64,000 bases of DNA from Candidatus Aminicenantes bacterium (GCA_963702005.1 OY969696.1:3072001-3136000); one strand, 5' to 3'. Positions 1 through 64,000 are shown, counted from the first letter of the stretch. The notes: generated by a model not told the origin, from the sequence alone. Translations and numbers: made by a program.

Positions 1-2437
1 GCGGGGGCGGCGAGGTCCGGGTCTTCAGGCTTCGCCCGACCGGGCGACGAGCCGCCGAGGAGGCAGGTTTTTTGAGGGTGACGGTGTCCTTCAGAAAGAG
101 GATGTTGTCGCCGAGCTTGGCATCCCGGAACTGTTCGAACCTATCTACGTAGGCGCCGATGTACAGGTAGACCTCATCATTGTAGTAATAGAAGCTCTCC
201 GGTATGGCCGCCTGCAGAGCGTTAACAGAGATGCTCATCGTCGTTTCGAAGGCGCCGCCGGGGGCGATAGCGGGGACAGTCGCTTTGGACAGAAAGAGAT
301 CGTCGTCGGTAATCGCATCGTCCAGGGACGCGTACAGCCAAACCAGCGTCGGACTCGAGGCCACGCTTCCGCCGTTCTTGATCCGAACGGTCGCTTTGAC
401 CTTATCCCCGGATTCCCAGATGAGTTTGGGCAGGCTCAACGAGGAGACCTCGAAATCGAATTTTCCCGCGGCCGGCAGGGGCGGCTTCAAGACAAAAAGG
501 CTGTTATAGTGTCGAAAGCCCTCTATCTGGTCGAGGTTGAGGGCGGCCCCGGGATCCTCTCCCCCGAAAACTGCCCAGGCGCTCCCGCTCACGTCATAGA
601 CTCCGGCCGATGCGCAGAGAGAACGACCGCCCTGGGTCAACAGCGTCCAGTTCGCTCCGTCCCAGCTCCAAGTGTCGTTCAGATAGACCCAGCGATAATT
701 GTAATATTCGTTGTAGTTGTTGGGATCCCGACAGATCCTGATCCCTTCCGTGAGGATGACACACTGCCGGAGGGCATCATAGAAAAGCACATGATAGCAC
801 CTGGCCTGCGGCCAATTTCCGGCGGCGGCGGATGCGGTCGGCTTGGCCTTAGCGGACCAAGTTGTTCCGTCAAATTCCCAGACCGTGTCAAAGAGAGGGG
901 GCCACATCCGGCTATATTCCGTGCCCTCTCCGCCGAACAAGACCAGTACGCCCCTTCGGGCGTCATAGGCCATAGCCGTGCCAAAGATCTCCCCGGATTC
1001 AGGGGAAACGGTCGTCAGGATCTGTGTCCAGGTTTGGGACTGCCACTGCCATTTAAAGGTCCTACAGTCCCGGCTGACCAGGATGAAGGTGCCTAATTTC
1101 GGATAATAAGCCATGGCTCCCGACGTCGCCGGGCCGTTGAGGGCCGCCTGGGTCCATCTCTGGCCGTTATAAGTCCAGGTGTCCTTCAGTGCTTGCCATT
1201 GGGAGTCCCAGCCGCCGTGGAGGACGACGACCTTCACCGCTTCGTCATAGGCCATCGAGGGGGACCGTCTCGCCGATGGTCCGCTCACGGCAATCTTCGT
1301 CCACCCGTTTTCGTCTCGCTCCCAGGTATCGTTGAATAACTTCAGGCTCACGCGGCTCGAGTCGGCTTCTCCGCCGAACAGCACCAGCTTCTTTCTTGAG
1401 GCATCGTAGGTGAGACCGTGGCGAGCCCTCGCGTCCGGAACGCTTAGGCTGATCTGAACCCAGCCATTATTCTTGAACGCCCAGGTGTCCGACAGGATAA
1501 GTGCCGTTCCCCGCCATCCCCCAAAGAGGAGGACCCGGTCCTGCTCGGAATCGTAGGCCATGGCGGCTCCGGCCCGGGCCGACGGGCCTCCGCTCGCGAT
1601 CTTGCTCCACTTACCGGCCTTGAATTGCCAAGTCGCGCCCAGGAGAGCCGTCCCCTTGAGGCCTCCAAAAAGAACGACCCGTTGGCGAGCCGAGTCGAAC
1701 GTCATGCTGGGCGTATTCCGCGCCCCGGGGTTCGGGCCAGCGATCTTGGTCCAGACGTTCCCCTTCAGGGCCCAGGTGTCGCTCAGATCGGCGGCGGCCA
1801 AACCTCCATAAAGGATGAACTCCCGGCGGACGGAATCATAGACCAGGGCGTGCTTCCATCGGGCGGGCGGAGCCGCGGCGATCGTCAGCTTGGTCCAGGC
1901 ACCGTTCTCGTACTTCCAGGTGTCATTCTCAAAGCCGGCGGCGGAACGTCCGCCGAAGAGGATGACGGCCTTGGATTCGCTGTCGTAGGCCATGGCGGCT
2001 CCCTCGCGCGCGGAGGGGCCCGCCGTCGCCGAGGCCTTGACCCAGCCGTTCTTGAAGAGCCACAGGTCGCCGCAGAGAATCCCGTAGGCCGCTCCTCCGA
2101 AAACCATCATTTCGCCCCTGGCCGCATGAAAGCAGGAGGCGAACCGGCTCCGAGCCGAAGGGACGGGGGCCGACGGCCCGGCTGAAAACCGTTTCCAGAC
2201 TCCATTTTGGAAAATCCAGGTGTCCTGATGGGCGCGGCCGTAGGCGATGCCGCCGAACAGGATCATACGTTTCTGCCCGGCGTCATAGACCATGCCGCTA
2301 TCGGTTCTATCAGACGGAGGAAAAATGAGCTTCCAAGGCCCCTCTTGGCCGAGAAGAGCCAGGGAGGCCGAATAAACCATGGCGGTCAAGGCAGCAACCC
2401 TCCAAAAAACAAGACGAGTCTGTTTTGTCGAATTCAT
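1..2437 (-). CDS. Secreted Kelch-repeat beta-propeller protein with C-terminal CARDB/Ig-like domain (3' end runs off the window)
   Basis: Absent from the ORF track because there is no stop in the window. Manual translation from ATG 2437 gives a signal peptide (MNSTKQTRLVFWRVAALTAMVYSASLALLG), repeated MAYD...LFGG...DTW Kelch motifs, then VKATVRIKNGGSVAS...VWLYASLDDAI. Confidence 0.85.
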   Translation of the reverse strand, partial: MNSTKQTRLVFWRVAALTAMVYSASLALLGQEGPWKLIFPPSDRTDSGMVYDAGQKRMILFGGIAYGRAHQDTWIFQNGVWKRFSAGPSAPVPSARSRFASCFHAARGEMMVFGGAAYGILCGDLWLFKNGWVKASATAGPSAREGAAMAYDSESKAVILFGGRSAAGFENDTWKYENGAWTKLTIAAAPPARWKHALVYDSVRREFILYGGLAAADLSDTWALKGNVWTKIAGPNPGARNTPSMTFDSARQRVVLFGGLKGTALLGATWQFKAGKWSKIASGGPSARAGAAMAYDSEQDRVLLFGGWRGTALILSDTWAFKNNGWVQISLSVPDARARHGLTYDASRKKLVLFGGEADSSRVSLKLFNDTWERDENGWTKIAVSGPSARRSPSMAYDEAVKVVVLHGGWDSQWQALKDTWTYNGQRWTQAALNGPATSGAMAYYPKLGTFILVSRDCRTFKWQWQSQTWTQILTTVSPESGEIFGTAMAYDARRGVLVLFGGEGTEYSRMWPPLFDTVWEFDGTTWSAKAKPTASAAAGNWPQARCYHVLFYDALRQCVILTEGIRICRDPNNYNEYYNYRWVYLNDTWSWDGANWTLLTQGGRSLCASAGVYDVSGSAWAVFGGEDPGAALNLDQIEGFRHYNSLFVLKPPLPAAGKFDFEVSSLSLPKLIWESGDKVKATVRIKNGGSVASSPTLVWLYASLDDAITDDDLFLSKATVPAIAPGGAFETTMSISVNALQAAIPESFYYYNDEVYLYIGAYVDRFEQFRDAKLGDNILFLKDTVTLKKPASSAARRPVGRSLKTRTSPPP

Positions 2438-2493
2438 TTTTTTCCCTCCGTGAAGATACCATGACACGCGTCTCCGGCGGTTTGGATCGAAAG

Positions 2494-2643
2494 TGACCTG
2501 CCCCCGATCAATGTGCCACCCCTGCATTGAGGTTTTCAAACCATTTCACCTCCGGCGCTGGCGGCTTATAGCCCATAGAATTGTACAGCCTAAAGTTATT
2601 GTATTCCTGTCGCCAGCCCTCGACAAGAACCTTTGCTTCCATC
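2494..2643 (-). mobile_element. IS3-family remnant: transposase 3' end plus terminal IR
   Basis: Minus strand reads MEAKVLVEGWRQEYNNFRLYNSMGYKPPAPE, then GGGGGCAGGTCA. Confidence 0.75.
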
Positions 2644-2656
2644 TGCGTTCTCATTC

Positions 2657-2725
2657 CCACTGTGTCACTTTTGTGTCACCTATTTGCATTATTCCATACA
2701 AACAATGCAAACGGCGGGAACAGTA
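2657..2725 (+). repeat. 69-bp direct repeat, copy 1 (copy 2 at 18840-18908); resembles an integrase arm region
   Basis: CCACTGTGTCACTTTTGTGTCACC...GGGAACAGTA, 67/69 identical to copy 2, with tandem TGTGTCAC motifs. Confidence 0.85.
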
Positions 2726-2760
2726 AAGATCCCCGCGGCAAGCCGCGGGGATCTTTACTG
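2721..2760. repeat. Perfect 19-bp inverted repeat (IS200/IS605- or REP-like hairpin)
   Basis: CAGTAAAGATCCCCGCGGC-AA-GCCGCGGGGATCTTTACTG. Confidence 0.75.
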
Positions 2761-2879
2761 ATAACCTCCACTTTGATCATATCATCCCCTTCACGCTTGG
2801 CGGCTCTTCTCTGGTGGCTGAGAATATTCAGCTTCTATGTGCGCGGCATAATATCGCAAAAAAAGATAAGATCGAATAA
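2760..2879 (+). pseudogene. 3' fragment of an HNH endonuclease
   Basis: Reads DNLHFDHIIPFTLGGSSLVAENIQLLCARHNIAKKDKIE* (DH..P...GG....N...LC..HN motif); no start codon. Confidence 0.8.
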
Positions 2880-3259
2880 ATCGAGAGAACGGTCACAATT
2901 TGGTCACAATCCTCTCTTAGTGGAGTTGCCCCTCCCCTGTTTCTGATTGATATTATAGGAGATCTAGGGTGCTTCCGGCGCGAGGGCGTTGGAGGGGGTA
3001 TCTGGACTTGCCCTGGGTGTACTGAAATTATATCCAGAAATCGATATTCAGCTGCCTAGCGCCGAGCTCGGTGGTCTGATATGATCACCTTTCAGGTTCC
3101 GTAGCCTAGCTCCATATTGGAGCATAGAGGAAGGCTAGCGCGAGAGCCAAACGCCGAACCGGCAGCTTGTCATTTGAAATTCTTTACCGAATTGGCTAAA
3201 ATTAAGCCCACCTGAATGCTGGTTGTCGGCTGAAGGCTTAAGGTTTAGCAAAGACAACT

Positions 3260-3898
3260 ATGACTAGCTCACGGGAGGTCGCTCTGATGCATTTTCAAAA
3301 AGTCAATGTCGGGTCTCTGATGCTTGGGGTCTTGCTGGCTTTTACGGCCGGAAATGGCTTCAGTAACGCCGCGGCGCAAATCAGCTCAGAAAAATGGTTA
3401 TATTTCAAGTTCAAGTCCGGACAGTTTTTTCGATATGAGATGAAGTCGGAGAGGGGGCTCAAAGGCTGGCTAAGCATCAAAATCGAAGACGGGAGCAACG
3501 GAGTCTTGAATGTGACTCTTGCCGGGAACTGGACGGGAGAGTTTTCGGAAACCGCTAAGCTGAAACCGGGCATGTCGCCTTTTGATCTCGTCTATGCCTT
3601 CAAGAACGCCGAGATCTCAAATGCCGCAGGCAGCCTTCTCAACATCGACGCCGTAGTCGTTGACAATACGATGTGGAAGGATGGTTTTCACTGGGCTCAG
3701 GGCGACACATCCATTGACGTCAAGGGCGAGAAGGAATGTGCCGGGATCAAAGGGCTGCTTGTTGTTTACGGCAGCAAAGTCTTTGGAAGGGTTCAGAAAA
3801 GAACCTACGGCGTGAATTCCGATCTCCCCCTTCCTCTTTATGCCGAGGTTCCTGCGGCCAACGATACCTGGACTTACACATTGGTGGAAAGAAAATAG
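3260..3898 (+). CDS. Exported hypothetical protein (start possibly 3287)
   Basis: 212-aa ORF with hydrophobic signal peptide; GGAGG precedes ATG 3287. Confidence 0.7.
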   Translation: MTSSREVALMHFQKVNVGSLMLGVLLAFTAGNGFSNAAAQISSEKWLYFKFKSGQFFRYEMKSERGLKGWLSIKIEDGSNGVLNVTLAGNWTGEFSETAKLKPGMSPFDLVYAFKNAEISNAAGSLLNIDAVVVDNTMWKDGFHWAQGDTSIDVKGEKECAGIKGLLVVYGSKVFGRVQKRTYGVNSDLPLPLYAEVPAANDTWTYTLVERK

Positions 3899-4038
3899 AT
3901 TTAAGAAACCGACAAAACCGCTATTTCCGTTTCTGACATCAACAGGTAATCTCAGCGCCCCCACTGTACGGGGCGCTGCATGGTAACGCCCATTTCGTCG
4001 ATGATATCCTGGGTACTGTCCCTTTCTCTTGCTCAAAA

Positions 4039-5098
4039 TGGACCTCATCCCTTAAAAATGGTCCGGACATGAAGAAGTACGGGGGGCTGGGCGTCTCGGA
4101 GCTGCGGCGGCTGAGGCAGCTTGAGGAGGAAAACCGGCAGCTCAAGCGCCTGGTGGCGGATTTAACGCTCGACAAGCCGATGCTCCAGGATGTCCTCTCC
4201 AAAAAATTCTGAAGCCAGCTCAGAGGCGGGAGCGAGTGGTTGCTCTCGAGGAGGCCTATTGGGTGAGCGAACGGCGGGCCTGCCGGGTCGTCGGGTTCTG
4301 CCGTTGACAGCCGTACGTCCCACCGGTATCGCTCGCACCGCAGAGACGACCGGGCCCTGCGGCAGCGGATCGTCGAGATCGCGGAGACGCGCGTTCGGTA
4401 CGGGTATCGGCGGGTCCATGTTCTGCTTCGGCGCGAGGGCTGGCGCGTCAATCATAAGCGGACCTATCGGATCTACTGCGAAGAGGGGCTTCACTTGAGG
4501 AGGAAACGACCTCGTCGACATGTCTCTGGAAGCCGGCGGATGGCGCGGCCGGAAGCTGACCGTCTCAACGCCTGCTGGAGCATGGACTTTGTCTCAGACA
4601 GCCTCTTTAACGGCCACCGGTTCCGGGCCTTAACGATAGTCGATAATTATAGTCAGGAGTATCTGGCCATCGAAGCCGGCCAGAGCATGACGGGCGCGGA
4701 AGTCGCGGCTGTCATCGAGCGGCTGGTGAAGGAGCGGGGCGCTCCGGACCGCATCCAATGCGACAACGGCAGCGAATTTATCTCAAGGGCATTGGATAAG
4801 TGGGCGTATGAAAACGGGGTCATGATGGACTTCTCAAGGCCCGGTAAGCCTATGGATAACGCGATGATCGAGTCGTTCAACGGTTCATTCCGGGACGAAT
4901 GCTTGAACGTCAATTGGTTCTTGTCGATGGAGGATGCCCGGGAGAAGATAGAGAAGTGGCGAATGGATTACAATGAGTTCCGGCCGCACAGTTCGCTCGG
5001 AGACTTGACGCCGAGGCAATTCGTTGATACATACAAGAGAAGCTTAAAAAGCCAAAAAACTCCATTTTTGGCTGGACCAGTTTTCGGGTGAGGCGCCC
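4039..5098 (+). mobile_element. IS3-family element, defective (orfA 5' deletion, frameshifted orfB)
   Basis: Left end TGGACCTCATCCCTTAAAAATGGTCC; rve integrase motifs WSMDFV, DNGSEF, NAMIESFNG at 4495-5091; near-identical to 12710-13935. Confidence 0.9.
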
Positions 5099-5233
5099 AT
5101 TCCAAGGTCTTTCTCATCATACCTGGACCGATCTTCAGGGGGCAGGTCAGTTTCGTATGTTTTTTTCGTAGGAGGCCGGCACGGAAATGCTTCTCGCCTT
5201 AATAAGCTCTTCGGCGCCGTGGCGAGAGATTGT

Positions 5234-7465
5234 TCACATCTTAGCGAGGCCTATGGTAAAAATATTTTTTGCGCCTTTCTCAACATGAATCTTAGTCCTC
5301 TTTGTCTGATATCCTAAAGAGCTAACTTGTATTTCATATTCTCCTGCAAATCCTTTAAAGACAAATTTTCCATCGCCAGAAGCTGCGCCTTCCCCACTTG
5401 TAACCCAGCTTCCCAATAAATCCCGTAGCCTAAAAAAGGCTTTTTTCGGCTTCAAGTATCTATCAAATAATCCAACGTTAGCATAACCGTTGTTTGGATC
5501 ATCAAAAGTCGCGAGCCAGATGACGCCAAGACAGCTTGGCTTACTGAAAGCTAGAGTGTAGAGATAGCGGGCATAAGCTGCTTGGGCTTCTTCACTGAGA
5601 CCATGCCAATACCACTTGGGAATCAGGCCACAGCCAGGTTTATAGTATTTTTTATCCGATTCCTTCAAAGGACCGGACGGAAGCCACGCTTCCGATATGA
5701 AGTAAGGCTTCTTTGCGGCGCCATAGTAGTCTAGGATCTGGCTTAATCTCAACATATCAATTGGCGGATAAGCAGTGCCGTAATATATTTCTAGGCCTAG
5801 AGCGTCATAATCTACCCCTTTTTGCTTCAACTTCTCATCGAGCTTCAAGCCATAGGGAACAGAAGAAATGGGTATGTTCATTGGATTGTAGGCGGGCCAT
5901 GCGATCCATCCCAGGTTGAAGTATAAAGTCGACTCTGGATTGGCTGTTTTCCCGGCTCTGTAAATGCCGGCCATAACCGATACGAGCCCTGCTTCGTTGA
6001 GGTCGGTGATCTCATTGAACCAAACAGCCTGTTCTGGTTCGTTGAAGACATTCCATAGCCAAATTTTTTGTTTAAAATGCGAAATTAAATCGCGCACGAA
6101 TTTCTGAGCGAGCGCCTTGAATTCCTCGACATTTCTTCCTTTAGCATTCTCCGGTTCAGAGGCGCTTCCTATCCACACCAGCCCGCCATCGGCAACGAGA
6201 CTCTTCAATCCCGCCCTGGAAATCTTTTCATACAGCCAATCATTGGAAGAAATATCCTTGGCCAGGACAGTCCAGGGGAGTTCAATATGCATATAGTTGA
6301 ATCCCGCGCTCAAACAATCTAACAGGACCTTTTGATAATCATAATCGCCAAAATACCAACCCCCGACATATCCTCCGCCGAAAGCGAAGTCATGCGATTT
6401 TTGATCATATTGAATCTTGAAATCCGGGATTCTTTCCCCTGTTCCATCGACGGCAACAATCTTAACATCCAGCTTTCTGTACTTTTCGATATCCTGCTCT
6501 GCCGATTTTAAGGCTAATGATTCCTTAGCTTTCAATGTATTCGTCAAAGATTTATAGGCTGCTTGTGATATTAATTTTTCGTCTCTGCAAGACATCGATT
6601 CACTTGCCATCGCGCCAGCGGCAGCGATCAAGGAAGACACATCATGGAAAAAAGCATACCCCTTTGACCTATATTCATTATATAAATCTCGCAATTTCCG
6701 CGACTCTGTCTTAGCAAATTCAGCCACGATATCCAATGTCAGGAGTTCCGATTGATTCACGGCATATCCCGCCCCTCCATTATCCGCCTCCAATATCACG
6801 GAGCCAACAGAGGGAACTTCCCATAAGCCAAGGATCTTCACTTTCATTCCTACAGGAATGAGCATGACAGCGGGATTCTTGTCTGTCCCATCTTCCCATC
6901 CCCAGAAAACCGGCTTCAGGCTCCCCTTCTGACTATGGATATCATTACCATAAGGCTGTAAATCAACGGGGAATATGCCAAAACATGATGCATCAAAAAA
7001 GTCTTGCCGATACATGAGGTTCCCTTTAGGGTCAAGGCTCTTAAGCCAGATCGTCCCGGCTTTTCCCAAGATAAAATTGACATTGGTGACATGAGTCACG
7101 GCTATTTTTCTATCTTGCTGCATCCAAGTTGAAGGTAACCGAACGTTCCCAATCTGTATGACGGCACCAGGCTCAGCGCTGATCCAATAGCTATTTTCTT
7201 TTGTTACCGAAATTTCATACCTGCCATTTTTATCCGTATATCCAAAGCCAAGTTGCGCCCCATTCTGCACTGAAGTCACGCCAATATAAATACGCTCTAT
7301 TGGCAAACCCATCGGGTCCGTTACCCGACCTGTTATCTTAATTTTATTAATGGCTTCAAAGCCGGCCAATAAATCATTATTTGTAAGATTAGAAATCGCA
7401 GGTCGATTATGACCGATAAGCATAAAAGGAACGATAAACAATAAGCCGAAACAATTACGCTTCAT
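5234..7465 (-). CDS. Secreted clan GH-A glycoside hydrolase (GH10-like) with N-terminal carboxypeptidase-regulatory-like domain
   Basis: 743 aa; signal peptide; ITGRVTD...GYTDKNGRYEI; WNVFNEP acid/base motif; YFISE nucleophile; GLFDRYLKPKKA. Confidence 0.75.
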   Translation of the reverse strand: MKRNCFGLLFIVPFMLIGHNRPAISNLTNNDLLAGFEAINKIKITGRVTDPMGLPIERIYIGVTSVQNGAQLGFGYTDKNGRYEISVTKENSYWISAEPGAVIQIGNVRLPSTWMQQDRKIAVTHVTNVNFILGKAGTIWLKSLDPKGNLMYRQDFFDASCFGIFPVDLQPYGNDIHSQKGSLKPVFWGWEDGTDKNPAVMLIPVGMKVKILGLWEVPSVGSVILEADNGGAGYAVNQSELLTLDIVAEFAKTESRKLRDLYNEYRSKGYAFFHDVSSLIAAAGAMASESMSCRDEKLISQAAYKSLTNTLKAKESLALKSAEQDIEKYRKLDVKIVAVDGTGERIPDFKIQYDQKSHDFAFGGGYVGGWYFGDYDYQKVLLDCLSAGFNYMHIELPWTVLAKDISSNDWLYEKISRAGLKSLVADGGLVWIGSASEPENAKGRNVEEFKALAQKFVRDLISHFKQKIWLWNVFNEPEQAVWFNEITDLNEAGLVSVMAGIYRAGKTANPESTLYFNLGWIAWPAYNPMNIPISSVPYGLKLDEKLKQKGVDYDALGLEIYYGTAYPPIDMLRLSQILDYYGAAKKPYFISEAWLPSGPLKESDKKYYKPGCGLIPKWYWHGLSEEAQAAYARYLYTLAFSKPSCLGVIWLATFDDPNNGYANVGLFDRYLKPKKAFFRLRDLLGSWVTSGEGAASGDGKFVFKGFAGEYEIQVSSLGYQTKRTKIHVEKGAKNIFTIGLAKM

Positions 7466-7782
7466 AGAAAGCCTTCCTTGCCCTTGGCTATGATATCCTG
7501 CTATTTCGCGTCGAAAATCTCATCACGCCGCTTTTGGATAACTTATATCAAGGCTCAAAGCCTGTCAAGGACGGCTCGAGAGAACGGAGAGACGGCGATG
7601 ATGAAAGGCATTATTCAACTCCAGACTCCCCTTTAGGCGAATATAATTGCTTATTCCCGGCTGGTCTAGTAGCTTTATAGACTTCTCCCCATGTAACGCC
7701 GGTGTAACAGATTGTGCCTAATCTCGCTTAATCTTGGCTAATGGTGCTTAAAGGGATTCAGAGGAAAACAAGGAAAAAGGAG

Positions 7783-7855
7783 CGCGCCCGGCAAGATTCG
7801 AACTTGCGACCTTTGGATTCGAAGTCCATCGCTCTATCCACTGAGCTACGGGCGC
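7783..7855 (-). tRNA. tRNA-Arg(TCG); CCA not encoded
   Basis: GCGCCCGTAGCTCAGTGGATAGAGCGATGGACTTCGAATCCAAAGGTCGCAAGTTCGAATCTTGCCGGGCGCG folds into a cloverleaf with anticodon TCG. Confidence 0.97.
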
Positions 7856-7968
7856 GCATTGAGTCTATCTTATTGATTTTAATTAAATGGCTGTTCTTGA
7901 CTCGTCTCATCGCCGGGTGGCTCATTCTTATCAATTCTTTGCGCTTATCAGACTAATCGGTTCAATCG

Positions 7969-9330
7969 TTAATACTTAATGGTCGCGTAGTCGTAATTGG
8001 TGCCTGAACCCCAACTCGTTCCGGCGACATAGATATGGCCCGAGCCGTCTACGGCAATGGCCTCTGCTTCATCCCTGCCCTTACCGGGCCCGTTGTACCT
8101 TTTTGCCCAGAGCTGGTTGCCGTTTGTGTTGTACTTAACGGTGGCGTAGTCGGTCCCGGTGTCTGAACCATAGCTATGTCCAGTGACATAGACATTGCCC
8201 GAGCCGTCCGCGGCAATAGCATATGCAGAGTCATAACCATTTCCTGGCCCGTTGTATCTCTTGACCCAGAGCTGTTTACCGCTTGTGTTGTACTTGATGG
8301 TGGCGTAGTCATAATCGGTACCTGAGCCTTTGCTCGTTCCGGTGACATAGACATTGCCCGAGCCGTCCACCGCAATGGCCGATGCGTCATCAGAGCCGTT
8401 ATCTGGCCCGTCATAGTTTTTTACCCAGAGCTGTTTGCCGTTTGGGCTGTACTTGATGGTGGCGTAGTCGTATGCAGTCCATGAACCCCAACACGTTCCG
8501 GTGACATAGACATTGCCCGAGCCGTCCACCGCAATGGCCTCTGCGTAATCATTGTTGTCTTCACTGTCACCGGGCCCGTTGTACCTTTTTGCCCAGAGCT
8601 GGTTTCCGTTTGTGTTGTACTTGATGGTGGCGTAGTCGGTCCCGGTGTCTGAACCATAGCCATGTCCAGTGACATAGACATTGCCCGAGCCGTCCACCGC
8701 AATCGCTGTTGCATCATCATAGTTATGACCCGGACCGTCGTACCTGCCGACCCAAAGCTGTTTTCCGTTTGTGTTGTACTTTATGGTGGCGTAGTCGTAA
8801 TCGGTGCCTGAACCCCGGCTATGTCCGGTGACATAAACATTGCCCGAAGCGTCCACTGCAATGGCCGATGCGTAATCTTCGCCGTTACCTGGACCGTTGT
8901 ACCTTTTTACCCAGAGCTGGTTGCCGTTTGGGCTGTACTTGATGGTGGCATAGTCGCGAACGAGGCTTGAGCCCGAGCTCGAACCGGTCACGTAGACATT
9001 CCCCGAACCGTCCGCGGCAATGGCCTCTGCGTAATCATACCAGTTACCTGGCCCGTTGTACCTTTTTACCCAGAGCTGTTTGCCGTTTGTGTTGTACTTG
9101 ATGGTGGCGTAGTCGTAATGAGTGCCTGAGCCCCAGCTATGTCCGGTGACATAGACATTGCCCAAGCGGTCCACCGCAAGCCCCGATATCCAATCTTCGC
9201 CGTTACCTGGCCCGTTATACCTCGCCACCCACTTCTCTTGTTGGGCAAGGCCGTGCGCCCTTCCCAAAGGAATCAACAAGGGGACACAAACAAGAATTGA
9301 ACTGATGGTGATCCAAACCCTCTTCTTCAT
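7969..9330 (-). CDS. Secreted SBBP-repeat (seven-bladed beta-propeller) protein
   Basis: About 8 repeats of W..RYNGP.N..D.A.AIAVDGSGNVYVTG.S.G..T..DYATIKY; signal peptide; AGGAGG RBS. Confidence 0.92.
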   Translation of the reverse strand: MKKRVWITISSILVCVPLLIPLGRAHGLAQQEKWVARYNGPGNGEDWISGLAVDRLGNVYVTGHSWGSGTHYDYATIKYNTNGKQLWVKRYNGPGNWYDYAEAIAADGSGNVYVTGSSSGSSLVRDYATIKYSPNGNQLWVKRYNGPGNGEDYASAIAVDASGNVYVTGHSRGSGTDYDYATIKYNTNGKQLWVGRYDGPGHNYDDATAIAVDGSGNVYVTGHGYGSDTGTDYATIKYNTNGNQLWAKRYNGPGDSEDNNDYAEAIAVDGSGNVYVTGTCWGSWTAYDYATIKYSPNGKQLWVKNYDGPDNGSDDASAIAVDGSGNVYVTGTSKGSGTDYDYATIKYNTSGKQLWVKRYNGPGNGYDSAYAIAADGSGNVYVTGHSYGSDTGTDYATVKYNTNGNQLWAKRYNGPGKGRDEAEAIAVDGSGHIYVAGTSWGSGTNYDYATIKY

Positions 9331-9668
9331 CTCACTCCTCCTTAAAGCCTCACCATTCTTTTATCCAGAAGGCATCGGCAGGACGCCTCTTGAGCTTGGC
9401 GGGCGAGTTGCCCCTTCAAGGGCGTGGTGAAAGGCCGTTCCGAGCGCTAAATCTCCCCTCCTGATCACGATAGTATAGTAATGCCGCCACATAGTTCTAT
9501 TCAAGTGACGAAAACTTGTGCAGAAAAAATTGACGGGATTAGTGACGTGTTCAAACGGAATTACCTAAGAATACCTAAGACTATTTAAGACAAATCAACG
9601 TTCTGATATTCAATGAATTAAGGCCATTTTCAGGGAAAAACAGGCTAAAGTGTCTTACAGCTTAGATC

Positions 9669-9709
9669 GGATTCGAAGTCCATCGCTCTATCCACTGAGC
9701 TACGGGCGC
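9669..9709 (-). repeat. Duplicated 5' half of tRNA-Arg(TCG), probable att site
   Basis: 41 nt identical to 7815-7855, ending just after the anticodon arm. Confidence 0.92.
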
Positions 9710-9722
9710 ATCCAGGAGTACA

Positions 9723-9752
9723 ATCTTATCTCATCTGGCCGAGCGACCTCAA
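9723..9752 (-). promoter_or_regulatory. Putative sigma70 promoter of the truncated tRNA copy
   Basis: TTGAGG-18 nt-TAAGAT just upstream of 9709. Confidence 0.45.
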
Positions 9753-9764
9753 GAGCGTCCTGAT

Positions 9765-9829
9765 GGACCTGCCCCCGCTCAATATCCCACCTCTGAAGTG
9801 AGATTTTCGAGCGTTTGGGTGGCAGGTCA
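9765..9829. mobile_element. 65-bp MITE-like IS3 derivative
   Basis: GGACCTGCCCCC...GGGTGGCAGGTCA terminal IRs; interior resembles 18738-18790. Confidence 0.65.
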
Positions 9830-9883
9830 GCAATTGTAATCCTTTTTTAATATTAATAATTTAGCGTGATTTCTCTTATCTAT

Positions 9884-10636
9884 TCATTTGGCGGCATGAA
9901 CCGCTATGACTTGTGGAATACGTTTTCTTTTTCCTCCCCCTGAAATCCTTATTGAACTAGAATCTTGAACAAGCTGATGAGCAATATAGAAACCATCAAT
10001 AATCGGCATAAAGAAAAGGGCACGGCCAAGAAGTCGTATCCTCTCCTCATGTTGAACGAGTTGAACTCCCCACGCATGATATGAATCGCCGGAATCTAAT
10101 AAAACGTACCCTCCAGATATCAACCGATCACAGATACGAATTGCTATCTCTGCATTAGTATTCGAGACCTCACAATGAAAATCTAAGAAATTTAGATGTC
10201 TATATTCACCAGATTTTATCTCAACTTTTGACTTTAAGCCTATCGAATACTGGCTATTTCTTTTCAATAGCTTACTAAGCTCGTGTTTCAATATTTTATC
10301 TCTCGTAATTTCAAGATCTTCACCTGACCCCTGATGATATAGCGCCGCGTCAAACAGGGCGTTATTAGATTGACCTTTTTTCAAACAGGTCAAGAATATA
10401 CTTTCCCAAAAAGGAATTCCCATCTCTTTTCTTGTCTTAAGAGCTTCGTTAATTATTTTCACCTCGAAAGTGCTCATTTTAATTCGCTCCTGTACGTTTG
10501 GAGGAGCCTTATAAAAACTTATTATGACTTTTTCTATCATTTCATTACAGCTTACCACTTTTTCAAATGCCTCAACTGCAGACATCCCTACCTTTATGCC
10601 CATATTCTGTATAGAGCTTCGCCTTGTTGCAGACAT
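9884..10636 (-). CDS. Divergent archaeo-eukaryotic primase (AEP)-superfamily protein, primase-1D-like
   Basis: Motifs LNFLDFHC, LLDSGDSYH and IIDGFYIAH; ATG 10636 lies 8 nt after the upstream stop. Confidence 0.65.
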   Translation of the reverse strand: MSATRRSSIQNMGIKVGMSAVEAFEKVVSCNEMIEKVIISFYKAPPNVQERIKMSTFEVKIINEALKTRKEMGIPFWESIFLTCLKKGQSNNALFDAALYHQGSGEDLEITRDKILKHELSKLLKRNSQYSIGLKSKVEIKSGEYRHLNFLDFHCEVSNTNAEIAIRICDRLISGGYVLLDSGDSYHAWGVQLVQHEERIRLLGRALFFMPIIDGFYIAHQLVQDSSSIRISGGGKRKRIPQVIAVHAAK

Positions 10637-10644
10637 GACCGATA

Positions 10645-12654
10645 TTATACAGGGCGTACTGCGCCCTCTATGCTTCGAAAACAATCATAATTAAACTCAT
10701 CCATTCTACGGCGAGGATCGAGGTGTCTAGTAGAAAGGATTGCTCTTCTTGGATCAATCGGTTTCCCGGGAAGATTTTCCTTTACTCCATCCACTATTAA
10801 ACAGCTTATCCGTTCAATTCCATTACGAAAACAATATAAAACGCGCGTATTGCCCTCAATGGCAATTTTATGTGTACCGTGTATCTCCACTACTGGCGGA
10901 GTTACTGTTGAAACCATATCGTTTCCTGAGAATACGCCCGCAACCTCAAACAAAGGAATACTTGATGACTTATAGCTTTCTACTAATAAAGCTATTTGTC
11001 TATACTTGTATGCACGAATGTATTGTGTGATAAGTTCGATATCAAATACCGATAATTCACCGAGTTCTATCCTAACATCTCTTGATGAATACTGGCCTAC
11101 ATTCCTCTTCAGTAAATCAATAATGCTATTTTCATTTAAAGGCCTCAAAGCTAATTTAAAAGGCGTTTTTTTTGAAAACATTCCTGAAAACTGATCACAT
11201 ACGGTAGCAATAATTTCTCTATGAATTGATCCTATATACGCTGTTGCCTTTGGCGCGTCTTCTGTTCCCCTATTATGAAAAACAATAGCAACATCTCTAT
11301 TATTGTCTTCGCGCCGAATAAAGTATCCGCTCATAAGAATATCTGGTTGCTCTTTCACTTCCACGCCCAGTGAAGTTAGGAGATTTCTTCTATGTTTTTC
11401 ACGAAGGGCCTTCTCGCCTGATATTGATATTGGTTTAACAATAACGTTCACTTTCGTGCCATTTGCAAGCCAACGATAAACGGAAGGAAATAACTTCCAA
11501 AACCATTCGGTGTCTGGTTCAACTATATATATTTCTTTTGAGGGTTCGATAGATGATCTAACCACAGTATCAAATAGCTCGTCTTTGTCCCAACAGGTTA
11601 TTTCATTGTTGGATGAGTTACGAATTTTCACATCCTCATTTTTTACAAAATCTTGCATAGCTTGATATCCAGAGGTACTTAAACGACTGATATCTTCAGA
11701 TGTAATTTTGTTAAAGTCTGTCGCACGGGTAGTCCCAGTAGGAATTGATACTACATGAACATCTCCTTTAATTGCTATTTGAAGTTCTGTAGCTCCAGAA
11801 ACAAGTGTTGTCACTAGCCTTTCTACGAATGAATTTATTGACCATTCCCAGTTTCTCGCCATTTCTTCTTCAAGCCTGAAAGCAAGAATCCGTCCCCCTA
11901 GTGATACTCCAGGCCTCTGGTCCGCATCAGCATAAACAAATGATGGAAGATTGCTCAGCATCCCCCCATCCACATAAAGATTTGTTCCCACGTGTACAGG
12001 CTGGAAATAAATTGGGATAGAACAAGAACATCGAACCGCAAGGCTCACACTCTCATTAGGAGTCTCTTCTGTTCCCCAAACCTTCGCCTTCCCTGCAACA
12101 AGATCTGTAGCAATGATTCTCGTCGGAATTAATAGATCTTTAAAAGTAATAGGCCCTGGGATAGAGGGGATTAATTTTGATAGAAGATCATCCATTAGTT
12201 TTTCTATTGGTTTTGAAGAATATATCCCTCCGTAAATGATTACTTTTCCAAATCCATCGATGAGTTTTATCTTCCTAAGTAAAAAGGATCTCAAAAAATG
12301 GGCAATTATTCTTATCCATAATCTTGATTCGAATTCATATTTCTCGGGCTTTGCGAGTAAACTTGAAAAACTCAAATTACTAATCGTATTTTTCAGAAGT
12401 TCTGGGGTTGCTCCCGCACCTACTAAAGCTGCCAAGATAGAACCGGCAGATGTTCCAGCGACCTCAGAGAAGTATATTCCACTTTTTATTGCAGCATCAT
12501 ATGCTCCGATATGAGCGGCAGCTCTGCATCCTCCGCCCTCGAATACACCTCGACAGGCATCAAAAAAAGCAGTTTTTGGAATATCATGAAGCGAACTATT
12601 ATTCTTTGGCATTATATCCCCCAACCATATAACCTTACTTTGAATTTTTAGCAT
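10645..12654 (-). CDS. Patatin-like phospholipase fused to a PLD/TrmB-like middle domain and a ParB/sulfiredoxin-like C-terminal domain
   Basis: FEGGGCR oxyanion loop, AGTSAG nucleophile elbow, VDGGMLSN; C-terminal TPPVVE...IEGNTRVLYC...ISCLIV. Confidence 0.85.
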   Translation of the reverse strand: MLKIQSKVIWLGDIMPKNNSSLHDIPKTAFFDACRGVFEGGGCRAAAHIGAYDAAIKSGIYFSEVAGTSAGSILAALVGAGATPELLKNTISNLSFSSLLAKPEKYEFESRLWIRIIAHFLRSFLLRKIKLIDGFGKVIIYGGIYSSKPIEKLMDDLLSKLIPSIPGPITFKDLLIPTRIIATDLVAGKAKVWGTEETPNESVSLAVRCSCSIPIYFQPVHVGTNLYVDGGMLSNLPSFVYADADQRPGVSLGGRILAFRLEEEMARNWEWSINSFVERLVTTLVSGATELQIAIKGDVHVVSIPTGTTRATDFNKITSEDISRLSTSGYQAMQDFVKNEDVKIRNSSNNEITCWDKDELFDTVVRSSIEPSKEIYIVEPDTEWFWKLFPSVYRWLANGTKVNVIVKPISISGEKALREKHRRNLLTSLGVEVKEQPDILMSGYFIRREDNNRDVAIVFHNRGTEDAPKATAYIGSIHREIIATVCDQFSGMFSKKTPFKLALRPLNENSIIDLLKRNVGQYSSRDVRIELGELSVFDIELITQYIRAYKYRQIALLVESYKSSSIPLFEVAGVFSGNDMVSTVTPPVVEIHGTHKIAIEGNTRVLYCFRNGIERISCLIVDGVKENLPGKPIDPRRAILSTRHLDPRRRMDEFNYDCFRSIEGAVRPV

Positions 12655-12709
12655 GAAATTGAAAATAAATCAATCATTGTTCAAACTTCTAATAATATGA
12701 TCATTTTAA

Positions 12710-13935
12710 GGACCTCATCCCTTAAAAATGGTCCGGACATAATGTGAGTTTTCTGGCAAAATCTCTGGGAGGAGGTTTTGCCGATGAAGAAGTCGAAGTT
12801 CACGGAGGAGCAGATCGCGTTTGCGCTCCGCCAAGCCGAGACTGGGACACCGGTGGCAGAAGTTTGCCGGAAGATGGGGATCTCGGAGATGACGTTTTTC
12901 CGGTGGAAGAAGAAGTACGGAGGCCTCGGAGTTTCGGAGCTCCGTCGCTTGAGGCAGCTCGAGGAGGAAAACCGCCGGCTCAAGCGCATGGTGGCGGATC
13001 TGAGCCTCGAAAAACAGATGCTCTAGGATGTGCTCTCAAAAAAATTCTAAAGCCAGCTCAGAGGCGGGAGCGAGTGGTTGCTCTCGAGGAGGCCTATTGG
13101 GTGAGCGAACGGCGGGCCTGCCGGGTCTTCGGGTTCTGCCGTTGACAGCCGTACGTCCCACCGGTATCGCTCGCACCGCAGAGACGACCGGGCCCTGCGG
13201 CAGCGGATCGTCGAGATCGCGGAGACGCGCGTTCGGTACGGGTATCGGCGGGTCCATGTTCTGCTTCGGCGCGAGGGCTGGCGCGTCAATCACAAGCGGA
13301 CCTATCGGATCTACTGCCAGGAGGGGCTTAATCTAAGAAGGAAACGCCCTCGTCGTCATGTCTCCGGAAGCCGGCGGATGGAACGGCCGGAGGTCGAGCG
13401 TCCGAACGCCTGCTGGAGCATGGATTTTGTCGTCGACAGCTTCTTTAACGGCCACCGATTCCGGGCCTTAACGATAGTCGATAATTATAGTCGGGAGTGT
13501 CTGGCCATCGAAGCCGGCCAAAGCATGACGGGCGCGGAAGTCGCGGCTGTCATCGAGCGGCTGGTGAAGGAGCGGGGCGCTCCGGACCGCATCCAATGCG
13601 ACAACGGCAGCGAATTTATCTCAAGAGCCTTGGACAAGTGGGCGTATGAAAACGGGGTCATGATGGACTTCTCAAGGCCCGGTAAGCCTATGGATAACGC
13701 GATGATCGAGTCGTTCAACGGTTCATTCCGGGACGAATGCTTGAACGTCAATTGGTTCTTGTCGATGGAGGATGCCCGGGAGAAGATAGAGAAGTGGCGA
13801 ATGGATTACAATGAGTTCCGGCCGCACAGTTCGCTCGGAGACTTGACGCCGAGGCAATTCGTTGATACATACAAGAGAAGCTTAAAAAGCCAAAAAACTC
13901 CATTTTTGGCTGGACCAGTTCTGGGGTGCGGCTCC
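12710..13935 (+). mobile_element. IS3-family element with inactivated orfA/orfB
   Basis: orfA MKKSKFTEEQIAFALRQAE (12778-13026) has TAG where copy 1 has CAG; A-run frameshift window; orfB rve core at 13378 onward. Confidence 0.92.
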
Positions 13936-14199
13936 CTGGGTCGGGCACTGGTCCGCGGGAGACGCCTTCGATTCGTCGCTTTCCCCGGACGAGGAACTCT
14001 TCGGCCCGGACGCCTTCGAGGGGGAGGCATACTGTGCCCATGCGCACGCGTGGCCCCTCTACTGCTACTACCGGCTGCGTGAAGCGCGCTGACGGCGGTC
14101 GGCCTGCGAGGCCCGTCTCGCGGGCACGGTGGGAGGCCGTCACCGTCGAGACCGGTCTCCGGGCTTGCATATCGCGTGTTGTCGCGGATTACGTGTGCG

Positions 14200-15249
14200 T
14201 TATTCCTTGGTCGTGATTTTCGTCGCGAAGTCGAAGCGTCCGGCTTCTCGCCCGGCCAGTGCACCCAGGGCAAGCGTAATCATCTGAACCGGAAGAATTT
14301 CAAGAATCGGTTGTACGGCAATGGGAAGATCCGGCAACACACATGGAGAAATATTTGATCGATGACTTACCAATTCGGCTTTCCCACCGTGCTCCCGAAT
14401 GTCCTCCAACAGACTCTCGTTAAGCTTCTGCGCTTTACGATCGCCCCCAAAAATGAGCACAAATGTTTCCTTGCTGAGCATCTCCAGCGGGCCATGGCGA
14501 AATGCAGCGCTGCTCAGGCCTTCTGCCGCAAAGTGTGCCGACTCTTTCACGATCAGCGCGCCAGTGCCAACGGCGGACAGAGAATTGCCGCGTCCCACAA
14601 AAAACAGGTGGCGGACCGCTTCGAGCAAGCCCGCAAACTGCTCCGCATAGCCGCGCCAATGAGATAGATACTCGTCCACCTCTTGGGCAGCACACTGCAG
14701 TTCCTTGCGGCTTTTTCGCAGGTCCCGGTTGGCAATTACATCTGCTAGCCACTGCAAAGCCATTAGGCTGGACATGTACGTCTTACAGGAAACAGAAAAC
14801 TCGACTCCCGCGCGCGTTAGAATCAGAGCCTCCGCATTTCTTGCCAACGGGCTGTCTTGTGTATTGGTCACGGCGATCACGGGAGCCTTGCCCCGATTCA
14901 CGCGCAACAGCCGGACAATCTCCACGCTCTGTCCCGATTGCGAAACGGCCACCACAAGATTTTTGGAGTCAAAGAGTCGGCTCTTGTAATGCACCAGCTC
15001 CGAGGTTTCCACCATGAACGCAGAAAGACCCAGCTGAATCAGTTGGTTGTGTAAAGGATGAAGAGCATGAAAGGAAGAGCCCATGCCGGTCAGGACGATC
15101 GATTTAAAGCGCCCTTTGTAGATTCGCCCAGCAAGAGACTGAAGGGGTTTCGATTCTTCGAGGCTTGCTAGGGTGTCGAACAGCGCCTGAGGTTGCGCAA
15201 GAATGTCTCGCAGATACTGGCCTTCGGTAATTGTGAACTCACTGGGCAT
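14200..15249 (-). CDS. SIS-domain sugar-phosphate isomerase/deaminase (GlmS C-terminal/AgaS-like)
   Basis: DILAQP, TGMGSS, AVSQSGQS, LIVKE, FRHGPLEM motifs. Confidence 0.9.
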   Translation of the reverse strand: MPSEFTITEGQYLRDILAQPQALFDTLASLEESKPLQSLAGRIYKGRFKSIVLTGMGSSFHALHPLHNQLIQLGLSAFMVETSELVHYKSRLFDSKNLVVAVSQSGQSVEIVRLLRVNRGKAPVIAVTNTQDSPLARNAEALILTRAGVEFSVSCKTYMSSLMALQWLADVIANRDLRKSRKELQCAAQEVDEYLSHWRGYAEQFAGLLEAVRHLFFVGRGNSLSAVGTGALIVKESAHFAAEGLSSAAFRHGPLEMLSKETFVLIFGGDRKAQKLNESLLEDIREHGGKAELVSHRSNISPCVLPDLPIAVQPILEILPVQMITLALGALAGREAGRFDFATKITTKE

Positions 15250-16183
15250 GAGGCTCTCCTGTCGGAGCGAAGCGGTGATACCAGACGCGAGCCGCGCCGA
15301 TAAGGTTGGCGTGCTCGCCGAGCGAGGCTAAAGCTATTTCCGTTTTTTCGTGAGGAACGTAGCGGCAACTGGCAGCAATAATCCCCCGAATATTATCGAG
15401 AAACAGATCGGCGCTCTTCATCACACTGCCGCCCAGAACAATCGCGTCTGGCACATACAGCGTAACGAGGTTCGCCACTCCCAACCCCAGATAGCGTCCT
15501 TCGTTTTCGACAGCACGCAGCGCCCACTCATCTCCGGTGCGCGCAAGGTCGCAGATTTTCTTCGCACTCAACTCCGTTCGGTGAACGTACTCGTGTGGGG
15601 CATTGCGCTGGATCCAGCTCACCATAGCCGGTCCAGCCGCCAGAGACTCCCAGCAGCCACGGAATCCACATTCGCAAACAGGGCCGGAAGCGTCAATCAG
15701 GTGATGCCCGATTTCCGGATGCGATTGGTTGACTCCTCGATACACCCGGCCGTCGAAGATAAGCCCAACTCCTATCCCGGTGCCGACGGTCACGTAAATG
15801 AGGTGCGATTTGTTGCGCCCTGCTCCCCAACCGGCTTCACCAAGGGCGGCGGCGTCCGCATCGTTTTCAATCGCGACGTCAACCTTAAATTGATTGTGAA
15901 GATCGCGAACCGGGTTTTCACCGCGCCAATCTGGAAAGAAATTTACATCGCCAATCTCTCCCGTCAGCGGGTAAATCGGGCCTGTGGAGCCGATGCCGAT
16001 TCCGGAAATACGCTCTCCCGTCGACAACTCAATCTTTCGCAGCAAGGAGATTACCCGTTCAATTGCAGCCTTGTATCCGGACTTCGCATCTGTGGGGGTC
16101 TCAAATCGTTCCAGTATTCGGCCGTTGGAATCAACGCCACCAACGGCAATCTTCGTGCCGCCTATATCAACCCCCGCAATCAT
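15239..16183 (-). CDS. ROK-family sugar kinase
   Basis: GVDIGGTK, ENDADAAALGE, GTGIG, EIGH, CECGFRGCWE motifs. Confidence 0.93.
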   Translation of the reverse strand: MIAGVDIGGTKIAVGGVDSNGRILERFETPTDAKSGYKAAIERVISLLRKIELSTGERISGIGIGSTGPIYPLTGEIGDVNFFPDWRGENPVRDLHNQFKVDVAIENDADAAALGEAGWGAGRNKSHLIYVTVGTGIGVGLIFDGRVYRGVNQSHPEIGHHLIDASGPVCECGFRGCWESLAAGPAMVSWIQRNAPHEYVHRTELSAKKICDLARTGDEWALRAVENEGRYLGLGVANLVTLYVPDAIVLGGSVMKSADLFLDNIRGIIAASCRYVPHEKTEIALASLGEHANLIGAARVWYHRFAPTGEPHAQ

Positions 16184-16217
16184 CGAAAACGCTCCGTGCC
16201 GCGAATTGGCCTGAACA

Positions 16218-18392
16218 TTACTGTTTCCATTCGAAAATCACGGCATCAAATGGTTCAAGCCTGCTCTTCCAGGTGGAAGATTGCAGTTGCAGCGAAGTTG
16301 GCACAGTACCGGTAACCGTAGAAACGGAGCGCAAGTTCAGCGAGGACGTAACAGAAAATTCCTGGGCTTTGGCGCTGTGGTTGATCGCAACTATATACCC
16401 GCGATGATCACCACTTAACACCGACAATTCTATCTCCGGGCAATCCGCCTTAAACGCTGGCTTCCTGCCCGTCCAATCGCGAAAGGCCCCGTACAGCCGA
16501 TACGTTTCTTCCGGTTTGTCAAACACTGCAGGCGTTTCCGCCAGATAGTGTTCCAGAGGATAAGCGCTCAACAAAGTCTTACCGGAACCAATTTGATTCG
16601 TAACCAGCGCCGGATGACCGTCCTGATCTACCGCAATCACCTTGCCCGTGCTCACTTCCAATATTGTTCCCCAGGATTGGATCGACGAAGACGGCAACGA
16701 GTAATGAAGTGTGTCTCCCGGTTTAAAATCGCCGAACGGCTCAACAAATTTCAAGGTCACTTCCGAAGTAATCGCACGGTCCACCATCCGCGCCCCAAAC
16801 AACGAATCCATCTGTGGAACCGCTCCGTCGGCAGCCAAGGAGGCATATAGAAACCCGCCATTATCTACGTACTTCTGCGCCTTCTCATAAAAATCGCTGT
16901 GCACATGCGTCAGAAAAGGGTCACCGGTACTCGTCACCGGCGAGGGGAGAAAAATCATCGCGTGCTTGCCCCAATCGGAATACTCTCGCGGGAAATCCGC
17001 TTTCAACCCTGCGCGCCGCCCCAGCACGAACGAGGAAAGCGCCGATCCCATCAGCCAATGATTCCCGGAGTTGCCGTCTGGCTGTGTTTTTCCAGGAATT
17101 GCGTCCCCATCTGCGATTGAAAGATACGGCGTTACCTCCGGGCCGGTCAGCCCGAAGTGCGAGAAATCTCCATGTGTCTTTGCCCATTCATTCGGGATGA
17201 TGATGCCGATGTCAGCAGTTGCCGGTGAAAGTCCGCTCAGATCGAGCTGCCCAACTACCTTCGCAAATTTCTTGAACTCTCGAGCCAGTGGCTTGTCTTG
17301 CCGGTCCCACGTAGTCATTCCCCATCCGGTTTCCTGCGGCGTGCGCAGATACGGCACCTTATGAAATTGTTCCGGCGAAGCATCCGTATAACACCACAGG
17401 TCAACCCCGATACTTCCCGCACCGAGCCCGGAATATATTTGCGCCCGGTCATATGCCGCCACTCGCTCAGGCGAAAACTGCGCCGTCGACGCGCCCATTT
17501 CGTGAATCATCACCGGCCGTCCCGCTCCTTGGGATAGGGCGATCTCAAATGCGGCTCCGTATGTTCCTCGCGCAGATAGGAGTGCGTCCGGGAATAAATC
17601 CGTAACGTATAACGTAAATGGATGAACACTAAAGAAATCCACCGAACTCGCGATCGTGTCCGCTCGGAACGGACCGTGTGTCACTTCCTGCCCGCTTGTT
17701 CCCACCACGAGCGGGTGCATCTTGTCGTGTTTTCGAATCCCATCCGCAATCAGCCGCGTCCAGTTAATCGCCATGGCATCCGTCGTCTGCCCGTCCACGA
17801 TCCAGAACGGTGGTTCATCAGTGAGGTCCCACGCGATAATTCCAGTCTCATTGCCATACCGCCGACCGAACTCTTCTGCGAAATTCGTTTCCAGTCGCAA
17901 CATCTCCGGATCAGCATGCGGATGCCGTCCATGCCGCCACGGAACATCCCAATACGCCTCTCCAACTTCACCACCGATGAACAAGCTGGGATGTAAATAG
18001 ATTTTGTATTTGTGCGCAAGCGAAACGAGATAGTCCAGCTGTTGAAACGCCACTGGATTGTAATCGCCGGGCCGCGGCTCGAACCACGCCCACATCACAT
18101 CAAACCGCGCAACGCTGTAGCCAAGTTCATGCATCTTTGCGAAATCCGCTTCGATGTCCTTGGGATCCCACTGCACTGGCCATTGCATCGCCGCCTTTGC
18201 GGGCACCCAATGTGCGCCAACGGGCAGGAAGCGTTTCCCATCGGCGGAAAAATATGTGCCATCAAGATGAACTTGCGGCAGCTTGGCGGTTGCTTGCGCC
18301 TTTGCATTTTGCGCTGTGGCCGTCAAAGCAGAGGCGAACAGCGCACATGCGGCCAGGAAGCCATTGAGCCATGCATGATGGTTTCGGTTCAT
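16218..18392 (-). CDS. Secreted clan GH-A glycoside hydrolase (GH5/GH42-like) with trimerisation-like domain
   Basis: Signal peptide from MNRNHH; WAWFEPRPG; WDLTDEP; VMIHEMG. Confidence 0.8.
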   Translation of the reverse strand: MNRNHHAWLNGFLAACALFASALTATAQNAKAQATAKLPQVHLDGTYFSADGKRFLPVGAHWVPAKAAMQWPVQWDPKDIEADFAKMHELGYSVARFDVMWAWFEPRPGDYNPVAFQQLDYLVSLAHKYKIYLHPSLFIGGEVGEAYWDVPWRHGRHPHADPEMLRLETNFAEEFGRRYGNETGIIAWDLTDEPPFWIVDGQTTDAMAINWTRLIADGIRKHDKMHPLVVGTSGQEVTHGPFRADTIASSVDFFSVHPFTLYVTDLFPDALLSARGTYGAAFEIALSQGAGRPVMIHEMGASTAQFSPERVAAYDRAQIYSGLGAGSIGVDLWCYTDASPEQFHKVPYLRTPQETGWGMTTWDRQDKPLAREFKKFAKVVGQLDLSGLSPATADIGIIIPNEWAKTHGDFSHFGLTGPEVTPYLSIADGDAIPGKTQPDGNSGNHWLMGSALSSFVLGRRAGLKADFPREYSDWGKHAMIFLPSPVTSTGDPFLTHVHSDFYEKAQKYVDNGGFLYASLAADGAVPQMDSLFGARMVDRAITSEVTLKFVEPFGDFKPGDTLHYSLPSSSIQSWGTILEVSTGKVIAVDQDGHPALVTNQIGSGKTLLSAYPLEHYLAETPAVFDKPEETYRLYGAFRDWTGRKPAFKADCPEIELSVLSGDHRGYIVAINHSAKAQEFSVTSSLNLRSVSTVTGTVPTSLQLQSSTWKSRLEPFDAVIFEWKQ

Positions 18393-18456
18393 TTGAAATC
18401 TCCAAGAGGAAAACTGCAAATACTTCCCTCAGAATTTAAATCGCACGGCGATCTGC

Positions 18457-18737
18457 TCAGGCGACGCCGAGACGCGCGAGCCGCGTCTCGAGGTCGGCAC
18501 GCAGCCGTTCTTCCGCGTCGCGGCGGACTATCGACGTGCGCCCCTCGTAGCCACCCTCGTCGAGCATCGCGGCCGTCGGCAGATACTCGATCGACCCGCC
18601 GGTGAGGCTTACGGTTACGAGGTCGAGCTTCGGGTGGGCTGCACGCAAGGCCGCCGTCGTTTCGTACGGGATCTCCGTGTGCATGAAGGCGAGCGTCGCC
18701 CCCCCACCAAGGGCCAGCACGGCGAGGGGCAGCTCCA
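18457..18737 (-). pseudogene. GC-rich 3' gene fragment (neutral/alkaline ceramidase-like C-terminus) truncated at an IS end
   Basis: YLPTAAMLDEGGYE motif; the 5' side abuts the IS3 IR at 18738. Confidence 0.5.
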
Positions 18738-18795
18738 CTGACCTGCCCCCATTCAATGTACCACCTCTAAAGTGAGATTTTCAAGCATTGAGGTG
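18738..18795. mobile_element. Isolated IS3-family terminal IR
   Basis: TGACCTGCCCCCC..CAATGTACCACCTCTAAAGTGAGATTTTC, similar to 2494 and 9765. Confidence 0.65.
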
Positions 18796-18839
18796 CTCCC
18801 GTCTCATGCAGAAGCCCATGCTTCATAGGGCTGCTTTTT

Positions 18840-18908
18840 CCACTGTGTCACTTTTGTGTCACCTATTTGCATTATTCCATGCAAACAATACAAACGGCGG
18901 GAACAGTA
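18840..18908 (+). repeat. 69-bp direct repeat, copy 2
   Basis: 67/69 identical to 2657-2725. Confidence 0.85.
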
Positions 18909-18998
18909 CGAACCGCCCCGTTTCTACGTAAGTCGCTAATTCTTCAGTAAGTAGCTGACAATACCGGGCTTAGTCGAAAAAGCCCATTTTTCTTCCTG

Positions 18999-19014
18999 GA
19001 GGATTTTAAGTCCC
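18999..19014 (-). other. Putative att core matching a tRNA-Leu(TAA) anticodon arm
   Basis: Minus strand GGGACTTAAAATCCTC, about 40 nt past the integrase stop; tandem CAGGGACGA arm-like repeats at about 19072-19091. Confidence 0.7.
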
Positions 19015-19052
19015 TCCTCGGGAAGCCGGAAACCGTTTAAAAAGAGGCGTTT

Positions 19053-20111
19053 TCAGTTGACGGCCTCCGGCCAGGGACGATTCAGGGACGAAGCGGAGTC
19101 GTAGTTCAGCAGCTCGATTTCGTGCGCCATGAAATCCGGCGCAAGATGGGCGTAGCGGAGCGTCATGCTGATGGTTGAATGCCCGAGAATCCGCTGGAGC
19201 GAGATGATGTTGCCGCCCTTGGCGACGAAGTTGCTGGCAAATGTGTGCCTGAGATCGTGAAACCGGATTTTTCGTAATCCCGCGCTTTCAGCCGCTTTCC
19301 TCATCTCCGACCTGAAGTCGATGGTATGCATGCGTCCCTTTTCGTCGGGGAACACGTGCTCGCTATCGCCACACTTCAGGCATTCGCGAAGGATGGGAAG
19401 CAGCCGGGAATTGATGGGCACGTATCTCAGGCGCTTGCTCTTCGTTGAGCCGCTGCCGCTCCTTTCAACCCGAATCATCCTCCTTTCGAGGTCCACGTCT
19501 ATCCGTCTGAGGCCGACGATTTCGCCGACTCTCATGCCGGTATAGACAGCAGTGCTGGCGATGGGCAGGAAGTCGGGCGGACAATTGCGAAGGAAAAGCG
19601 CTACCTCATCCTCGCTGTAGTAGTCGAATCCCTTCTGGGGCTCGCGGAGCTGCTGGACCTGCTTCATCGGGCTGGCCGACAGGAATCCCCACCTGACCGC
19701 GTCGTTGAACATCTTGCGGAGAATCGCGAGCGTCCTGTTGATGGTCGCGGGCCGAATCAACAGCTCCCTGCTCTTCTTGTACTCGTCGACCATGCGCGGC
19801 GTGATGTAGCTGGCTTCCCTGTCGCCGAAATACGGAATCAGGTGCTTCGCAAGCCGCTCCCCGTTCTTCCGGTACTGGGACGGAGCATTGGAGACTTTCG
19901 AATAGTTTTCGAGCCAGTACCGGGCAAGCTGCCCGAAGGTCATCTTCCTTTTGACCGGGATGTCGAACCGGTCGTGAAAGATGTCCGCCTCAAACTTCCG
20001 GAGGGCTTCCATCGCTTCCCTCTTGGACCTCCCTACCATTCTCTTGTGCCTCTCGCCTCTGATAACGAAATTGACGTACCACTTTCCGTTATGCCTGAAA
20101 ATGGTAGCCAT
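19053..20111 (-). CDS. int: Tyrosine integrase (phage type)
   Basis: TGMRVGEI, FHDLRHTFAS, LGHS, LRYAHL. Confidence 0.96.
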   Translation of the reverse strand: MATIFRHNGKWYVNFVIRGERHKRMVGRSKREAMEALRKFEADIFHDRFDIPVKRKMTFGQLARYWLENYSKVSNAPSQYRKNGERLAKHLIPYFGDREASYITPRMVDEYKKSRELLIRPATINRTLAILRKMFNDAVRWGFLSASPMKQVQQLREPQKGFDYYSEDEVALFLRNCPPDFLPIASTAVYTGMRVGEIVGLRRIDVDLERRMIRVERSGSGSTKSKRLRYVPINSRLLPILRECLKCGDSEHVFPDEKGRMHTIDFRSEMRKAAESAGLRKIRFHDLRHTFASNFVAKGGNIISLQRILGHSTISMTLRYAHLAPDFMAHEIELLNYDSASSLNRPWPEAVN

Positions 20112-20114
20112 TTG

Positions 20115-20336
20115 CTATTTGAGGAGAGAGTCATCGCCTCTTATTATATCAAACGAGCTGGCCTTGAGCCATTCGTCGAGGCGTGACTTTGAGAAGCGGA
20201 GGAACCTGCCGATCTTGACGTAGGGAATCCTGCCGAAGTGGACCCATTCGTAAAGCCGCTGGCGCTTAATCTTCAGGAGAGCGCAAACTTCCTCGGGCGT
20301 CAGCAGTTCCGCGAATTCGACTCTCTCGCCTTTCAT
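20115..20336 (-). CDS. xis: Excisionase-like HTH protein
   Basis: LLTPEEVCALLKI...IPYVKIGRFLRF, directly upstream of int. Confidence 0.88.
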   Translation of the reverse strand: MKGERVEFAELLTPEEVCALLKIKRQRLYEWVHFGRIPYVKIGRFLRFSKSRLDEWLKASSFDIIRGDDSLLK

Positions 20337-20400
20337 CTTCGGCCCCGGTCATCATAAGCTCTGTTATGATGATCCCTTTTATCCCGTTTCTCCTATCTAT

Positions 20401-20658
20401 TTACTCTGTTTTGTTCCTGTCCATCCTCGCGCCGATCTTCCCCGGCGAGACGGTGGACAAGACCACATGTCCTTCATCCATAACGATGACGCTTCTCATC
20501 GGCTTCCCGCAGGTAGCGTCTATAAGGAGGCCCTTTTCCCTGGCCTCCCTGACCATCCTCTTTATCGGGGCGGATTTCGGGTCCGCCACCGCAACGATCC
20601 TCCGGACGGCAACCAGGTTCTCATAGCCCACGTTGACCGAGTTTCCGGTTTCTTTCAT
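20401..20658 (-). CDS. remA: RemA/DUF370-family DNA-binding protein
   Basis: NVGYENLV...RIVAV...SAPIKRMV...LIDATCGK..RSVIVMD.GHVVLS matches the family consensus (NIGFGN, SAPIKR, IDATYGRRTR). Confidence 0.85.
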   Translation of the reverse strand: MKETGNSVNVGYENLVAVRRIVAVADPKSAPIKRMVREAREKGLLIDATCGKPMRSVIVMDEGHVVLSTVSPGKIGARMDRNKTE

Positions 20659-20842
20659 GGCTTCTCCCTTGTCCTCATTTGGGAGGGCCAGGTTATTCTT
20701 TTCTCTTTTTGTTTTAATTCGATTTTATTCAAAATGAACCGATTTTCCCCGGTTTGAACGGATATCAAACCTGAGCTAATTCTAGCTTTCTTATTCTTAC
20801 AGCGATTTGCTTTTGCGAGTCGCTGGTCATAAGCTCGAATCG

Positions 20843-20902
20843 TCGAGCTGTCATCCCCATAGGGATAAAAAAACATGCTATTTGAGCGGGTTTTAATCAC
20901 TG
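20843..20902. repeat. 60-bp repeat, copy A (copy B at 21657-21716)
   Basis: 50/60 identical to copy B; core GTCATCCCCAYAGGGATAAAAAAACA. Confidence 0.85.
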
Positions 20903-21468
20903 GTTTTTCCTGAGTTTTCCAGTGCCTTGCCTTGTTTCGTCTTGCTGAAGGAGTCGCGGTAACTCGTGATGCCTGCCTCCTGGCATTCCATGATTATCTG
21001 GCTCATGCGGAGCTCTTTGAGGCGCGAGTCCCTGGCGTCCATGAGCAAGGCCATTTCTACGTCGCGGACGCGGCCTCCCTTCTGGGCGCACACCGTCTCC
21101 CTGGCCTCTTGATGCGCTTCGATTTCGTTTCGCAAAGAATCGAAGGATTCAGCGCTCGGCAGGGCGATATTGATGAGCGACGGCGACCCTTCCCTTGCCT
21201 CAGGCCGCGTCGCGTCGTTCTGCTTGCTTTTCTTCTTCGCATTCCTTTTTGCCTCCCTGATGATTTTGCCGAGGCAAGGATTGCAGAGGCGGAAGCTCCT
21301 GCGCCATAAGTTATCCTGGAAGCGGAAGCATAGGTGCTTTATGCCCTTGGGTATGGGAGCGCCGCATGATCTGCACTTGGCCTCCCTCTTTGCGGCCTCC
21401 ACGTAGCGCATGTATTCATTGGGAGGCAAGGTCTGCCTCCAGCTCTCGTTGAACCGATTTTCCGTCAT
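20893..21468 (-). CDS. Hypothetical protein with PARP-type zinc-finger-like N-terminus
   Basis: AGGAGG RBS before MTENRF; AKCRSCGAPIPKG...LCNPC. Confidence 0.65.
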   Translation of the reverse strand: MTENRFNESWRQTLPPNEYMRYVEAAKREAKCRSCGAPIPKGIKHLCFRFQDNLWRRSFRLCNPCLGKIIREAKRNAKKKSKQNDATRPEAREGSPSLINIALPSAESFDSLRNEIEAHQEARETVCAQKGGRVRDVEMALLMDARDSRLKELRMSQIIMECQEAGITSYRDSFSKTKQGKALENSGKTSD

Positions 21469-21656
21469 ATCGAATACCTCCTTCTTGTCGGCCCTGTGCC
21501 TGCGGAGGCTTATCTTCTTTCTCATGCTCGCTTCCCTCGGCTGGAGCCGCGAGCGGAAGCCGAAAAGAAGAATATGCCGCCGCGGCATGCTGTCCGAACT
21601 GAGGAGGTATGACGGCAGGTCGTTCGGCGCAAAGAATCTGGAGGCATGCCAGGCCT

Positions 21657-21716
21657 TCGAGTTGTCATCCCCACAGGGATAAAAAAACACGCGGCTTAAG
21701 CTGATTTCAATCACTG
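21657..21716. repeat. 60-bp repeat, copy B
   Basis: See copy A. Confidence 0.85.
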
Positions 21717-22048
21717 TTGTCTGCCTTGGCCTGGAATCTTTTTAAGGTTGTGATGGTGTGGAAGCCTTTGTAATCCTCCAGGTTGTCTTTTAGCGAGCTT
21801 ATGTAGGCTTCCTTGTCATTGAGCTCTGCTTGCAGGGAGTCTCTTCCCTCCCTGATTTCCCTGATGTATCTGTCGCGCACTTCGAGCGAGCTGCGCAGGA
21901 TAGCCACGTCCTTCCTGAGCTCGTCCTCGATGTTCGGGTATGGCGGAGCGAGCGAGGGGACAAAGGCGCTGGATAGCTCGATCGTGCGGACGCTGCAGCC
22001 CTCGGCTGGCGCTTCTCTTAAATCCATGTTCGAGCGGTAGCCGTTCAT
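21707..22048 (-). CDS. Hypothetical coiled-coil protein
   Basis: 113 aa; GGAGGTG RBS. Confidence 0.65.
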   Translation of the reverse strand: MNGYRSNMDLREAPAEGCSVRTIELSSAFVPSLAPPYPNIEDELRKDVAILRSSLEVRDRYIREIREGRDSLQAELNDKEAYISSLKDNLEDYKGFHTITTLKRFQAKADNSD

Positions 22049-22069
22049 AGTTTCACCTCCCTATGGCTT

Positions 22070-22300
22070 TCATGGACCATAGCAATCACTCCTGTCGAGC
22101 CCGTGGTCCCTGCAATACAACTGCAGGGTTTCGTAGGCATACGCAGCCGCGGTCTCGCTGCCGAACCCGTTTTTCTCGTCCAGCAGGAAGCAGAGCCGCC
22201 ACAGCGTCCTGGAGACGCTAGGCTTTTTGCTGAAGAAGAGCGTAAGCTCATGCCAGAGCCCATAGCTCTTGCGCTTTCTCACGCGGTCTTCCCAGCTCAT
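22070..22300 (-). CDS. Hypothetical protein
   Basis: GGAGG RBS; ATGA overlap with the upstream stop. Confidence 0.6.
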   Translation of the reverse strand: MSWEDRVRKRKSYGLWHELTLFFSKKPSVSRTLWRLCFLLDEKNGFGSETAAAYAYETLQLYCRDHGLDRSDCYGP

Positions 22301-22545
22301 ACTCTCGCCTCCTTGTTCACATAGGGGATATCGCATCTTGTTATCTCCCATACGAAGGGAGCCAGCGACATTATTTCGCGCTCGGAGAAGTATCCCCATT
22401 CGGGGCATGTGCCAATGACGAAGCCGAAGAAGTAGCCAGGCTCGACCTCCTCGACGGCGAACCAGTACCAGCCGCTGAAGGATTCCCAGGCCCTGATGAT
22501 GGGTTTGCCATTGATTTTCCCGTCGGCGATTATCACTGTGGGCAT
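22297..22545 (-). CDS. DUF2958-like protein
   Basis: WESFSGWYWFAVE...FFGFV.G..PEWGYFS; paralogue at 62125. Confidence 0.7.
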   Translation of the reverse strand: MPTVIIADGKINGKPIIRAWESFSGWYWFAVEEVEPGYFFGFVIGTCPEWGYFSEREIMSLAPFVWEITRCDIPYVNKEARV

Positions 22546-22554
22546 AGCATCACC

Positions 22555-22800
22555 TCACGCTCCGCTGCTTTCCTCAAGGATTTCTTCGCCATGAAGTATC
22601 TGGACCGTCGGTATCTTACGGCCCTCTTTCCAGTCAACGGTCAGATGAATCGCCAGCTTCTTGTCTTTGCGAGGACCCCAGAATACGGCTACGGCGATTT
22701 GCTTATTACCCCTGCAGGTAAATTGTTTTTGCCGAGTGTCGCTAATGCCTTTGAGGAATAATCTATCCTGGATGTCGCTTCGGGTTGTCATCTTGGACAC
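22555..22800 (-). CDS. Hypothetical protein
   Basis: 81 aa; GGGGAG RBS; operonic spacing. Confidence 0.55.
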   Translation of the reverse strand: MSKMTTRSDIQDRLFLKGISDTRQKQFTCRGNKQIAVAVFWGPRKDKKLAIHLTVDWKEGRKIPTVQILHGEEILEESSGA

Positions 22801-22837
22801 CTCCCCTTTTTAAATCGCTCAAGCGAGCCGTCGAGCT

Positions 22838-23053
22838 GCCTTTGCTTGCACTGCGCGAGCAAGTGAACTAAATTCACGTCTTTCGCTTGCATAGCACTCA
22901 CCTCCAGCGGAATGTTGGCGCTGCGAGTTAATCTGCCGCGCTTCGCTCTGAAGGCGTTAGGCAGAATTATCTTGCCAGCCAGAAATGTAGCTGGGGTGAG
23001 TGTGCCCTGGCGGAAGACGCATGGCCGTTCACTTGCTGACCAGAGCAAAGGGC
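22838..23053. other. About 215-nt imperfect rod-like hairpin (ssDNA promoter/origin or ncRNA)
   Basis: Nested complementary pairs CTTTGC/GCAAAG, GCAAGTGAAC/GTTCACTTGC, CGTCTT/AAGACG, CACTCACC/GGTGAGTG, CCAGC/GCTGG, TCTGCC/GGCAGA. Confidence 0.7.
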
Positions 23054-23117
23054 ATGTCATGCTGGCCTCTCGGAGCTCCATGGCTTGAGGTGGAGGAGAT
23101 CGTCAAGGACTGCGATT

Positions 23118-23630
23118 TTAGCTTTCATATTCATAGGCATCTTCATGGTTCTGTGCCGACTTTTCATCATCTTCATCTTCGAAGCCGTCGTCCTGCCAGC
23201 AGGATTCATCTTGATCGCCGGCGCGGGATTTTGCCTCAAGCTCGTCGGCCAGCCGCGCAAGCTCGGCTTGTTCCGCTTCCATCTCGCGCCAGACCTCCTC
23301 CCTGTGGCGCTTCTCCTCCTGCAGACGGGCGAAGGTCTCGGGATCGAAGTTCTCCGGGTGATCGTCCCAGGTGTCGTCAAAGTAGCCGCGAGATTCCAGG
23401 TCCTTGAATTTGTACCAGCAGCGGCGGAAACCTTCGTCTTTCGGATGCCAGACCGCAAAGCGCTCGCATTTGAGGCAGTCGATGTACGGGACTTCCCTGT
23501 CTTGCTCTGGGCAGAGGACTGGCGGCCCAACGACGGTCAAGCCAGAGTAGCGCCTTCCGGGGAGCGGCGGCAGTACCACGCGCCTCGGCATGCCCACTCG
23601 GTTGAACATTCGGCTTTGAGGGATTCTCAC
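23118..23630 (-). CDS. Hypothetical Cys-containing protein with acidic tail (start uncertain)
   Basis: CPEQ...DCLKC...C motif; GTGA overlap with the ATPase stop. Confidence 0.55.
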   Translation of the reverse strand: MRIPQSRMFNRVGMPRRVVLPPLPGRRYSGLTVVGPPVLCPEQDREVPYIDCLKCERFAVWHPKDEGFRRCWYKFKDLESRGYFDDTWDDHPENFDPETFARLQEEKRHREEVWREMEAEQAELARLADELEAKSRAGDQDESCWQDDGFEDEDDEKSAQNHEDAYEYES

Positions 23631-25654
23631 AGGAGCTCTCTCACCAGGCTGAATTTCACTCTTGAAAGCTTCTCCCAGGGGACCGCCTTGTAGACCGCGT
23701 CCTTGGCCTCGTTCTGGGAGGCCTGGTTCTTCGTGACTATGACGACCTCGCTGAATCCGGCTTCAAGATCGCGCAACGCGTTTTCCGCGACGTGCGGATT
23801 AGCGGGTTCGAGCTCTATCTCGTAGGCGACCGCGCCTTCGGGTCGAATCTCCGCGACGTCTACGGCCTTGCCGTTGGCTTCATGCTCTATCGCCACGGTC
23901 TTTCCTGCTTTTTTCAGCGCTTCGGCAAGGAGGTTCTGCAGGATCACGTGCTCGGTCGAGCCCCTCCCGCGCAGGCGCACTTTTTCGTAATCTACGCCGA
24001 CGAATCGAGCGCCTTCTGGCCCGAGGACGGCATAAGTCTTCGGATTGCCGCGCTGGCCGAGTGAGAGCTGGCAGAGCTCTATGAGGCCCTGGCGCGCCAT
24101 TCCGTCCGCGATCTTCCGGGCCAGCCAGGGCGAGACGTTCCCCATGCGCGCATAGAGCTCGGAGAGCGTCATCTTTCCGGCCTCAACGAGCAGTTTCGCT
24201 ATGCCGGTCCAGATCCTATTGGGCTTCTGTCCAGTTGGCCTGCACTTCTCCCAGGGAAGAGGCTTTGCGTTGGCTTCGTTTGACAGGCTTGCCTCCTCTC
24301 CTAGCGGTGCATAATCAAGCGAAGCAAGAACCTCTTCAGAATGGCGTTCTGCATCCTTGTCCGAAACCTGCTCGAAGCTCAGCATAGGGATCTCGAAGAG
24401 AACGGGCTCGGGATAATCGGCCGACTGGAATACGCACTGGCGCTTTGGAATTACCGGCAAGAAGGCGGCCTGCTCCTGCATAAGGCTCAAGCCCTGCGCC
24501 ATGCGCCAGCCGCATTTGCCGTTTACGAGCCGCATGACGAAGCGGTTGTTGACGTTCGCAAGGAGCGGATTCGGAAGCTCGCTCGGCACCTGGTCGGAAT
24601 AGATGAAGCCGACGCCCCGCTTCCGGAACGTGCGGGCGCTTCCGAATATCATGCCTTCGCCCAGGTCATAGCGTTCCGAAAGGCGCTCGTTGAAGAGCTT
24701 ATGCGCCTCCTCGATGACGACAAGCATGCGGAGGCCGGAAAAAGCAAAGCGCTCCATATGGCTCGAAAGACGGAGAAGCTTGAGATAGATGTAAAAGTTG
24801 CGGATGTCATCGCTCACGCCGCCAGTCCTGAAGACGACGGTCTTGCTGGCGAGCGCGTCCAGGTCATAGCCCCGCCTGCACACGAGCGTTTTTTCCAGGT
24901 TGGCGGCCAGGCTCCGGAAGCGGTTTACCAGCGTTTCATGGAATCCAGAAAAACGGGTGCCGGGCTTGAATTCAATGCGATCCAGCGTCGCGACCAGATC
25001 CGTAATAGTGGGGTAGTTAATCCCGCCGTCGAGGACGCCGTTATTCGCGTAAAGCCCCCGGAGAATTCCGTCAAGCAGGTTAATCGAACCGTCGCGGAAG
25101 AAAAAGACCTCGCGGCAGAGGTTCTTTAGCCTGCCTAGCCATTCACTAGGGGCGATACCTGGCGGCGGCTGGAGGAAGTTGTCCCTGTCCAACGCTGGCG
25201 TCAAGACGAGGAAACGCGCCGGGTCGACGTGCCTGAGCAGGACCTTGTACTCGTTTTCGGGGTCAAATATCCAGGCGTGAATGCCTGCAGCGGCCAGCAG
25301 GGAAACGAGATAACGAATTAGATACGATTTTCCGCTTCCGCTGTGGCCGACTACGAGCGTGTGTTCGCCAAAAGAGCCGAATGGAATTATGAGCTTCCTG
25401 ACCTTCTTTTCTCCCAGAATAATGTCGCCCGGCGAGATCCCGTCCCCGGTTATCTTCCCGGACCCTAGGCCAAAGACCGGGAGGTCATATAGGGCCAGGC
25501 CTTGTTTTTTCAGTTCCCTCAGAAAGTGCCTTTTATAAAGCGGGATTTTGTCTGGATTCCGCGCGGCGCTCTCAAGGCATTTGATGATATCCGGCTTCTC
25601 GATGCCGATCATTCCGGCGATGGATTTGAGCTCTTCAAACCAATAGTCAGTCAT
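23627..25654 (-). CDS. HerA/FtsK/VirD4-like ATPase with C-terminal wHTH and PD-(D/E)XK-like domain
   Basis: Walker A GHSGSGKS, IFDPENEY, Walker B VVIEEAH, RKRGVG...DQ.P; tail EH...AVDVAE...AYEIEL. Confidence 0.88.
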   Translation of the reverse strand: MTDYWFEELKSIAGMIGIEKPDIIKCLESAARNPDKIPLYKRHFLRELKKQGLALYDLPVFGLGSGKITGDGISPGDIILGEKKVRKLIIPFGSFGEHTLVVGHSGSGKSYLIRYLVSLLAAAGIHAWIFDPENEYKVLLRHVDPARFLVLTPALDRDNFLQPPPGIAPSEWLGRLKNLCREVFFFRDGSINLLDGILRGLYANNGVLDGGINYPTITDLVATLDRIEFKPGTRFSGFHETLVNRFRSLAANLEKTLVCRRGYDLDALASKTVVFRTGGVSDDIRNFYIYLKLLRLSSHMERFAFSGLRMLVVIEEAHKLFNERLSERYDLGEGMIFGSARTFRKRGVGFIYSDQVPSELPNPLLANVNNRFVMRLVNGKCGWRMAQGLSLMQEQAAFLPVIPKRQCVFQSADYPEPVLFEIPMLSFEQVSDKDAERHSEEVLASLDYAPLGEEASLSNEANAKPLPWEKCRPTGQKPNRIWTGIAKLLVEAGKMTLSELYARMGNVSPWLARKIADGMARQGLIELCQLSLGQRGNPKTYAVLGPEGARFVGVDYEKVRLRGRGSTEHVILQNLLAEALKKAGKTVAIEHEANGKAVDVAEIRPEGAVAYEIELEPANPHVAENALRDLEAGFSEVVIVTKNQASQNEAKDAVYKAVPWEKLSRVKFSLVRELL

Positions 25655-25893
25655 TCCTTTGGAGACACCTTGTTAAGGAATCCGATTATTGCGGGCGCGA
25701 TTACGGCGGCTCCGATGACGACGAACATTAGAAGGATCGAGCCGCCCACTCCGCCGTATTTCGCGAGCGAAATGCCGAAGGCAAGCCCGATACCTGCGCC
25801 GACCGCAAGGCTGAAAACGGCGCGGGCATGCCTGGCCAGGAACCGGAAAAGCCCGGCGAGGAGCGCAATCACGATCTCGATAAAGGCGTACAT
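25651..25893 (-). CDS. Small membrane protein
   Basis: 80 aa with 2-3 hydrophobic helices; overlaps both neighbours. Confidence 0.7.
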   Translation of the reverse strand: MYAFIEIVIALLAGLFRFLARHARAVFSLAVGAGIGLAFGISLAKYGGVGGSILLMFVVIGAAVIAPAIIGFLNKVSPKE

Positions 25894-26270
25894 CAGCTTT
25901 TCCTCCGCAGCGAAGCGCGGACCATCCCCGGCAGGCCGCACGTGCGGCATACTCGAACGCCAGGCTTGAGGATGCTTTCAGCGCTGCAGCCAGGGCAACA
26001 GATTCTTCCGCACGAAGAGCAAGCAAATTTGCCGGATTTCGCGTCGGCCTCGCATATCGTTGCCGTGCCGCACACGTGGCAGATAGCGCCCGTCGCTCCG
26101 ACATGGCCGCAATCGTTAAGGCCTTTTTCGACTTCGGTCGTCCGGTGAATCGTCCCTTCCGCGTCCACGCCTTCGACGTGCACTGTCCTCGCGACTTCGC
26201 CGGTCTCGGAGACGCGCCTGCCGATTCTTTCTATGGTAGTTTTGATTTCGTCCGGAGCATTCTTTCCCAT
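25893..26270 (-). CDS. Cys-rich zinc-finger protein
   Basis: CGH, CHVC, CSSC, CCPGC, CRTC; GGAGG RBS. Confidence 0.7.
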   Translation of the reverse strand: MGKNAPDEIKTTIERIGRRVSETGEVARTVHVEGVDAEGTIHRTTEVEKGLNDCGHVGATGAICHVCGTATICEADAKSGKFACSSCGRICCPGCSAESILKPGVRVCRTCGLPGMVRASLRRKS

Positions 26271-26295
26271 GCCTGCCTCCTTTCCGGCGCTGTTC

Positions 26296-27429
26296 CTAGC
26301 GCCAGAAGCCGCCGCCCGCGTCCTCAATTGCCCTGATCCCGAAACGCCTGGCCGCCTCCCTGGCCTCTTCTATTTCCGATGGGGACACCAGCCGGTTGAG
26401 GCCAGGATCGGTTTTCGTCTTCCAGTCCGGGACAAAATTGTCTATGACGCTGAGCCATATTTTTTCCCTGTATGCGCTCAGCTTTTCCAGGCCTGGCTTG
26501 TGGCAGCATTCCACGTGTCCGGGAAGGATGAGCATCCTGACGATTGCCTTTGCTTCTTGGCTGCATATTTGCCTCATGCCTTCCTCCGCGACCTCGACGT
26601 AATTTCCCGCGCCAGACAGCCTCCTAGCGCATGAGCTGTTGCCGTACTTGAAATCGGTCAGCCATACATCGACGACGCCGTCGAGCAGTTTGTAAAGGAC
26701 CGGGCTCGCATAGCCGTTGTCGTTCATCACGACGGGGAGCCGGAACGAGAGCGGAGCGGCGTTGAGGGCTTCGAGGATCGCGCAGGCCGACTCGTCAGGG
26801 TTCCCTCCGCCAAACTCCAGCGAAGCTGCTCTTGAAAAATATATGTCTGAAGCGAGCACTGCCCAGAGTCCGGAATCCAGTCTCCTTATTGGCTTCGGAG
26901 CGTAGCTTTCCCTGGCCTGGCAGAAAACGCAGTTCAGGGCGCAACCCACAAGCCTAACGGTAGCGCTTGGCGTGATGACGGCCTCTTCCGCGATGTGGAC
27001 GAAAGGCTCGTCGTAGTGAGCGTCTGGCCCGAGGCCGCAGCGACCCTTTCCCTCGAACCTGTTAGCTCCGCAATTCCTGCCGCACAGGCCGCAACGCTCA
27101 AGCTCCCTTCTGGCCAGCTCGATTTTCAGGTCGAAAAGGCTAAGGCCTCTCCCGTCGTCTGGTCCCTCCCCGCCTTCTCTGATCGCGCCGTCATGCAAAT
27201 CCCACAACTTGGAAGCATCGAAATCCTGTATCGTTTCTGGATCAGTGGCCTGAACGGAAACGCGCCTGGCCCTCTGGAAAGAGGGCACGAAATCCAAAGG
27301 AGGAGGAATGGACTGAATGCTGAAATCAGGCTGGAGCCTCGTTATGACCGGAAGGCAGTCGAAGCTCGGATCGACCATGAACAGCCTTCCGTCCTGCGTC
27401 AGGCTGCACTTGATTTTTCTGCCAGCCAT
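26296..27429 (-). CDS. Radical SAM protein (PflX-like)
   Basis: GCALNCVFCQ (CxxxCxxC); N-terminal CGLCGRNCGANR...CG; GGGNP; DFKYGN..CA..LS; LILPGH.ECC. Confidence 0.9.
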   Translation of the reverse strand: MAGRKIKCSLTQDGRLFMVDPSFDCLPVITRLQPDFSIQSIPPPLDFVPSFQRARRVSVQATDPETIQDFDASKLWDLHDGAIREGGEGPDDGRGLSLFDLKIELARRELERCGLCGRNCGANRFEGKGRCGLGPDAHYDEPFVHIAEEAVITPSATVRLVGCALNCVFCQARESYAPKPIRRLDSGLWAVLASDIYFSRAASLEFGGGNPDESACAILEALNAAPLSFRLPVVMNDNGYASPVLYKLLDGVVDVWLTDFKYGNSSCARRLSGAGNYVEVAEEGMRQICSQEAKAIVRMLILPGHVECCHKPGLEKLSAYREKIWLSVIDNFVPDWKTKTDPGLNRLVSPSEIEEAREAARRFGIRAIEDAGGGFWR

Positions 27430-27430
27430 T

Positions 27431-27919
27431 TCAGTGCGCGCTCTTGCTCCGGACTGCCTTCGCTTCTCTTTCGTGCTTTCCCTTGTCAAACAAGCGAGAA
27501 ATAGTGTCGAATTCGGTCGAAGTCGGGGGCAGGGCTTTCCGCTCCTCGAAGCTCGCTCCGAGCATCCCTTCGAAATTTCCCCTCGGCGCTAGCAGGAGAT
27601 TGACGGCCGGTCCGGGAAGCGAGCTGTACCCTTCCTGTTCCATCTCGAAGCCGGTCTTCTCTGCGGCTTCCCCGAGAAGACAGAGAGTCGCAGCCTGCTC
27701 AATGCTGAGGTTTCTCTGGAGCTCCCGGATGATTTCGCCCTGGAAAAGCTTGCCGGTGATTTCCGCAAATCCGATTGAAACGGGCTCAAAGGCCATGCCC
27801 AATTCGGGAGCCGAATGATCGAAAGCGACCCCTTCGAGCTCAAGCCGCCTGACTGCGGCTCCCAGGCCTCTGAGGAATTGGTCCATGTTGCGGACCGGAA
27901 GAGCAATGCTTCTTGACAT
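27431..27919 (-). CDS. Hypothetical protein
   Basis: 162 aa; 1-nt spacing to both neighbours; GGAGG RBS. Confidence 0.7.
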   Translation of the reverse strand: MSRSIALPVRNMDQFLRGLGAAVRRLELEGVAFDHSAPELGMAFEPVSIGFAEITGKLFQGEIIRELQRNLSIEQAATLCLLGEAAEKTGFEMEQEGYSSLPGPAVNLLLAPRGNFEGMLGASFEERKALPPTSTEFDTISRLFDKGKHEREAKAVRSKSAH

Positions 27920-27920
27920 G

Positions 27921-29414
27921 TCAGTCTACCTCCCTCGTCACGGAATATTTTTTAAGGCGTGCGCCCGCCTTTTCGAAGAAACCCTTCCAGAAAGCCTTCA
28001 GCGCCGCCCAATAGGACGGCGACTTGTTGTTCGTCAGCACTCCAAGCACGAAAACGTCGACGTTCCTTAGCGGCGGGATCATGCCTCGCTTCTCCGCCAC
28101 TGCTAGCAGATCAGAGACGTTCAACCGTTCGGGACTCTCCAGGTCGAGCTCCTTCGTCGCTTGCCGCATGTCCGAAAAGACGATCAGCCGCTTTTCCTGC
28201 GCGCTCCCGTCCTCAAGGAAAATTTGCGCGATTGCGAGCGCTCCGATGACGTCGGAATTCGTGAATACGGGGTTGAGGTCCCTGGCTCTCGCCCGCCATT
28301 CGCTAACGAGCGAGGCCCTTTCCTCTTTCAGCCTTTCCTTGAAGTAACCCGGTTTCAAGCCGGTCCTTCCGCTGAGCAGTATCGCTGGCTTGCCGAAGCT
28401 TCTGTCGGTAACGGCCAGGACCGCAATTTTCTCGCCTGGCCCGGCTGCGTTCAGGCAGGCCTCAACGGCTTTCGCGTTCTTTACGCATTCGTCCTGGCCA
28501 ACGGACTTCGTGAGGTCAACGATGATGACCGTATTTTTGCCAAGCTCCTCGCCGAAGGCGCGGCCTGCTGCGAGCGAAAGCAGGATGGCAAGAATGATTA
28601 TTATGGGAAGAGCAATCGCCCACTTCTTCTCGCCTGACAATTTGTTCGTAGTCGCCTGCCGCGCCCAGATGGCGAATTCTGCGCCGATGATCTTCGGCCT
28701 GTTCCTGCGCACGTTAATCTCCCTGTCCCTCGCAATCATGTTCCGTATTTCCCGCTGCTTTCTTCTGTGCGCCCTGACTTCCGGCGAATAAAGCCACTCG
28801 ACCACGCGAAAAAGCGTAAGGCCCGCTGCGAGCTCGACTCCGAGCGCCAGCATGGGGAGCGCGATGGTGAGAAGCCTCGAAGTCGTCTGATAGAAGGATT
28901 CGGAGGCCGTTCCCAGGGTCCGAAAAAGCTGGCCTCGGACGATGCCGAGCTGGACATGCGCGATCAGAAGGCTCAGCAGGGCGACGCCGGAAAGGCTCAC
29001 GAGGACCCATTTTTTCGCGTAATACGCGGTAAGGAAGCCGTCCATCATCAGGCAGGTCGCCAGGATGATGCCGAGCGAGGCGAAGTGCGCCTTGATGCCG
29101 ATCTCGTAGGGCTCGAAGGTCAGGAACATGAGCGCATAGCTTGCGAGGACCAGAAAGACAAAAAGGAAGATGCCGAATCTTGCCCTGACAACCGCGTGTT
29201 CAAGAACCCATTCGGGCTTGGCTTTTATCCTGTTCAGCCAGGCATCAATCATCGCTACTGCGTCCTGCGATTTGCGGCCATCGACTTGCGCTTCCCTGAT
29301 GCGCGGCTCTTCTTCGAGCTCTATCTTCCTTTCGAGCTCTGCGCGGAGCTTCTGAACGTTTTTCCCGCTTACTTTTTTTGATCCAAGGATGTCAGTCCAA
29401 GGATGTTTTATCAT
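27921..29414 (-). CDS. Membrane protein with coiled coil, about 5 TM helices and C-terminal vWA-like domain
   Basis: IIVDLTKS (DxSxS-like) and LIVFSDM; start MIKHPW overlaps the upstream stop. Confidence 0.75.
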   Translation of the reverse strand: MIKHPWTDILGSKKVSGKNVQKLRAELERKIELEEEPRIREAQVDGRKSQDAVAMIDAWLNRIKAKPEWVLEHAVVRARFGIFLFVFLVLASYALMFLTFEPYEIGIKAHFASLGIILATCLMMDGFLTAYYAKKWVLVSLSGVALLSLLIAHVQLGIVRGQLFRTLGTASESFYQTTSRLLTIALPMLALGVELAAGLTLFRVVEWLYSPEVRAHRRKQREIRNMIARDREINVRRNRPKIIGAEFAIWARQATTNKLSGEKKWAIALPIIIILAILLSLAAGRAFGEELGKNTVIIVDLTKSVGQDECVKNAKAVEACLNAAGPGEKIAVLAVTDRSFGKPAILLSGRTGLKPGYFKERLKEERASLVSEWRARARDLNPVFTNSDVIGALAIAQIFLEDGSAQEKRLIVFSDMRQATKELDLESPERLNVSDLLAVAEKRGMIPPLRNVDVFVLGVLTNNKSPSYWAALKAFWKGFFEKAGARLKKYSVTREVD

Positions 29415-29680
29415 CCGCTCCTCCTTTCGCTCGGCCTCGCTGATTGCGCACATTTCTCGCATATTTGACCAGAGGTTTTGTACTTGTCGGTTATACGCTC
29501 CATGCAGATGTAGCAGCGCTCCCGCTGGCACAGGAGGCATGTTCGAAGGCACTTGTGGCAGAAGACGCTATTACACAGCAAACAGAAACCGAAATGTTCG
29601 AGCGTGTAAGGAAGCGAGCGCATGCAGCCTGGGCATGTTTGCATGAGCACGATTTCAGGGAGCTCAGCGGGTTGAGGCAT
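29411..29680 (-). CDS. Small Cys-rich zinc-finger protein
   Basis: Six CxxC pairs in 89 aa. Confidence 0.7.
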   Translation of the reverse strand: MPQPAELPEIVLMQTCPGCMRSLPYTLEHFGFCLLCNSVFCHKCLRTCLLCQRERCYICMERITDKYKTSGQICEKCAQSARPSERRSG

Positions 29681-29879
29681 TTGCGAGCGCCTTTTCGGTT
29701 TCGGCGATCTTTTCGCTTTCTGAGAAAACCGACTCATCTTCGCACTCCATATCCAGGCTTCTCGCCAAGGCAATCATTCGGCTAAAAGCCATATCTCTCC
29801 ATACCTCGCATCTAAGCTTTGCTTCGATGGCCACTAACGAACCGTTCATGTCAATCTCCTCTGTTTGAAAGTGAACCAT
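29664..29879 (-). CDS. Hypothetical protein (start possibly 29849)
   Basis: GAGGAG RBS before MNGSL; first gene of the operon. Confidence 0.5.
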   Translation of the reverse strand: MVHFQTEEIDMNGSLVAIEAKLRCEVWRDMAFSRMIALARSLDMECEDESVFSESEKIAETEKALANASTR

Positions 29880-29903
29880 ATGCGGCTTGTCTATTGGTAT
29901 CGG

Positions 29904-29931
29904 AGAAACCTCGGATTTCTGAGAGGTTTCT
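29904..29931. promoter_or_regulatory. Inverted repeat in a divergent promoter region (putative operator)
   Basis: AGAAACCTC-N10-GAGGTTTCT. Confidence 0.5.
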
Positions 29932-29966
29932 GAAAAGGATTTAAAGACTACCGAGAAGTAATAATC

Positions 29967-30617
29967 ATGGCTTATATCGAAGCGAGGAAATACGGAATAA
30001 GCGGAGTCTTTATAGACGGATATATGCCTGTTTTTTCTGAACTAAGAAAGGTCGACTGGGACCGTGCGCTTGAACAGACGTTCTATAAATTTCCTTGGAG
30101 ACGTGACCAATTTAGCAAGATTAGAAAACACCTTGAACCAGGCTCAAGAGATTATGGTCCTTTTGTAAGGTCGGCAATATATGCAAAATTAATCGACAAT
30201 GTCAGGCTAGGCTTCTGTCAATATACAAGCAGGCCAAAATGGCCGTGCGATCACTGGTTCCATCCTTCCAAAGGACTAATGGGCATCAAATATTGTTTTT
30301 CTGCCAATTTGAACATGAATCCAGACGAGGTTGATGCTATATTCCATGCTGATGCGGAAACTGAAAGGGCGAAGGGAAAAGGAGAATATGCCTGCAATCT
30401 AATCGTAATCGACCGACGCCCCGACACTGGCTGTCGGGTTTTTAAGGAATGCAACTATCATTGGATGGAGTCTCTTAAGTTCGAGCCAAAAAGAAAAAAG
30501 GACCATTCCAACTTTAGAAATGTAAAAAAACTAGCTATGCAACTTCTAATTGAATCAATGATAATGATGGATAGCGAATATTTCGAAGATCATCGGTTAC
30601 GTGATTATTTCAGGTAA
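29967..30617 (+). CDS. Hypothetical protein
   Basis: 216-aa ORF. Confidence 0.65.
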   Translation: MAYIEARKYGISGVFIDGYMPVFSELRKVDWDRALEQTFYKFPWRRDQFSKIRKHLEPGSRDYGPFVRSAIYAKLIDNVRLGFCQYTSRPKWPCDHWFHPSKGLMGIKYCFSANLNMNPDEVDAIFHADAETERAKGKGEYACNLIVIDRRPDTGCRVFKECNYHWMESLKFEPKRKKDHSNFRNVKKLAMQLLIESMIMMDSEYFEDHRLRDYFR

Positions 30618-31511
30618 TTCTTCAATTAAACAATACTTCACATTATCGGGCAAAAATAATCTATATCCACTCCATCTTACAGTAACAATGAATTTTTTTA
30701 TTTCGGGACAGTGTTTAATAAGAGCAGACTTACATTGTTGGACATCATTGGTTCTCTCAAATTCCCATCTATTCCATTCCTCTAGATCCGTTTCCGCAGC
30801 ATTGTGCATAGCTTCGTATAATTTCCTATACGACACGTTATTCCCGATATTCTTTATTAGGCACGTCAAAAGTCTTCTTTCCTCAGGAAACATTTTTTGG
30901 GGAGTATTTCTCTTTATTAAATATTCACCATTCTTTTCATCCAGCCAGATAAATAACTTAGATTTGTCGATTTCTTTCTGCTCACTATATTGAATCTCTG
31001 TAAGTGGCTTGCCTTTTTTTTTATCATGAGAATACATCACATACTTTTTCTCTTCTTCCTCTTCAATAACAGGAAATCTTCCAATATTTTTCAAATCCTC
31101 TTTTATCATGGGGACAGCAAGCCTGATGGTCTTCAGAATCAGCCCTTCAGGCAAAGACTTTCCATACTTGGTAATTGTCTCTTCTATATCAGCATCCTGA
31201 ACTTGGCCCTTGAACTCCGCAAGCCTAAGCCACACCAATGATATCAAAGCGATAACTTTCGGCGTTTGAAGCCCCGCTACATCCGCTTCATCTAGGAACT
31301 GCAATTCTTTCGCAAGCTTCGCTTTATATTCTCGCGCTTCCAGCAGCTCTGCCGGGGATTCTCCCCTTTCCGAGATTTCCTTCTTAATTATTTGCCAGAT
31401 GCTACCGAATAGCTCTTTCTCTTCCGGAAGGCACTCCTCTACGACCTTCTTGCTGAGAGAATAAACAGCAGAATTACCTGAGTTCGAGGCGTTCATTTCA
31501 CAGGCTCTCAA
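30597..31511 (-). CDS. Protein with C-terminal OmpR/PhoB-type winged-helix domain
   Basis: ERRLLTCLIKNIGNNVSYRKLYEA...FIVTVRWSGYRL. Confidence 0.7.
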   Translation of the reverse strand: MRACEMNASNSGNSAVYSLSKKVVEECLPEEKELFGSIWQIIKKEISERGESPAELLEAREYKAKLAKELQFLDEADVAGLQTPKVIALISLVWLRLAEFKGQVQDADIEETITKYGKSLPEGLILKTIRLAVPMIKEDLKNIGRFPVIEEEEEKKYVMYSHDKKKGKPLTEIQYSEQKEIDKSKLFIWLDEKNGEYLIKRNTPQKMFPEERRLLTCLIKNIGNNVSYRKLYEAMHNAAETDLEEWNRWEFERTNDVQQCKSALIKHCPEIKKFIVTVRWSGYRLFLPDNVKYCLIEELPEIIT

Positions 31512-33543
31512 TCCTTTTTATTCTCTGCGCCAAAACCGGCTGCGAGTAGCCCAATAATATGTCCCCGAAGAAAAACTCGTCGGTCGCTAAGAGTTTATAA
31601 TAAAACTTGCTGATTTTCATCAACCTTGTTTTGCCATTCCGCCCTTTGAGCGCCTCCTTTCTCAAAGCTTGGTTCAACAAGATTGTTTTAATTAAAGCAT
31701 TCTTCAGCGCTTCTTTATCCTCCGTAGCCCGGACACAAAACCTGTCGGCCTCATATTCCATTGCTACAAAATCGAAAAGCGCAGTGAGAAAATAATTGGG
31801 CAGCAAGGATATGCGAGAAAGAATCTTTGCCAGGAACAGCTTCCTTAGCCCCTGCTTCACGTGGCCAAGCTCGTGAGTAACCAACGCCATTATCTCATTC
31901 GCATCGAGTTTTTCCAATGCCTCGTTGCTGAGGTAGATCTTAGGGGTTTTCGAAAATAGGCCGCATTTTACTGAAGACTCTATCAGGGTCGATTTCATGA
32001 TTCTGATCTTCGCTTTGCCCAAATTGCATTCCCCGGATATTTTATCAATATTGTTTTGAATATTCGCCGGAACTTGCCGCTTTGAATCAAGCCTGAACCT
32101 GCGCCGTTTAAGCCTGACATATGCATTTGCCACTATCTTGGTAACTCTCCTCCCGACCAATAGGATAACCGGCAATGACAGGGCAAGCAAATACGCTTTT
32201 GATAGAATTATGAACAGGCCCTGGTGCTCAATTTTGAGCGCCTCGGCCAATATCATGAAATTCGCCGGAATCCAGGAGAACAGAATTGCCGCTTTTTCCA
32301 AGATCAGGGTCTTGCCAGAAAGTGCGTAGCACATCGCATCGACGCAAATAACCGTCGCTGAATAGGTAACCGGAATCGCTATCAGGTAATCCAGCAAGAC
32401 AACCGATTTATACAGTTTTCCTCCCCGGCTCTGAGTAGCCGATACGACGGGCGCTCTTATGTTGGTAACTTCCTCTTTGCCAATCGTCGCTTTCCAGTCC
32501 TCCGGGATCTTTATTAGCGCTCTATAATTGGAGGACAAGAGCCATAAGGAAAGCGCCATTGCGGCTATGAATATCGATGCTATGAATAAAATTGCATGCC
32601 TGTATATCATCCTGCTGCTCTTCTTCATTTCGTTACTGATCGTCCGCTTAACCATCTCCACGTTGGAATGCTCTATGTTATCCAGACTTCTATCCAGGGC
32701 CGGCTTGAAATATATGGGGTTAATTATTTGTTTCAAAGAATACGACCCTGGCTCTACTGAATTAACATATCTGACGAATATGGCAGAATTCAAAAAATAC
32801 AGGGCAAAAAAAGACAGGATGATGAATAGACTTGCATTGAGCCACTTGAAATTGACTTCTATTACCTTCATCCTCCAAAAGAGGTAAACATCTCTCCGGA
32901 CGATTTTCCGCAGGCAACCATGCAAATAATGAACAATCAGGAAGGCAGTGACAACAATAAATAATGCCTTGAATTGATACATGAATGCCAAGCACAAAAA
33001 CGTCATTATCCCATTAATGAGCAATGACACGTTCAGAGGAAGGAATGAGGCTTCAACCGGGGAAAGCAATTTAACGTCGAATTTATTTCTTAAAAACATT
33101 AGACTTCTATTTTCCGCCAGCTTAAGCCTATTGCTGAATACGGTGATATCTTTCCTAACCATCAGGGCCATAAAGAACAACGCGCCAAAAAACAAAATCA
33201 TATCCGAAAAATATACTATTTTATTAGACAAGGAGTCCTGAAAAAGCCTAAAACACTGCAAAACTAAAAAGATGAAAATGCAAATTTTTATCAACAACCC
33301 ACGCTGTTTATTTCTGCTAGGCAATGCTTCCGAAGATACCAGAGTATCGTTGTTGCTTCGGCTGAACCGGAAAGAAAAATCAATATCGAATTTATCTATT
33401 CCTGCCTGTGCCTTAATCCTTGATTCGGGACACCCATGGTTTATTGCCTTTTTTACGGCATTTTTCGCATTTATCGAAGCTAAGAAGTCTTCAGCCGCCT
33501 GAAGCGTCTCTTCAACGCTTGCCTTAACAAGAAGAATGGCCAT
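31498..33543 (-). CDS. Polytopic membrane M48/M56 (HtpX/BlaR1-like) zinc metalloprotease
   Basis: Many TM helices; ALVTHELGH; EYEADRF. Confidence 0.82.
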   Translation of the reverse strand: MAILLVKASVEETLQAAEDFLASINAKNAVKKAINHGCPESRIKAQAGIDKFDIDFSFRFSRSNNDTLVSSEALPSRNKQRGLLIKICIFIFLVLQCFRLFQDSLSNKIVYFSDMILFFGALFFMALMVRKDITVFSNRLKLAENRSLMFLRNKFDVKLLSPVEASFLPLNVSLLINGIMTFLCLAFMYQFKALFIVVTAFLIVHYLHGCLRKIVRRDVYLFWRMKVIEVNFKWLNASLFIILSFFALYFLNSAIFVRYVNSVEPGSYSLKQIINPIYFKPALDRSLDNIEHSNVEMVKRTISNEMKKSSRMIYRHAILFIASIFIAAMALSLWLLSSNYRALIKIPEDWKATIGKEEVTNIRAPVVSATQSRGGKLYKSVVLLDYLIAIPVTYSATVICVDAMCYALSGKTLILEKAAILFSWIPANFMILAEALKIEHQGLFIILSKAYLLALSLPVILLVGRRVTKIVANAYVRLKRRRFRLDSKRQVPANIQNNIDKISGECNLGKAKIRIMKSTLIESSVKCGLFSKTPKIYLSNEALEKLDANEIMALVTHELGHVKQGLRKLFLAKILSRISLLPNYFLTALFDFVAMEYEADRFCVRATEDKEALKNALIKTILLNQALRKEALKGRNGKTRLMKISKFYYKLLATDEFFFGDILLGYSQPVLAQRIKRIESL

Positions 33544-33743
33544 TATAAATATCCTGGAGCTTTTTCAGCAGCTCTTCCTAAGCCATATGTCGCGAAAGAC
33601 AATTACCCCCTCCTTTCTGTCGGGCAGTTAATTTTTATCTTATCAAAAATATGCTTTGACAAAAAGCTGATTAAATTAAGGGGGTCATCCGCATTCCCTT
33701 TACAGGCTATTGTTTTAGCGATAACATTCTCTTGGGAATCGGG

Positions 33744-34607
33744 ATGATGGAAATCAAGCAGCCGCCCAAAAGGTTCTATCTTGACGACAATCAATTCACC
33801 TTCACGGAGAAGCTCAGGTCCAGGGAGATTTATATCATAGGAGGTTTTTCGGTTGACTTCCAAAAGGAAAGGGAACTTGAGCAGGAAATAACGGCGGTAA
33901 AACAACGATATGGATTCGAGAAAAGGCATCCTGTCAAATGGAACATCAAAGACCTTAAAAAGTATTACGCCGAAAAGAACGAGGAGCAGTTTTTCGACAA
34001 TCTAATGAAGGCATCAGATAAGATCCGCTTTGAGCTGTTGGATATCCTTTCGATGGAACGGTTCAATATCGCGGTTTTCGTCTCCGCTATCGTTCGCCTG
34101 AAGAGGAAGGACAAGCCAGCCATTTCGTATCAGCGCTGCCTTACCAACCTGCTCCAGAGACTGGCTATGAACGTCGGTATTACAGACGATTGCCACGCAG
34201 TTTTCCTGGATTTCTTTAAGGAAGACTCGTCAGAGATTGCAGCCTGCTACTCTGATGGCTTCCATTTTGGAAAGGACCCAGAAGGAAATCCCTACACGGC
34301 AGGCTCCCTGGCGGCTAAGGGCTTCTCCCAGTGCCTGTATTTCGGAAAAACCATTTTCAATCAATTCCTGCAACTGGCAGACCTTGTGACCGGCTGTTCA
34401 AAAGATTTCGTCGAGTGCTGCTTGAGGAAAAAGGATTTTGGCAGGGTATGCAAATTCTTCCCCCTGGTCATGCCGCGGTTATGGAAGGAGCCGGGGACGG
34501 ACAGGCCGTTCAGAAGGGGCCTGGTGATAGCCCCGCCCGAATATTATAAACCTCTGGAAGAAGGCTACGCCCAAGTTCTCAGCGAAATCGAAGAGGTCCC
34601 CTTCTAG
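33744..34607 (+). CDS. DUF3800-like (RNase H fold) protein
   Basis: FYLDD...YIIGG and LQLADLVTG motifs. Confidence 0.65.
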   Translation: MMEIKQPPKRFYLDDNQFTFTEKLRSREIYIIGGFSVDFQKERELEQEITAVKQRYGFEKRHPVKWNIKDLKKYYAEKNEEQFFDNLMKASDKIRFELLDILSMERFNIAVFVSAIVRLKRKDKPAISYQRCLTNLLQRLAMNVGITDDCHAVFLDFFKEDSSEIAACYSDGFHFGKDPEGNPYTAGSLAAKGFSQCLYFGKTIFNQFLQLADLVTGCSKDFVECCLRKKDFGRVCKFFPLVMPRLWKEPGTDRPFRRGLVIAPPEYYKPLEEGYAQVLSEIEEVPF

Positions 34608-34718
34608 AAAACCAGGCTTGTTCTTATCCGCCATATCCGCATCCCCTCCATTGCCACTTAGGGAACGCCTCGGATAAGACAGCTTTTCTTCAAACGCAAA
34701 GGCGCAGGTTGGCCCTAA

Positions 34719-35651
34719 TTATGGCTGACACTCTGCGCATATGGACCTGAAAAGCGTAGTACTCAGATACCGGTCTCCACGGTCAGGCAATATCACGACT
34801 ATTGTGCCATGATGCATGTCCCTTGCCACATGCAGTGCCCCTGCCACCGCTGCGCCACTTGACATGCCAACGAACAGACCTTCCCTCGTGGCAAGCAACC
34901 TCGCCATTTCAAAAGCCTCATCATCATCAACGGTTATCTTCTCGTCCAAGGCCCTGGGATTATAGATTCCGGGAACAGCAGATTCTTCCATGTTTTTCAG
35001 GCCCTGAATCTTATGCCCCTTTTTTGGTTCGACTCCGATAATTTTTACTTGTGGCTTTTTTTCTTTCATGTATCTTCCCACGCCCATGAGCGTTCCCGTC
35101 GTTCCCATGCCAGCAACAAATATGTCAATTTCTCCCTCGGTCTGGGAAAATATCTCCGGTCCCGTTGTTTCATAGTGGGCAAGGACATTGCTCTCGTTCT
35201 CGAATTGATTGGGCATGAAATACTTTTCCGGTTCTTCATTGAGAATTTCGTGGGCTTTCCTGATAGCCCCGTCCGTTCCTTCCCCGCCCGGAGTGAGCAC
35301 GACTTCCGCGCCAAAAGCTTCAAGAATCCGGCGTCTTTCTAAGCTAACGCAATCAGGCATCACAAGCCTGACTCGATATCCCTTAGAAGCTCCTATCATT
35401 GCAAGTGCGATGCCTGTGTTTCCCGATGTGGATTCGAGGATTGTTTTGTCTTTGTTAAGTTCTCCTGATGCTTCTGCTTTTTTCACCATGCAATAAGCAG
35501 GGCGGTCTTTGACCGAGCCTCCGGGATTGCATCCTTCCAGTTTGCCATAAATCTTAGTCTTCGAATTTATGTTTAAATTAACCAATTCGGCGAGTGGCGT
35601 GTTACCGATGGTATCCAATACGCTGTATTTTTGCATTTGCCATTTACTCAT
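34719..35651 (-). CDS. cysM: Cysteine synthase (CysK/CysM family)
   Basis: IGNTPL, NPGGSVKDR (PLP lysine), TSGNTG, GTTGT, PDRGDRYLST. Confidence 0.93.
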   Translation of the reverse strand: MSKWQMQKYSVLDTIGNTPLAELVNLNINSKTKIYGKLEGCNPGGSVKDRPAYCMVKKAEASGELNKDKTILESTSGNTGIALAMIGASKGYRVRLVMPDCVSLERRRILEAFGAEVVLTPGGEGTDGAIRKAHEILNEEPEKYFMPNQFENESNVLAHYETTGPEIFSQTEGEIDIFVAGMGTTGTLMGVGRYMKEKKPQVKIIGVEPKKGHKIQGLKNMEESAVPGIYNPRALDEKITVDDDEAFEMARLLATREGLFVGMSSGAAVAGALHVARDMHHGTIVVILPDRGDRYLSTTLFRSICAECQP

Positions 35652-37042
35652 CTTCTATTTTCTGTAATTTCTCTTATTGCCACGACCGCCTTGTAAGCAT
35701 CTTCCACTGTGTTATAAAACGCGAAGGAAGCCCTGACTGCTCCCGGAATCATTAACGGTCCCTTGGGAAAGCCAACATTCAGCAAACCCGTCCTAATTTC
35801 ATGAGCCAATCTCGGCGCGCCCAAAAGCTGTGAAGTATATATGTGCGCACAGAAGCATCCATCCCTCATGCTTATGCCATGCCTGTCTAATTGCTGCGCA
35901 AACTCTTCGTGATTTCTTCCCATGGCGGCATTGTTAAAGGTCACTACTGCGGTTCTGTTTTCAAACTCCCTGGGACCGTAAATTTTTATGCCCCTTATTT
36001 TCCGCAATTCCCCGACGAAGTATTCTCCGAGTTCCCCATCATGCTTTTCAATTTTATCCATTCCGATTCCTTTCAGATAATCGACTGCGAAGCCCCATTC
36101 TATTGCGCCTTCCAAATCCTGGGTGCCTGGCTCAAACCTCTTATGGCCGCCTGCGTAAGCGGTAAACCATTTCGAGACCAAATCAACCGCACTTCCGCCG
36201 CTAATGTTGTTGCCTACGTACCTTTCGCTTCTTTTATTGACGAAAATCGCTCCGATGCCCATGGGTCCGTACATCTTATGGGAGGAAATTCCTGCAAAAT
36301 CCACGTCTAAATCATCCAAATCAAGCGGCATGTGCCCGGCTGACTGGGCCATGTCGAGATATACGAATCCTCTGTCTCCCAATATTTCTCTGATTTCTTT
36401 CACAGGATTTATTGCCCCGGTGACATTCGAAACGTGGACAAGATTGAGCAATATCTTCCCCTTTCCCCTTTTCGATACAGCTCTTTCAAGACAATCCAGT
36501 CTTAATCTTCCCTCTGGCAGAGAAACGGGGATAAAAAGAATCTCTGCCCCGGCTCTTGCGGCAATATTCCTTGCCGTCAATATCTGCGAATTATGCTCCA
36601 TGTCCGTAAGGATAAGAGTGTCCCCTTTATCAAATGGAAATCTGGCTGCTATAAAATTTGACGTATCGGTTGTTCCTCCAGTAAAACCAATAACGTAGTT
36701 ATCCGCGTTGAAAAATTCCCGTATTTTTTGCCTCGCTTCTTCGTTTCTTCTCTGATATTCAGCCGCTTCCCTGGAATTCTCTGAATGATTGCTTCCTCTT
36801 ATGTGAGTCTTTCTGTATTCGTGCATCCTGTCTTTGACTGATTGGGGCTCCTGGCTTGTTGCCGTATTGTCCAGATAAATCCTGCTCAATGCATCGAACA
36901 AAGGAAAATCTTTCCGTCTGATCTCATGAACATCCGGAAGCAGTCCTGGGAACAAATCAAATTCCGCCCCTTCCGCAAGAATCTTAGGCACGTCTAAGAG
37001 CCCATCTCTCCCCACGTAATTTTCCAATTTTCTTCTCAGCAT
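35648..37042 (-). CDS. SufS-like cysteine desulfurase (class V aminotransferase)
   Basis: YLDNTAT, MEHNS, SNVTG, DMAQ, SSHKMYGP, RDGCFCAH, RASFAFYN. Confidence 0.9.
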   Translation of the reverse strand: MLRRKLENYVGRDGLLDVPKILAEGAEFDLFPGLLPDVHEIRRKDFPLFDALSRIYLDNTATSQEPQSVKDRMHEYRKTHIRGSNHSENSREAAEYQRRNEEARQKIREFFNADNYVIGFTGGTTDTSNFIAARFPFDKGDTLILTDMEHNSQILTARNIAARAGAEILFIPVSLPEGRLRLDCLERAVSKRGKGKILLNLVHVSNVTGAINPVKEIREILGDRGFVYLDMAQSAGHMPLDLDDLDVDFAGISSHKMYGPMGIGAIFVNKRSERYVGNNISGGSAVDLVSKWFTAYAGGHKRFEPGTQDLEGAIEWGFAVDYLKGIGMDKIEKHDGELGEYFVGELRKIRGIKIYGPREFENRTAVVTFNNAAMGRNHEEFAQQLDRHGISMRDGCFCAHIYTSQLLGAPRLAHEIRTGLLNVGFPKGPLMIPGAVRASFAFYNTVEDAYKAVVAIREITENRR

Positions 37043-37193
37043 CTTGTGTCTCGCCTGCTCTGATACCTTTGTATTTTTGGCTTCATTCGCCCGCGCATTT
37101 TTCTATTTAAAAGCTTTCACTCTAACTATGAACTGGTTCAATTGTCGAGTATGCGTATAATAGACAACTGAAACGGCTAAGGATTTCGGGACT

Positions 37194-37817
37194 ATGGCAT
37201 CAAAAGAAGCGCTTCTATCTCGAAGCAGAGAGCCTCAGGTTAAGTATCTGGAAAAAGAAGAGGTCTACCGGCTATTCATGTCTATAACCGGAAAGAATTA
37301 TCGCGACAAGGCCATGTTCGATTTGATATACCGGCATGGACTGCGAAGAATTGAAGCAACCTGGCTTAGGAAAGACTGGGTACACAATGGCCGGATTTGG
37401 ATTCAGCGGGCAAAGAACGGCGTTTCTCAGGAGTACAATCTCCATCCTGCCTCGGAAAAATTGCTGGAATTGTATCTGGCGCAAAGAGGAGAAGACGGCA
37501 ATCCGTACCTCTTCGCTAGCCGGGAAAGCGGAAACGCCCGCCCGATTTCAAGCGGTCTGATTTATTACCTTTTCCAAATATACGCGGCCAGAGCGGGTAT
37601 CGCCCCCGAGAAGCGTTTCGTTCATATTCTTAGGCACTCCATTGCCGTCCATTTATTGAATGCAGGATGGGATCTATGCGACGTCCAGGACCAGCTCGGT
37701 CAAAAGGACATACGAAATACGGCAATCTACGGAAAGGTCTCGAATAAAAGACGAGACATGCAGTTTCAGAAACTGCTCAAATCAAACGAGATCGCCGACA
37801 CTCTGTCGGGGACTTGA
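37194..37817 (+). CDS. Short FimB/FimE-like tyrosine recombinase (catalytic domain only)
   Basis: HGLRRIE, RAKNG, HILRHS, LGQKDIRNTAIY. Confidence 0.88.
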   Translation: MASKEALLSRSREPQVKYLEKEEVYRLFMSITGKNYRDKAMFDLIYRHGLRRIEATWLRKDWVHNGRIWIQRAKNGVSQEYNLHPASEKLLELYLAQRGEDGNPYLFASRESGNARPISSGLIYYLFQIYAARAGIAPEKRFVHILRHSIAVHLLNAGWDLCDVQDQLGQKDIRNTAIYGKVSNKRRDMQFQKLLKSNEIADTLSGT

Positions 37818-38015
37818 AAACTATCGGGGCATTATCGAGTTGACGAATCTACGCAAAAACGTTAACTCAAGTCAAATATATTAAATAATCAACTTTAAGG
37901 GGCTTTTTCCGTTTGACATTTTATCATATTACAATTTATCATCTCTAGCGATGGGACGAGGCAAAATTGGCGCGGGAACGCTCATCTAGGCGGCACAGAA
38001 AAAAAGGAAAATAAT

Positions 38016-38948
38016 ATGGATTTTATAATGCTTTTGGCCACAGTCTTGTTTGTTAGTACTTCGGTATGGTTATGGCGTTTCGCTATGGCCCAGATGATTA
38101 TGCTATCACTGGATACATCGCTCGCTCCTAATCAGAATATTGCTGCATCACAAATGCCCAACCTAGGGTGGTATAGATCTATACTAAATGTCATTAAGAA
38201 ACTGTATCGCAATAAAGTTTATTTATTATTGAAAACATTTCCGTTCATAATATTTATTGGAGGCAATATTTATTTTTTAATATTCAAAGGCCACCTTTGG
38301 ATGTCAAGTTCTAACTCGATTTTGTCATTATTAGCATTTTCAATACTCGCTTTTGTTCCTAACCCTTTTAAAGATCGAAAACAAGATCGCAAGATTGCAG
38401 ATTTAGAACTAAAGACATTTAAGAAATATAAAGAAGAAGAAACTGTGCGATATGTTGGCCAGGCTATGTTGCCCAAAAAGGTTTATGAAGAGGATTCACA
38501 TAATATAACTGTCAATCTAAAGCCTTCGTTCAATATGCCTTCGAAAGATCATAATAAATTTTGCGTTCGAGATAACAAGAGTGGCAAATCATTTGTTATA
38601 CAAATTGTTAAAAATAGCAGGTTGAAGCAATTTATTGAGATTGAGCTTTTAGCTGCTGGATTTGAAATTGATGGAGAAAAGAAGCAGCAACAATCTTTTA
38701 GTATGAAGACATTGTCCTACTGTTGGAACTGCTATTTCCCAAACTCAGGCAATCACACGCTCAGTTTAATTATAAGACTGTTAAGCCCATCTAAAGCCAT
38801 TGAAGTTGGAGCCATACAACATAGCATAAAGGTTGCTAAACTGGACAACCTAACAAAACGTCAGGTTTGGTTAATCGCATCGCTAGCTGGTTTAGTATCG
38901 GGTGGGCTAACAATTGCTGAAGTATTCCGTCGGCTGGGCTTATGGTAA
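38016..38948 (+). CDS. AT-rich hypothetical membrane protein
   Basis: 310 aa with N- and C-terminal TM segments. Confidence 0.7.
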   Translation: MDFIMLLATVLFVSTSVWLWRFAMAQMIMLSLDTSLAPNQNIAASQMPNLGWYRSILNVIKKLYRNKVYLLLKTFPFIIFIGGNIYFLIFKGHLWMSSSNSILSLLAFSILAFVPNPFKDRKQDRKIADLELKTFKKYKEEETVRYVGQAMLPKKVYEEDSHNITVNLKPSFNMPSKDHNKFCVRDNKSGKSFVIQIVKNSRLKQFIEIELLAAGFEIDGEKKQQQSFSMKTLSYCWNCYFPNSGNHTLSLIIRLLSPSKAIEVGAIQHSIKVAKLDNLTKRQVWLIASLAGLVSGGLTIAEVFRRLGLW

Positions 38949-39189
38949 AAAGCAAATTGAGCTTTCCCCCGTTGATTGGACAATAAAGAGGAGGTTTGAA
39001 GGTGCATTCTCGGCCCGCCCGTCTTGATTATTCTGGCCATTCTGATGCCCAAAAGCAATTTTTCGCGGCAGCCTAGAAAAATCGGCTTCACCACTTGACC
39101 CAGGAACGACGATCTCGACCAGGTCCATATCAAACCCTTGGCTACAAATCGGCCTTTTGCTTTTCTGGGAGGCCAAAATCAACCGCATG

Positions 39190-39508
39190 TGGATAGAATC
39201 ATCGCTCACCTCAAGCTGACGTTCTTCGCCGAAAAACCTCCTCCGCCCCGGGTCGCTTATCAAGAAATTTGAGTGGCCACCGAAGCCGGCAGTGAATATT
39301 TTTCATGGTCCTCTCCTTGCCCAGCGGTGAGGTCCGGGTAATTTGCGGCACTTTATGCGCCTCGGATGGCTTTGCGGACATACCTCGTGCCCCCAAGCCG
39401 TTCTTGACATCCTTTTTTGTTATGATTTTTACTTGCTCACCATGGTTATATAAGAAAATGGGAGCGAAAATGCGCCCTCGGCCAGTGCCGCCGAAAACCA
39501 ATTTCTTA
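39190..39508 (+). mobile_element. Probable IS91-like remnant (transposase C-terminus and end)
   Basis: Reads DRIIAHLKLTFFAEKPPPPRVAYQE, resembling IS91-type C-termini (recalled, not searched). Confidence 0.4.
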
Positions 39509-41008
39509 TATTTTCAATCGTTCAAGGCGACGAGCTAGCAATTTAAGAGAAGGTTCCTTTATCTTAAGCGCTTCATTGATAGCCTTCTGACGTAAATTAT
39601 CTGCATTGGAACTATTAGCTAACAATTCCTCTCGAGCGAGGTAAATCATAGCACGAGCCTTTAGCCATGGCTGTGATTCTTTGTAGGCGATTTGTATAGC
39701 CTTATGATATAAATCTCTTCCTTCATTTGGCCTACCTGAACGATATTCTAACAACCCAGAAGTAGCCAAAGCGCAAATTTTAGTTGACAAGGGACAGCGG
39801 CTTAAATCAATTTTCGATAATGCTTTCTTAGCTTCCTCCAGTTTGCCTAGGTGGATAAGACTAAATGCAAGGTTATTTAATAAAGTCGGCTCCTTAGGAA
39901 TAATCCTCAGTGCGGATTCGATTATCTTAGTACCGGATATGTGGTCCTCAAATATTTCACTTGTTAAAAAAGACATATGAATATAAGGTCTTCTAGAAAA
40001 TGGTTCATCAGAAAGCCAAAATCGAGAATGTTCAAGAGATTTTTTCCATTTTCCTTCAAAGTAGGTCATTAAGGCTTTAGCTTCAAATGCACGAATTGGA
40101 TCAAATTTCTTTTCAAGCAGATCCTCAATCGTAACATACCTAGTTGCCCAAACAGCCTGAGCCAATGCATTATCGTTTGGTTTCTGCAATGAAAAAGCGA
40201 AGAGCTTTTTTGCCTTCTTGGAATTTCCTTTCCAGAGTTCCACACTTGCTAAAGCACTAGACAATTCACAAACTTGAAAGGGATCAAGCGATCTGCCATC
40301 AACAATTCTCATGCCAGGCTTTATAAGCTTTGAGCTCTTTTCAAGAATCGAACTAATAGCAATTTCTGTTGCCATGAGCCATGGATCATGCTTAGTTATC
40401 TCCGCGTTTCTTAAAAGATAGTGTGCCTTTTCAGGCTGGTTTAGATGAAGCTCAAGGCGAGCTGCACTTCTTAGAATGTAACGATTTAATGGAGCAAGAT
40501 AGTATGCAATTTGCATTGCTTTTTTGGCCTGCTCCTGTAAACCAAGTATTGTGTACAATCTTGCTAGATCTGCCCATACAAATGCATTGCGTGGTTGATC
40601 AATTCTTTTCTTTTTCATCCGCCTTATTGGCTCATATAAGTCACGTCTATCTGCGGAGATTGGAGCTTGCAAACTATCTTCTAAAGGCATAGGAATCCGC
40701 AGCACCTTGGCTGCAATCGACTTTGCTGCAGTGGAGGAGCCTGAATCTGGCTCTAAAACAAACTTTGCAGCGTCAATAGCCAACTCTGGATGCCCCATTA
40801 CATAAGCAACTCCGAGAAAATCAGTTGCGAACAACAACGTGCGATTGTTGGTCCACTCCTCCTTTTTTTTTAGTATAAATGAGTCTGGCGGCAATGCAGA
40901 AACTAATCGAGTCTCTGTGGGATCTAATTCTCCTGATTGAAGCGCTAGCTGAAATTCCCGCCAGCGAGGGACTATCCTGCGTCGAGTGTTTTCAATATTA
41001 ACTGCCAT
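39506..41008 (-). CDS. Tetratricopeptide-repeat protein
   Basis: 500 aa, helical; NAFVWADLARLYTILG, LLNNLAFSLIHLGKLEEA. Confidence 0.8.
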   Translation of the reverse strand: MAVNIENTRRRIVPRWREFQLALQSGELDPTETRLVSALPPDSFILKKKEEWTNNRTLLFATDFLGVAYVMGHPELAIDAAKFVLEPDSGSSTAAKSIAAKVLRIPMPLEDSLQAPISADRRDLYEPIRRMKKKRIDQPRNAFVWADLARLYTILGLQEQAKKAMQIAYYLAPLNRYILRSAARLELHLNQPEKAHYLLRNAEITKHDPWLMATEIAISSILEKSSKLIKPGMRIVDGRSLDPFQVCELSSALASVELWKGNSKKAKKLFAFSLQKPNDNALAQAVWATRYVTIEDLLEKKFDPIRAFEAKALMTYFEGKWKKSLEHSRFWLSDEPFSRRPYIHMSFLTSEIFEDHISGTKIIESALRIIPKEPTLLNNLAFSLIHLGKLEEAKKALSKIDLSRCPLSTKICALATSGLLEYRSGRPNEGRDLYHKAIQIAYKESQPWLKARAMIYLAREELLANSSNADNLRQKAINEALKIKEPSLKLLARRLERLKI

Positions 41009-42065
41009 GGCTTATGCTTGCTAATAATCCTAATTCGGCACGTTTACCAAGGCGATCAAAAAGAGAGATATATCGCTCAAGGCTGTAGGGATTTGAATGA
41101 CCCCGCCGATTATATGGATGGCCTCGTAATAGCGGATCAGGCTCGCAGAGCTGCTCTATTGTCCTTATCATCTCTTCTTGGATTTCTGGAGGAATCGATT
41201 TTTTTATTTCTTCTAATGCTTTCCCAAACGCATCCCTTACATAAGGTAGAACCTGCCGATAATCTAGCGGCCATACTTCCCAAATATGTTTTGGATGAAG
41301 TTTGTCTCGAAGTATAGCCGTCATCTGGATTCCGCAAAAGAAAAAAACCACCATGCTACCCATGAGATAAAGATCGCACCCATATCGCCGACATTTCCAA
41401 TCAGGTTGCATTTCTCCGTAAAGTAGTTCTGGAGGAGCATAAGATTTTGCTCCTGGTATGCAATATTTGGAGAAAGGAGAAGTAACTTCTAGGCGTTCAG
41501 CTCGCCCCAAGTCTGCCACCTTCATTTGATCTCCCTTAAAAACGAGTACATTTGATGGCTTTAAATCTTGATGAGCTATGCCATGACCATGAAGCTGCCA
41601 GAGACCAACGGCGATATGATGTAGGGATTTGAGTATCCATGCGAGGTCGAAAGCTTGTGCTGCTTTGGGGTGAGAGCGAATATCCCCTTCAGCCAGATCG
41701 AAGATTAAGAACTGCACTGCGTAGGCTCCTCCGGGCAGCTCTATCTTTCCCTCATCCAAAGCTGTGACGACACGACTCATCTTTTTTTCTCTGCAACGGG
41801 CTAGGATATCTCTCTCAAAGTTGAACGCTTCGGTCATCGCTTGAAATGCTCTTGCTGGATCTGGGGACTTGAGCGCCTCTGAGAAGTCTAATGCCTTCAG
41901 GAAAGCTTTTTGTCCTGCTGAGTTTTCAATGATATAACCAACTGAGAAACTCATTCCTGTGGCTCTCTTTGGACGGATAAGCTTTTCTATTACTTTCCAA
42001 TCATCATTTACTATTTGACCAGTTAACTCGTGAGCTGGATTCTTAATCGATATGTTATTTTTCAT
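40998..42065 (-). CDS. Hanks-type Ser/Thr protein kinase
   Basis: AFLKAL, HQDLKPSN, ADLG, YAPPE, DLYLMG. Confidence 0.92.
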   Translation of the reverse strand: MKNNISIKNPAHELTGQIVNDDWKVIEKLIRPKRATGMSFSVGYIIENSAGQKAFLKALDFSEALKSPDPARAFQAMTEAFNFERDILARCREKKMSRVVTALDEGKIELPGGAYAVQFLIFDLAEGDIRSHPKAAQAFDLAWILKSLHHIAVGLWQLHGHGIAHQDLKPSNVLVFKGDQMKVADLGRAERLEVTSPFSKYCIPGAKSYAPPELLYGEMQPDWKCRRYGCDLYLMGSMVVFFFCGIQMTAILRDKLHPKHIWEVWPLDYRQVLPYVRDAFGKALEEIKKSIPPEIQEEMIRTIEQLCEPDPLLRGHPYNRRGHSNPYSLERYISLFDRLGKRAELGLLASISHGS

Positions 42066-42172
42066 CGGACATAAATCTCATAAGTAATAAGATAACATGA
42101 TGATGTGATGCTCCTCCTCCCGACGTTTATAATAGACTTCCGGTTGGAAATTTATTTTTAGGAGCTGCACAG

Positions 42173-42211
42173 ATGAATTATGCCGGTATTGACCATCATC
42201 GTCAATATTAG
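42173..42211 (+). pseudogene. IS110-family transposase N-terminal stub
   Basis: AGGAG RBS followed by MNYAGIDHHRQY*. Confidence 0.55.
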
Positions 42212-42332
42212 AAGTTCTTCATTATATGTCCAGCTAATGATAACGTTTGAATATCAGTATTATCCGCATCTCTTCTACGTCCAGTTTAATACGCTGCAAT
42301 TCTTAATTCCCATCTATTTCTTGGCGGTCTTT

Positions 42333-42992
42333 ATGCCTAAAAAGCTTGAGCAATTTGATACGGAGAAGGATGAGTGGTACAAACAGCCGAGGCTTTACAT
42401 AGATACGAAGAGCCTTGCCTATTCTCTTTACGAGGAGGGAACGGAGTTTAAATCCTTCCTTTCCAGGGACCTATCGAAAAAATTCGTCGATGGGCTTGAT
42501 TCGCTTCTCGACAACGGGAATAGCGAGAAAAAGGAAAGACTGAAGAAGCATAACGGCAACGGCTCTGACATGGGCGCGCTGCTAAAGTCGAACGGCAAGA
42601 TTAGGAAGCCGGTTATAAGCTTCTTCTCTGATAAGGCGCGGGTCCTTAGGGAAGAAATAGAGAAAATAAATCAGGACATGGAATCCAGAAAGGTAATACA
42701 CAGAGAAACGCAGCAAGACGTTTTTGCTGATTCGAAAGAGATCAAAAGGCTTCTCCAAGAAATCTCGCTGTATTCGCCTGGGACGAAACACTCGATTGAC
42801 CTGCGACGCATCGAGCTTGAGCGGGAGATGCTCGGCCTGCGGAAGGAATTGAGAATTTCGGGTCTCTCACTATGGAAAGATATCGTAATGCTCCGCCGCG
42901 AGCTCAGAGAAATAATCTTCGAATACCAGGCGCTAAAGCGCATGGCGGAGCTGGTCGAGAACGGAGGCGGGGCGCATGGCGTTTCAGGATGA
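42333..42992 (+). CDS. Coiled-coil hypothetical protein coupled to the ATPase gene
   Basis: Start MPKKLEQF; overlaps 42976. Confidence 0.7.
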   Translation: MPKKLEQFDTEKDEWYKQPRLYIDTKSLAYSLYEEGTEFKSFLSRDLSKKFVDGLDSLLDNGNSEKKERLKKHNGNGSDMGALLKSNGKIRKPVISFFSDKARVLREEIEKINQDMESRKVIHRETQQDVFADSKEIKRLLQEISLYSPGTKHSIDLRRIELEREMLGLRKELRISGLSLWKDIVMLRRELREIIFEYQALKRMAELVENGGGAHGVSG

Positions 42993-45021
42993 GATCGAAT
43001 CCCTTTTTCGCAAGCTTAAGCCGGTTCTGGGGAAGGATATCGATACCCTGTGGCTGGCTTACAATACTCAAACCGACCCGCGTTCGAGGGCAGAGATCGT
43101 CGGGATTCTGTTTTCCCTAGCTTCAAAGTATCTTGACGAGACATACGACAAGAAAGTTCTTCTAAGCCTGCCGGAGAAGGACAACATTTCTGGGGAATAC
43201 GAGCTCGGAAGGGTCGTTTACGGAGACCAGGAATATCATCCCTTTGGCCTACGCGAGAACGAATGGCTGAGGCACGTCGGCATATTCGGGACGACCGGCT
43301 CAGGGAAAACAAATTGCGCCTTTGTTCTTCTCTCTGTCCTACAAAAGATGAAGAAGCCTTTCCTTATCTTTGACTGGAAGAGGAATTATCGAGATCTTGT
43401 CGTCCTCGGCGATTTCTCCAGCCTGAAAATCTATACAATTGGCCGCGATACCTCTTCTCTCTTCTTCAATCCCCTGATTCCTCCTGCAGGGACGAAGCCG
43501 CAGGAGTGGCTGAAAAAGGTGATTGAGGTCATGTGCCATGCTTATTTCCTCGGCGAAGGCGTAGCTTTCCTCCTGCAAAAAGCGATTGACATGGCATATT
43601 CAGACTTCGGAGTTTATTCTGATTCGCCAGACGAATATCCGACTTTCAAAGACGTGCTTGCAATTCTTGAAAAGATGGAGGTCAAAGGCAGGAAGGCGCT
43701 GTGGATGGACTCGACGCTTCGAACGCTTGGCGTACTCTGCTTCGGCGAATTTGGCCGCGTCCTGAACGTGAGAAAGCCTTATCCGCTTGCCAATTTGTTG
43801 AAGGAAAATGTGATTCTGGAGCTCGATGCGCTGACGAATTCCGACAAGACGTTTTTCATCGAGGCGCTGCTGCTGTGGATTCACCATTACAGGCTCTCGG
43901 AGGGCGAAAGAGAGGTTTTCAAGCACGCGATTGTCATTGAAGAAGCTCATCACATCCTGCTTCGTAAAAAGCAGGAAATGACAGGAACGGAAGCGATAAC
44001 GGACATCATCCTTCGAGAGATCCGTGAGCTCGGCGAAGCGATAATCCTGATTGACCAGCATCCATCGCTTATTTCTCTGCCGGCGCTTGGAAACACATAC
44101 ACGACCATTTGCTTCGGCCTGAAGCACAGGGCGGACATGTATACGATAAGCGAATCATTGCTTCTCGAAAAGGACCAGGTCGATTTCCTGGGCCAGCTTG
44201 AAACGGGCCTGGCCATCGTCAAGCTCCAGGGCCGCTACTTCAAGCCCTTCCTTGTGCGCTTCCCTCTGTTTCCCATACGGAAAGGCGTCGTTTCCGATTC
44301 CGACCTTCTGAGGCGGAATGGAAGTCATTTGCAAGAAAGCGAGGTTGTCAGGCTCAAGCGCGGCCTCGACGGGCTTGTCAGGTCGCTTGAAGGTTTGGTT
44401 AATAAGGAGGGGGCGGAGGTTGTTTTAACTGAAGATGAGAGGCGATTCCTAGCGGACATCGCCAGAAATCCGATATCGGGCGTCGTTGCACGATATGCGA
44501 GGATAGGGATAAACAGATATCAGGGAAATCATATCCAGGGAAAGCTCCTTGAGAAAAAGCTTATTTCCTGGAGGCCTGTTGCCACCAGGAAAGGCCGCCT
44601 AAAGGTGTTCGTGCTGACGGACGAGGGGAAGAAAGCGATTCCCGACGTTCGCGTCGAAAAGGTCTTCCATAAGGCTGGAAGTTTCGAGCATGAGTCGGCG
44701 AAGCTTAAGGCCGGCGAGCATTACAGGCGGAAAGGCTACGCCGTGACCTACGAATATAAGCTCCCTGGCGGGCGGGCGGTGGACGTCGTCGCTGAGAAAG
44801 ACGGGAAGAGGATAGCGATAGAAATTGAGACGGGCAAAAGCGACTCGCTTTATAACATCAGGAAGGATCTGGAGGCGGGGTTTGAGGAGGTGCTGGTCAT
44901 CGCACTCGATAAAAGAACGAAGGATTCAATTGAGCGGGACACGAATAATCTCGATATTACTTTCCCACATCGCAAAAAGGTGATTATTGCGTCTGAAACC
45001 GTTGTTCAGAACTTAATCTGA
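42976..45021 (+). CDS. HerA/DUF87-like ATPase with C-terminal wHTH and PD-(D/E)XK-like domain
   Basis: GTTGSGKT, IFDWKRNY, IVIEEAH, RELGE...DQHP; tail SFEH...AVDVVAEK...IAIEIETG. Confidence 0.9.
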   Translation: MAFQDEIESLFRKLKPVLGKDIDTLWLAYNTQTDPRSRAEIVGILFSLASKYLDETYDKKVLLSLPEKDNISGEYELGRVVYGDQEYHPFGLRENEWLRHVGIFGTTGSGKTNCAFVLLSVLQKMKKPFLIFDWKRNYRDLVVLGDFSSLKIYTIGRDTSSLFFNPLIPPAGTKPQEWLKKVIEVMCHAYFLGEGVAFLLQKAIDMAYSDFGVYSDSPDEYPTFKDVLAILEKMEVKGRKALWMDSTLRTLGVLCFGEFGRVLNVRKPYPLANLLKENVILELDALTNSDKTFFIEALLLWIHHYRLSEGEREVFKHAIVIEEAHHILLRKKQEMTGTEAITDIILREIRELGEAIILIDQHPSLISLPALGNTYTTICFGLKHRADMYTISESLLLEKDQVDFLGQLETGLAIVKLQGRYFKPFLVRFPLFPIRKGVVSDSDLLRRNGSHLQESEVVRLKRGLDGLVRSLEGLVNKEGAEVVLTEDERRFLADIARNPISGVVARYARIGINRYQGNHIQGKLLEKKLISWRPVATRKGRLKVFVLTDEGKKAIPDVRVEKVFHKAGSFEHESAKLKAGEHYRRKGYAVTYEYKLPGGRAVDVVAEKDGKRIAIEIETGKSDSLYNIRKDLEAGFEEVLVIALDKRTKDSIERDTNNLDITFPHRKKVIIASETVVQNLI

Positions 45022-46689
45022 CATTGTCCTTACAGCAGTCTCCCTTACCCCGGCTAATCGCGCAGAAATCTCGTTCACGCATCGACCTAACCTAATCGGA
45101 ATTGCCTTGCCTTCTTTAAACTTCACTAGCGCATCTCTATCGTCTCGATATTCGTTTAATTGTGAGTGATCTTTGATATAGCTTTCTAAAACTAGGCAAT
45201 AAGGCGCTGCTTGTCTGTTATCCACATCTAGGTCGGCGAGCTTTTCAATAGCATGAGCCAAATAGTTTATCAGTAGGCAGTGTTCTTGATCGCCAACGAA
45301 ATATACGTCGCCTTCCCCCACTCCAGCCCTCGCCTGAAAACGGAAGGGATCTTCAGAAATTGAATCCAGCATAAGCAGATGATACATCGAGAGTGCTGTC
45401 GAAAACATGCAACCTGAGAAATTATCGAAATAAGCGGAAAGCTTGTCGCCCGCATTTTCTTCTTTGGGTGAAATCTTGCCCCCGAACAGAATTGACCAGT
45501 TCTTGGGGACTGCGGTAATCCGCTTAAACCATTCATGGTATTTCCTCAGGACGGGAGAGGAAATATTCCTCGTCAAGAAATCCAGAATATAGGAACTCTT
45601 CTTAATGTCATAAAAAGATATATGACTCCGGGGACTTTCGTATCCCATGACATTTCGCTGATGAGCCAAGAAATAAGTGAAATCGAATTTTCCAAGCAAA
45701 GCCCTGTTCCATAGACCCACTTCGTCCAATATCTTTTGAAGAGTGCCTATCAGCACGTCGTCGGCAGGCACTTTTTCTCTAAGGGCGCATGACTTTAGCT
45801 CATGCATAGAAATTAAAAGACTTTCCAACTCCTTAAGCATTGCGCTCTTAGAAATTCCCGGTTCGGGAAATAGCTTCATCTGCCTGGAAAACTCCATAGT
45901 GAGGAGCCTAATGACCTCCCACGTCTTCAACAGGTAAGAGGATACGCCTTCAACGAGATCGTATAGAATCGAATCAGGCGGAAACGTGCGCACTCTAGCC
46001 AATAAATTCTTCCTCAGTATTGATTTTATGCCACTTCCCAAGCGCTCTTTTATCAACCCCGAACTTTTTAGCAATGCTATTTTTTCTTTGAGCGAACCGA
46101 CGGTATCTGTTATTTTCTTATCCGTCTCTTGTTTGCGTCTTTCTATGGTTTCCGGTTTTTGAGGCCGCTCAAGATAGAACGTCTTCCTTACGTAATCGTA
46201 TATATCGCTGGCTATTATCTCCAAATCGCCTATAAGAAAACTCATCCCGCCATCGTCATTCCTGAACATGTCAATAAATGTCAGGTTGGAAAGCCCTCCT
46301 TCGGTTTTCCAGATGTCGATTAATTCGGCGATTGTGCTTTCGTATTGGAACAAGTACGCCTTTGTTCTGAGAATGTCGATTTTGTTCATAAACCTATCAG
46401 TGTATGTAAAAGCTGTTCCATCGCCAGTGGTTTCCTTGTCATAATAACGTGATTCGAGCGATTCCAGAACGAGAGGAGGCCTTTCTACGACCAGAAAATT
46501 GGGTTGCCATAGATTGACGGAGCCTCGCCGGAAGATCTTGGTATCCATGTATTCTATGGATACATTCAAAATATTTCGAGAAATGGAGAGCATTTTCTCT
46601 ACGGCACCAAGGGGAACTTTCTTCTCTCCCTTCAATCTTTCCGATGTATAGGAAGTCAGTGCAATGAATTCGGTAATTTGATTTTCCAT
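45013..46689 (-). CDS. Hypothetical protein with C-terminal class III nucleotide cyclase-like domain
   Basis: FYDIKKSS, NAGDKLSAYF, QARAGVGEGDV and LIN, in class III cyclase order. Confidence 0.6.
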   Translation of the reverse strand: MENQITEFIALTSYTSERLKGEKKVPLGAVEKMLSISRNILNVSIEYMDTKIFRRGSVNLWQPNFLVVERPPLVLESLESRYYDKETTGDGTAFTYTDRFMNKIDILRTKAYLFQYESTIAELIDIWKTEGGLSNLTFIDMFRNDDGGMSFLIGDLEIIASDIYDYVRKTFYLERPQKPETIERRKQETDKKITDTVGSLKEKIALLKSSGLIKERLGSGIKSILRKNLLARVRTFPPDSILYDLVEGVSSYLLKTWEVIRLLTMEFSRQMKLFPEPGISKSAMLKELESLLISMHELKSCALREKVPADDVLIGTLQKILDEVGLWNRALLGKFDFTYFLAHQRNVMGYESPRSHISFYDIKKSSYILDFLTRNISSPVLRKYHEWFKRITAVPKNWSILFGGKISPKEENAGDKLSAYFDNFSGCMFSTALSMYHLLMLDSISEDPFRFQARAGVGEGDVYFVGDQEHCLLINYLAHAIEKLADLDVDNRQAAPYCLVLESYIKDHSQLNEYRDDRDALVKFKEGKAIPIRLGRCVNEISARLAGVRETAVRTMSD

Positions 46690-46698
46690 TTCTTGTCG

Positions 46699-48036
46699 CT
46701 AGAGATAAAGACGGACGGTGCCCGCCTCCGACATCCTGTAGCTTCTCTTGGCCTCGTGTGCGCCATTGCGTTGACGAACATCAAACATCGGGCTGCAGTA
46801 CCCATAATCATTCAGAACTTCGACGCCAATCGAAACCTCAAGCCGAGATCGTCCTGTTTGCTCCGTCAGTTCCCCAATATCTCTTCCGACAGATTTCCAA
46901 AAGTACAGATTCTTTTCAGATTTGTTTTCCTCGCGATAGTTGGAATCAAGGACCCGCATGAGATCCTTTGTCAAAGATTGAATGTCATCCGGATAGACAG
47001 CATCGCCGGTTGCATCGTCCTTTAATAATATAACATTCGCCTGATTATCTGCACTCCCCGCATAAGACTTCCACAAGCTTTCCAATTCGATGGCGACGCG
47101 TTTTCCGAAATATTGTTCCAAACGGGGCATCTCCATGCGGAAGTCCGTAAGAGCTATTCCGCACTTGCCTATGTCCGAGATCAAGTTCCGCGCCTGCCTT
47201 AATCGCGTAGAAAGCGAGAAGCTCTCATAGAGATTCCTCGTCTTTACTTCTCCGTCTTGCCAGGGTTTTGACAGGATTTTTTCGGATTCTCTCCAAAGCG
47301 GATCAGAAACGCTAAGGTCGGGAGCGATGAGCAGCGAAGGGAAGTATTGTGCAGAAATCCTCATCACATGCCCGCTCGCATCTACATTGAAGCGAATCTT
47401 ATTTGAGCATGAATCCCTCGCGATTCTAGTATCCACTTCAGGAGACCAGGAGGGATAATGCACGCTCCAAGTCTTGCACATGGGGTGGCGCTTATACTCT
47501 ACGACGTAACCAGCGTATTTCGATATATCAAGAAGCGCCTCTGCACTATCGTTATCTCGCAAGTAAGCCGAGAATAAAAGGTGATCGGGATTCGACGGCC
47601 TGAACTTAAGTGAAAGCTGTGATAATTCCTCTATGAGATTCTCAAGTTGCTCTTTCTTCAGAATCGTCGAGAAATTTATGCCGTCTATGTGTCTATATTC
47701 CCTAGCTTCTTCGCTGTCGAACAACGCAAATGCATATTTGCCTACGTCGCTCAGACCTTTTTTTGCTAAGTCGTTGGCGAGTGCATTTATCGTTTTACCT
47801 GTAAAAACCGCATCGTCGATGATTGCCGCCCTTTTTCCATTAATTTCTTTTGGCTCAAGGAAATCAATGGCTCTACTATACATAATTTTCGGTCTTGAAT
47901 GATCTAGAGACGAAATTACTTCATTGAGAACGAGCGCTCCCTTCGATTCAATCGGGATAATGAAATCATAATTTTGGGATAGTACCTCTGATTCCAAGAA
48001 CTCCTTGAACTGAGGAAAAAGCTCCGACATATTCAT
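46699..48036 (-). CDS. Type I phosphoribosyltransferase-domain protein with C-terminal wHTH
   Basis: IIPIESKG; PRPP loop AAIIDDAVFTGKTI; tail DIGELTEQTG...VEVLNDYGY. Confidence 0.75.
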   Translation of the reverse strand: MNMSELFPQFKEFLESEVLSQNYDFIIPIESKGALVLNEVISSLDHSRPKIMYSRAIDFLEPKEINGKRAAIIDDAVFTGKTINALANDLAKKGLSDVGKYAFALFDSEEAREYRHIDGINFSTILKKEQLENLIEELSQLSLKFRPSNPDHLLFSAYLRDNDSAEALLDISKYAGYVVEYKRHPMCKTWSVHYPSWSPEVDTRIARDSCSNKIRFNVDASGHVMRISAQYFPSLLIAPDLSVSDPLWRESEKILSKPWQDGEVKTRNLYESFSLSTRLRQARNLISDIGKCGIALTDFRMEMPRLEQYFGKRVAIELESLWKSYAGSADNQANVILLKDDATGDAVYPDDIQSLTKDLMRVLDSNYREENKSEKNLYFWKSVGRDIGELTEQTGRSRLEVSIGVEVLNDYGYCSPMFDVRQRNGAHEAKRSYRMSEAGTVRLYL

Positions 48037-48119
48037 TGAAATATTCCCTTCGTTTTATAAAAGCATATTCTCCCGCCCCGTTACTGAAGTGGACACTGAT
48101 GTCTAGATTATCCAACGAT

Positions 48120-49373
48120 TTAGTCGTTGTCAAGAACGGCGTCCCGTCCAGGCACGATAAAAGCCAAGACGCTCAGAATGAGCTCTCTGTTCGGGTCGTC
48201 CGGTTGACGAAGGACAAAGCGGAATTCCGTCTCACCCGTCCTGCCTACGTCTCTCTTATAGCAAGCATGAGCCCGGACGACATCGGGTATTTTCGCTAAA
48301 ACGTCGCTAAACCTCTTCCCCCGGTAAAAAAGAATGATCGCCGTCTTAGTGTCCCTCCAGCTTGCGTAACCGAGGATTTGATCGATGGTTTCGGAAAAGG
48401 CTTTTTCGCCTTTCCAGAATTTGCACTCTGCGATGAAGGCATTCCTGCCTTCGTGCCTGATAAGGATGTCGGTTTTGCCGCTGTAATTAAATGTTTCGCC
48501 CGTTGCGGCGCCTTCATATTGGGCGTTGAGCTGGATGAGAAAGTGCTGGCGCAAATCTTCTTCCTTCATGCCCTCAAAAGCGCTCGGACTCCTTTCAAGC
48601 ACCAAAGCCATGTTCTTCACGATGGACAGAATGTTTTCGTATTCGGCCATTTCCAGGGCGGGCTCTGGAGCAAACGGCTTGCTTGTTGCCGTCGGCCTTG
48701 CTATTCTTGGCTTTCTCTTTACCTCAGGTATAGCATACGTCCTAGGCATGTCTTCACGCTTCCTGACGGGAATGCCAAGTTTCTCTACCAAATCGAGGTC
48801 CTTTAGTATCTTCCGCTTGCGCAGCCTGAATGCCTCCCGTATGAAAGGCTCAAACTCTTTGTTGAAGCCTTCTATGTTGCTCCTGACCCAGCCAAGATAT
48901 TGCTGAATGTCGCTGATCCTTCTTGATATCTCTTTTCCCAGCTCCTCGGCGTTCGGTTCAGTTTGCTGATAAACGAGGCACACTTCCTGGCCGACGACTT
49001 CTCCTCGCGGAGGGCTCATGGTGTAGGGGCTCGGAGTATATTTAAAGAACGTGCCGTCTCCGCTGAACGGAACCGAAACAGTCAGCGTGACGCCTTTGAC
49101 ATAGCACGGACGGCTCCTGTCAAAAACGGCTCTCATCCTGTCCTGGCTGACGTCGATGTCCACGTCGGAGGGCGCAGAAATGCACTTGTTATCCGGGTCG
49201 AGGATTGGGGGTTCGATCGAATACTTGTCCGCAAAATGCCTGACGAAGTCTTCCTCGCTCGAATTCAGAAGAGAGTTCGTCTCGATGGCCTCGACTTCTT
49301 TCTTTGCATGCTCCTTGACCGCCTCAATATAATCCCTCAATTCCCCATGGCCATAAAATAGAAGCTCCTGCAT
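48120..49373 (-). CDS. Protein with C-terminal PD-(D/E)XK restriction-endonuclease-like domain
   Basis: EEDLR...GKTDILI...FIAECKFW...IDQILGY. Confidence 0.75.
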   Translation of the reverse strand: MQELLFYGHGELRDYIEAVKEHAKKEVEAIETNSLLNSSEEDFVRHFADKYSIEPPILDPDNKCISAPSDVDIDVSQDRMRAVFDRSRPCYVKGVTLTVSVPFSGDGTFFKYTPSPYTMSPPRGEVVGQEVCLVYQQTEPNAEELGKEISRRISDIQQYLGWVRSNIEGFNKEFEPFIREAFRLRKRKILKDLDLVEKLGIPVRKREDMPRTYAIPEVKRKPRIARPTATSKPFAPEPALEMAEYENILSIVKNMALVLERSPSAFEGMKEEDLRQHFLIQLNAQYEGAATGETFNYSGKTDILIRHEGRNAFIAECKFWKGEKAFSETIDQILGYASWRDTKTAIILFYRGKRFSDVLAKIPDVVRAHACYKRDVGRTGETEFRFVLRQPDDPNRELILSVLAFIVPGRDAVLDND

Positions 49374-49584
49374 TAGATGCCTCTTGCCTAATCTCATTTG
49401 AAAGATAGCAATATAAACGATGCGAGTCAATTTGAAACATGCTGCATTCCCGTCTTCAGATAGGTGCCCCGGATGCCGGCGGCAACTTTATAAACCCGCT
49501 TGACCATAATTTAATCAATTATTCTCGCTAGCGTTCCGCAAGGGACGTTAGAAAATATCCGCTATAGCTTGACGAGGGCTTGGA

Positions 49585-50154
49585 ATGGACAAAGTCGCGG
49601 TTTTCATTGACAACGGCTATTTCAAGAAGATACAGGACCATTTCAAAACGAGGGTAGATTACGAAAAGTTCTCGAACGAGATAGTCGGCCCCGGTTTCGA
49701 GCGGTTCAGAACCTACGTATACGATTGCCCGCCGTATCAGTCCAATCCGCCCATTCATGAGCAGTCGGTAATGAAGTCCCAGTTCGACTCGTTCAAGTAC
49801 AACATATCCCGCCTGCCCAGATTCGAATTCCGGACGGGCAGGCTCCAGCTCCTCAGGGATTCGAACGGGAACGTCATCATGAATGAAAACGGTTCTCCGG
49901 AATTCAGGCAGAAGGGGGTCGACATGGCCCTCGGCATCGACACAGCGAAACTTTCAAGCAAAGGTACGGTGCAAAAGATCATCATAGTGGCCGGAGACAG
50001 CGATTTCGTCCCCGCCATCATAGCCGCCAAATCAGAAGGCGTTCTCGTCACCCTATATTATTCCCAAATCGGCTACATTCACGACAGCTTGTACGAAGCA
50101 TGCGATGACCGGATAGAGTTAACGAAAGCGCTGTTCGAGAAATGCAAGCGATAA
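49585..50154 (+). CDS. NYN-domain (PIN fold) protein
   Basis: VFIDNGY, QKGVDM, AGDSDFVP. Confidence 0.92.
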   Translation: MDKVAVFIDNGYFKKIQDHFKTRVDYEKFSNEIVGPGFERFRTYVYDCPPYQSNPPIHEQSVMKSQFDSFKYNISRLPRFEFRTGRLQLLRDSNGNVIMNENGSPEFRQKGVDMALGIDTAKLSSKGTVQKIIIVAGDSDFVPAIIAAKSEGVLVTLYYSQIGYIHDSLYEACDDRIELTKALFEKCKR

Positions 50155-50220
50155 GGCGCGTTCCCGGCGTGCCGAGGCCGCCGCGGACGTTTGCCAGATT
50201 AGGCGGCTTTTTTCTTGCTT

Positions 50221-50577
50221 TCACCAGGGTAGATTGACCTCAATCGACGAAGCGTCCGGCAGCCTGTCCCCGACTTTCGGAGCAAGTCTATCTCCGAGGT
50301 ATCTTTCTACGCCGTCCTTCTGATGGCTTGGGACGCTCGCCCAGGTAACAAAAAGACCCAGATTCCTGAAGGCCAGAATCTGTGAATCCTGTCTATGTTG
50401 TGCGATTCTATCCCTGATGACGCCCTGCCCTGCTCTGACCGTATGCGACGGATTCCCCCCATGCCAGATGACGTAAACGCCTTCCATGCCGTCGAAATGA
50501 TCGTTAGACAAATTGACGGTGAGGAAGTCGCACCATGACTCGCCAGTGCATTTAATCCAATTCAAAGTAATCGGCAT
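50221..50577 (-). CDS. GIY-YIG-like small protein
   Basis: EGVYVIW...VRAGQG.IRDRIAQH...VE. Confidence 0.55.
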   Translation of the reverse strand: MPITLNWIKCTGESWCDFLTVNLSNDHFDGMEGVYVIWHGGNPSHTVRAGQGVIRDRIAQHRQDSQILAFRNLGLFVTWASVPSHQKDGVERYLGDRLAPKVGDRLPDASSIEVNLPW

Positions 50578-50618
50578 AATGTCCCCTTTAAAAAAATGTG
50601 CTTACGAATTAAAAAGCT

Positions 50619-50846
50619 CTACTTCTTTCCCTTATCCGGCTTCTCCGGCGGCTTCCTTGGCGGAGGAGGGGGCACAAAGCCTTTCTTCTCTGGAGGCTCC
50701 GGTTTCTTTGGAGGTCCCGGAGGCACGTAACCTTTCCTGATATCTACTTTTTTATCTTCCGACATGTGTGCCCCCTTCATTAAGCGAGGGTTCTGGGGAC
50801 AAAAGCCTCCCTGGATTTTCGCCAGTATCTTTTTCTCTTCCGACAT
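50619..50846 (-). CDS. Small Pro/Lys-rich peptide (alternative start 50765)
   Basis: Repeated G[YF]xP(P) units; GGAG RBS. Confidence 0.45.
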   Translation of the reverse strand: MSEEKKILAKIQGGFCPQNPRLMKGAHMSEDKKVDIRKGYVPPGPPKKPEPPEKKGFVPPPPPRKPPEKPDKGKK

Positions 50847-50857
50847 GCTTTACTCTC

Positions 50858-51307
50858 CTAATGCGGCATGTTCTTGGATACGAAGACCACGAGGAGAATC
50901 ACTCCAAGAATGAAAGCCGCTATCGAAGTTATGTTCAGGCCGAGCGTCCACTGGGCGGCTTTGTTTTTTTCGCTCTCTCTTTTCTTCCCGTCGAAAATCA
51001 CTTTCTCCAGGATTTCGATTTGCTTGCGACAGGCGCACTGACTGACCAGGAAAGAAATCAACGTGGAGAGCAGGCTTGTGCCGAAGCCCGCCCATGCGAC
51101 CAGCAGCCAGGCGAATGTACCCTGCCTAATGGCAGGGACGATTTCCTTGACAAAGGCGAGGGAAAAGCCGAATGCGCCCGCGGCGAGCGTCAGGATGGTC
51201 TTGTCGAACTTATGGGTTTCTTCGGCCTGTGATTGGATGAGCTTCGCCCGTTCATCGAGGTAGACCTTATATTCGTCTTCCCGGCTTCGGTTCTCTTCGC
51301 ACATCAC
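50858..51307 (-). CDS. Three-TM membrane protein
   Basis: FDKTILTLAAGAFGFSLAF and two further hydrophobic helices. Confidence 0.75.
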   Translation of the reverse strand: MMCEENRSREDEYKVYLDERAKLIQSQAEETHKFDKTILTLAAGAFGFSLAFVKEIVPAIRQGTFAWLLVAWAGFGTSLLSTLISFLVSQCACRKQIEILEKVIFDGKKRESEKNKAAQWTLGLNITSIAAFILGVILLVVFVSKNMPH

Positions 51308-51585
51308 CTAACCCGAAAATAACTATAAGCCGCCTCTTAGCCGATGTCAATTTTATTTAGAAATAAGCTACGCCTTCTTCCTCCCCGTTCCCTAATGGAA
51401 AGCAAGAATTTGTGCAAACGCAATACGATAGGCTTTTTCCAGCAGCTAATAAAATGAGCCGATCTTAAAACCTGTTTGGAGCCGAATTGTTTTCTCTTTA
51501 TGTTTAAACATTTATATAGTTTTTATCGGCATTTCTGGCATTCCGTATAAACAAGGCTTAAAACGCTTTCGGTCAACATATTTTC

Positions 51586-52620
51586 ATGCCCGGCGAGGAA
51601 AGGATCATAAAAAACGCGGAAATGCTGAACGACGCGTACCTCATCGGCAATCCGCTCGCAAGGGATTTCCAGCTAAAGGAACTCACATCGTGCCTGCGTC
51701 CCGCGCTCGAAGGGAAAAAGCCCGCGCATGCCTGGCTGTACGGAAGGCCTGGGACCGGGAAGACGCTGGTCGCGAAATTCGTCCTGAGAGAGCTGAGCAG
51801 AGAAGGACTTCTGGGCGGGATATACGTCAACTGCTGGGAGAACAATTCCTATTACGCGGTTCTCGACAAGCTCGTCCGCGAGCTCCGCATCCTGGGCGCG
51901 GAGAAGCTCAATACGGCGTTCAAGCTGGAGCGCTTCCGTAATTTCGTGGGGTCTCGCCCCTTCGTCATCGTCCTCGACGAGGTAGATCAGGCCAGGCGGC
52001 TGGAAAGGGACGCGCTTGTCTACAATCTCTGCGGCATCGGCAAAGTGGGGCTCGTCCTGATAAGCAATTCCGCTGACGCGTTCCTGGCGCTTGACGACCG
52101 GATAAAATCTCGCCTGAACGCAATGACCCTGGAATTCGAATGCTACAGCCCAGGCCGGCTCATGGGCATTCTCCGGCAGCGCGTCGAGCTTGCGCTGGCA
52201 GCCGGAACCGCGGACGAGGCGGTGCTGTCCAAGGTCACGGCGCTTTCCGAGGGCGATGCGCGCATGGCCTTCAAGATTCTAAAACAGGCGGCTCAAAACG
52301 CGGAAGCCGATGGTTCCGCGGCGATTGGCATGGACCACGTCATTTCGGCCCATACGTCTGCCAGGGAAATCAGGAAAGATGCCCTTTTAGCCAGGCTGTC
52401 GTCTCACCACAGGCTTCTTTACGACCTGGTGCGGCAGAAGGGCGAGGTCAATTCCGGCGAACTCTGGGAGGCTTATCTGGCCGAATCATCGCGCTTGGGG
52501 CGGCCGGCCATCGCTCTGCGCACGTTCTCCGAGTACATGAATCGGTTGATCGAACTGGAGCTCGTCCAGTGGGACCGGGCGCTGGTCAGGGGAAAGGTGA
52601 GGGTGTTTAAGCTGTCTTAG
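51586..52620 (+). CDS. cdc6: Orc1/Cdc6-family AAA+ replication initiator with C-terminal wHTH
   Basis: RDFQLKEL, YGRPGTGKT, YVNCW, IVLDEVD, LDDRIKSRL, GDARMA; tail SGELWEAY...RTFSEYMNRL. Confidence 0.88.
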   Translation: MPGEERIIKNAEMLNDAYLIGNPLARDFQLKELTSCLRPALEGKKPAHAWLYGRPGTGKTLVAKFVLRELSREGLLGGIYVNCWENNSYYAVLDKLVRELRILGAEKLNTAFKLERFRNFVGSRPFVIVLDEVDQARRLERDALVYNLCGIGKVGLVLISNSADAFLALDDRIKSRLNAMTLEFECYSPGRLMGILRQRVELALAAGTADEAVLSKVTALSEGDARMAFKILKQAAQNAEADGSAAIGMDHVISAHTSAREIRKDALLARLSSHHRLLYDLVRQKGEVNSGELWEAYLAESSRLGRPAIALRTFSEYMNRLIELELVQWDRALVRGKVRVFKLS

Positions 52621-52646
52621 TATGTTATATTATTTATAAGAAAATA

Positions 52647-53375
52647 ATGCCCAAAAAGAATATACCTAATAAATTAATTATTTCATTTATTTTTTCTTAC
52701 TTTAAACTATTGGCAATGGCTTTTATCATCTATTTAGTATGTATTATTACTTTATCAACTATACTTGCGTATAAATATGAAGAATTTGTATTAAAAAAAG
52801 AATCACTCTTATCATTTTATTTTTTGATACCATTTAGTCTCGGAGTACTTATTGAACTTAATAATGAGAAATATAAAAAATCGATTTCATTAATTTACGG
52901 ATATTTATTGGGATTATTTGCTGGAATATCACTTGCAGCATCTATTCTTTATGGATTTATTTTTGGAATAATAATATTACTAATTTTTATTCTTGGGAAA
53001 CATATAGGTGGTTTTTGTCAGAGATATTTTTTTAAGCCGATACATACCTTTATTAAACCCTATATTTCATCAATATTGTTTAATTTAAAAATAATCATTG
53101 GGTATATTTTTCTTTGCACAATAATTTCCTTCTTATTTGCCTTAGTCTTTGCTCAATTGCAGCTTCATAATTCATGTAATTTTGGCTCCTTAGCTGGCCT
53201 TTTTTCTCATTTCATCAATTCATTTCTCAACATGATATCCTTTGGAAATATAGGAATTAAGGCAGATTGTGAAGTAATTAGTAAAATTCATCTTGTTCAA
53301 TATTTCATTTTTTCGCTAGTGACGATAATATTTGGAATTTTATTAATCAGGCCAAAATTAAAAACACAGAATTAA
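52647..53375 (+). CDS. Very AT-rich membrane protein, possibly ion-channel-like
   Basis: Multiple TM helices; SFLNMISFGNIGI resembles a degenerate pore loop. Confidence 0.65.
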   Translation: MPKKNIPNKLIISFIFSYFKLLAMAFIIYLVCIITLSTILAYKYEEFVLKKESLLSFYFLIPFSLGVLIELNNEKYKKSISLIYGYLLGLFAGISLAASILYGFIFGIIILLIFILGKHIGGFCQRYFFKPIHTFIKPYISSILFNLKIIIGYIFLCTIISFLFALVFAQLQLHNSCNFGSLAGLFSHFINSFLNMISFGNIGIKADCEVISKIHLVQYFIFSLVTIIFGILLIRPKLKTQN

Positions 53376-53462
53376 GCAATATTATCTACCTAGACTGCTT
53401 CAATTTCCTATAATGAATTCTTTTCTCAGAGGAAGGTTCATAATTTTATTGCCTTATCTAAT

Positions 53463-53525
53463 TTAGTCCGCTGGGACCGGGCGCTGGTCAGGGGGAAGGT
53501 GAGAGTGTTCAGGCCAACAGACTGA
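53463..53525 (+). repeat. Duplicated 3' end of cdc6
   Basis: Encodes LVRWDRALVRGKVRVFRPTD*, versus LVQWDRALVRGKVRVFKLS* at 52561-52620. Confidence 0.85.
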
Positions 53526-53598
53526 CCACTTAGCACTTTCTCGGTTCTTTTTAATATAATTAAAGACGGAAATAAATGAATCCGTCAAGGGGACATAA

Positions 53599-55794
53599 AT
53601 GAACAATCATTCAAAAGACGCAGATTATCTAGATAAGATAAGACAGGCTCATGATCACGCTCTTCAGGAAAAAGAAACGATAAAGAGAAAGATTGAAACC
53701 GCTATTTCCGATATAGATGTAATTGAATTACTAGCGCATATTGCATTTATCTCACAATACGTTCCCGAGAATGACCACACTATTAATCAGAGTATGCGGG
53801 AATACCCTTCTCTGCATTATTTAGCCGGGTTATCCTTGAAACAGCATCTCGTTAGCACAAGGCCTCCGGAAAATCGGGAGGTCGAAGCCATCTCAGAAGA
53901 CGTCAACCGATATTTCATTTCATATATGCAGGATATAACCCTACAAAGCTTTAAAAAAGAAAAGGCATCAGACGAGGACGGATTAATCCTTCAAGCTAGA
54001 ATCCAAAAAATGTTACGGCAGACAAGTGCGATGATGTATCCGTTCCAAGTAGAAACCCTAATTCATGGCTTATTCTCTCAATTTGATGAGTATTTCTTGA
54101 CAAAGGCTGGCTTCAGAGCGTCCACGGCCCTAGAATTCGGTACGAAAATAATCAAGCGGTATGAAAGGATGGCCAATAATAGATATGAAGAGGTGGGATC
54201 AGCAAGAAAGAGGGCCGCTGAAGAATTAAAAGATCCTGTCAAAGGGTCAGCTATCAGAGCGACTATGGCCGATTCTTTATCAGATGAAGACTTGCTAACT
54301 TCCTATACGGCCTTCTTATTGTTCACTAACATCAAAGAAATGTTTCTTTTCAATCCGGAATTGCTATGTAGGGAAGAAGGTATTTCGGATTCGTCAGAAT
54401 TCGCCAATTATGTGAATGCTCTAAGTTGCGAATTCGGTTCAAATCAAGATTTTAATGATCCGCTTGATAGCAACATCATATCCATCAAGCCATTCATTAA
54501 GGTAAATGGCGACGCCTTTTTTGTTCCAATATTTCAGGACTTGATCCATAATCTTCCGCTTATTCTGGAATCCCTCCTTGAACAAGATAAGTTAGCACAA
54601 TCAGGGATCTGGCAGAGATACCAATCTAGCCGAGCTAACTTTATCGAGGGCCGAATTTGCGATTTTCTTTCCAGGTTGTTTCCCAATGCAAACATATTTA
54701 GGAATGTAAAATATGTTTATCAGGGGAACGAATGCGAAGCGGATATTATCGTCCTTTATGACAACAAAATATTTTTAGTTGAAGCAAAAGCGGGCTCTTT
54801 TAGAGAACAGGCGCAACGTGGAGGAATCGAAAGCCTAAAGAAGGACCTAAAGAAACTGATCGAGGAGGCATATCAGCAAGGGAGGAGGACAGCCGCTTAT
54901 CTAAAATCAAATGAAATCTCGACTTTTTCGTATTCCCAAGGCAATAAGATTTTGGAGATTAAACAAAACAATCAGACCACATTCATCATAGGGGTTACTC
55001 TAGAGCCCCTCATGAGCCTCGCTATCGGCTTGAAGAATCTTAGGTCGTTGGGGCTTTTCATTGAAAATGAGTATCCGTGGTCAGTTCAAATCAATGAACT
55101 GGATTTAGTTACGCGCCATCTTCCTTCTCCGACTATTTTTATTCACTACTTAGAAAGCCGTCTTCGGGCCATAGACGAAAATGTTTTTCATGCCTACGAC
55201 GAACTTTCGTTTCTTGCCTGGTATCTCAGAAAAGGGAACTTTTTAGTTCCATATGACAAGGACGACAAACAGCCAAATCTTTTGGAGATCGGGTCCGATT
55301 GGACAACGCCCTTCGATGAGCATTATCTCTTTGGTAAGGAAAAGCCGGAACTAGACATCGAAGATGATTTGCTAAAAATCATACGCATCTTAGAATATCT
55401 AAATCCGATTGGCTACTCGGACATCGCAAGCGCGCTCTTAGATTTCGACCATGAAGCAAGAAGACTAATCATCGCGAAGATTAACGACTTAATATCGTTA
55501 TCGAAAAGCGACCGGGAACCTCATGATTTTTCCGTAATCTATAAGGAAGATTTGGATACCGGCCTTAGCTTCATGACACTTGTAGGGAGAGACGGATTAA
55601 AAGAGCGTCTGGGCTCCTACTGTGCCTTGAAAAAATACCAAACTAAAACAAAAAGATGGCTCGGATTAGGACGAGATGTTCAGGATGACAGATGGTTTGT
55701 AAATGATTTCGCTTATTTCAATTTTCCTTGGGAACTCAATTCAAAAATGGACGAATTGCTCCGCGCTTTTCCCATGAGGGATAAAAGCACATAA
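53599..55794 (+). CDS. Large protein with NERD/PD-(D/E)XK nuclease-like domain
   Basis: FRNVKY...CEADIIVLYDNKIFLVEAKAG...AYQQG. Confidence 0.78.
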   Translation: MNNHSKDADYLDKIRQAHDHALQEKETIKRKIETAISDIDVIELLAHIAFISQYVPENDHTINQSMREYPSLHYLAGLSLKQHLVSTRPPENREVEAISEDVNRYFISYMQDITLQSFKKEKASDEDGLILQARIQKMLRQTSAMMYPFQVETLIHGLFSQFDEYFLTKAGFRASTALEFGTKIIKRYERMANNRYEEVGSARKRAAEELKDPVKGSAIRATMADSLSDEDLLTSYTAFLLFTNIKEMFLFNPELLCREEGISDSSEFANYVNALSCEFGSNQDFNDPLDSNIISIKPFIKVNGDAFFVPIFQDLIHNLPLILESLLEQDKLAQSGIWQRYQSSRANFIEGRICDFLSRLFPNANIFRNVKYVYQGNECEADIIVLYDNKIFLVEAKAGSFREQAQRGGIESLKKDLKKLIEEAYQQGRRTAAYLKSNEISTFSYSQGNKILEIKQNNQTTFIIGVTLEPLMSLAIGLKNLRSLGLFIENEYPWSVQINELDLVTRHLPSPTIFIHYLESRLRAIDENVFHAYDELSFLAWYLRKGNFLVPYDKDDKQPNLLEIGSDWTTPFDEHYLFGKEKPELDIEDDLLKIIRILEYLNPIGYSDIASALLDFDHEARRLIIAKINDLISLSKSDREPHDFSVIYKEDLDTGLSFMTLVGRDGLKERLGSYCALKKYQTKTKRWLGLGRDVQDDRWFVNDFAYFNFPWELNSKMDELLRAFPMRDKST

Positions 55795-55972
55795 TTCTTT
55801 ATTCGCACAAACCGCATCCTCCCTCCTCAATCCTTTTCTTCCCCCCTGCCTTCCTACTTCCCATGGATTACAGAAAACTTGACGAGCTCCCCGCCTGGGT
55901 CAAGCTCGTGAACAGGCTTCTTCATGGCCAGGAGACTCTTGAAGACGTCAGGCCATACAGGGAGGCGAAGGG

Positions 55973-56194
55973 ATGAACGAGATCCACATTCTGGATATAA
56001 GGATTATTGGAGCTGGAATAGTTTTCATAGCCTTTGCGCTGATCGTGGTTGCTGGATTCGCGCTCGGCCCTTATCTTGAGGTGGTTTCTCCTTACGATGG
56101 AAAGCTTTTGATAATTGCATCTTCGATTTCTCTTGGGGTCATGATTGCCACTGCCTGTTTCATAATCTACTCTATGTTCAAACGCAAAGAATGA
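55973..56194 (+). CDS. Small two-TM protein
   Basis: 73 aa, hydrophobic; GGAGG upstream. Confidence 0.6.
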   Translation: MNEIHILDIRIIGAGIVFIAFALIVVAGFALGPYLEVVSPYDGKLLIIASSISLGVMIATACFIIYSMFKRKE

Positions 56195-56337
56195 GCTTCT
56201 TCTGAAAGCTTTATAAGCATAAAAGGCAATATATAAACAGACCTACGGCGCTACATTTTACGTTGCTGGCTCAGTCCCAGCGTAAAACGCATTGTGTAGC
56301 GCTAAGGTATTTAAAAACCAGAGGGGGTTTGATACCT

Positions 56338-57522
56338 ATGATGCGCCTCGATGCACATAAGTACAAAGAAAGAATTGAGCGGTTTTTTGAGAAGCTTGAA
56401 GACAGTCCGATGAATGAAGAAGACAAGAAAATCCTCGATAAATATAGAGATTACCTCGTTTCTGAGGGGATAACCTTAGGCAGGGTGGCCAAATACCTCC
56501 ACGACTTAAACAAAGCTTCAGGACTCTTGGGCAAAAAGTTCGGAGAAGCGGATGAGGGGGATATCAGGACGATCGTAACCATTTTCGACAAAAATGAGAA
56601 ATACTCTCCCTGGACAAAGCGCGATTTCAAAATAGCCCTTCGTAAATTCTACACCTGGCTGCGCGGGACGAAGACATATCCTCCTGAAGTGGCTTGGCTG
56701 CGGGTCCATGTAAAGATCAGGAACACCAAGACGGCAGAAAACATGCTCACAGAGGAGGAGGTAAAAAAGCTTATTGATCATGCGCCTGGCGCTCAGGAAA
56801 AGGCATTCATTGCGACGCTTTACGAAAGCGGCTGCAGGATAGGAGAACTGATTTACCTGAAAACAAACCAGGTCAAATTCGACGACTTCGGAGCTCAACT
56901 ATTCGTGACGGGCAAGACGGGCTTCAGAAGGGTGAGAGTGATCGCGTGCGTCCCCTATCTCATCGAATGGACAAACAAACATCCGTTGAAGCACGATTCA
57001 GAAGCGTACCTCTGGATAAATAGAAAGCTTGAACCTTTCGATTACAACGGGATAGCTCAGACGCTTTACCGCATCGCAAAAAAGGCGGGCATCAAAAAGA
57101 ACGTAAATCCCCATAACTTCAGGCATTCGCGGGCGACCTATCTGGCGAATTTTCTGACCGAAGCCCAGATGAAAGAGCATTTTGGATGGACGCAGGACTC
57201 GAAAATGGCGGCAGTCTATGTCCATTTGTCCGGTCGAGACGTGGACAAGGCTCTTCTGAAGGTCTATGGAATCGAAAGCGCTGAACAGAAGAAAGAAAGC
57301 ATTTTCAAACCGAAAGAGTGCGCCCGCTGCCGCCTCTCTAATCAGGCAACCAACCGCTTCTGCTCCCGCTGCGGCCTCCCCCTGGACGAAGAAGCCAAGG
57401 CCGAGGTCATGAGGAAGGACATGGAGCGGGAAAAGGCGGACCAGGTGCTGGACAAACTTATCGAGGACCGGGAGTTCAGGGAGATGTTTGTACAAAAACT
57501 ACAGAATTTTAAGCGGCTCTAG
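56338..57522 (+). CDS. Tyrosine integrase with C-terminal zinc ribbon (archaeal-type architecture)
   Basis: SGCRIGE, GKTG, NPHNFRHSRAT, FGW, VYVHLS; CARC...FCSRCG. Confidence 0.93.
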   Translation: MMRLDAHKYKERIERFFEKLEDSPMNEEDKKILDKYRDYLVSEGITLGRVAKYLHDLNKASGLLGKKFGEADEGDIRTIVTIFDKNEKYSPWTKRDFKIALRKFYTWLRGTKTYPPEVAWLRVHVKIRNTKTAENMLTEEEVKKLIDHAPGAQEKAFIATLYESGCRIGELIYLKTNQVKFDDFGAQLFVTGKTGFRRVRVIACVPYLIEWTNKHPLKHDSEAYLWINRKLEPFDYNGIAQTLYRIAKKAGIKKNVNPHNFRHSRATYLANFLTEAQMKEHFGWTQDSKMAAVYVHLSGRDVDKALLKVYGIESAEQKKESIFKPKECARCRLSNQATNRFCSRCGLPLDEEAKAEVMRKDMEREKADQVLDKLIEDREFREMFVQKLQNFKRL

Positions 57523-58083
57523 TTAATCTACCTTCTTTTTTCCCAAATAAGGAAACCCGCAAAAAAAACAACGGACTTTTTCTGTCCAATCTTCGCGTAT
57601 TTTAATCTTCCGCTTGCAACAGGGCAATTCAACTATTTCCATATCATTTGTTTCGGGAGAGATCCAAGGCTCCTCCATTTTCATTTCTTGCGCATCAATT
57701 TTTATTGAAAATAATCCAGACGAAGACCCGCCGAAATTTCTCTTCAACGGCCTGATAAGTTCTTCGTTGATTATTCTATTCGCTAGGTTTTTCGCAAAGA
57801 CGCCGATATAAGCCATTTGTTCATCGGTCCACCAATTACTGGCCGCGGACACTTGCCCGCAATAAGGGCAGAAGAATTCTGGCTCGGGCTTTCCACCCTC
57901 TTCTTGTTTAACTTCATCAGCTTTATTATCGAGCATAAAGTTCTCGACTCCCTTTTTAGCCAGGTTTTCGAGTTCTTTCTCATCAAGCAATACTTTGAAC
58001 TCCCTCCGGCATAAAGGACACAGCCTGCGGAAAAATCTTTCATCGTCCGTAGGAAGAGGAACACTCATTTCAATGTGGCTCAT
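57523..58083 (-). CDS. Zinc-ribbon protein
   Basis: CPLC, CPYCG, PCC, CFFCG. Confidence 0.75.
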   Translation of the reverse strand: MSHIEMSVPLPTDDERFFRRLCPLCRREFKVLLDEKELENLAKKGVENFMLDNKADEVKQEEGGKPEPEFFCPYCGQVSAASNWWTDEQMAYIGVFAKNLANRIINEELIRPLKRNFGGSSSGLFSIKIDAQEMKMEEPWISPETNDMEIVELPCCKRKIKIREDWTEKVRCFFCGFPYLGKKKVD

Positions 58084-58864
58084 TTCCCGCTCCTTTTATT
58101 TGTACAAATCGCCTTATTATTGCGGTTGCCAGGCTTGAAGATATGTTAATGGCCAACTCCGCTATATATGCCGATGTCTGGGGCGGGAATTTCCCTTTTC
58201 CATGTGCGTCTCCAAGAACGTTTCGCAGACCCCCGAGATTGGTGATTAATCCCGTCAATGCATTTAGAACACGGGTCAGCTCTTCGCTTGCATCTATCTT
58301 ATCAAAATCAAGAAGTGCGCGAGTGGACTTCCATAAATCAGATAATTGTTTCTTCTCAGGCAAAGGCCTCTTGCATTCGTCATGACAAATTCGCATCGTA
58401 CTTTCGAGACAGCTTATGCTCCGAGTTACCGCATTTTCGAAATTTCCGTCCCTTATGGCCGTTCTTGCTTTCTCAATGTCCTGGAATGCGGCGAAAAATC
58501 CATGTTTTTCGAAGAGTCCTCTCGCTGTCGTCACGATTTGTCGAGTTGTTTCGGCGGTCGGCAATTCGCATTTTTTACAATAATCTAGATTCGTGTCTCT
58601 ACGCCGTATTTTGCAGAATAGGTTGTGAATGTGATACGCGTTATGCCTCCAGATTTGAATACTGGGAGTGATCGCGTCACAACCAACTTCTCTATATACC
58701 TTGCCTACGGGACATTCAAGGCAAATCTCCGCTGATACTTCGTTCGTATTGTGCTCCCCGCCGGTCTGTTTGGCCGCTCTACAAATCAGCGTCCCCATTC
58801 CGATTTCTTGAAGATGGCAACTTATGTCGTCTTGCTCGGAAGGTCCCTTTTTCTCATCAGTCAT
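58070..58864 (-). CDS. Abortive-infection C-terminal (Abi_C/HEPN-like) protein with Cys-rich N-terminus
   Basis: AVTRSISCLESTM; LRNVLGDAHGKG (R-x-H); AELAIN. Confidence 0.78.
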   Translation of the reverse strand: MTDEKKGPSEQDDISCHLQEIGMGTLICRAAKQTGGEHNTNEVSAEICLECPVGKVYREVGCDAITPSIQIWRHNAYHIHNLFCKIRRRDTNLDYCKKCELPTAETTRQIVTTARGLFEKHGFFAAFQDIEKARTAIRDGNFENAVTRSISCLESTMRICHDECKRPLPEKKQLSDLWKSTRALLDFDKIDASEELTRVLNALTGLITNLGGLRNVLGDAHGKGKFPPQTSAYIAELAINISSSLATAIIRRFVQIKGAGNEPH

Positions 58865-58994
58865 TAAAAGCCCCTTTAATTGTTAATTCATACGGAATTA
58901 TATTCGTTTTCTCCCGTTTATTAAAGCCTCTTTAAAAGCATAATCCGCATTGCTTCTCGGCCAGACTTTAAAAGAGGTCTGTCAATCGGCATAC

Positions 58995-59144
58995 ATGAAT
59001 TCGGCGAATCCCCGGAAGACGGTCGCTTTCGCCTGTCCAGGCTGCCTGACGACATTCCATCTTTATATCTGGGAAATCGAGGAAGGCGCTCCGAAATGTA
59101 ACTACTGCATGATCCCCCTTGAGAGGGTGAAGAATCGGAGGTGA
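58995..59144 (+). CDS. Small zinc-ribbon protein
   Basis: CPGC...CNYC. Confidence 0.5.
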   Translation: MNSANPRKTVAFACPGCLTTFHLYIWEIEEGAPKCNYCMIPLERVKNRR

Positions 59145-59147
59145 AGG

Positions 59148-59612
59148 ATGAATCTCAACGAAATGAGTCATGAGAGGCAGGTGGGCTATCTGCGGTCGGT
59201 TTTGAGGTCGGGGAAAGGCACTCTGACGGGCTTTATGGCGCTGTTCGCGTTCCGCCATCATCTCGCATCGAAGCATTCGCCCGACTTCTCGCAGAGCCCG
59301 GTGCTGCGCTGGTATCTGGGCCAGCTCGCGAAGGAATACATCAAGCGCTACTACGCTGAAGCGAAGAGCACGCTGGAGAACTTCGCCGAGATCGGCCTGC
59401 TCGAAGCGAAGGGCGACGCCGAAGAGGTCCAGAGGGAATTCCGGCTGAACGAAGCTTTCTTGCCTGCCCTTCAGGAAGTGCTCGAAGAGATCTTCGGCAA
59501 CGAAACCGTCGCAGACGCAGTCGCCAGGGCCAAATACTACAGGGACCCTGCCTCGGCAAAGGAAAGGCCGCATGCTCGGAAGGATTTCAAGAATGCAGAG
59601 GTGGGAAAATGA
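59148..59612 (+). CDS. Hypothetical protein, wHTH-like
   Basis: GGAGGTG RBS; TLENFAEIGLLE. Confidence 0.65.
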   Translation: MNLNEMSHERQVGYLRSVLRSGKGTLTGFMALFAFRHHLASKHSPDFSQSPVLRWYLGQLAKEYIKRYYAEAKSTLENFAEIGLLEAKGDAEEVQREFRLNEAFLPALQEVLEEIFGNETVADAVARAKYYRDPASAKERPHARKDFKNAEVGK

Positions 59613-60052
59613 AGGGCGAGATCGAGAAAATCTGGAAGAATGCGACAGCCGATGGTAGAAAATACAACGTCTTGCAGATAGGCGGCGTGCGCTATTCGCT
59701 TTGGGAAGGCGACTACCTGGACAAGCTGAGCGAAGGCCAGACGCTCGAATTCGACTTCCGCGAGAGCGGCGACTTCAGGAACATCAGCAAAATCTACGAC
59801 CCGGCGGGGGCCAAGAAACCGAGCGAGAACGACGCCCTGCCGCCGGAGCCTCCAGCAAACGACAATCAACAGGGCCAGAAGGCGCGCCAAATCGTGAGGA
59901 TGAGCAGCCTGCGTTCGGCCAGCCAGATCCTGAACGGGTCGAGAATCCCTGCCGGCGAGCGCGCCGAGAAGACGATAGAAATCGCGAAGAAGTTCGAGAA
60001 GTACATCGGCGACGAGGGCTTGGCGGACCTCGAAGATGAAAACAAGCCATAG
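59609..60052 (+). CDS. OB-fold-like protein (possible ssDNA binder)
   Basis: Beta-rich N-terminus GEIEKIW...YNVLQI...YSLW...FRNISKI; acidic tail. Confidence 0.55.
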   Translation: MKGEIEKIWKNATADGRKYNVLQIGGVRYSLWEGDYLDKLSEGQTLEFDFRESGDFRNISKIYDPAGAKKPSENDALPPEPPANDNQQGQKARQIVRMSSLRSASQILNGSRIPAGERAEKTIEIAKKFEKYIGDEGLADLEDENKP

Positions 60053-60350
60053 GCTTTCGGAATTCGTGAAGTCCCTCGGACGATATGGACGGCCTGAGCC
60101 AGGCGAAGAGCTCTTGACCGAATATGGAAAGGCAAGGGTTTTGCGCGTCGTTCCCTATGAGGAAGTCGTCGAAGAGATGAGGAGAGACCTCGTCGCTAGC
60201 AAGGAAATCGAGCGCTTCGATTTGCGCGCCGAGCATTTCCTCGGAAAGAAGGACAAGTATTTCGAGGCCGAGCTTGCATATCCCGACGGCGAAGTCGAAC
60301 GAATCGACTGGAGCGAATACCTCGCCATGAAAAACAAAGGAAAAGGGTGA
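60036..60350 (+). CDS. Hypothetical protein
   Basis: 104 aa; overlapping operon gene. Confidence 0.65.
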   Translation: MKTSHRLSEFVKSLGRYGRPEPGEELLTEYGKARVLRVVPYEEVVEEMRRDLVASKEIERFDLRAEHFLGKKDKYFEAELAYPDGEVERIDWSEYLAMKNKGKG

Positions 60351-60381
60351 TTTTACGGTCGCACACGAAAAAATCAGGTTA

Positions 60382-60630
60382 GGTGATCAGGAGTTCGCGG
60401 TCAGAACGAAGAAGGTTTATCAAAGAGACCTTACCTCAGACTGTTGGTCCGTCCAGGTTTGGGGCCTCCCCTACTGCTCGGGCTTCGGGAACCCTGAGGC
60501 GATGTGCGAGTTCCTGGCGACCGAGGAATGCGGAGGATACGGCGTCAGACGGAAGATCCTCAGGGGCAAATACCCCCTCCACGGCCTTCCTGACGCATCT
60601 TCGGGGGCCGGACCGTAGGGTGTGGGGAGT
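60382..60630 (+). ncRNA. Candidate structured non-coding RNA or ssDNA element
   Basis: Multiple stems with G-U pairs, CUUCGG motifs and possible pseudoknots (see findings). Confidence 0.5.
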
Positions 60631-60636
60631 AGAACC

Positions 60637-60879
60637 ATGAAAAAGGCCCGCATTTTCGTCCTGGTGAAGAATTTCGGGGGCGTCAACCACGACGCCGAGC
60701 TTTACTCCAGCCTCGCGGAGGCCAAGCGCGGCTTCGCCGAGTATACGGGCTTCGGCTATTCCAGAGAATATTGCGATCCCTGCTCTCCCAAGTACTCGGA
60801 AAAATTCAGCGAGACGAAGCTTTTCGAGCTCGATATGCCGGATTTCCTCAGGCCAAGGCGGACAAAGCAAAAAGGGTGA
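60637..60879 (+). CDS. Hypothetical protein
   Basis: GGGGAG RBS; 80 aa. Confidence 0.6.
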   Translation: MKKARIFVLVKNFGGVNHDAELYSSLAEAKRGFAEYTGFGYSREYCDPCSPKYSEKFSETKLFELDMPDFLRPRRTKQKG

Positions 60880-61400
60880 CTTATCTGGAAGGCGAGTATG
60901 AGAACGGCGGCATAAAGTCGATAAGGCAGAGGAGGCAGCGCAAGGACTCGTATTTCGACGGCTACGAATATCGCGGATACAAGGTCAAGACTAAGCTGGC
61001 CATCGAAGGACGCAGGGAATACAAGCCGCTGAAGCTTTCGAACTCTTCAGACGTTTTCGGCGCTTTCAGGAAGCTTCACGAGGCGGACAAGGAGAAGTTC
61101 TATTCCGTTCTCCTCGACACCAAGAACAAGGTCATAGGGGTTGACATGGTGAGCCAGGGCTCGCTGGAATCAGCTCCGGTCGCTCCCCGAGAAGTTTACA
61201 AGGCCGCACTTCTCGCATCCGCCGCTTCGGTCATATTCATTCATTCCCATCCTTCGGGCGAACCCGAGCCTTCCTCCGCCGACATAGAGCTCACCCGCCA
61301 GCTCAAGCAGGTCGGCCAGCTTATGGGCATCCAGGTGCTCGACCACGTGATCATCGGGCGCGGCAAGTTCTACAGCTTTGCGGACAAGGGGGAATTATGA
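60876..61400 (+). CDS. radC: RadC-family JAB-domain protein
   Basis: EKFYSVLLDTKN, PREVYK.AL, HSHPSGEPEPSSAD, LDHVIIG. Confidence 0.93.
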   Translation: MTYLEGEYENGGIKSIRQRRQRKDSYFDGYEYRGYKVKTKLAIEGRREYKPLKLSNSSDVFGAFRKLHEADKEKFYSVLLDTKNKVIGVDMVSQGSLESAPVAPREVYKAALLASAASVIFIHSHPSGEPEPSSADIELTRQLKQVGQLMGIQVLDHVIIGRGKFYSFADKGEL

Positions 61401-61621
61401 CCGGCGGCCTGCACGAAGTCCGGGTTCGCTTGCCCGGATTTAGGAGATACAAAGGATATTCCGACCTGATTGATACTTACTGCTGCTCGGCTACGTCATG
61501 CTACTATGTCGAGTTTCCCGCGCTCGGATACGAAGGCTACTTCCAGAAGTCGGACGTTGAAGTCAAAGAGGTGAGAATATCGAGTTCAGAAAAAAAGAAT
61601 TGTCGGTTGAAGAAACGATGA
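61397..61621 (+). CDS. Hypothetical protein
   Basis: ATGA overlaps at both ends. Confidence 0.55.
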   Translation: MTGGLHEVRVRLPGFRRYKGYSDLIDTYCCSATSCYYVEFPALGYEGYFQKSDVEVKEVRISSSEKKNCRLKKR

Positions 61622-61902
61622 AGCGCTATCCCAGGCTGACGGCGCATGTCATAGCCGAGTCGCTCGGCTACGCCACTCCATCGTGCGCTGCACGCATTCT
61701 GAAAGACGCGAGGGAGAGGAAGGAGAACTACTGCGAGTGGATCGACGCCTGCTACGGCGGCGACCCGCTTCCTGCGGTAAAGAACGCGATAAGGAACAGG
61801 CACACGCACAGCGGTTTCATGGCCGAATACAAGCTCGCGCTGGCGCTCGTGCGGAAGGCGCTCGAAACAAGCGACGAGCCGGTCTTTGCGAGCTGGTTTT
61901 AA
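61618..61902 (+). CDS. Hypothetical protein
   Basis: ATGA overlap; 94 aa. Confidence 0.6.
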   Translation: MKRYPRLTAHVIAESLGYATPSCAARILKDARERKENYCEWIDACYGGDPLPAVKNAIRNRHTHSGFMAEYKLALALVRKALETSDEPVFASWF

Positions 61903-62078
61903 TGAAGAGAATCAATCTGACTTTCGACGATATCGAACCTCTAGAACGAGCATTAAACAAATACGCTTCCATGGGAAGCGGCCTAGTCTTTTACAAGGGC
62001 GAAGGCTGGGACTGGAGGATGGCCAGGTATGCCCTGGAGGACTTGAAGGCGCGCAGGGATGGAGAAAAGGGACGCTGA
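61902..62078 (+). CDS. Hypothetical protein
   Basis: TAATG overlap; 58 aa. Confidence 0.5.
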   Translation: MKRINLTFDDIEPLERALNKYASMGSGLVFYKGEGWDWRMARYALEDLKARRDGEKGR

Positions 62079-62124
62079 AATTCCCTTCATGGCGAGCCGG
62101 TTTTATAGCGAAAGAGGTGGGAAA

Positions 62125-62415
62125 GTGACAAAATTCGATACGGATGGGAAGCATTTATATATCGACGGCAAGAAGGTCCTGCGCGGCTGGGAGTCGTTCT
62201 CTGGCTGGTACTGGTTCGCTACTGAAAAAGCGAACGAGCAGATGAGCGACCTGGGCGACGGCAAGCCGGTCAAGGACACGATTTATTTCGGCCTGGTCCA
62301 GGGTCTTGAGGAGGAATGGGGCTACTTCTCCCAGGCGGAAATCGAGAGCCTCAGGCCGAAGACGTGGGAAATCCCGAAGAAGAATTTGCCTTATTCGGGA
62401 AGACGTAGCAATTAA
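62125..62415 (+). CDS. DUF2958-like protein
   Basis: GWESFSGWYWFATE...YFGLVQG.EEEWGYFS. Confidence 0.7.
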   Translation: MTKFDTDGKHLYIDGKKVLRGWESFSGWYWFATEKANEQMSDLGDGKPVKDTIYFGLVQGLEEEWGYFSQAEIESLRPKTWEIPKKNLPYSGRRSN

Positions 62416-62499
62416 TGGTTTTGTTCATCTTTTTATGTCCATGTTGAAAACATATCGATTATAAAGTATAAGTTTTACTAGAATATCGGAGGTAGGGTT

Positions 62500-63345
62500 A
62501 TGCCAGATAAAACGAGCCTGAAATTAGATAATCCTGATATTGGGAGGATCCCAGTTGGCAAGATTTCTTTTGAAAAATGGAATGTGAGAACTCTCGACAG
62601 AAATAAAGGTGTAGGGGAACTCGCAGAGAGCATTCTAAAATATGGGCTCCTGCAGCCTATAGTAGTGATTGAAGAAAAAGCCGGGTTCGAGTTAATTATT
62701 GGCCAGCGCAGGCTTCTTGCTTTTAAAGAACTAATCAAACAAGGCCACAGCCAATTTAAAGATATTCCGGCAATAATACTTCACAAAAAAGCAGACGAAG
62801 AAGATCTAAAAATTCTATCCCTATCCGAGAACATCCATAGAGTCGAACTAAATAGAGCGGATATTGTAGAGGTTGTTAGCTTCTTATACAAGAAATACAA
62901 CAAATCAGCAAAAAAGGTATCGCGGCTTCTCGGCAAGAGTGTATCCTACATTTATGAACACCTTAAAATCCAGGATGCACCCACAGAAATCAAGCAAATG
63001 CTGGCATCTAGAGAATTGAGAAAAGAAGACGTCAAAAGACTAATGGAGGTTGCCGCTGACGATAAGAATAAAATGCTCGAATTAGCGAAAGAAATGAAAA
63101 GCCTTACTGCTCCCGAGAAGACAAGGCTTGTTGAAATAGGGAAGAAGAAACCGCAAATTAAGTCGAAAGACCTTATCGAGGAAGTAAGAAAACCGAGAAT
63201 CGAAGAAAAGGTTATTGTCCCCTTGACTCCCGAGCTGCTTTCAGCACTTGATAATGCAGTGAAGGCAATCGGTTTAAGCAGAGAGGAAATCGCCAGAAAA
63301 GCACTAGAGGACTGGCTTGATAATAAAGGATATCTCAAAGGGTAA
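62500..63345 (+). CDS. ParB/Spo0J-family protein with C-terminal RHH-like tail
   Basis: LAESI..YGLLQPIVV, IIGQRR, ENIHR.EL, HTH. Confidence 0.9.
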   Translation: MPDKTSLKLDNPDIGRIPVGKISFEKWNVRTLDRNKGVGELAESILKYGLLQPIVVIEEKAGFELIIGQRRLLAFKELIKQGHSQFKDIPAIILHKKADEEDLKILSLSENIHRVELNRADIVEVVSFLYKKYNKSAKKVSRLLGKSVSYIYEHLKIQDAPTEIKQMLASRELRKEDVKRLMEVAADDKNKMLELAKEMKSLTAPEKTRLVEIGKKKPQIKSKDLIEEVRKPRIEEKVIVPLTPELLSALDNAVKAIGLSREEIARKALEDWLDNKGYLKG

Positions 63346-63347
63346 TA

Positions 63348-64000
63348 ATGGAAATTAAGTCCCTTGCGAAGATTGGAAAAGGAACCAGACGCAAATATAG
63401 AGACCTTGATTTATTAGACGTTTCAGAAGAAATCAAATCACTCTACCTCTCATTAAGATCGTTAAGTAAGGTCGCCGAATTAACCAAACTTTCGCCAGAA
63501 ATGGTTAGAGAGTTCCTGCAAGTGAATAAATTAGACCCTCGCGTAAAGCATCTGATAAAAAAACGGTTCATAAATAGCGTTGATATTGCCTATCGGCTTT
63601 CAAAATTAAAAAAGGATGAACAATACATACTCGCAAAATTGCTAATTAAGAACGACTTCACAAGCAAGGACATCAGAAACATTGTGAATTTTAAAATCGA
63701 CAATCCCCAGATCAGCTTAATAAGAGCGACTGAAAGGGTTATCCAATCGAAAGACAAAAAACTATTCGTTGGCTATTTTGGAATTGAAAAAGATGTTTTT
63801 GATAGCCTTTCGCGGCTCCCGAATAAAAAAAGATCCAATGAAGATATTATTAAATCGTTTTTCCTTGAGATCGTTACAGAGCCCTTTCTGGTCGATTTTG
63901 AGCTTAATGGGAGAGTCGCTATTATTAGAGTCACAAGGGAAGGATTATCTAAACTAAGAATAAGGGCGAGGCTCCTCCGCATTCCTCTTAAGCAAATCGC
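63348..64000 (+). CDS. ParB-HTH-like protein lacking the N-terminal domain (runs off the window)
   Basis: Manual translation MEIKSLAK...SLSKVAELTKLSPEMVREFL...IAYRLSKL is open to the window end. Confidence 0.7.
   Translation, partial: MEIKSLAKIGKGTRRKYRDLDLLDVSEEIKSLYLSLRSLSKVAELTKLSPEMVREFLQVNKLDPRVKHLIKKRFINSVDIAYRLSKLKKDEQYILAKLLIKNDFTSKDIRNIVNFKIDNPQISLIRATERVIQSKDKKLFVGYFGIEKDVFDSLSRLPNKKRSNEDIIKSFFLEIVTEPFLVDFELNGRVAIIRVTREGLSKLRIRARLLRIPLKQI

Follow-up and report, generated by a model that had tools for sequence, protein, structure and literature searches.

A probable integrated element with an archaeal-type Orc1/Cdc6 gene in the chromosome of a Candidatus Aminicenantes bacterium

We propose that the DNA from about position 37,100 to at least 62,400 of the window (the whole stretch analysed, 64,000 nt) is low-GC foreign DNA, probably a mobile genetic element integrated in a bacterial chromosome. 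Its backbone consists, in this order, of a helical-hairpin protein, a HerA-winged helix-PD-(D/E)XK nuclease fusion, Orc1/Cdc6, a XerA-like Zn-ribbon tyrosine integrase, a small zinc-ribbon protein and small phage-like proteins, and is interrupted by two gaps that are sites of exchangeable cargo, mainly defence genes. The explanation that we favour as a whole, with reasonable confidence, is that of an integrated element with this backbone and an archaeal-derived Orc1/Cdc6, which would serve as a switch or origin protein, and with A/T boxes that would be read by sigma factors. What we document is which genes the element carries, their synteny and phylogeny, the foreign character of the DNA and the conservation of its motifs. 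The features of the element are the following.

37194..37817, plus strand: short (207 aa) tyrosine recombinase consisting of the catalytic domain only; leftmost gene in common with the second copy (Pfam Phage_integrase, E 1.9e-25)
39506..42065, minus strand: Ser/Thr kinase and TPR protein, candidate defence pair PDC-M71A/B (PADLOC, E 3.5e-121 and 4.4e-138)
42260..42332, plus strand: promoter-like pair of boxes (TTATCCGCAT and TTTAAT, 15 nt apart) and 42-nt leader of the hairpin-HerA operon
42333..42992, plus strand: core protein of 219 aa with a disordered N-terminal half and a long helical hairpin (alignment with the second copy, AF2 model)
42976..45021, plus strand: 681-aa fusion of a HerA/FtsK-type ATPase, a MarR-like winged helix and an intact PD-(D/E)XK nuclease (Pfam DUF87)
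45013..51232, no strand assigned: cargo hotspot 1, with a 558-aa protein, a PRTase-like protein, PDC-S54, a NYN nuclease and small ORFs (Pfam, PADLOC)
51523..51585, plus strand: conserved Cdc6 upstream region with TTATCGGCAT, TGGCAT, TATAAA and TTAAAA, no SD
51586..52620, plus strand: Orc1/Cdc6 AAA+ protein of 344 aa with lid and winged helix (Pfam, TIGR02928, structure alignment, tree)
52647..56194, plus strand: cargo hotspot 2, with a 242-aa protein, a 731-aa NERD-domain protein and a 73-aa protein
56338..57522, plus strand: tyrosine integrase ending in a 4-Cys zinc ribbon (Pfam Phage_integrase, E 1.6e-20)
57523..58864, minus strand: cargo, PDC-M14A-like and AbiJ/Abi_C-like pair (Pfam, PADLOC)
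58941..59144, plus strand: two-box site (TAATCCGCAT, 16 nt, TTTAAAA, 20 nt, ATG) and 49-aa zinc-ribbon gene starting at ATG 58995 (conserved in the second copy)
59148..62415, plus strand: right core block in common with the second copy, with a 154-aa protein, a 147-aa protein with phage-like look-alikes, small ORFs and a RadC-like JAB protein
62500..64000, plus strand: ParB-like genes; beyond the window end, PAPS reductase and a type IIG methylase/nuclease

Host, extent and second copy

The host is a bacterium, represented by one closed 4.31-Mb contig with bacterial rRNA and DnaA and with 25 sigma-70 region-2 matches. TBP and TFIIB/TFB had no match in this 94%-complete genome, both searches being positive only in the 4 archaeal control genomes, and a Pfam scan of the 33 ORFs of 29,967-63,998 gave no TBP, TFIIB or RNA polymerase subunit. 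The GC content, 60.4% genome-wide, drops sharply at about window 30,000 and amounts to 40-51% in the island; the RemA gene lies to the left, at 20422-20637 on the minus strand. Low-GC DNA continues beyond the window end up to a tRNA-Leu at about 71,121-71,209, and the right end of the element is probably at about 71,000 rather than at 62,400. The Rfam scan of the window detected tRNA only, and a 130-nt repeat was matched by no Rfam family.

A second, diverged copy of the element is found at 129-166 kb of the same contig, 3 Mb away from the first. The two copies are collinear with 65-80% nucleotide identity, their homology starting at about window 37105, and the 207-aa recombinase shares 72% amino acid identity with its counterpart (C1:129277-129849). 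The sharp fall in GC could indicate that archaeal or other foreign DNA was misjoined into a bacterial contig during assembly. Such a chimera is unlikely because the two diverged copies occupy separate sites of a closed contig; furthermore, the island itself contains bacterial-style SDs and TATAAT boxes, and the same core is present in long bacteria-labelled contigs (300 kb in Pirellulales, 73 kb in Phycisphaerae). Overall, we find an assembly artefact hardly credible.

As for mobility, in neither copy does a convincing direct att repeat of at least 13 nt join the two flanks, so that the ends given here are putative, as are replication and excision of the element. A 16-nt tRNA-Leu repeat is present at 19001 and 71165. 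No empty site was found in genomes of the same genus or order, which have only short repeats in common with the flanks, since these relatives are too diverged. The search of IMG/VR gave 28 pattern matches, none of them a Cdc6 relative, and hence no episomal or viral form. Finally, Cdc6 was found in none of 80 relatives, of which 2 share the genus and 78 the order of the host.

Backbone genes, their relatives and the cargo

The Orc1/Cdc6 gene reported in the preliminary description is indeed present. Its 344-aa product passes the TIGR02928 model, although only just (182.2 bits, cut-off 181.3), and matches Pfam Cdc6_lid with 50.8 bits (cut-off 27). Residues 25-337 align with residues 23-357 of the solved chain 2v1u_A, including the winged helix, and this alignment shows the Walker A and B motifs GRPGTGKT and VLDEVD. 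In the phylogenetic tree, the window and second-copy proteins form a clade of 14 rows (SH-aLRT 98) together with 11 bacteria-labelled sequences and 1 labelled Aenigmatarchaeota; near-identical proteins from Ignavibacteria and Zixibacteria fall inside it. This element clade belongs to a 19-row group (SH-aLRT 99) with Orc1 of Aenigmatarchaeota, Nanohaloarchaea, Halorussus and an archaeon, the remaining 59 rows being DPANN Orc1 plus one Sulfurovum-labelled row. Thus, the Cdc6 phylogeny that had been recommended as a check nests the element clade among DPANN and halophile archaeal Orc1. A clear copy of MCM, the usual client helicase of Orc1, was found neither in the host nor in the element; the Pfam search gave weak partial matches only and is uninformative for the host, because the Pfam MCM model is unspecific (positive in all 14 control genomes, including all 10 bacterial ones). 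An activity of this Orc1/Cdc6 as an origin-binding initiator that loads MCM is putative.

The Zn-ribbon tail previously noticed in the integrase is a family trait, the motif CxxC-x10/11-CxxC being present in 10 of 10 full-length members. The protein scores 74 bits with Phage_integrase (cut-off 27.1), and its best NCBIfam match is recomb_XerA_Arch at 110 bits; as this is below the cut-off of 220, it is not a XerA equivalog. Zn-ribbon integrases 42-43% identical to that of the element occur in Micrarchaeota loci, one of which carries the archaeal marker genes NMD3, DUF2070 and DUF63. These relatives, and the position of the Cdc6 clade among archaeal Orc1, support an archaeal ancestry of parts of the element.

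The start of the hairpin gene was placed at ATG 42333, and not at 42180, on account of the alignment with the second copy. In the AF2 model, two helices span residues 88-145 and 153-210, with pLDDT >90 over about residues 100-200. None of the 83 homologues has a function name, and 2 have a precomputed Pfam entry (PF26406). We also considered this protein as a nuclease partner of HerA and rejected the idea, the predicted structure being a helical hairpin without a nuclease fold. In the 681-aa protein, which unites HerA/FtsK ATPase, wHTH and REase-fold nuclease in a single chain, the fusion model matches MarR proteins and the REase-fold nucleases 1xmx, 1y88 and 2vld; within the C-terminal 265 residues, E155, H156, D187, E200, E202 and K205 are invariant in 9/9 sequences.

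The same core is found in about 10 bacteria-labelled loci of other phyla. The integrase lies inside the fetched flank in 11 of the 14 element-clade loci and HerA in 8; relatives carry a Cas4-like nuclease as an extra gene. The cargo differs from locus to locus. For instance, the PDC-M71A/B pair is absent from the second copy; the position of hotspot 1 is taken in relatives by AbiEi/AbiEii or GmrSD, and that of hotspot 2 by an OLD-family ATPase, DUF4238 or IS66, the NERD-domain and 73-aa proteins of hotspot 2 being in common with the second copy.

Among the 12 element-clade loci with a taxonomic label, 11 are bacterial. The exception, L011, is the sole locus binned as Aenigmatarchaeota, and its contig, mostly mobile or defence DNA, has no domain-diagnostic gene in 59.7 of its 75.8 kb. 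A broader proposal would have one integrative-element family cross the divide between bacteria and archaea (DPANN and at least 8 bacterial phyla), with an Orc1/Cdc6 initiator working without MCM in bacteria, an A/T box readable both as archaeal TATA and as bacterial -10, and TTATCCGCA boxes as ORB-like Orc1 sites; we judge it improbable. Of the earlier suggestion of an element of archaeal ancestry, or one that crosses domains, we retain that the family is foreign and is tied to archaea by its Cdc6 tree, by the Micrarchaeota integrases and by the Cdc6 upstream layout; working archaeal promoters are not supported.

A/T boxes and two-box sites

The preliminary description had listed TATA-like boxes before start codons, and all of these sequences are where it placed them. 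TTTAAA lies 27 nt before ATG 29967, CTTAAAA 28-29 nt before ATG 51586, and TTTAAAAA and TTTAAAAG 28 nt before ATG 56338 and ATG 58995, respectively; TTTTATAAAA precedes ATG 48036 on the minus strand. In addition, GAAAGCTTT(T)AWA is found at 37107-37118 (minus) and 56204-56215 (plus). The whole 4.3-Mb genome has just 4 occurrences of this 12-mer (GAAAGCTTTWWA boxes), two within the window and none in the second copy; despite their rarity, we therefore ascribe no function to these boxes.

The positional enrichment of such boxes was assessed with a strict definition (TTTAAA, TTTATA, TTATAA, TTAAAA or TATAAA), using the first ATG of each ORF. Such a box has its 5′ edge at -30 to -24 in 5 of the 34 genes between 29930 and 62500, compared with a mean of 1.66 genes for other 7-nt intervals, 4 of 88 of which reach 5; the rotation test gives P = 0.02, post hoc. 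The enrichment over the region, at the proposed -25/-29, is therefore present yet marginal. The five named genes do lack a clear SD, but this does not extend to the region as a whole, where strong SD 5-mers at -18 to -5 precede 11/33 genes (4/33 in a control stretch) and where GGAGG-type SDs and TATAAT boxes accompany many of the neighbouring genes. The PDC-M14A-like/AbiJ pair, for instance, has a sigma-70-like TTAATA-16-TATAAT upstream and an SD before each ATG.

Of the five boxes, only that of Cdc6 is backed by conservation; the integrase box is not kept, the second copy having GAGGAGG in its place. Upstream of Cdc6, 8/13 family loci have a strict box at -35 to -25, and 12/13 an A/T hexamer of looser definition at -36 to -22; a TTATC[CG]GCA-type box lies at -58 to -69 in 11/13. 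Among archaeal Orc1 relatives, the edge of a strict box falls at -35 to -26 in 27 of 62 loci. The layout with CCGC-core boxes, an A/T box near -28 and no SD parallels the one found before the related archaeal genes.

In its strong form, the earlier claim was that the boxes are working archaeal BRE/TATA promoters giving leaderless mRNAs, and that the element lives in archaea or shuttles through them. The five boxes with their 5′ edge at -28 to -25, the strict boxes of the archaeal and element loci, the binning of L011 and the Micrarchaeota integrases speak for it, as does a purine-rich CGAAA/GGAAA run directly 5′ of the A/T box in L009, L011 and L014, which we take to resemble a BRE. Against it stand the lack of any TBP/TFB match in the host and in the island ORFs, the bacterial labels of nearly all loci, the L011 contig devoid of domain-diagnostic genes, the marginal enrichment, the replaced integrase box and the variable distance from Cdc6 box to ATG (-22 to -36 over the family). 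Moreover, the same type of box precedes the hairpin-HerA start codon by 42 nt, and this mRNA would therefore not be leaderless. We regard the strong form as very improbable.

Indeed, the A/T box (TTTAAT, TTTAAA or TAAAAT) of the three core operons is accompanied by a TCCGCA-type box 15-17 nt upstream, a spacing of the bacterial -35/-10 type, the two boxes of sigma-70-type promoters standing 16-18 nt apart. The composite TC[CG]GCA-N14-18-TWWAAW has 10 matches versus 2.84 +/- 1.65 in block shuffles, counted on the same sequences from which the pattern was derived; 4 matches are in the window, 3 of them before the three core operons. TCCGCA agrees with the textbook TTGACA at 3/6 positions, and a generic scan for sigma-70 sites and terminators was not above shuffles (18 sigma-70 sites, 22.1 shuffled). 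Two other readings of the boxes were discarded. TTATCCGCA is one base off TTATCCACA, which we take to be the DnaA box consensus, and was set aside as a DnaA box, all family members having G at position 7; a sigma-54 -24/-12 reading of TGGCA-N-GCA was rejected, its spacing being off the consensus. Taken together, these "TATA boxes" resemble half of a bacterial-style two-box promoter more closely than they do working archaeal promoters. The archaeal-promoter claim is not supported, given the host without TBP/TFB matches, the TCCGCA pairing, the 42-nt leader and the SDs and TATAAT boxes nearby.

Element maintenance, defence and comparison with known systems

The mechanism that we propose can be outlined as follows. 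The integrase would insert and excise the element. The Orc1/Cdc6 gene derives from archaeal initiators and has kept a good part of the arrangement in front of it; by means of the winged helix, its product may bind the conserved TTATCCGCA-type boxes before its own gene and before two other core operons, and would then be the origin-binding and/or transcriptional switch protein of the element. The RNA polymerase with its sigma factor would take the A/T box as -10, paired with TCCGCA 15-17 nt upstream, and transcription from the two boxes in the bacterial host would give short, SD-less leaders. The binder of the boxes, the transcription starts and the replication or excision of the element are thus predicted. 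A switch role has a precedent in the archaeal virus SNJ2, for which PMC10123103, in the part considered here, describes an Orc1/Cdc6 homologue controlling integrase expression within a three-gene induction switch (wHTH repressor, antagonist, and Orc1/Cdc6 acting on int); the feature seen in our element is the adjacency of Cdc6 and integrase.

Alternatively, hairpin, HerA(wH-nuclease) and Orc1/Cdc6 could form an anti-invader "HerA/FtsK capture" defence module with no part in element maintenance: Cdc6 would localise on DNA, HerA reel in the foreign DNA and the nuclease cut it, the integrase belonging to the carrier island only. Krishnan, Burroughs, Iyer and Aravind (NAR 2024, PMC10853773, section 22) describe mobile, sporadic neighbourhoods that join Orc/CDC6, HerA/FtsK, active and inactive REase and wHTH as putative defence modules, and make the case for a defence role. 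Our locus resembles them in its Orc/CDC6 ATPase and in a HerA bearing a wHTH and an intact REase-fold nuclease; its surroundings are dense with defence candidates, and the best PADLOC matches of HerA are defence-system HerA, mad8 and DndH models (E 1e-10 to 1e-12). However, the inactive REase, "invariably" located between AAA+ core and wHTH of Orc/CDC6 according to the same section, is missing here: the 344-aa Cdc6 is collinear with a 387-aa archaeal ORC1 and leaves no room for an insert. In addition, Cdc6 lies directly 5′ of the integrase in the compact loci L008, L009 and L012, with no HerA within 7 kb; defence cargo separates HerA from Cdc6, which is unusual for parts of one operon; and the operon downstream of the integrase has the same promoter boxes. 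The conserved integrase, the shared promoter box and the cargo hotspots are better explained by the backbone of an element than by a stand-alone defence operon, a comparison made with that section of the paper, whose supplement could include the family. We consider the defence module rather unlikely and retain the integrated element as the preferred explanation.

Defence-cargo hotspots also occur in bacterial integrative elements and satellites, such as P4-like satellites, PICIs and ICE hotspots. The element is like them in that variable defence genes occupy set places in a conserved backbone, and unlike them in its backbone genes, which are partly archaeal-type. Cryptic integrated elements, plasmids and proviruses with Orc1/Cdc6 and a tyrosine integrase are known from archaea, as in the Thaumarchaeota iMGE survey (PMC6563490) and the SNJ2-type pleolipoviruses (PMC10123103). 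Compared with the portions of these two papers considered, the likenesses are a complete Orc1/Cdc6 adjoining a tyrosine integrase in an integrated element, repeated boxes and an A/T box near -28 before Cdc6, and a clade among archaeal Orc1. On the other hand, our element resides in a bacterial chromosome, and the labelled family loci are bacterial with one exception; it has no MCM, capsid or conjugation genes that we could see, carries the HerA-wH-nuclease fusion with its helical-hairpin partner, and pairs its A/T boxes with a box at bacterial -35 spacing. A full-text literature search found no description of this backbone in bacteria; the supplements of PMC10853773 and bioRxiv preprints could list it.

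Orc1/Cdc6 is regarded as a hallmark of archaeal and eukaryotic replication, and TIGR02928 is used as an archaeal chromosome marker in assembly screening, according to the part of a preprint considered here (10.64898/2026.05.20.726742). Here, a protein passing this model is encoded in a closed bacterial chromosome that carries two copies of the element, and the same backbone occurs in many bacterial phyla. Our results also warn that A/T boxes near -27 in low-GC islands should not be taken as archaeal promoters. Finally, the element offers a tractable case for studying the role of an archaeal-type initiator in a cell without clear MCM, be it in replication, as an excision switch or in defence, the continued expression of a gene after domain crossing, and the spread of defence genes by a so far undescribed element backbone.

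The host genome and the Cdc6 element

The window covers 3072001–3136000 of a single host contig (C1) of 4,309,361 bases (genome completeness 94%, GC of the genome 60.4%). It carries a bacterial rRNA operon (16S-tRNA-tRNA-23S; RF00177 at 1579.9 bits, top of its clan), a DnaA gene and 25 matches to sigma-70 region 2. Searches for TBP and for TFIIB/TFB returned no match in this 94% complete genome and were positive only in four archaeal control genomes. The window contains a lower-GC mosaic (37–55%) running from ~2,000 to 82,000, which therefore extends beyond the window end. The foreign block within it has the following core genes:

42333–42992: hairpin protein (true start ATG 42333)
42976–45021: HerA
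51586–52620: Orc1/Cdc6 (hereafter Cdc6), 344 aa
56338 (ATG)–57522: integrase with a CxxC-x10/11-CxxC tail
58995 (ATG): 49-aa zinc-ribbon gene, conserved in copy 2

Window 37,194 to ~62,400 has a diverged, collinear second copy of the element elsewhere in the genome (copy 2, C1:129,277 to ~166,541); the two are 65–80% identical in nucleotides, and the integrase of copy 2 is inverted. Homology begins at ~37,105 and ends at ~62,400; further right, the copies share short homology islands and a 130-nt repeat. Direct repeats of at least 13 nt in the flanks of both copies included no att repeat for the Cdc6 element. A chimeric assembly, which would make the meeting of archaeal-type and bacterial genes an artifact, is very unlikely.

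The family backbone, defined by tblastn and neighbor clustering, comprises the hairpin protein, HerA, Cdc6, the integrase and a 147-aa protein (at times doubled), to which five loci add a PD-(D/E)XK Cas4-like nuclease. Within the fetched flanks of the 14 loci in the element's Cdc6 clade, the integrase was found in 11 and HerA in 8. The genes between the backbone genes vary by locus and are chiefly of defense type: PDC-M71A/B, PDC-S54, NYN and PDC-M14A with an AbiJ-like gene in the window; AbiEi/AbiEii, an OLD-family ATPase, GmrSD, PRTase-CE, type I R-M and IS66 in other family loci. Cdc6 was found in none of the 80 relatives searched (two from within the genus and 78 from the wider order). The shared backbone, the second copy, the absence from relatives and the locus-variable cargo together mark the block as an integrative mobile element that takes up cargo at hotspots.

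The zinc-ribbon tail, already seen in the preliminary description, recurs in 10 of 10 full-length integrase relatives from the fetched loci, including one from Micrarchaeota. The last 265 residues of HerA are predicted to fold into a MarR-like winged helix (wH) and, C-terminal to it, an alpha/beta domain; this model resembles MarR regulators and the REase-fold nucleases VC1899, AF1548, NucS and Bax1 (weak Foldseek E ~1e-4), and E155, H156, D187, E200, E202 and K205 are invariant in 9 of 9 sequences. The HerA-wH-nuclease of this integrase/Orc1 element is predicted to be nuclease-intact. As for the hairpin protein, its N-terminal half is disordered in the model and the remainder forms a long helical hairpin; a role as nuclease was rejected on the strength of this fold.

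Neighboring islands and repeats

Just beyond the window end lies an odd 89-nt tRNA-Leu(taa) (window 71121–71209; 7121–7209 of L086, the locus covering this DNA), while a normal second tRNA-Leu(taa) is found at C1:1659135. The anticodon stem-loop of this odd tRNA recurs as an exact 16-nt match at window 19001–19016, adjoining the 3′ end of a phage-type integrase (19053–20111). Judged by sequence, the two 16-nt repeats could be the att sites of a composite island of 52 kb, within which the Cdc6 element would lie. The ~130-nt repeat occurs in six genome copies (L086 6857–6996, i.e., window 70857–70996; C1:188416, 166402, 1559481, 4103799 and 948874), with an extended −10 (TGnTAyAAT) upstream and 86% identity between the right ends of both element copies. 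Its plus-strand fold has z = −1.9, and it matched no Rfam family.

The genome also has two copies of a second, unrelated type of element (window 19053–25654 and C1:89647–94986), with a phage-type integrase (352 aa), RemA (20422–20637 in the window, outside the present finding) and a different HerA (675 aa), at 30–38% protein identity between copies. On the minus strand of window 9884–12654, an AEP-like primase-domain protein adjoins a patatin + inactive-HKD protein; the patch has a GC of 39%, lies close to tRNA-Arg (7782–7855) and is probably a further small island or defense pair. The low-GC stretch 29967–37042, at the left of the interval given in the preliminary description, has no counterpart in copy 2 and may be cargo of its own or a further island; it encodes a BlaR/M48-like 681-aa protein, a Trans_reg_C protein, DUF3800, a cysteine synthase and a SufS-like desulfurase. 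Finally, the RadC block is followed, at window 62500–64000 and L086 40–4691, by two ParB-like genes, DUF6602, a PAPS-reductase-like gene and a 987-aa MmeI/Eco57I-type methylase-nuclease.

Relatives of Cdc6 and the integrase

The Orc1/Cdc6 gene of the preliminary description is confirmed: the protein reaches the curated TIGR02928 score (182.2 vs 181.3), and its residues 25–337 align with the solved archaeal Cdc6/ORC1 chain 2v1u_A (E 2.5e-28) across Walker A, Walker B, lid and winged helix. A protein search yielded 327 homologues, mostly of ~345 aa, and a locus scan with one genome per species yielded 98 confirmed loci. Among the best 80 of these 98, which were retained, the closest are 38–54% identical and labeled Eubacteriales, Armatimonadota, Phycisphaerae, Pirellulales, Ignavibacteria, Zixibacteria, Dehalococcoidales, Paceibacterota or 'bacterium', with one Aenigmatarchaeota and one 'archaeon' (L018, 38%) as non-bacterial labels; the other loci of this set are ~30% identical and mostly DPANN Orc1.

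A 78-row tree (quick IQ-TREE search, midpoint root, so that the root is not inferred) was built from sequences sharing two peptide patterns with the query, four of the best 80 loci (L017, L020, L073, L085) being left out since their ORFs were cut or shorter than 250 aa. The window and copy 2 group with 11 bacteria-labeled loci and the Aenigmatarchaeota-labeled L011 (SH-aLRT 98). In this midpoint-rooted tree the clade is nested in a 19-row group (SH-aLRT 99) which also takes in Orc1 of two Aenigmatarchaeota, one Nanohaloarchaeon, Halorussus and one archaeon, the last with a neighboring diphthamide-synthesis gene. The other 59 rows are DPANN Orc1 and one Sulfurovum-labeled row. Two Micrarchaeota loci, one of them with NMD3, DUF2070 and DUF63, hold integrases 42–43% identical and with the same zinc ribbon. 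The tree and these integrases speak for an archaeal ancestry of parts of the element.

The L011 contig, of which 59.7 of 75.8 kb were examined, carries HerA, the family integrase, the Cas4-like nuclease, AIPR/Z1 and other defense genes. No gene separating archaeon from bacterium was found in this stretch, and the Aenigmatarchaeota label of the contig is unreliable in both directions. On the same contig (G081:C4, with L011, L101 and L102), the backbone genes are scattered across ~45 kb in a circularly permuted order (integrase, small protein, Cas4-like nuclease ... HerA ... Cdc6), and a 697-aa M48-like protein is similar to window 31498–33543.

Boxes upstream of the element genes and their possible use

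The preliminary description had proposed archaeal-style promoters from TATA-like boxes 25–29 nt before five ATGs (29967, 48036 on the minus strand, 51586, 56338 and 58995), and every sequence it quoted is in place. For the 34 ORFs of 29930–62500, counting from the first ATG, we scored strict boxes (TTTAAA, TTTATA, TTATAA, TTAAAA or TATAAA) with the 5′ edge at −30 to −24. Five of the 34 genes have one, identical with these five; other 7-nt windows from −100 to −6 hold 1.66 on average, and 4 of 88 reach five. Random rotation of each upstream region gave P = 0.02 in what is a post hoc test, and the low GC of the island favors such A/T words. In host ORFs of at least 250 aa outside the two islands (n = 3,269), strict boxes occur at ~1% per 5-nt bin with no sharp peak. 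Strong SD 5-mers at −18 to −5 precede 11 of 33 island genes, vs 4 of 33 in a control window, and several genes (e.g., 53599, 58864 on the minus strand, 37194) combine TATAAT at −33 to −44 with a GGAGG- or AAGGGG-type SD. Taken together, the SD sites, the TATAAT/SD pairs and the marginal box statistics indicate that the locus overall is not archaeal-looking in its expression signals, and archaeal-style promoters are not supported as a locus-wide trait. The genes at 29967 and 48036 lie outside the element backbone.

The Cdc6 box, on the other hand, stands. Thirteen alignable family loci share a layout upstream of Cdc6: a TTATC[CG]GCA-type box at −58 to −69 (11/13), a second sGCA about one helical turn later, and 14–19 nt beyond it an A/T box (strict at −35 to −25 in 8/13; looser at −36 to −22 in 12/13). 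An SD is missing in 12 of 13, the exception being family locus L007 with GGAGGA. The archaeal Orc1 relatives have the classical arrangement: among 62 loci, 3 of which have starts not on a start codon, the strict-box edge falls at −30 to −26 in 20 and at −35 to −31 in 7; in Micrarchaeota, TTCCGCGGAA repeats lie immediately upstream of the strict box of Orc1. As the family and archaeal layouts agree, the Cdc6 box is real and old, and archaeal Orc1 genes have it too. At the window locus, an inverted, 87%-complementary copy of the sequence containing the upstream box lies 187 nt off (51313–51327 vs 51515–51529), and by sequence the pair resembles paired origin-recognition boxes.

A TCCGCA-type box also lies 15–17 nt upstream of an A/T box at two further core operons.

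Two-box sites at the further core operons (upstream box, gap, A/T box, distance to ATG)
Hairpin-HerA operon: TTATCCGCAT, 15 nt, TTTAAT, 42 nt
49-aa gene, window: TAATCCGCAT, 16 nt, TTTAAAA, 20 nt
49-aa gene, copy 2: AATCCGCAA, 17 nt, CTAAAAT, 21 nt

The composite pattern, derived from the very sequences in which it was counted, has 10 matches in 261 kb on both strands (block shuffles 2.84 ± 1.65, maximum 8 in 100), and three of its four window matches are the putative promoters of the three core operons. The integrase box of the preliminary description is not conserved, its place being taken by GAGGAGG in copy 2 and by an inverted repeat in five relatives. In L007 (~10330–10397), L008, L009, L010 and L014, a conserved ~60-nt segment, absent in the window, abuts the integrase start; it contains nested inverted repeats (GGGCAT..ATGCCC and CCCACG..CGTGGG) and could be an operator, attenuator or recombination site.

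Bacterial sigma factors read two boxes at a fixed 15–17-nt gap, and the archaeal BRE adjoins the TATA box directly. Since the host has no TBP or TFB matches, the simplest account is one in which the A/T box serves bacterial RNA polymerase as its −10 element. The box upstream of it would be a weak −35, a target for a DNA-binding protein encoded by the element, or both. Working archaeal promoters or an archaeal host, to which the shared Cdc6 box might point, are very unlikely.

We favor, with reasonable though not high confidence, an integrative element whose Orc1/Cdc6 would recognize the conserved boxes and serve as origin-binding protein, as switch or as both. Such binding is suggested by the position of the boxes, by the ORB-like repeats of archaeal relatives and by SNJ2, in which, according to PMC10123103, an Orc1/Cdc6 homologue triggers integrase expression. 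The main alternative, that HerA-nuclease and Cdc6 form a defense 'capture' module of the type in PMC10853773, is possible and clearly less probable: the domain content fits the modules described in that paper, but the inactive REase insert in Cdc6, invariable according to the same paper, is absent here, and Cdc6 is coupled more closely to the integrase than to HerA. The element-machinery and defense-capture readings are not mutually exclusive.

In archaea, integrated elements that carry Orc1/Cdc6 are familiar, and neighborhoods combining Orc/CDC6 with HerA have been reported from prokaryotes. A full-text literature search found no description of this backbone; the papers' supplements, outside the search, might list such elements. 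The backbone meant here is the combination of an insert-free Orc1/Cdc6, a zinc-ribbon XerA-like integrase, a HerA-wH-nuclease and the hairpin protein in one cargo-carrying integrative element, found across many bacterial phyla and with a predicted common promoter box.
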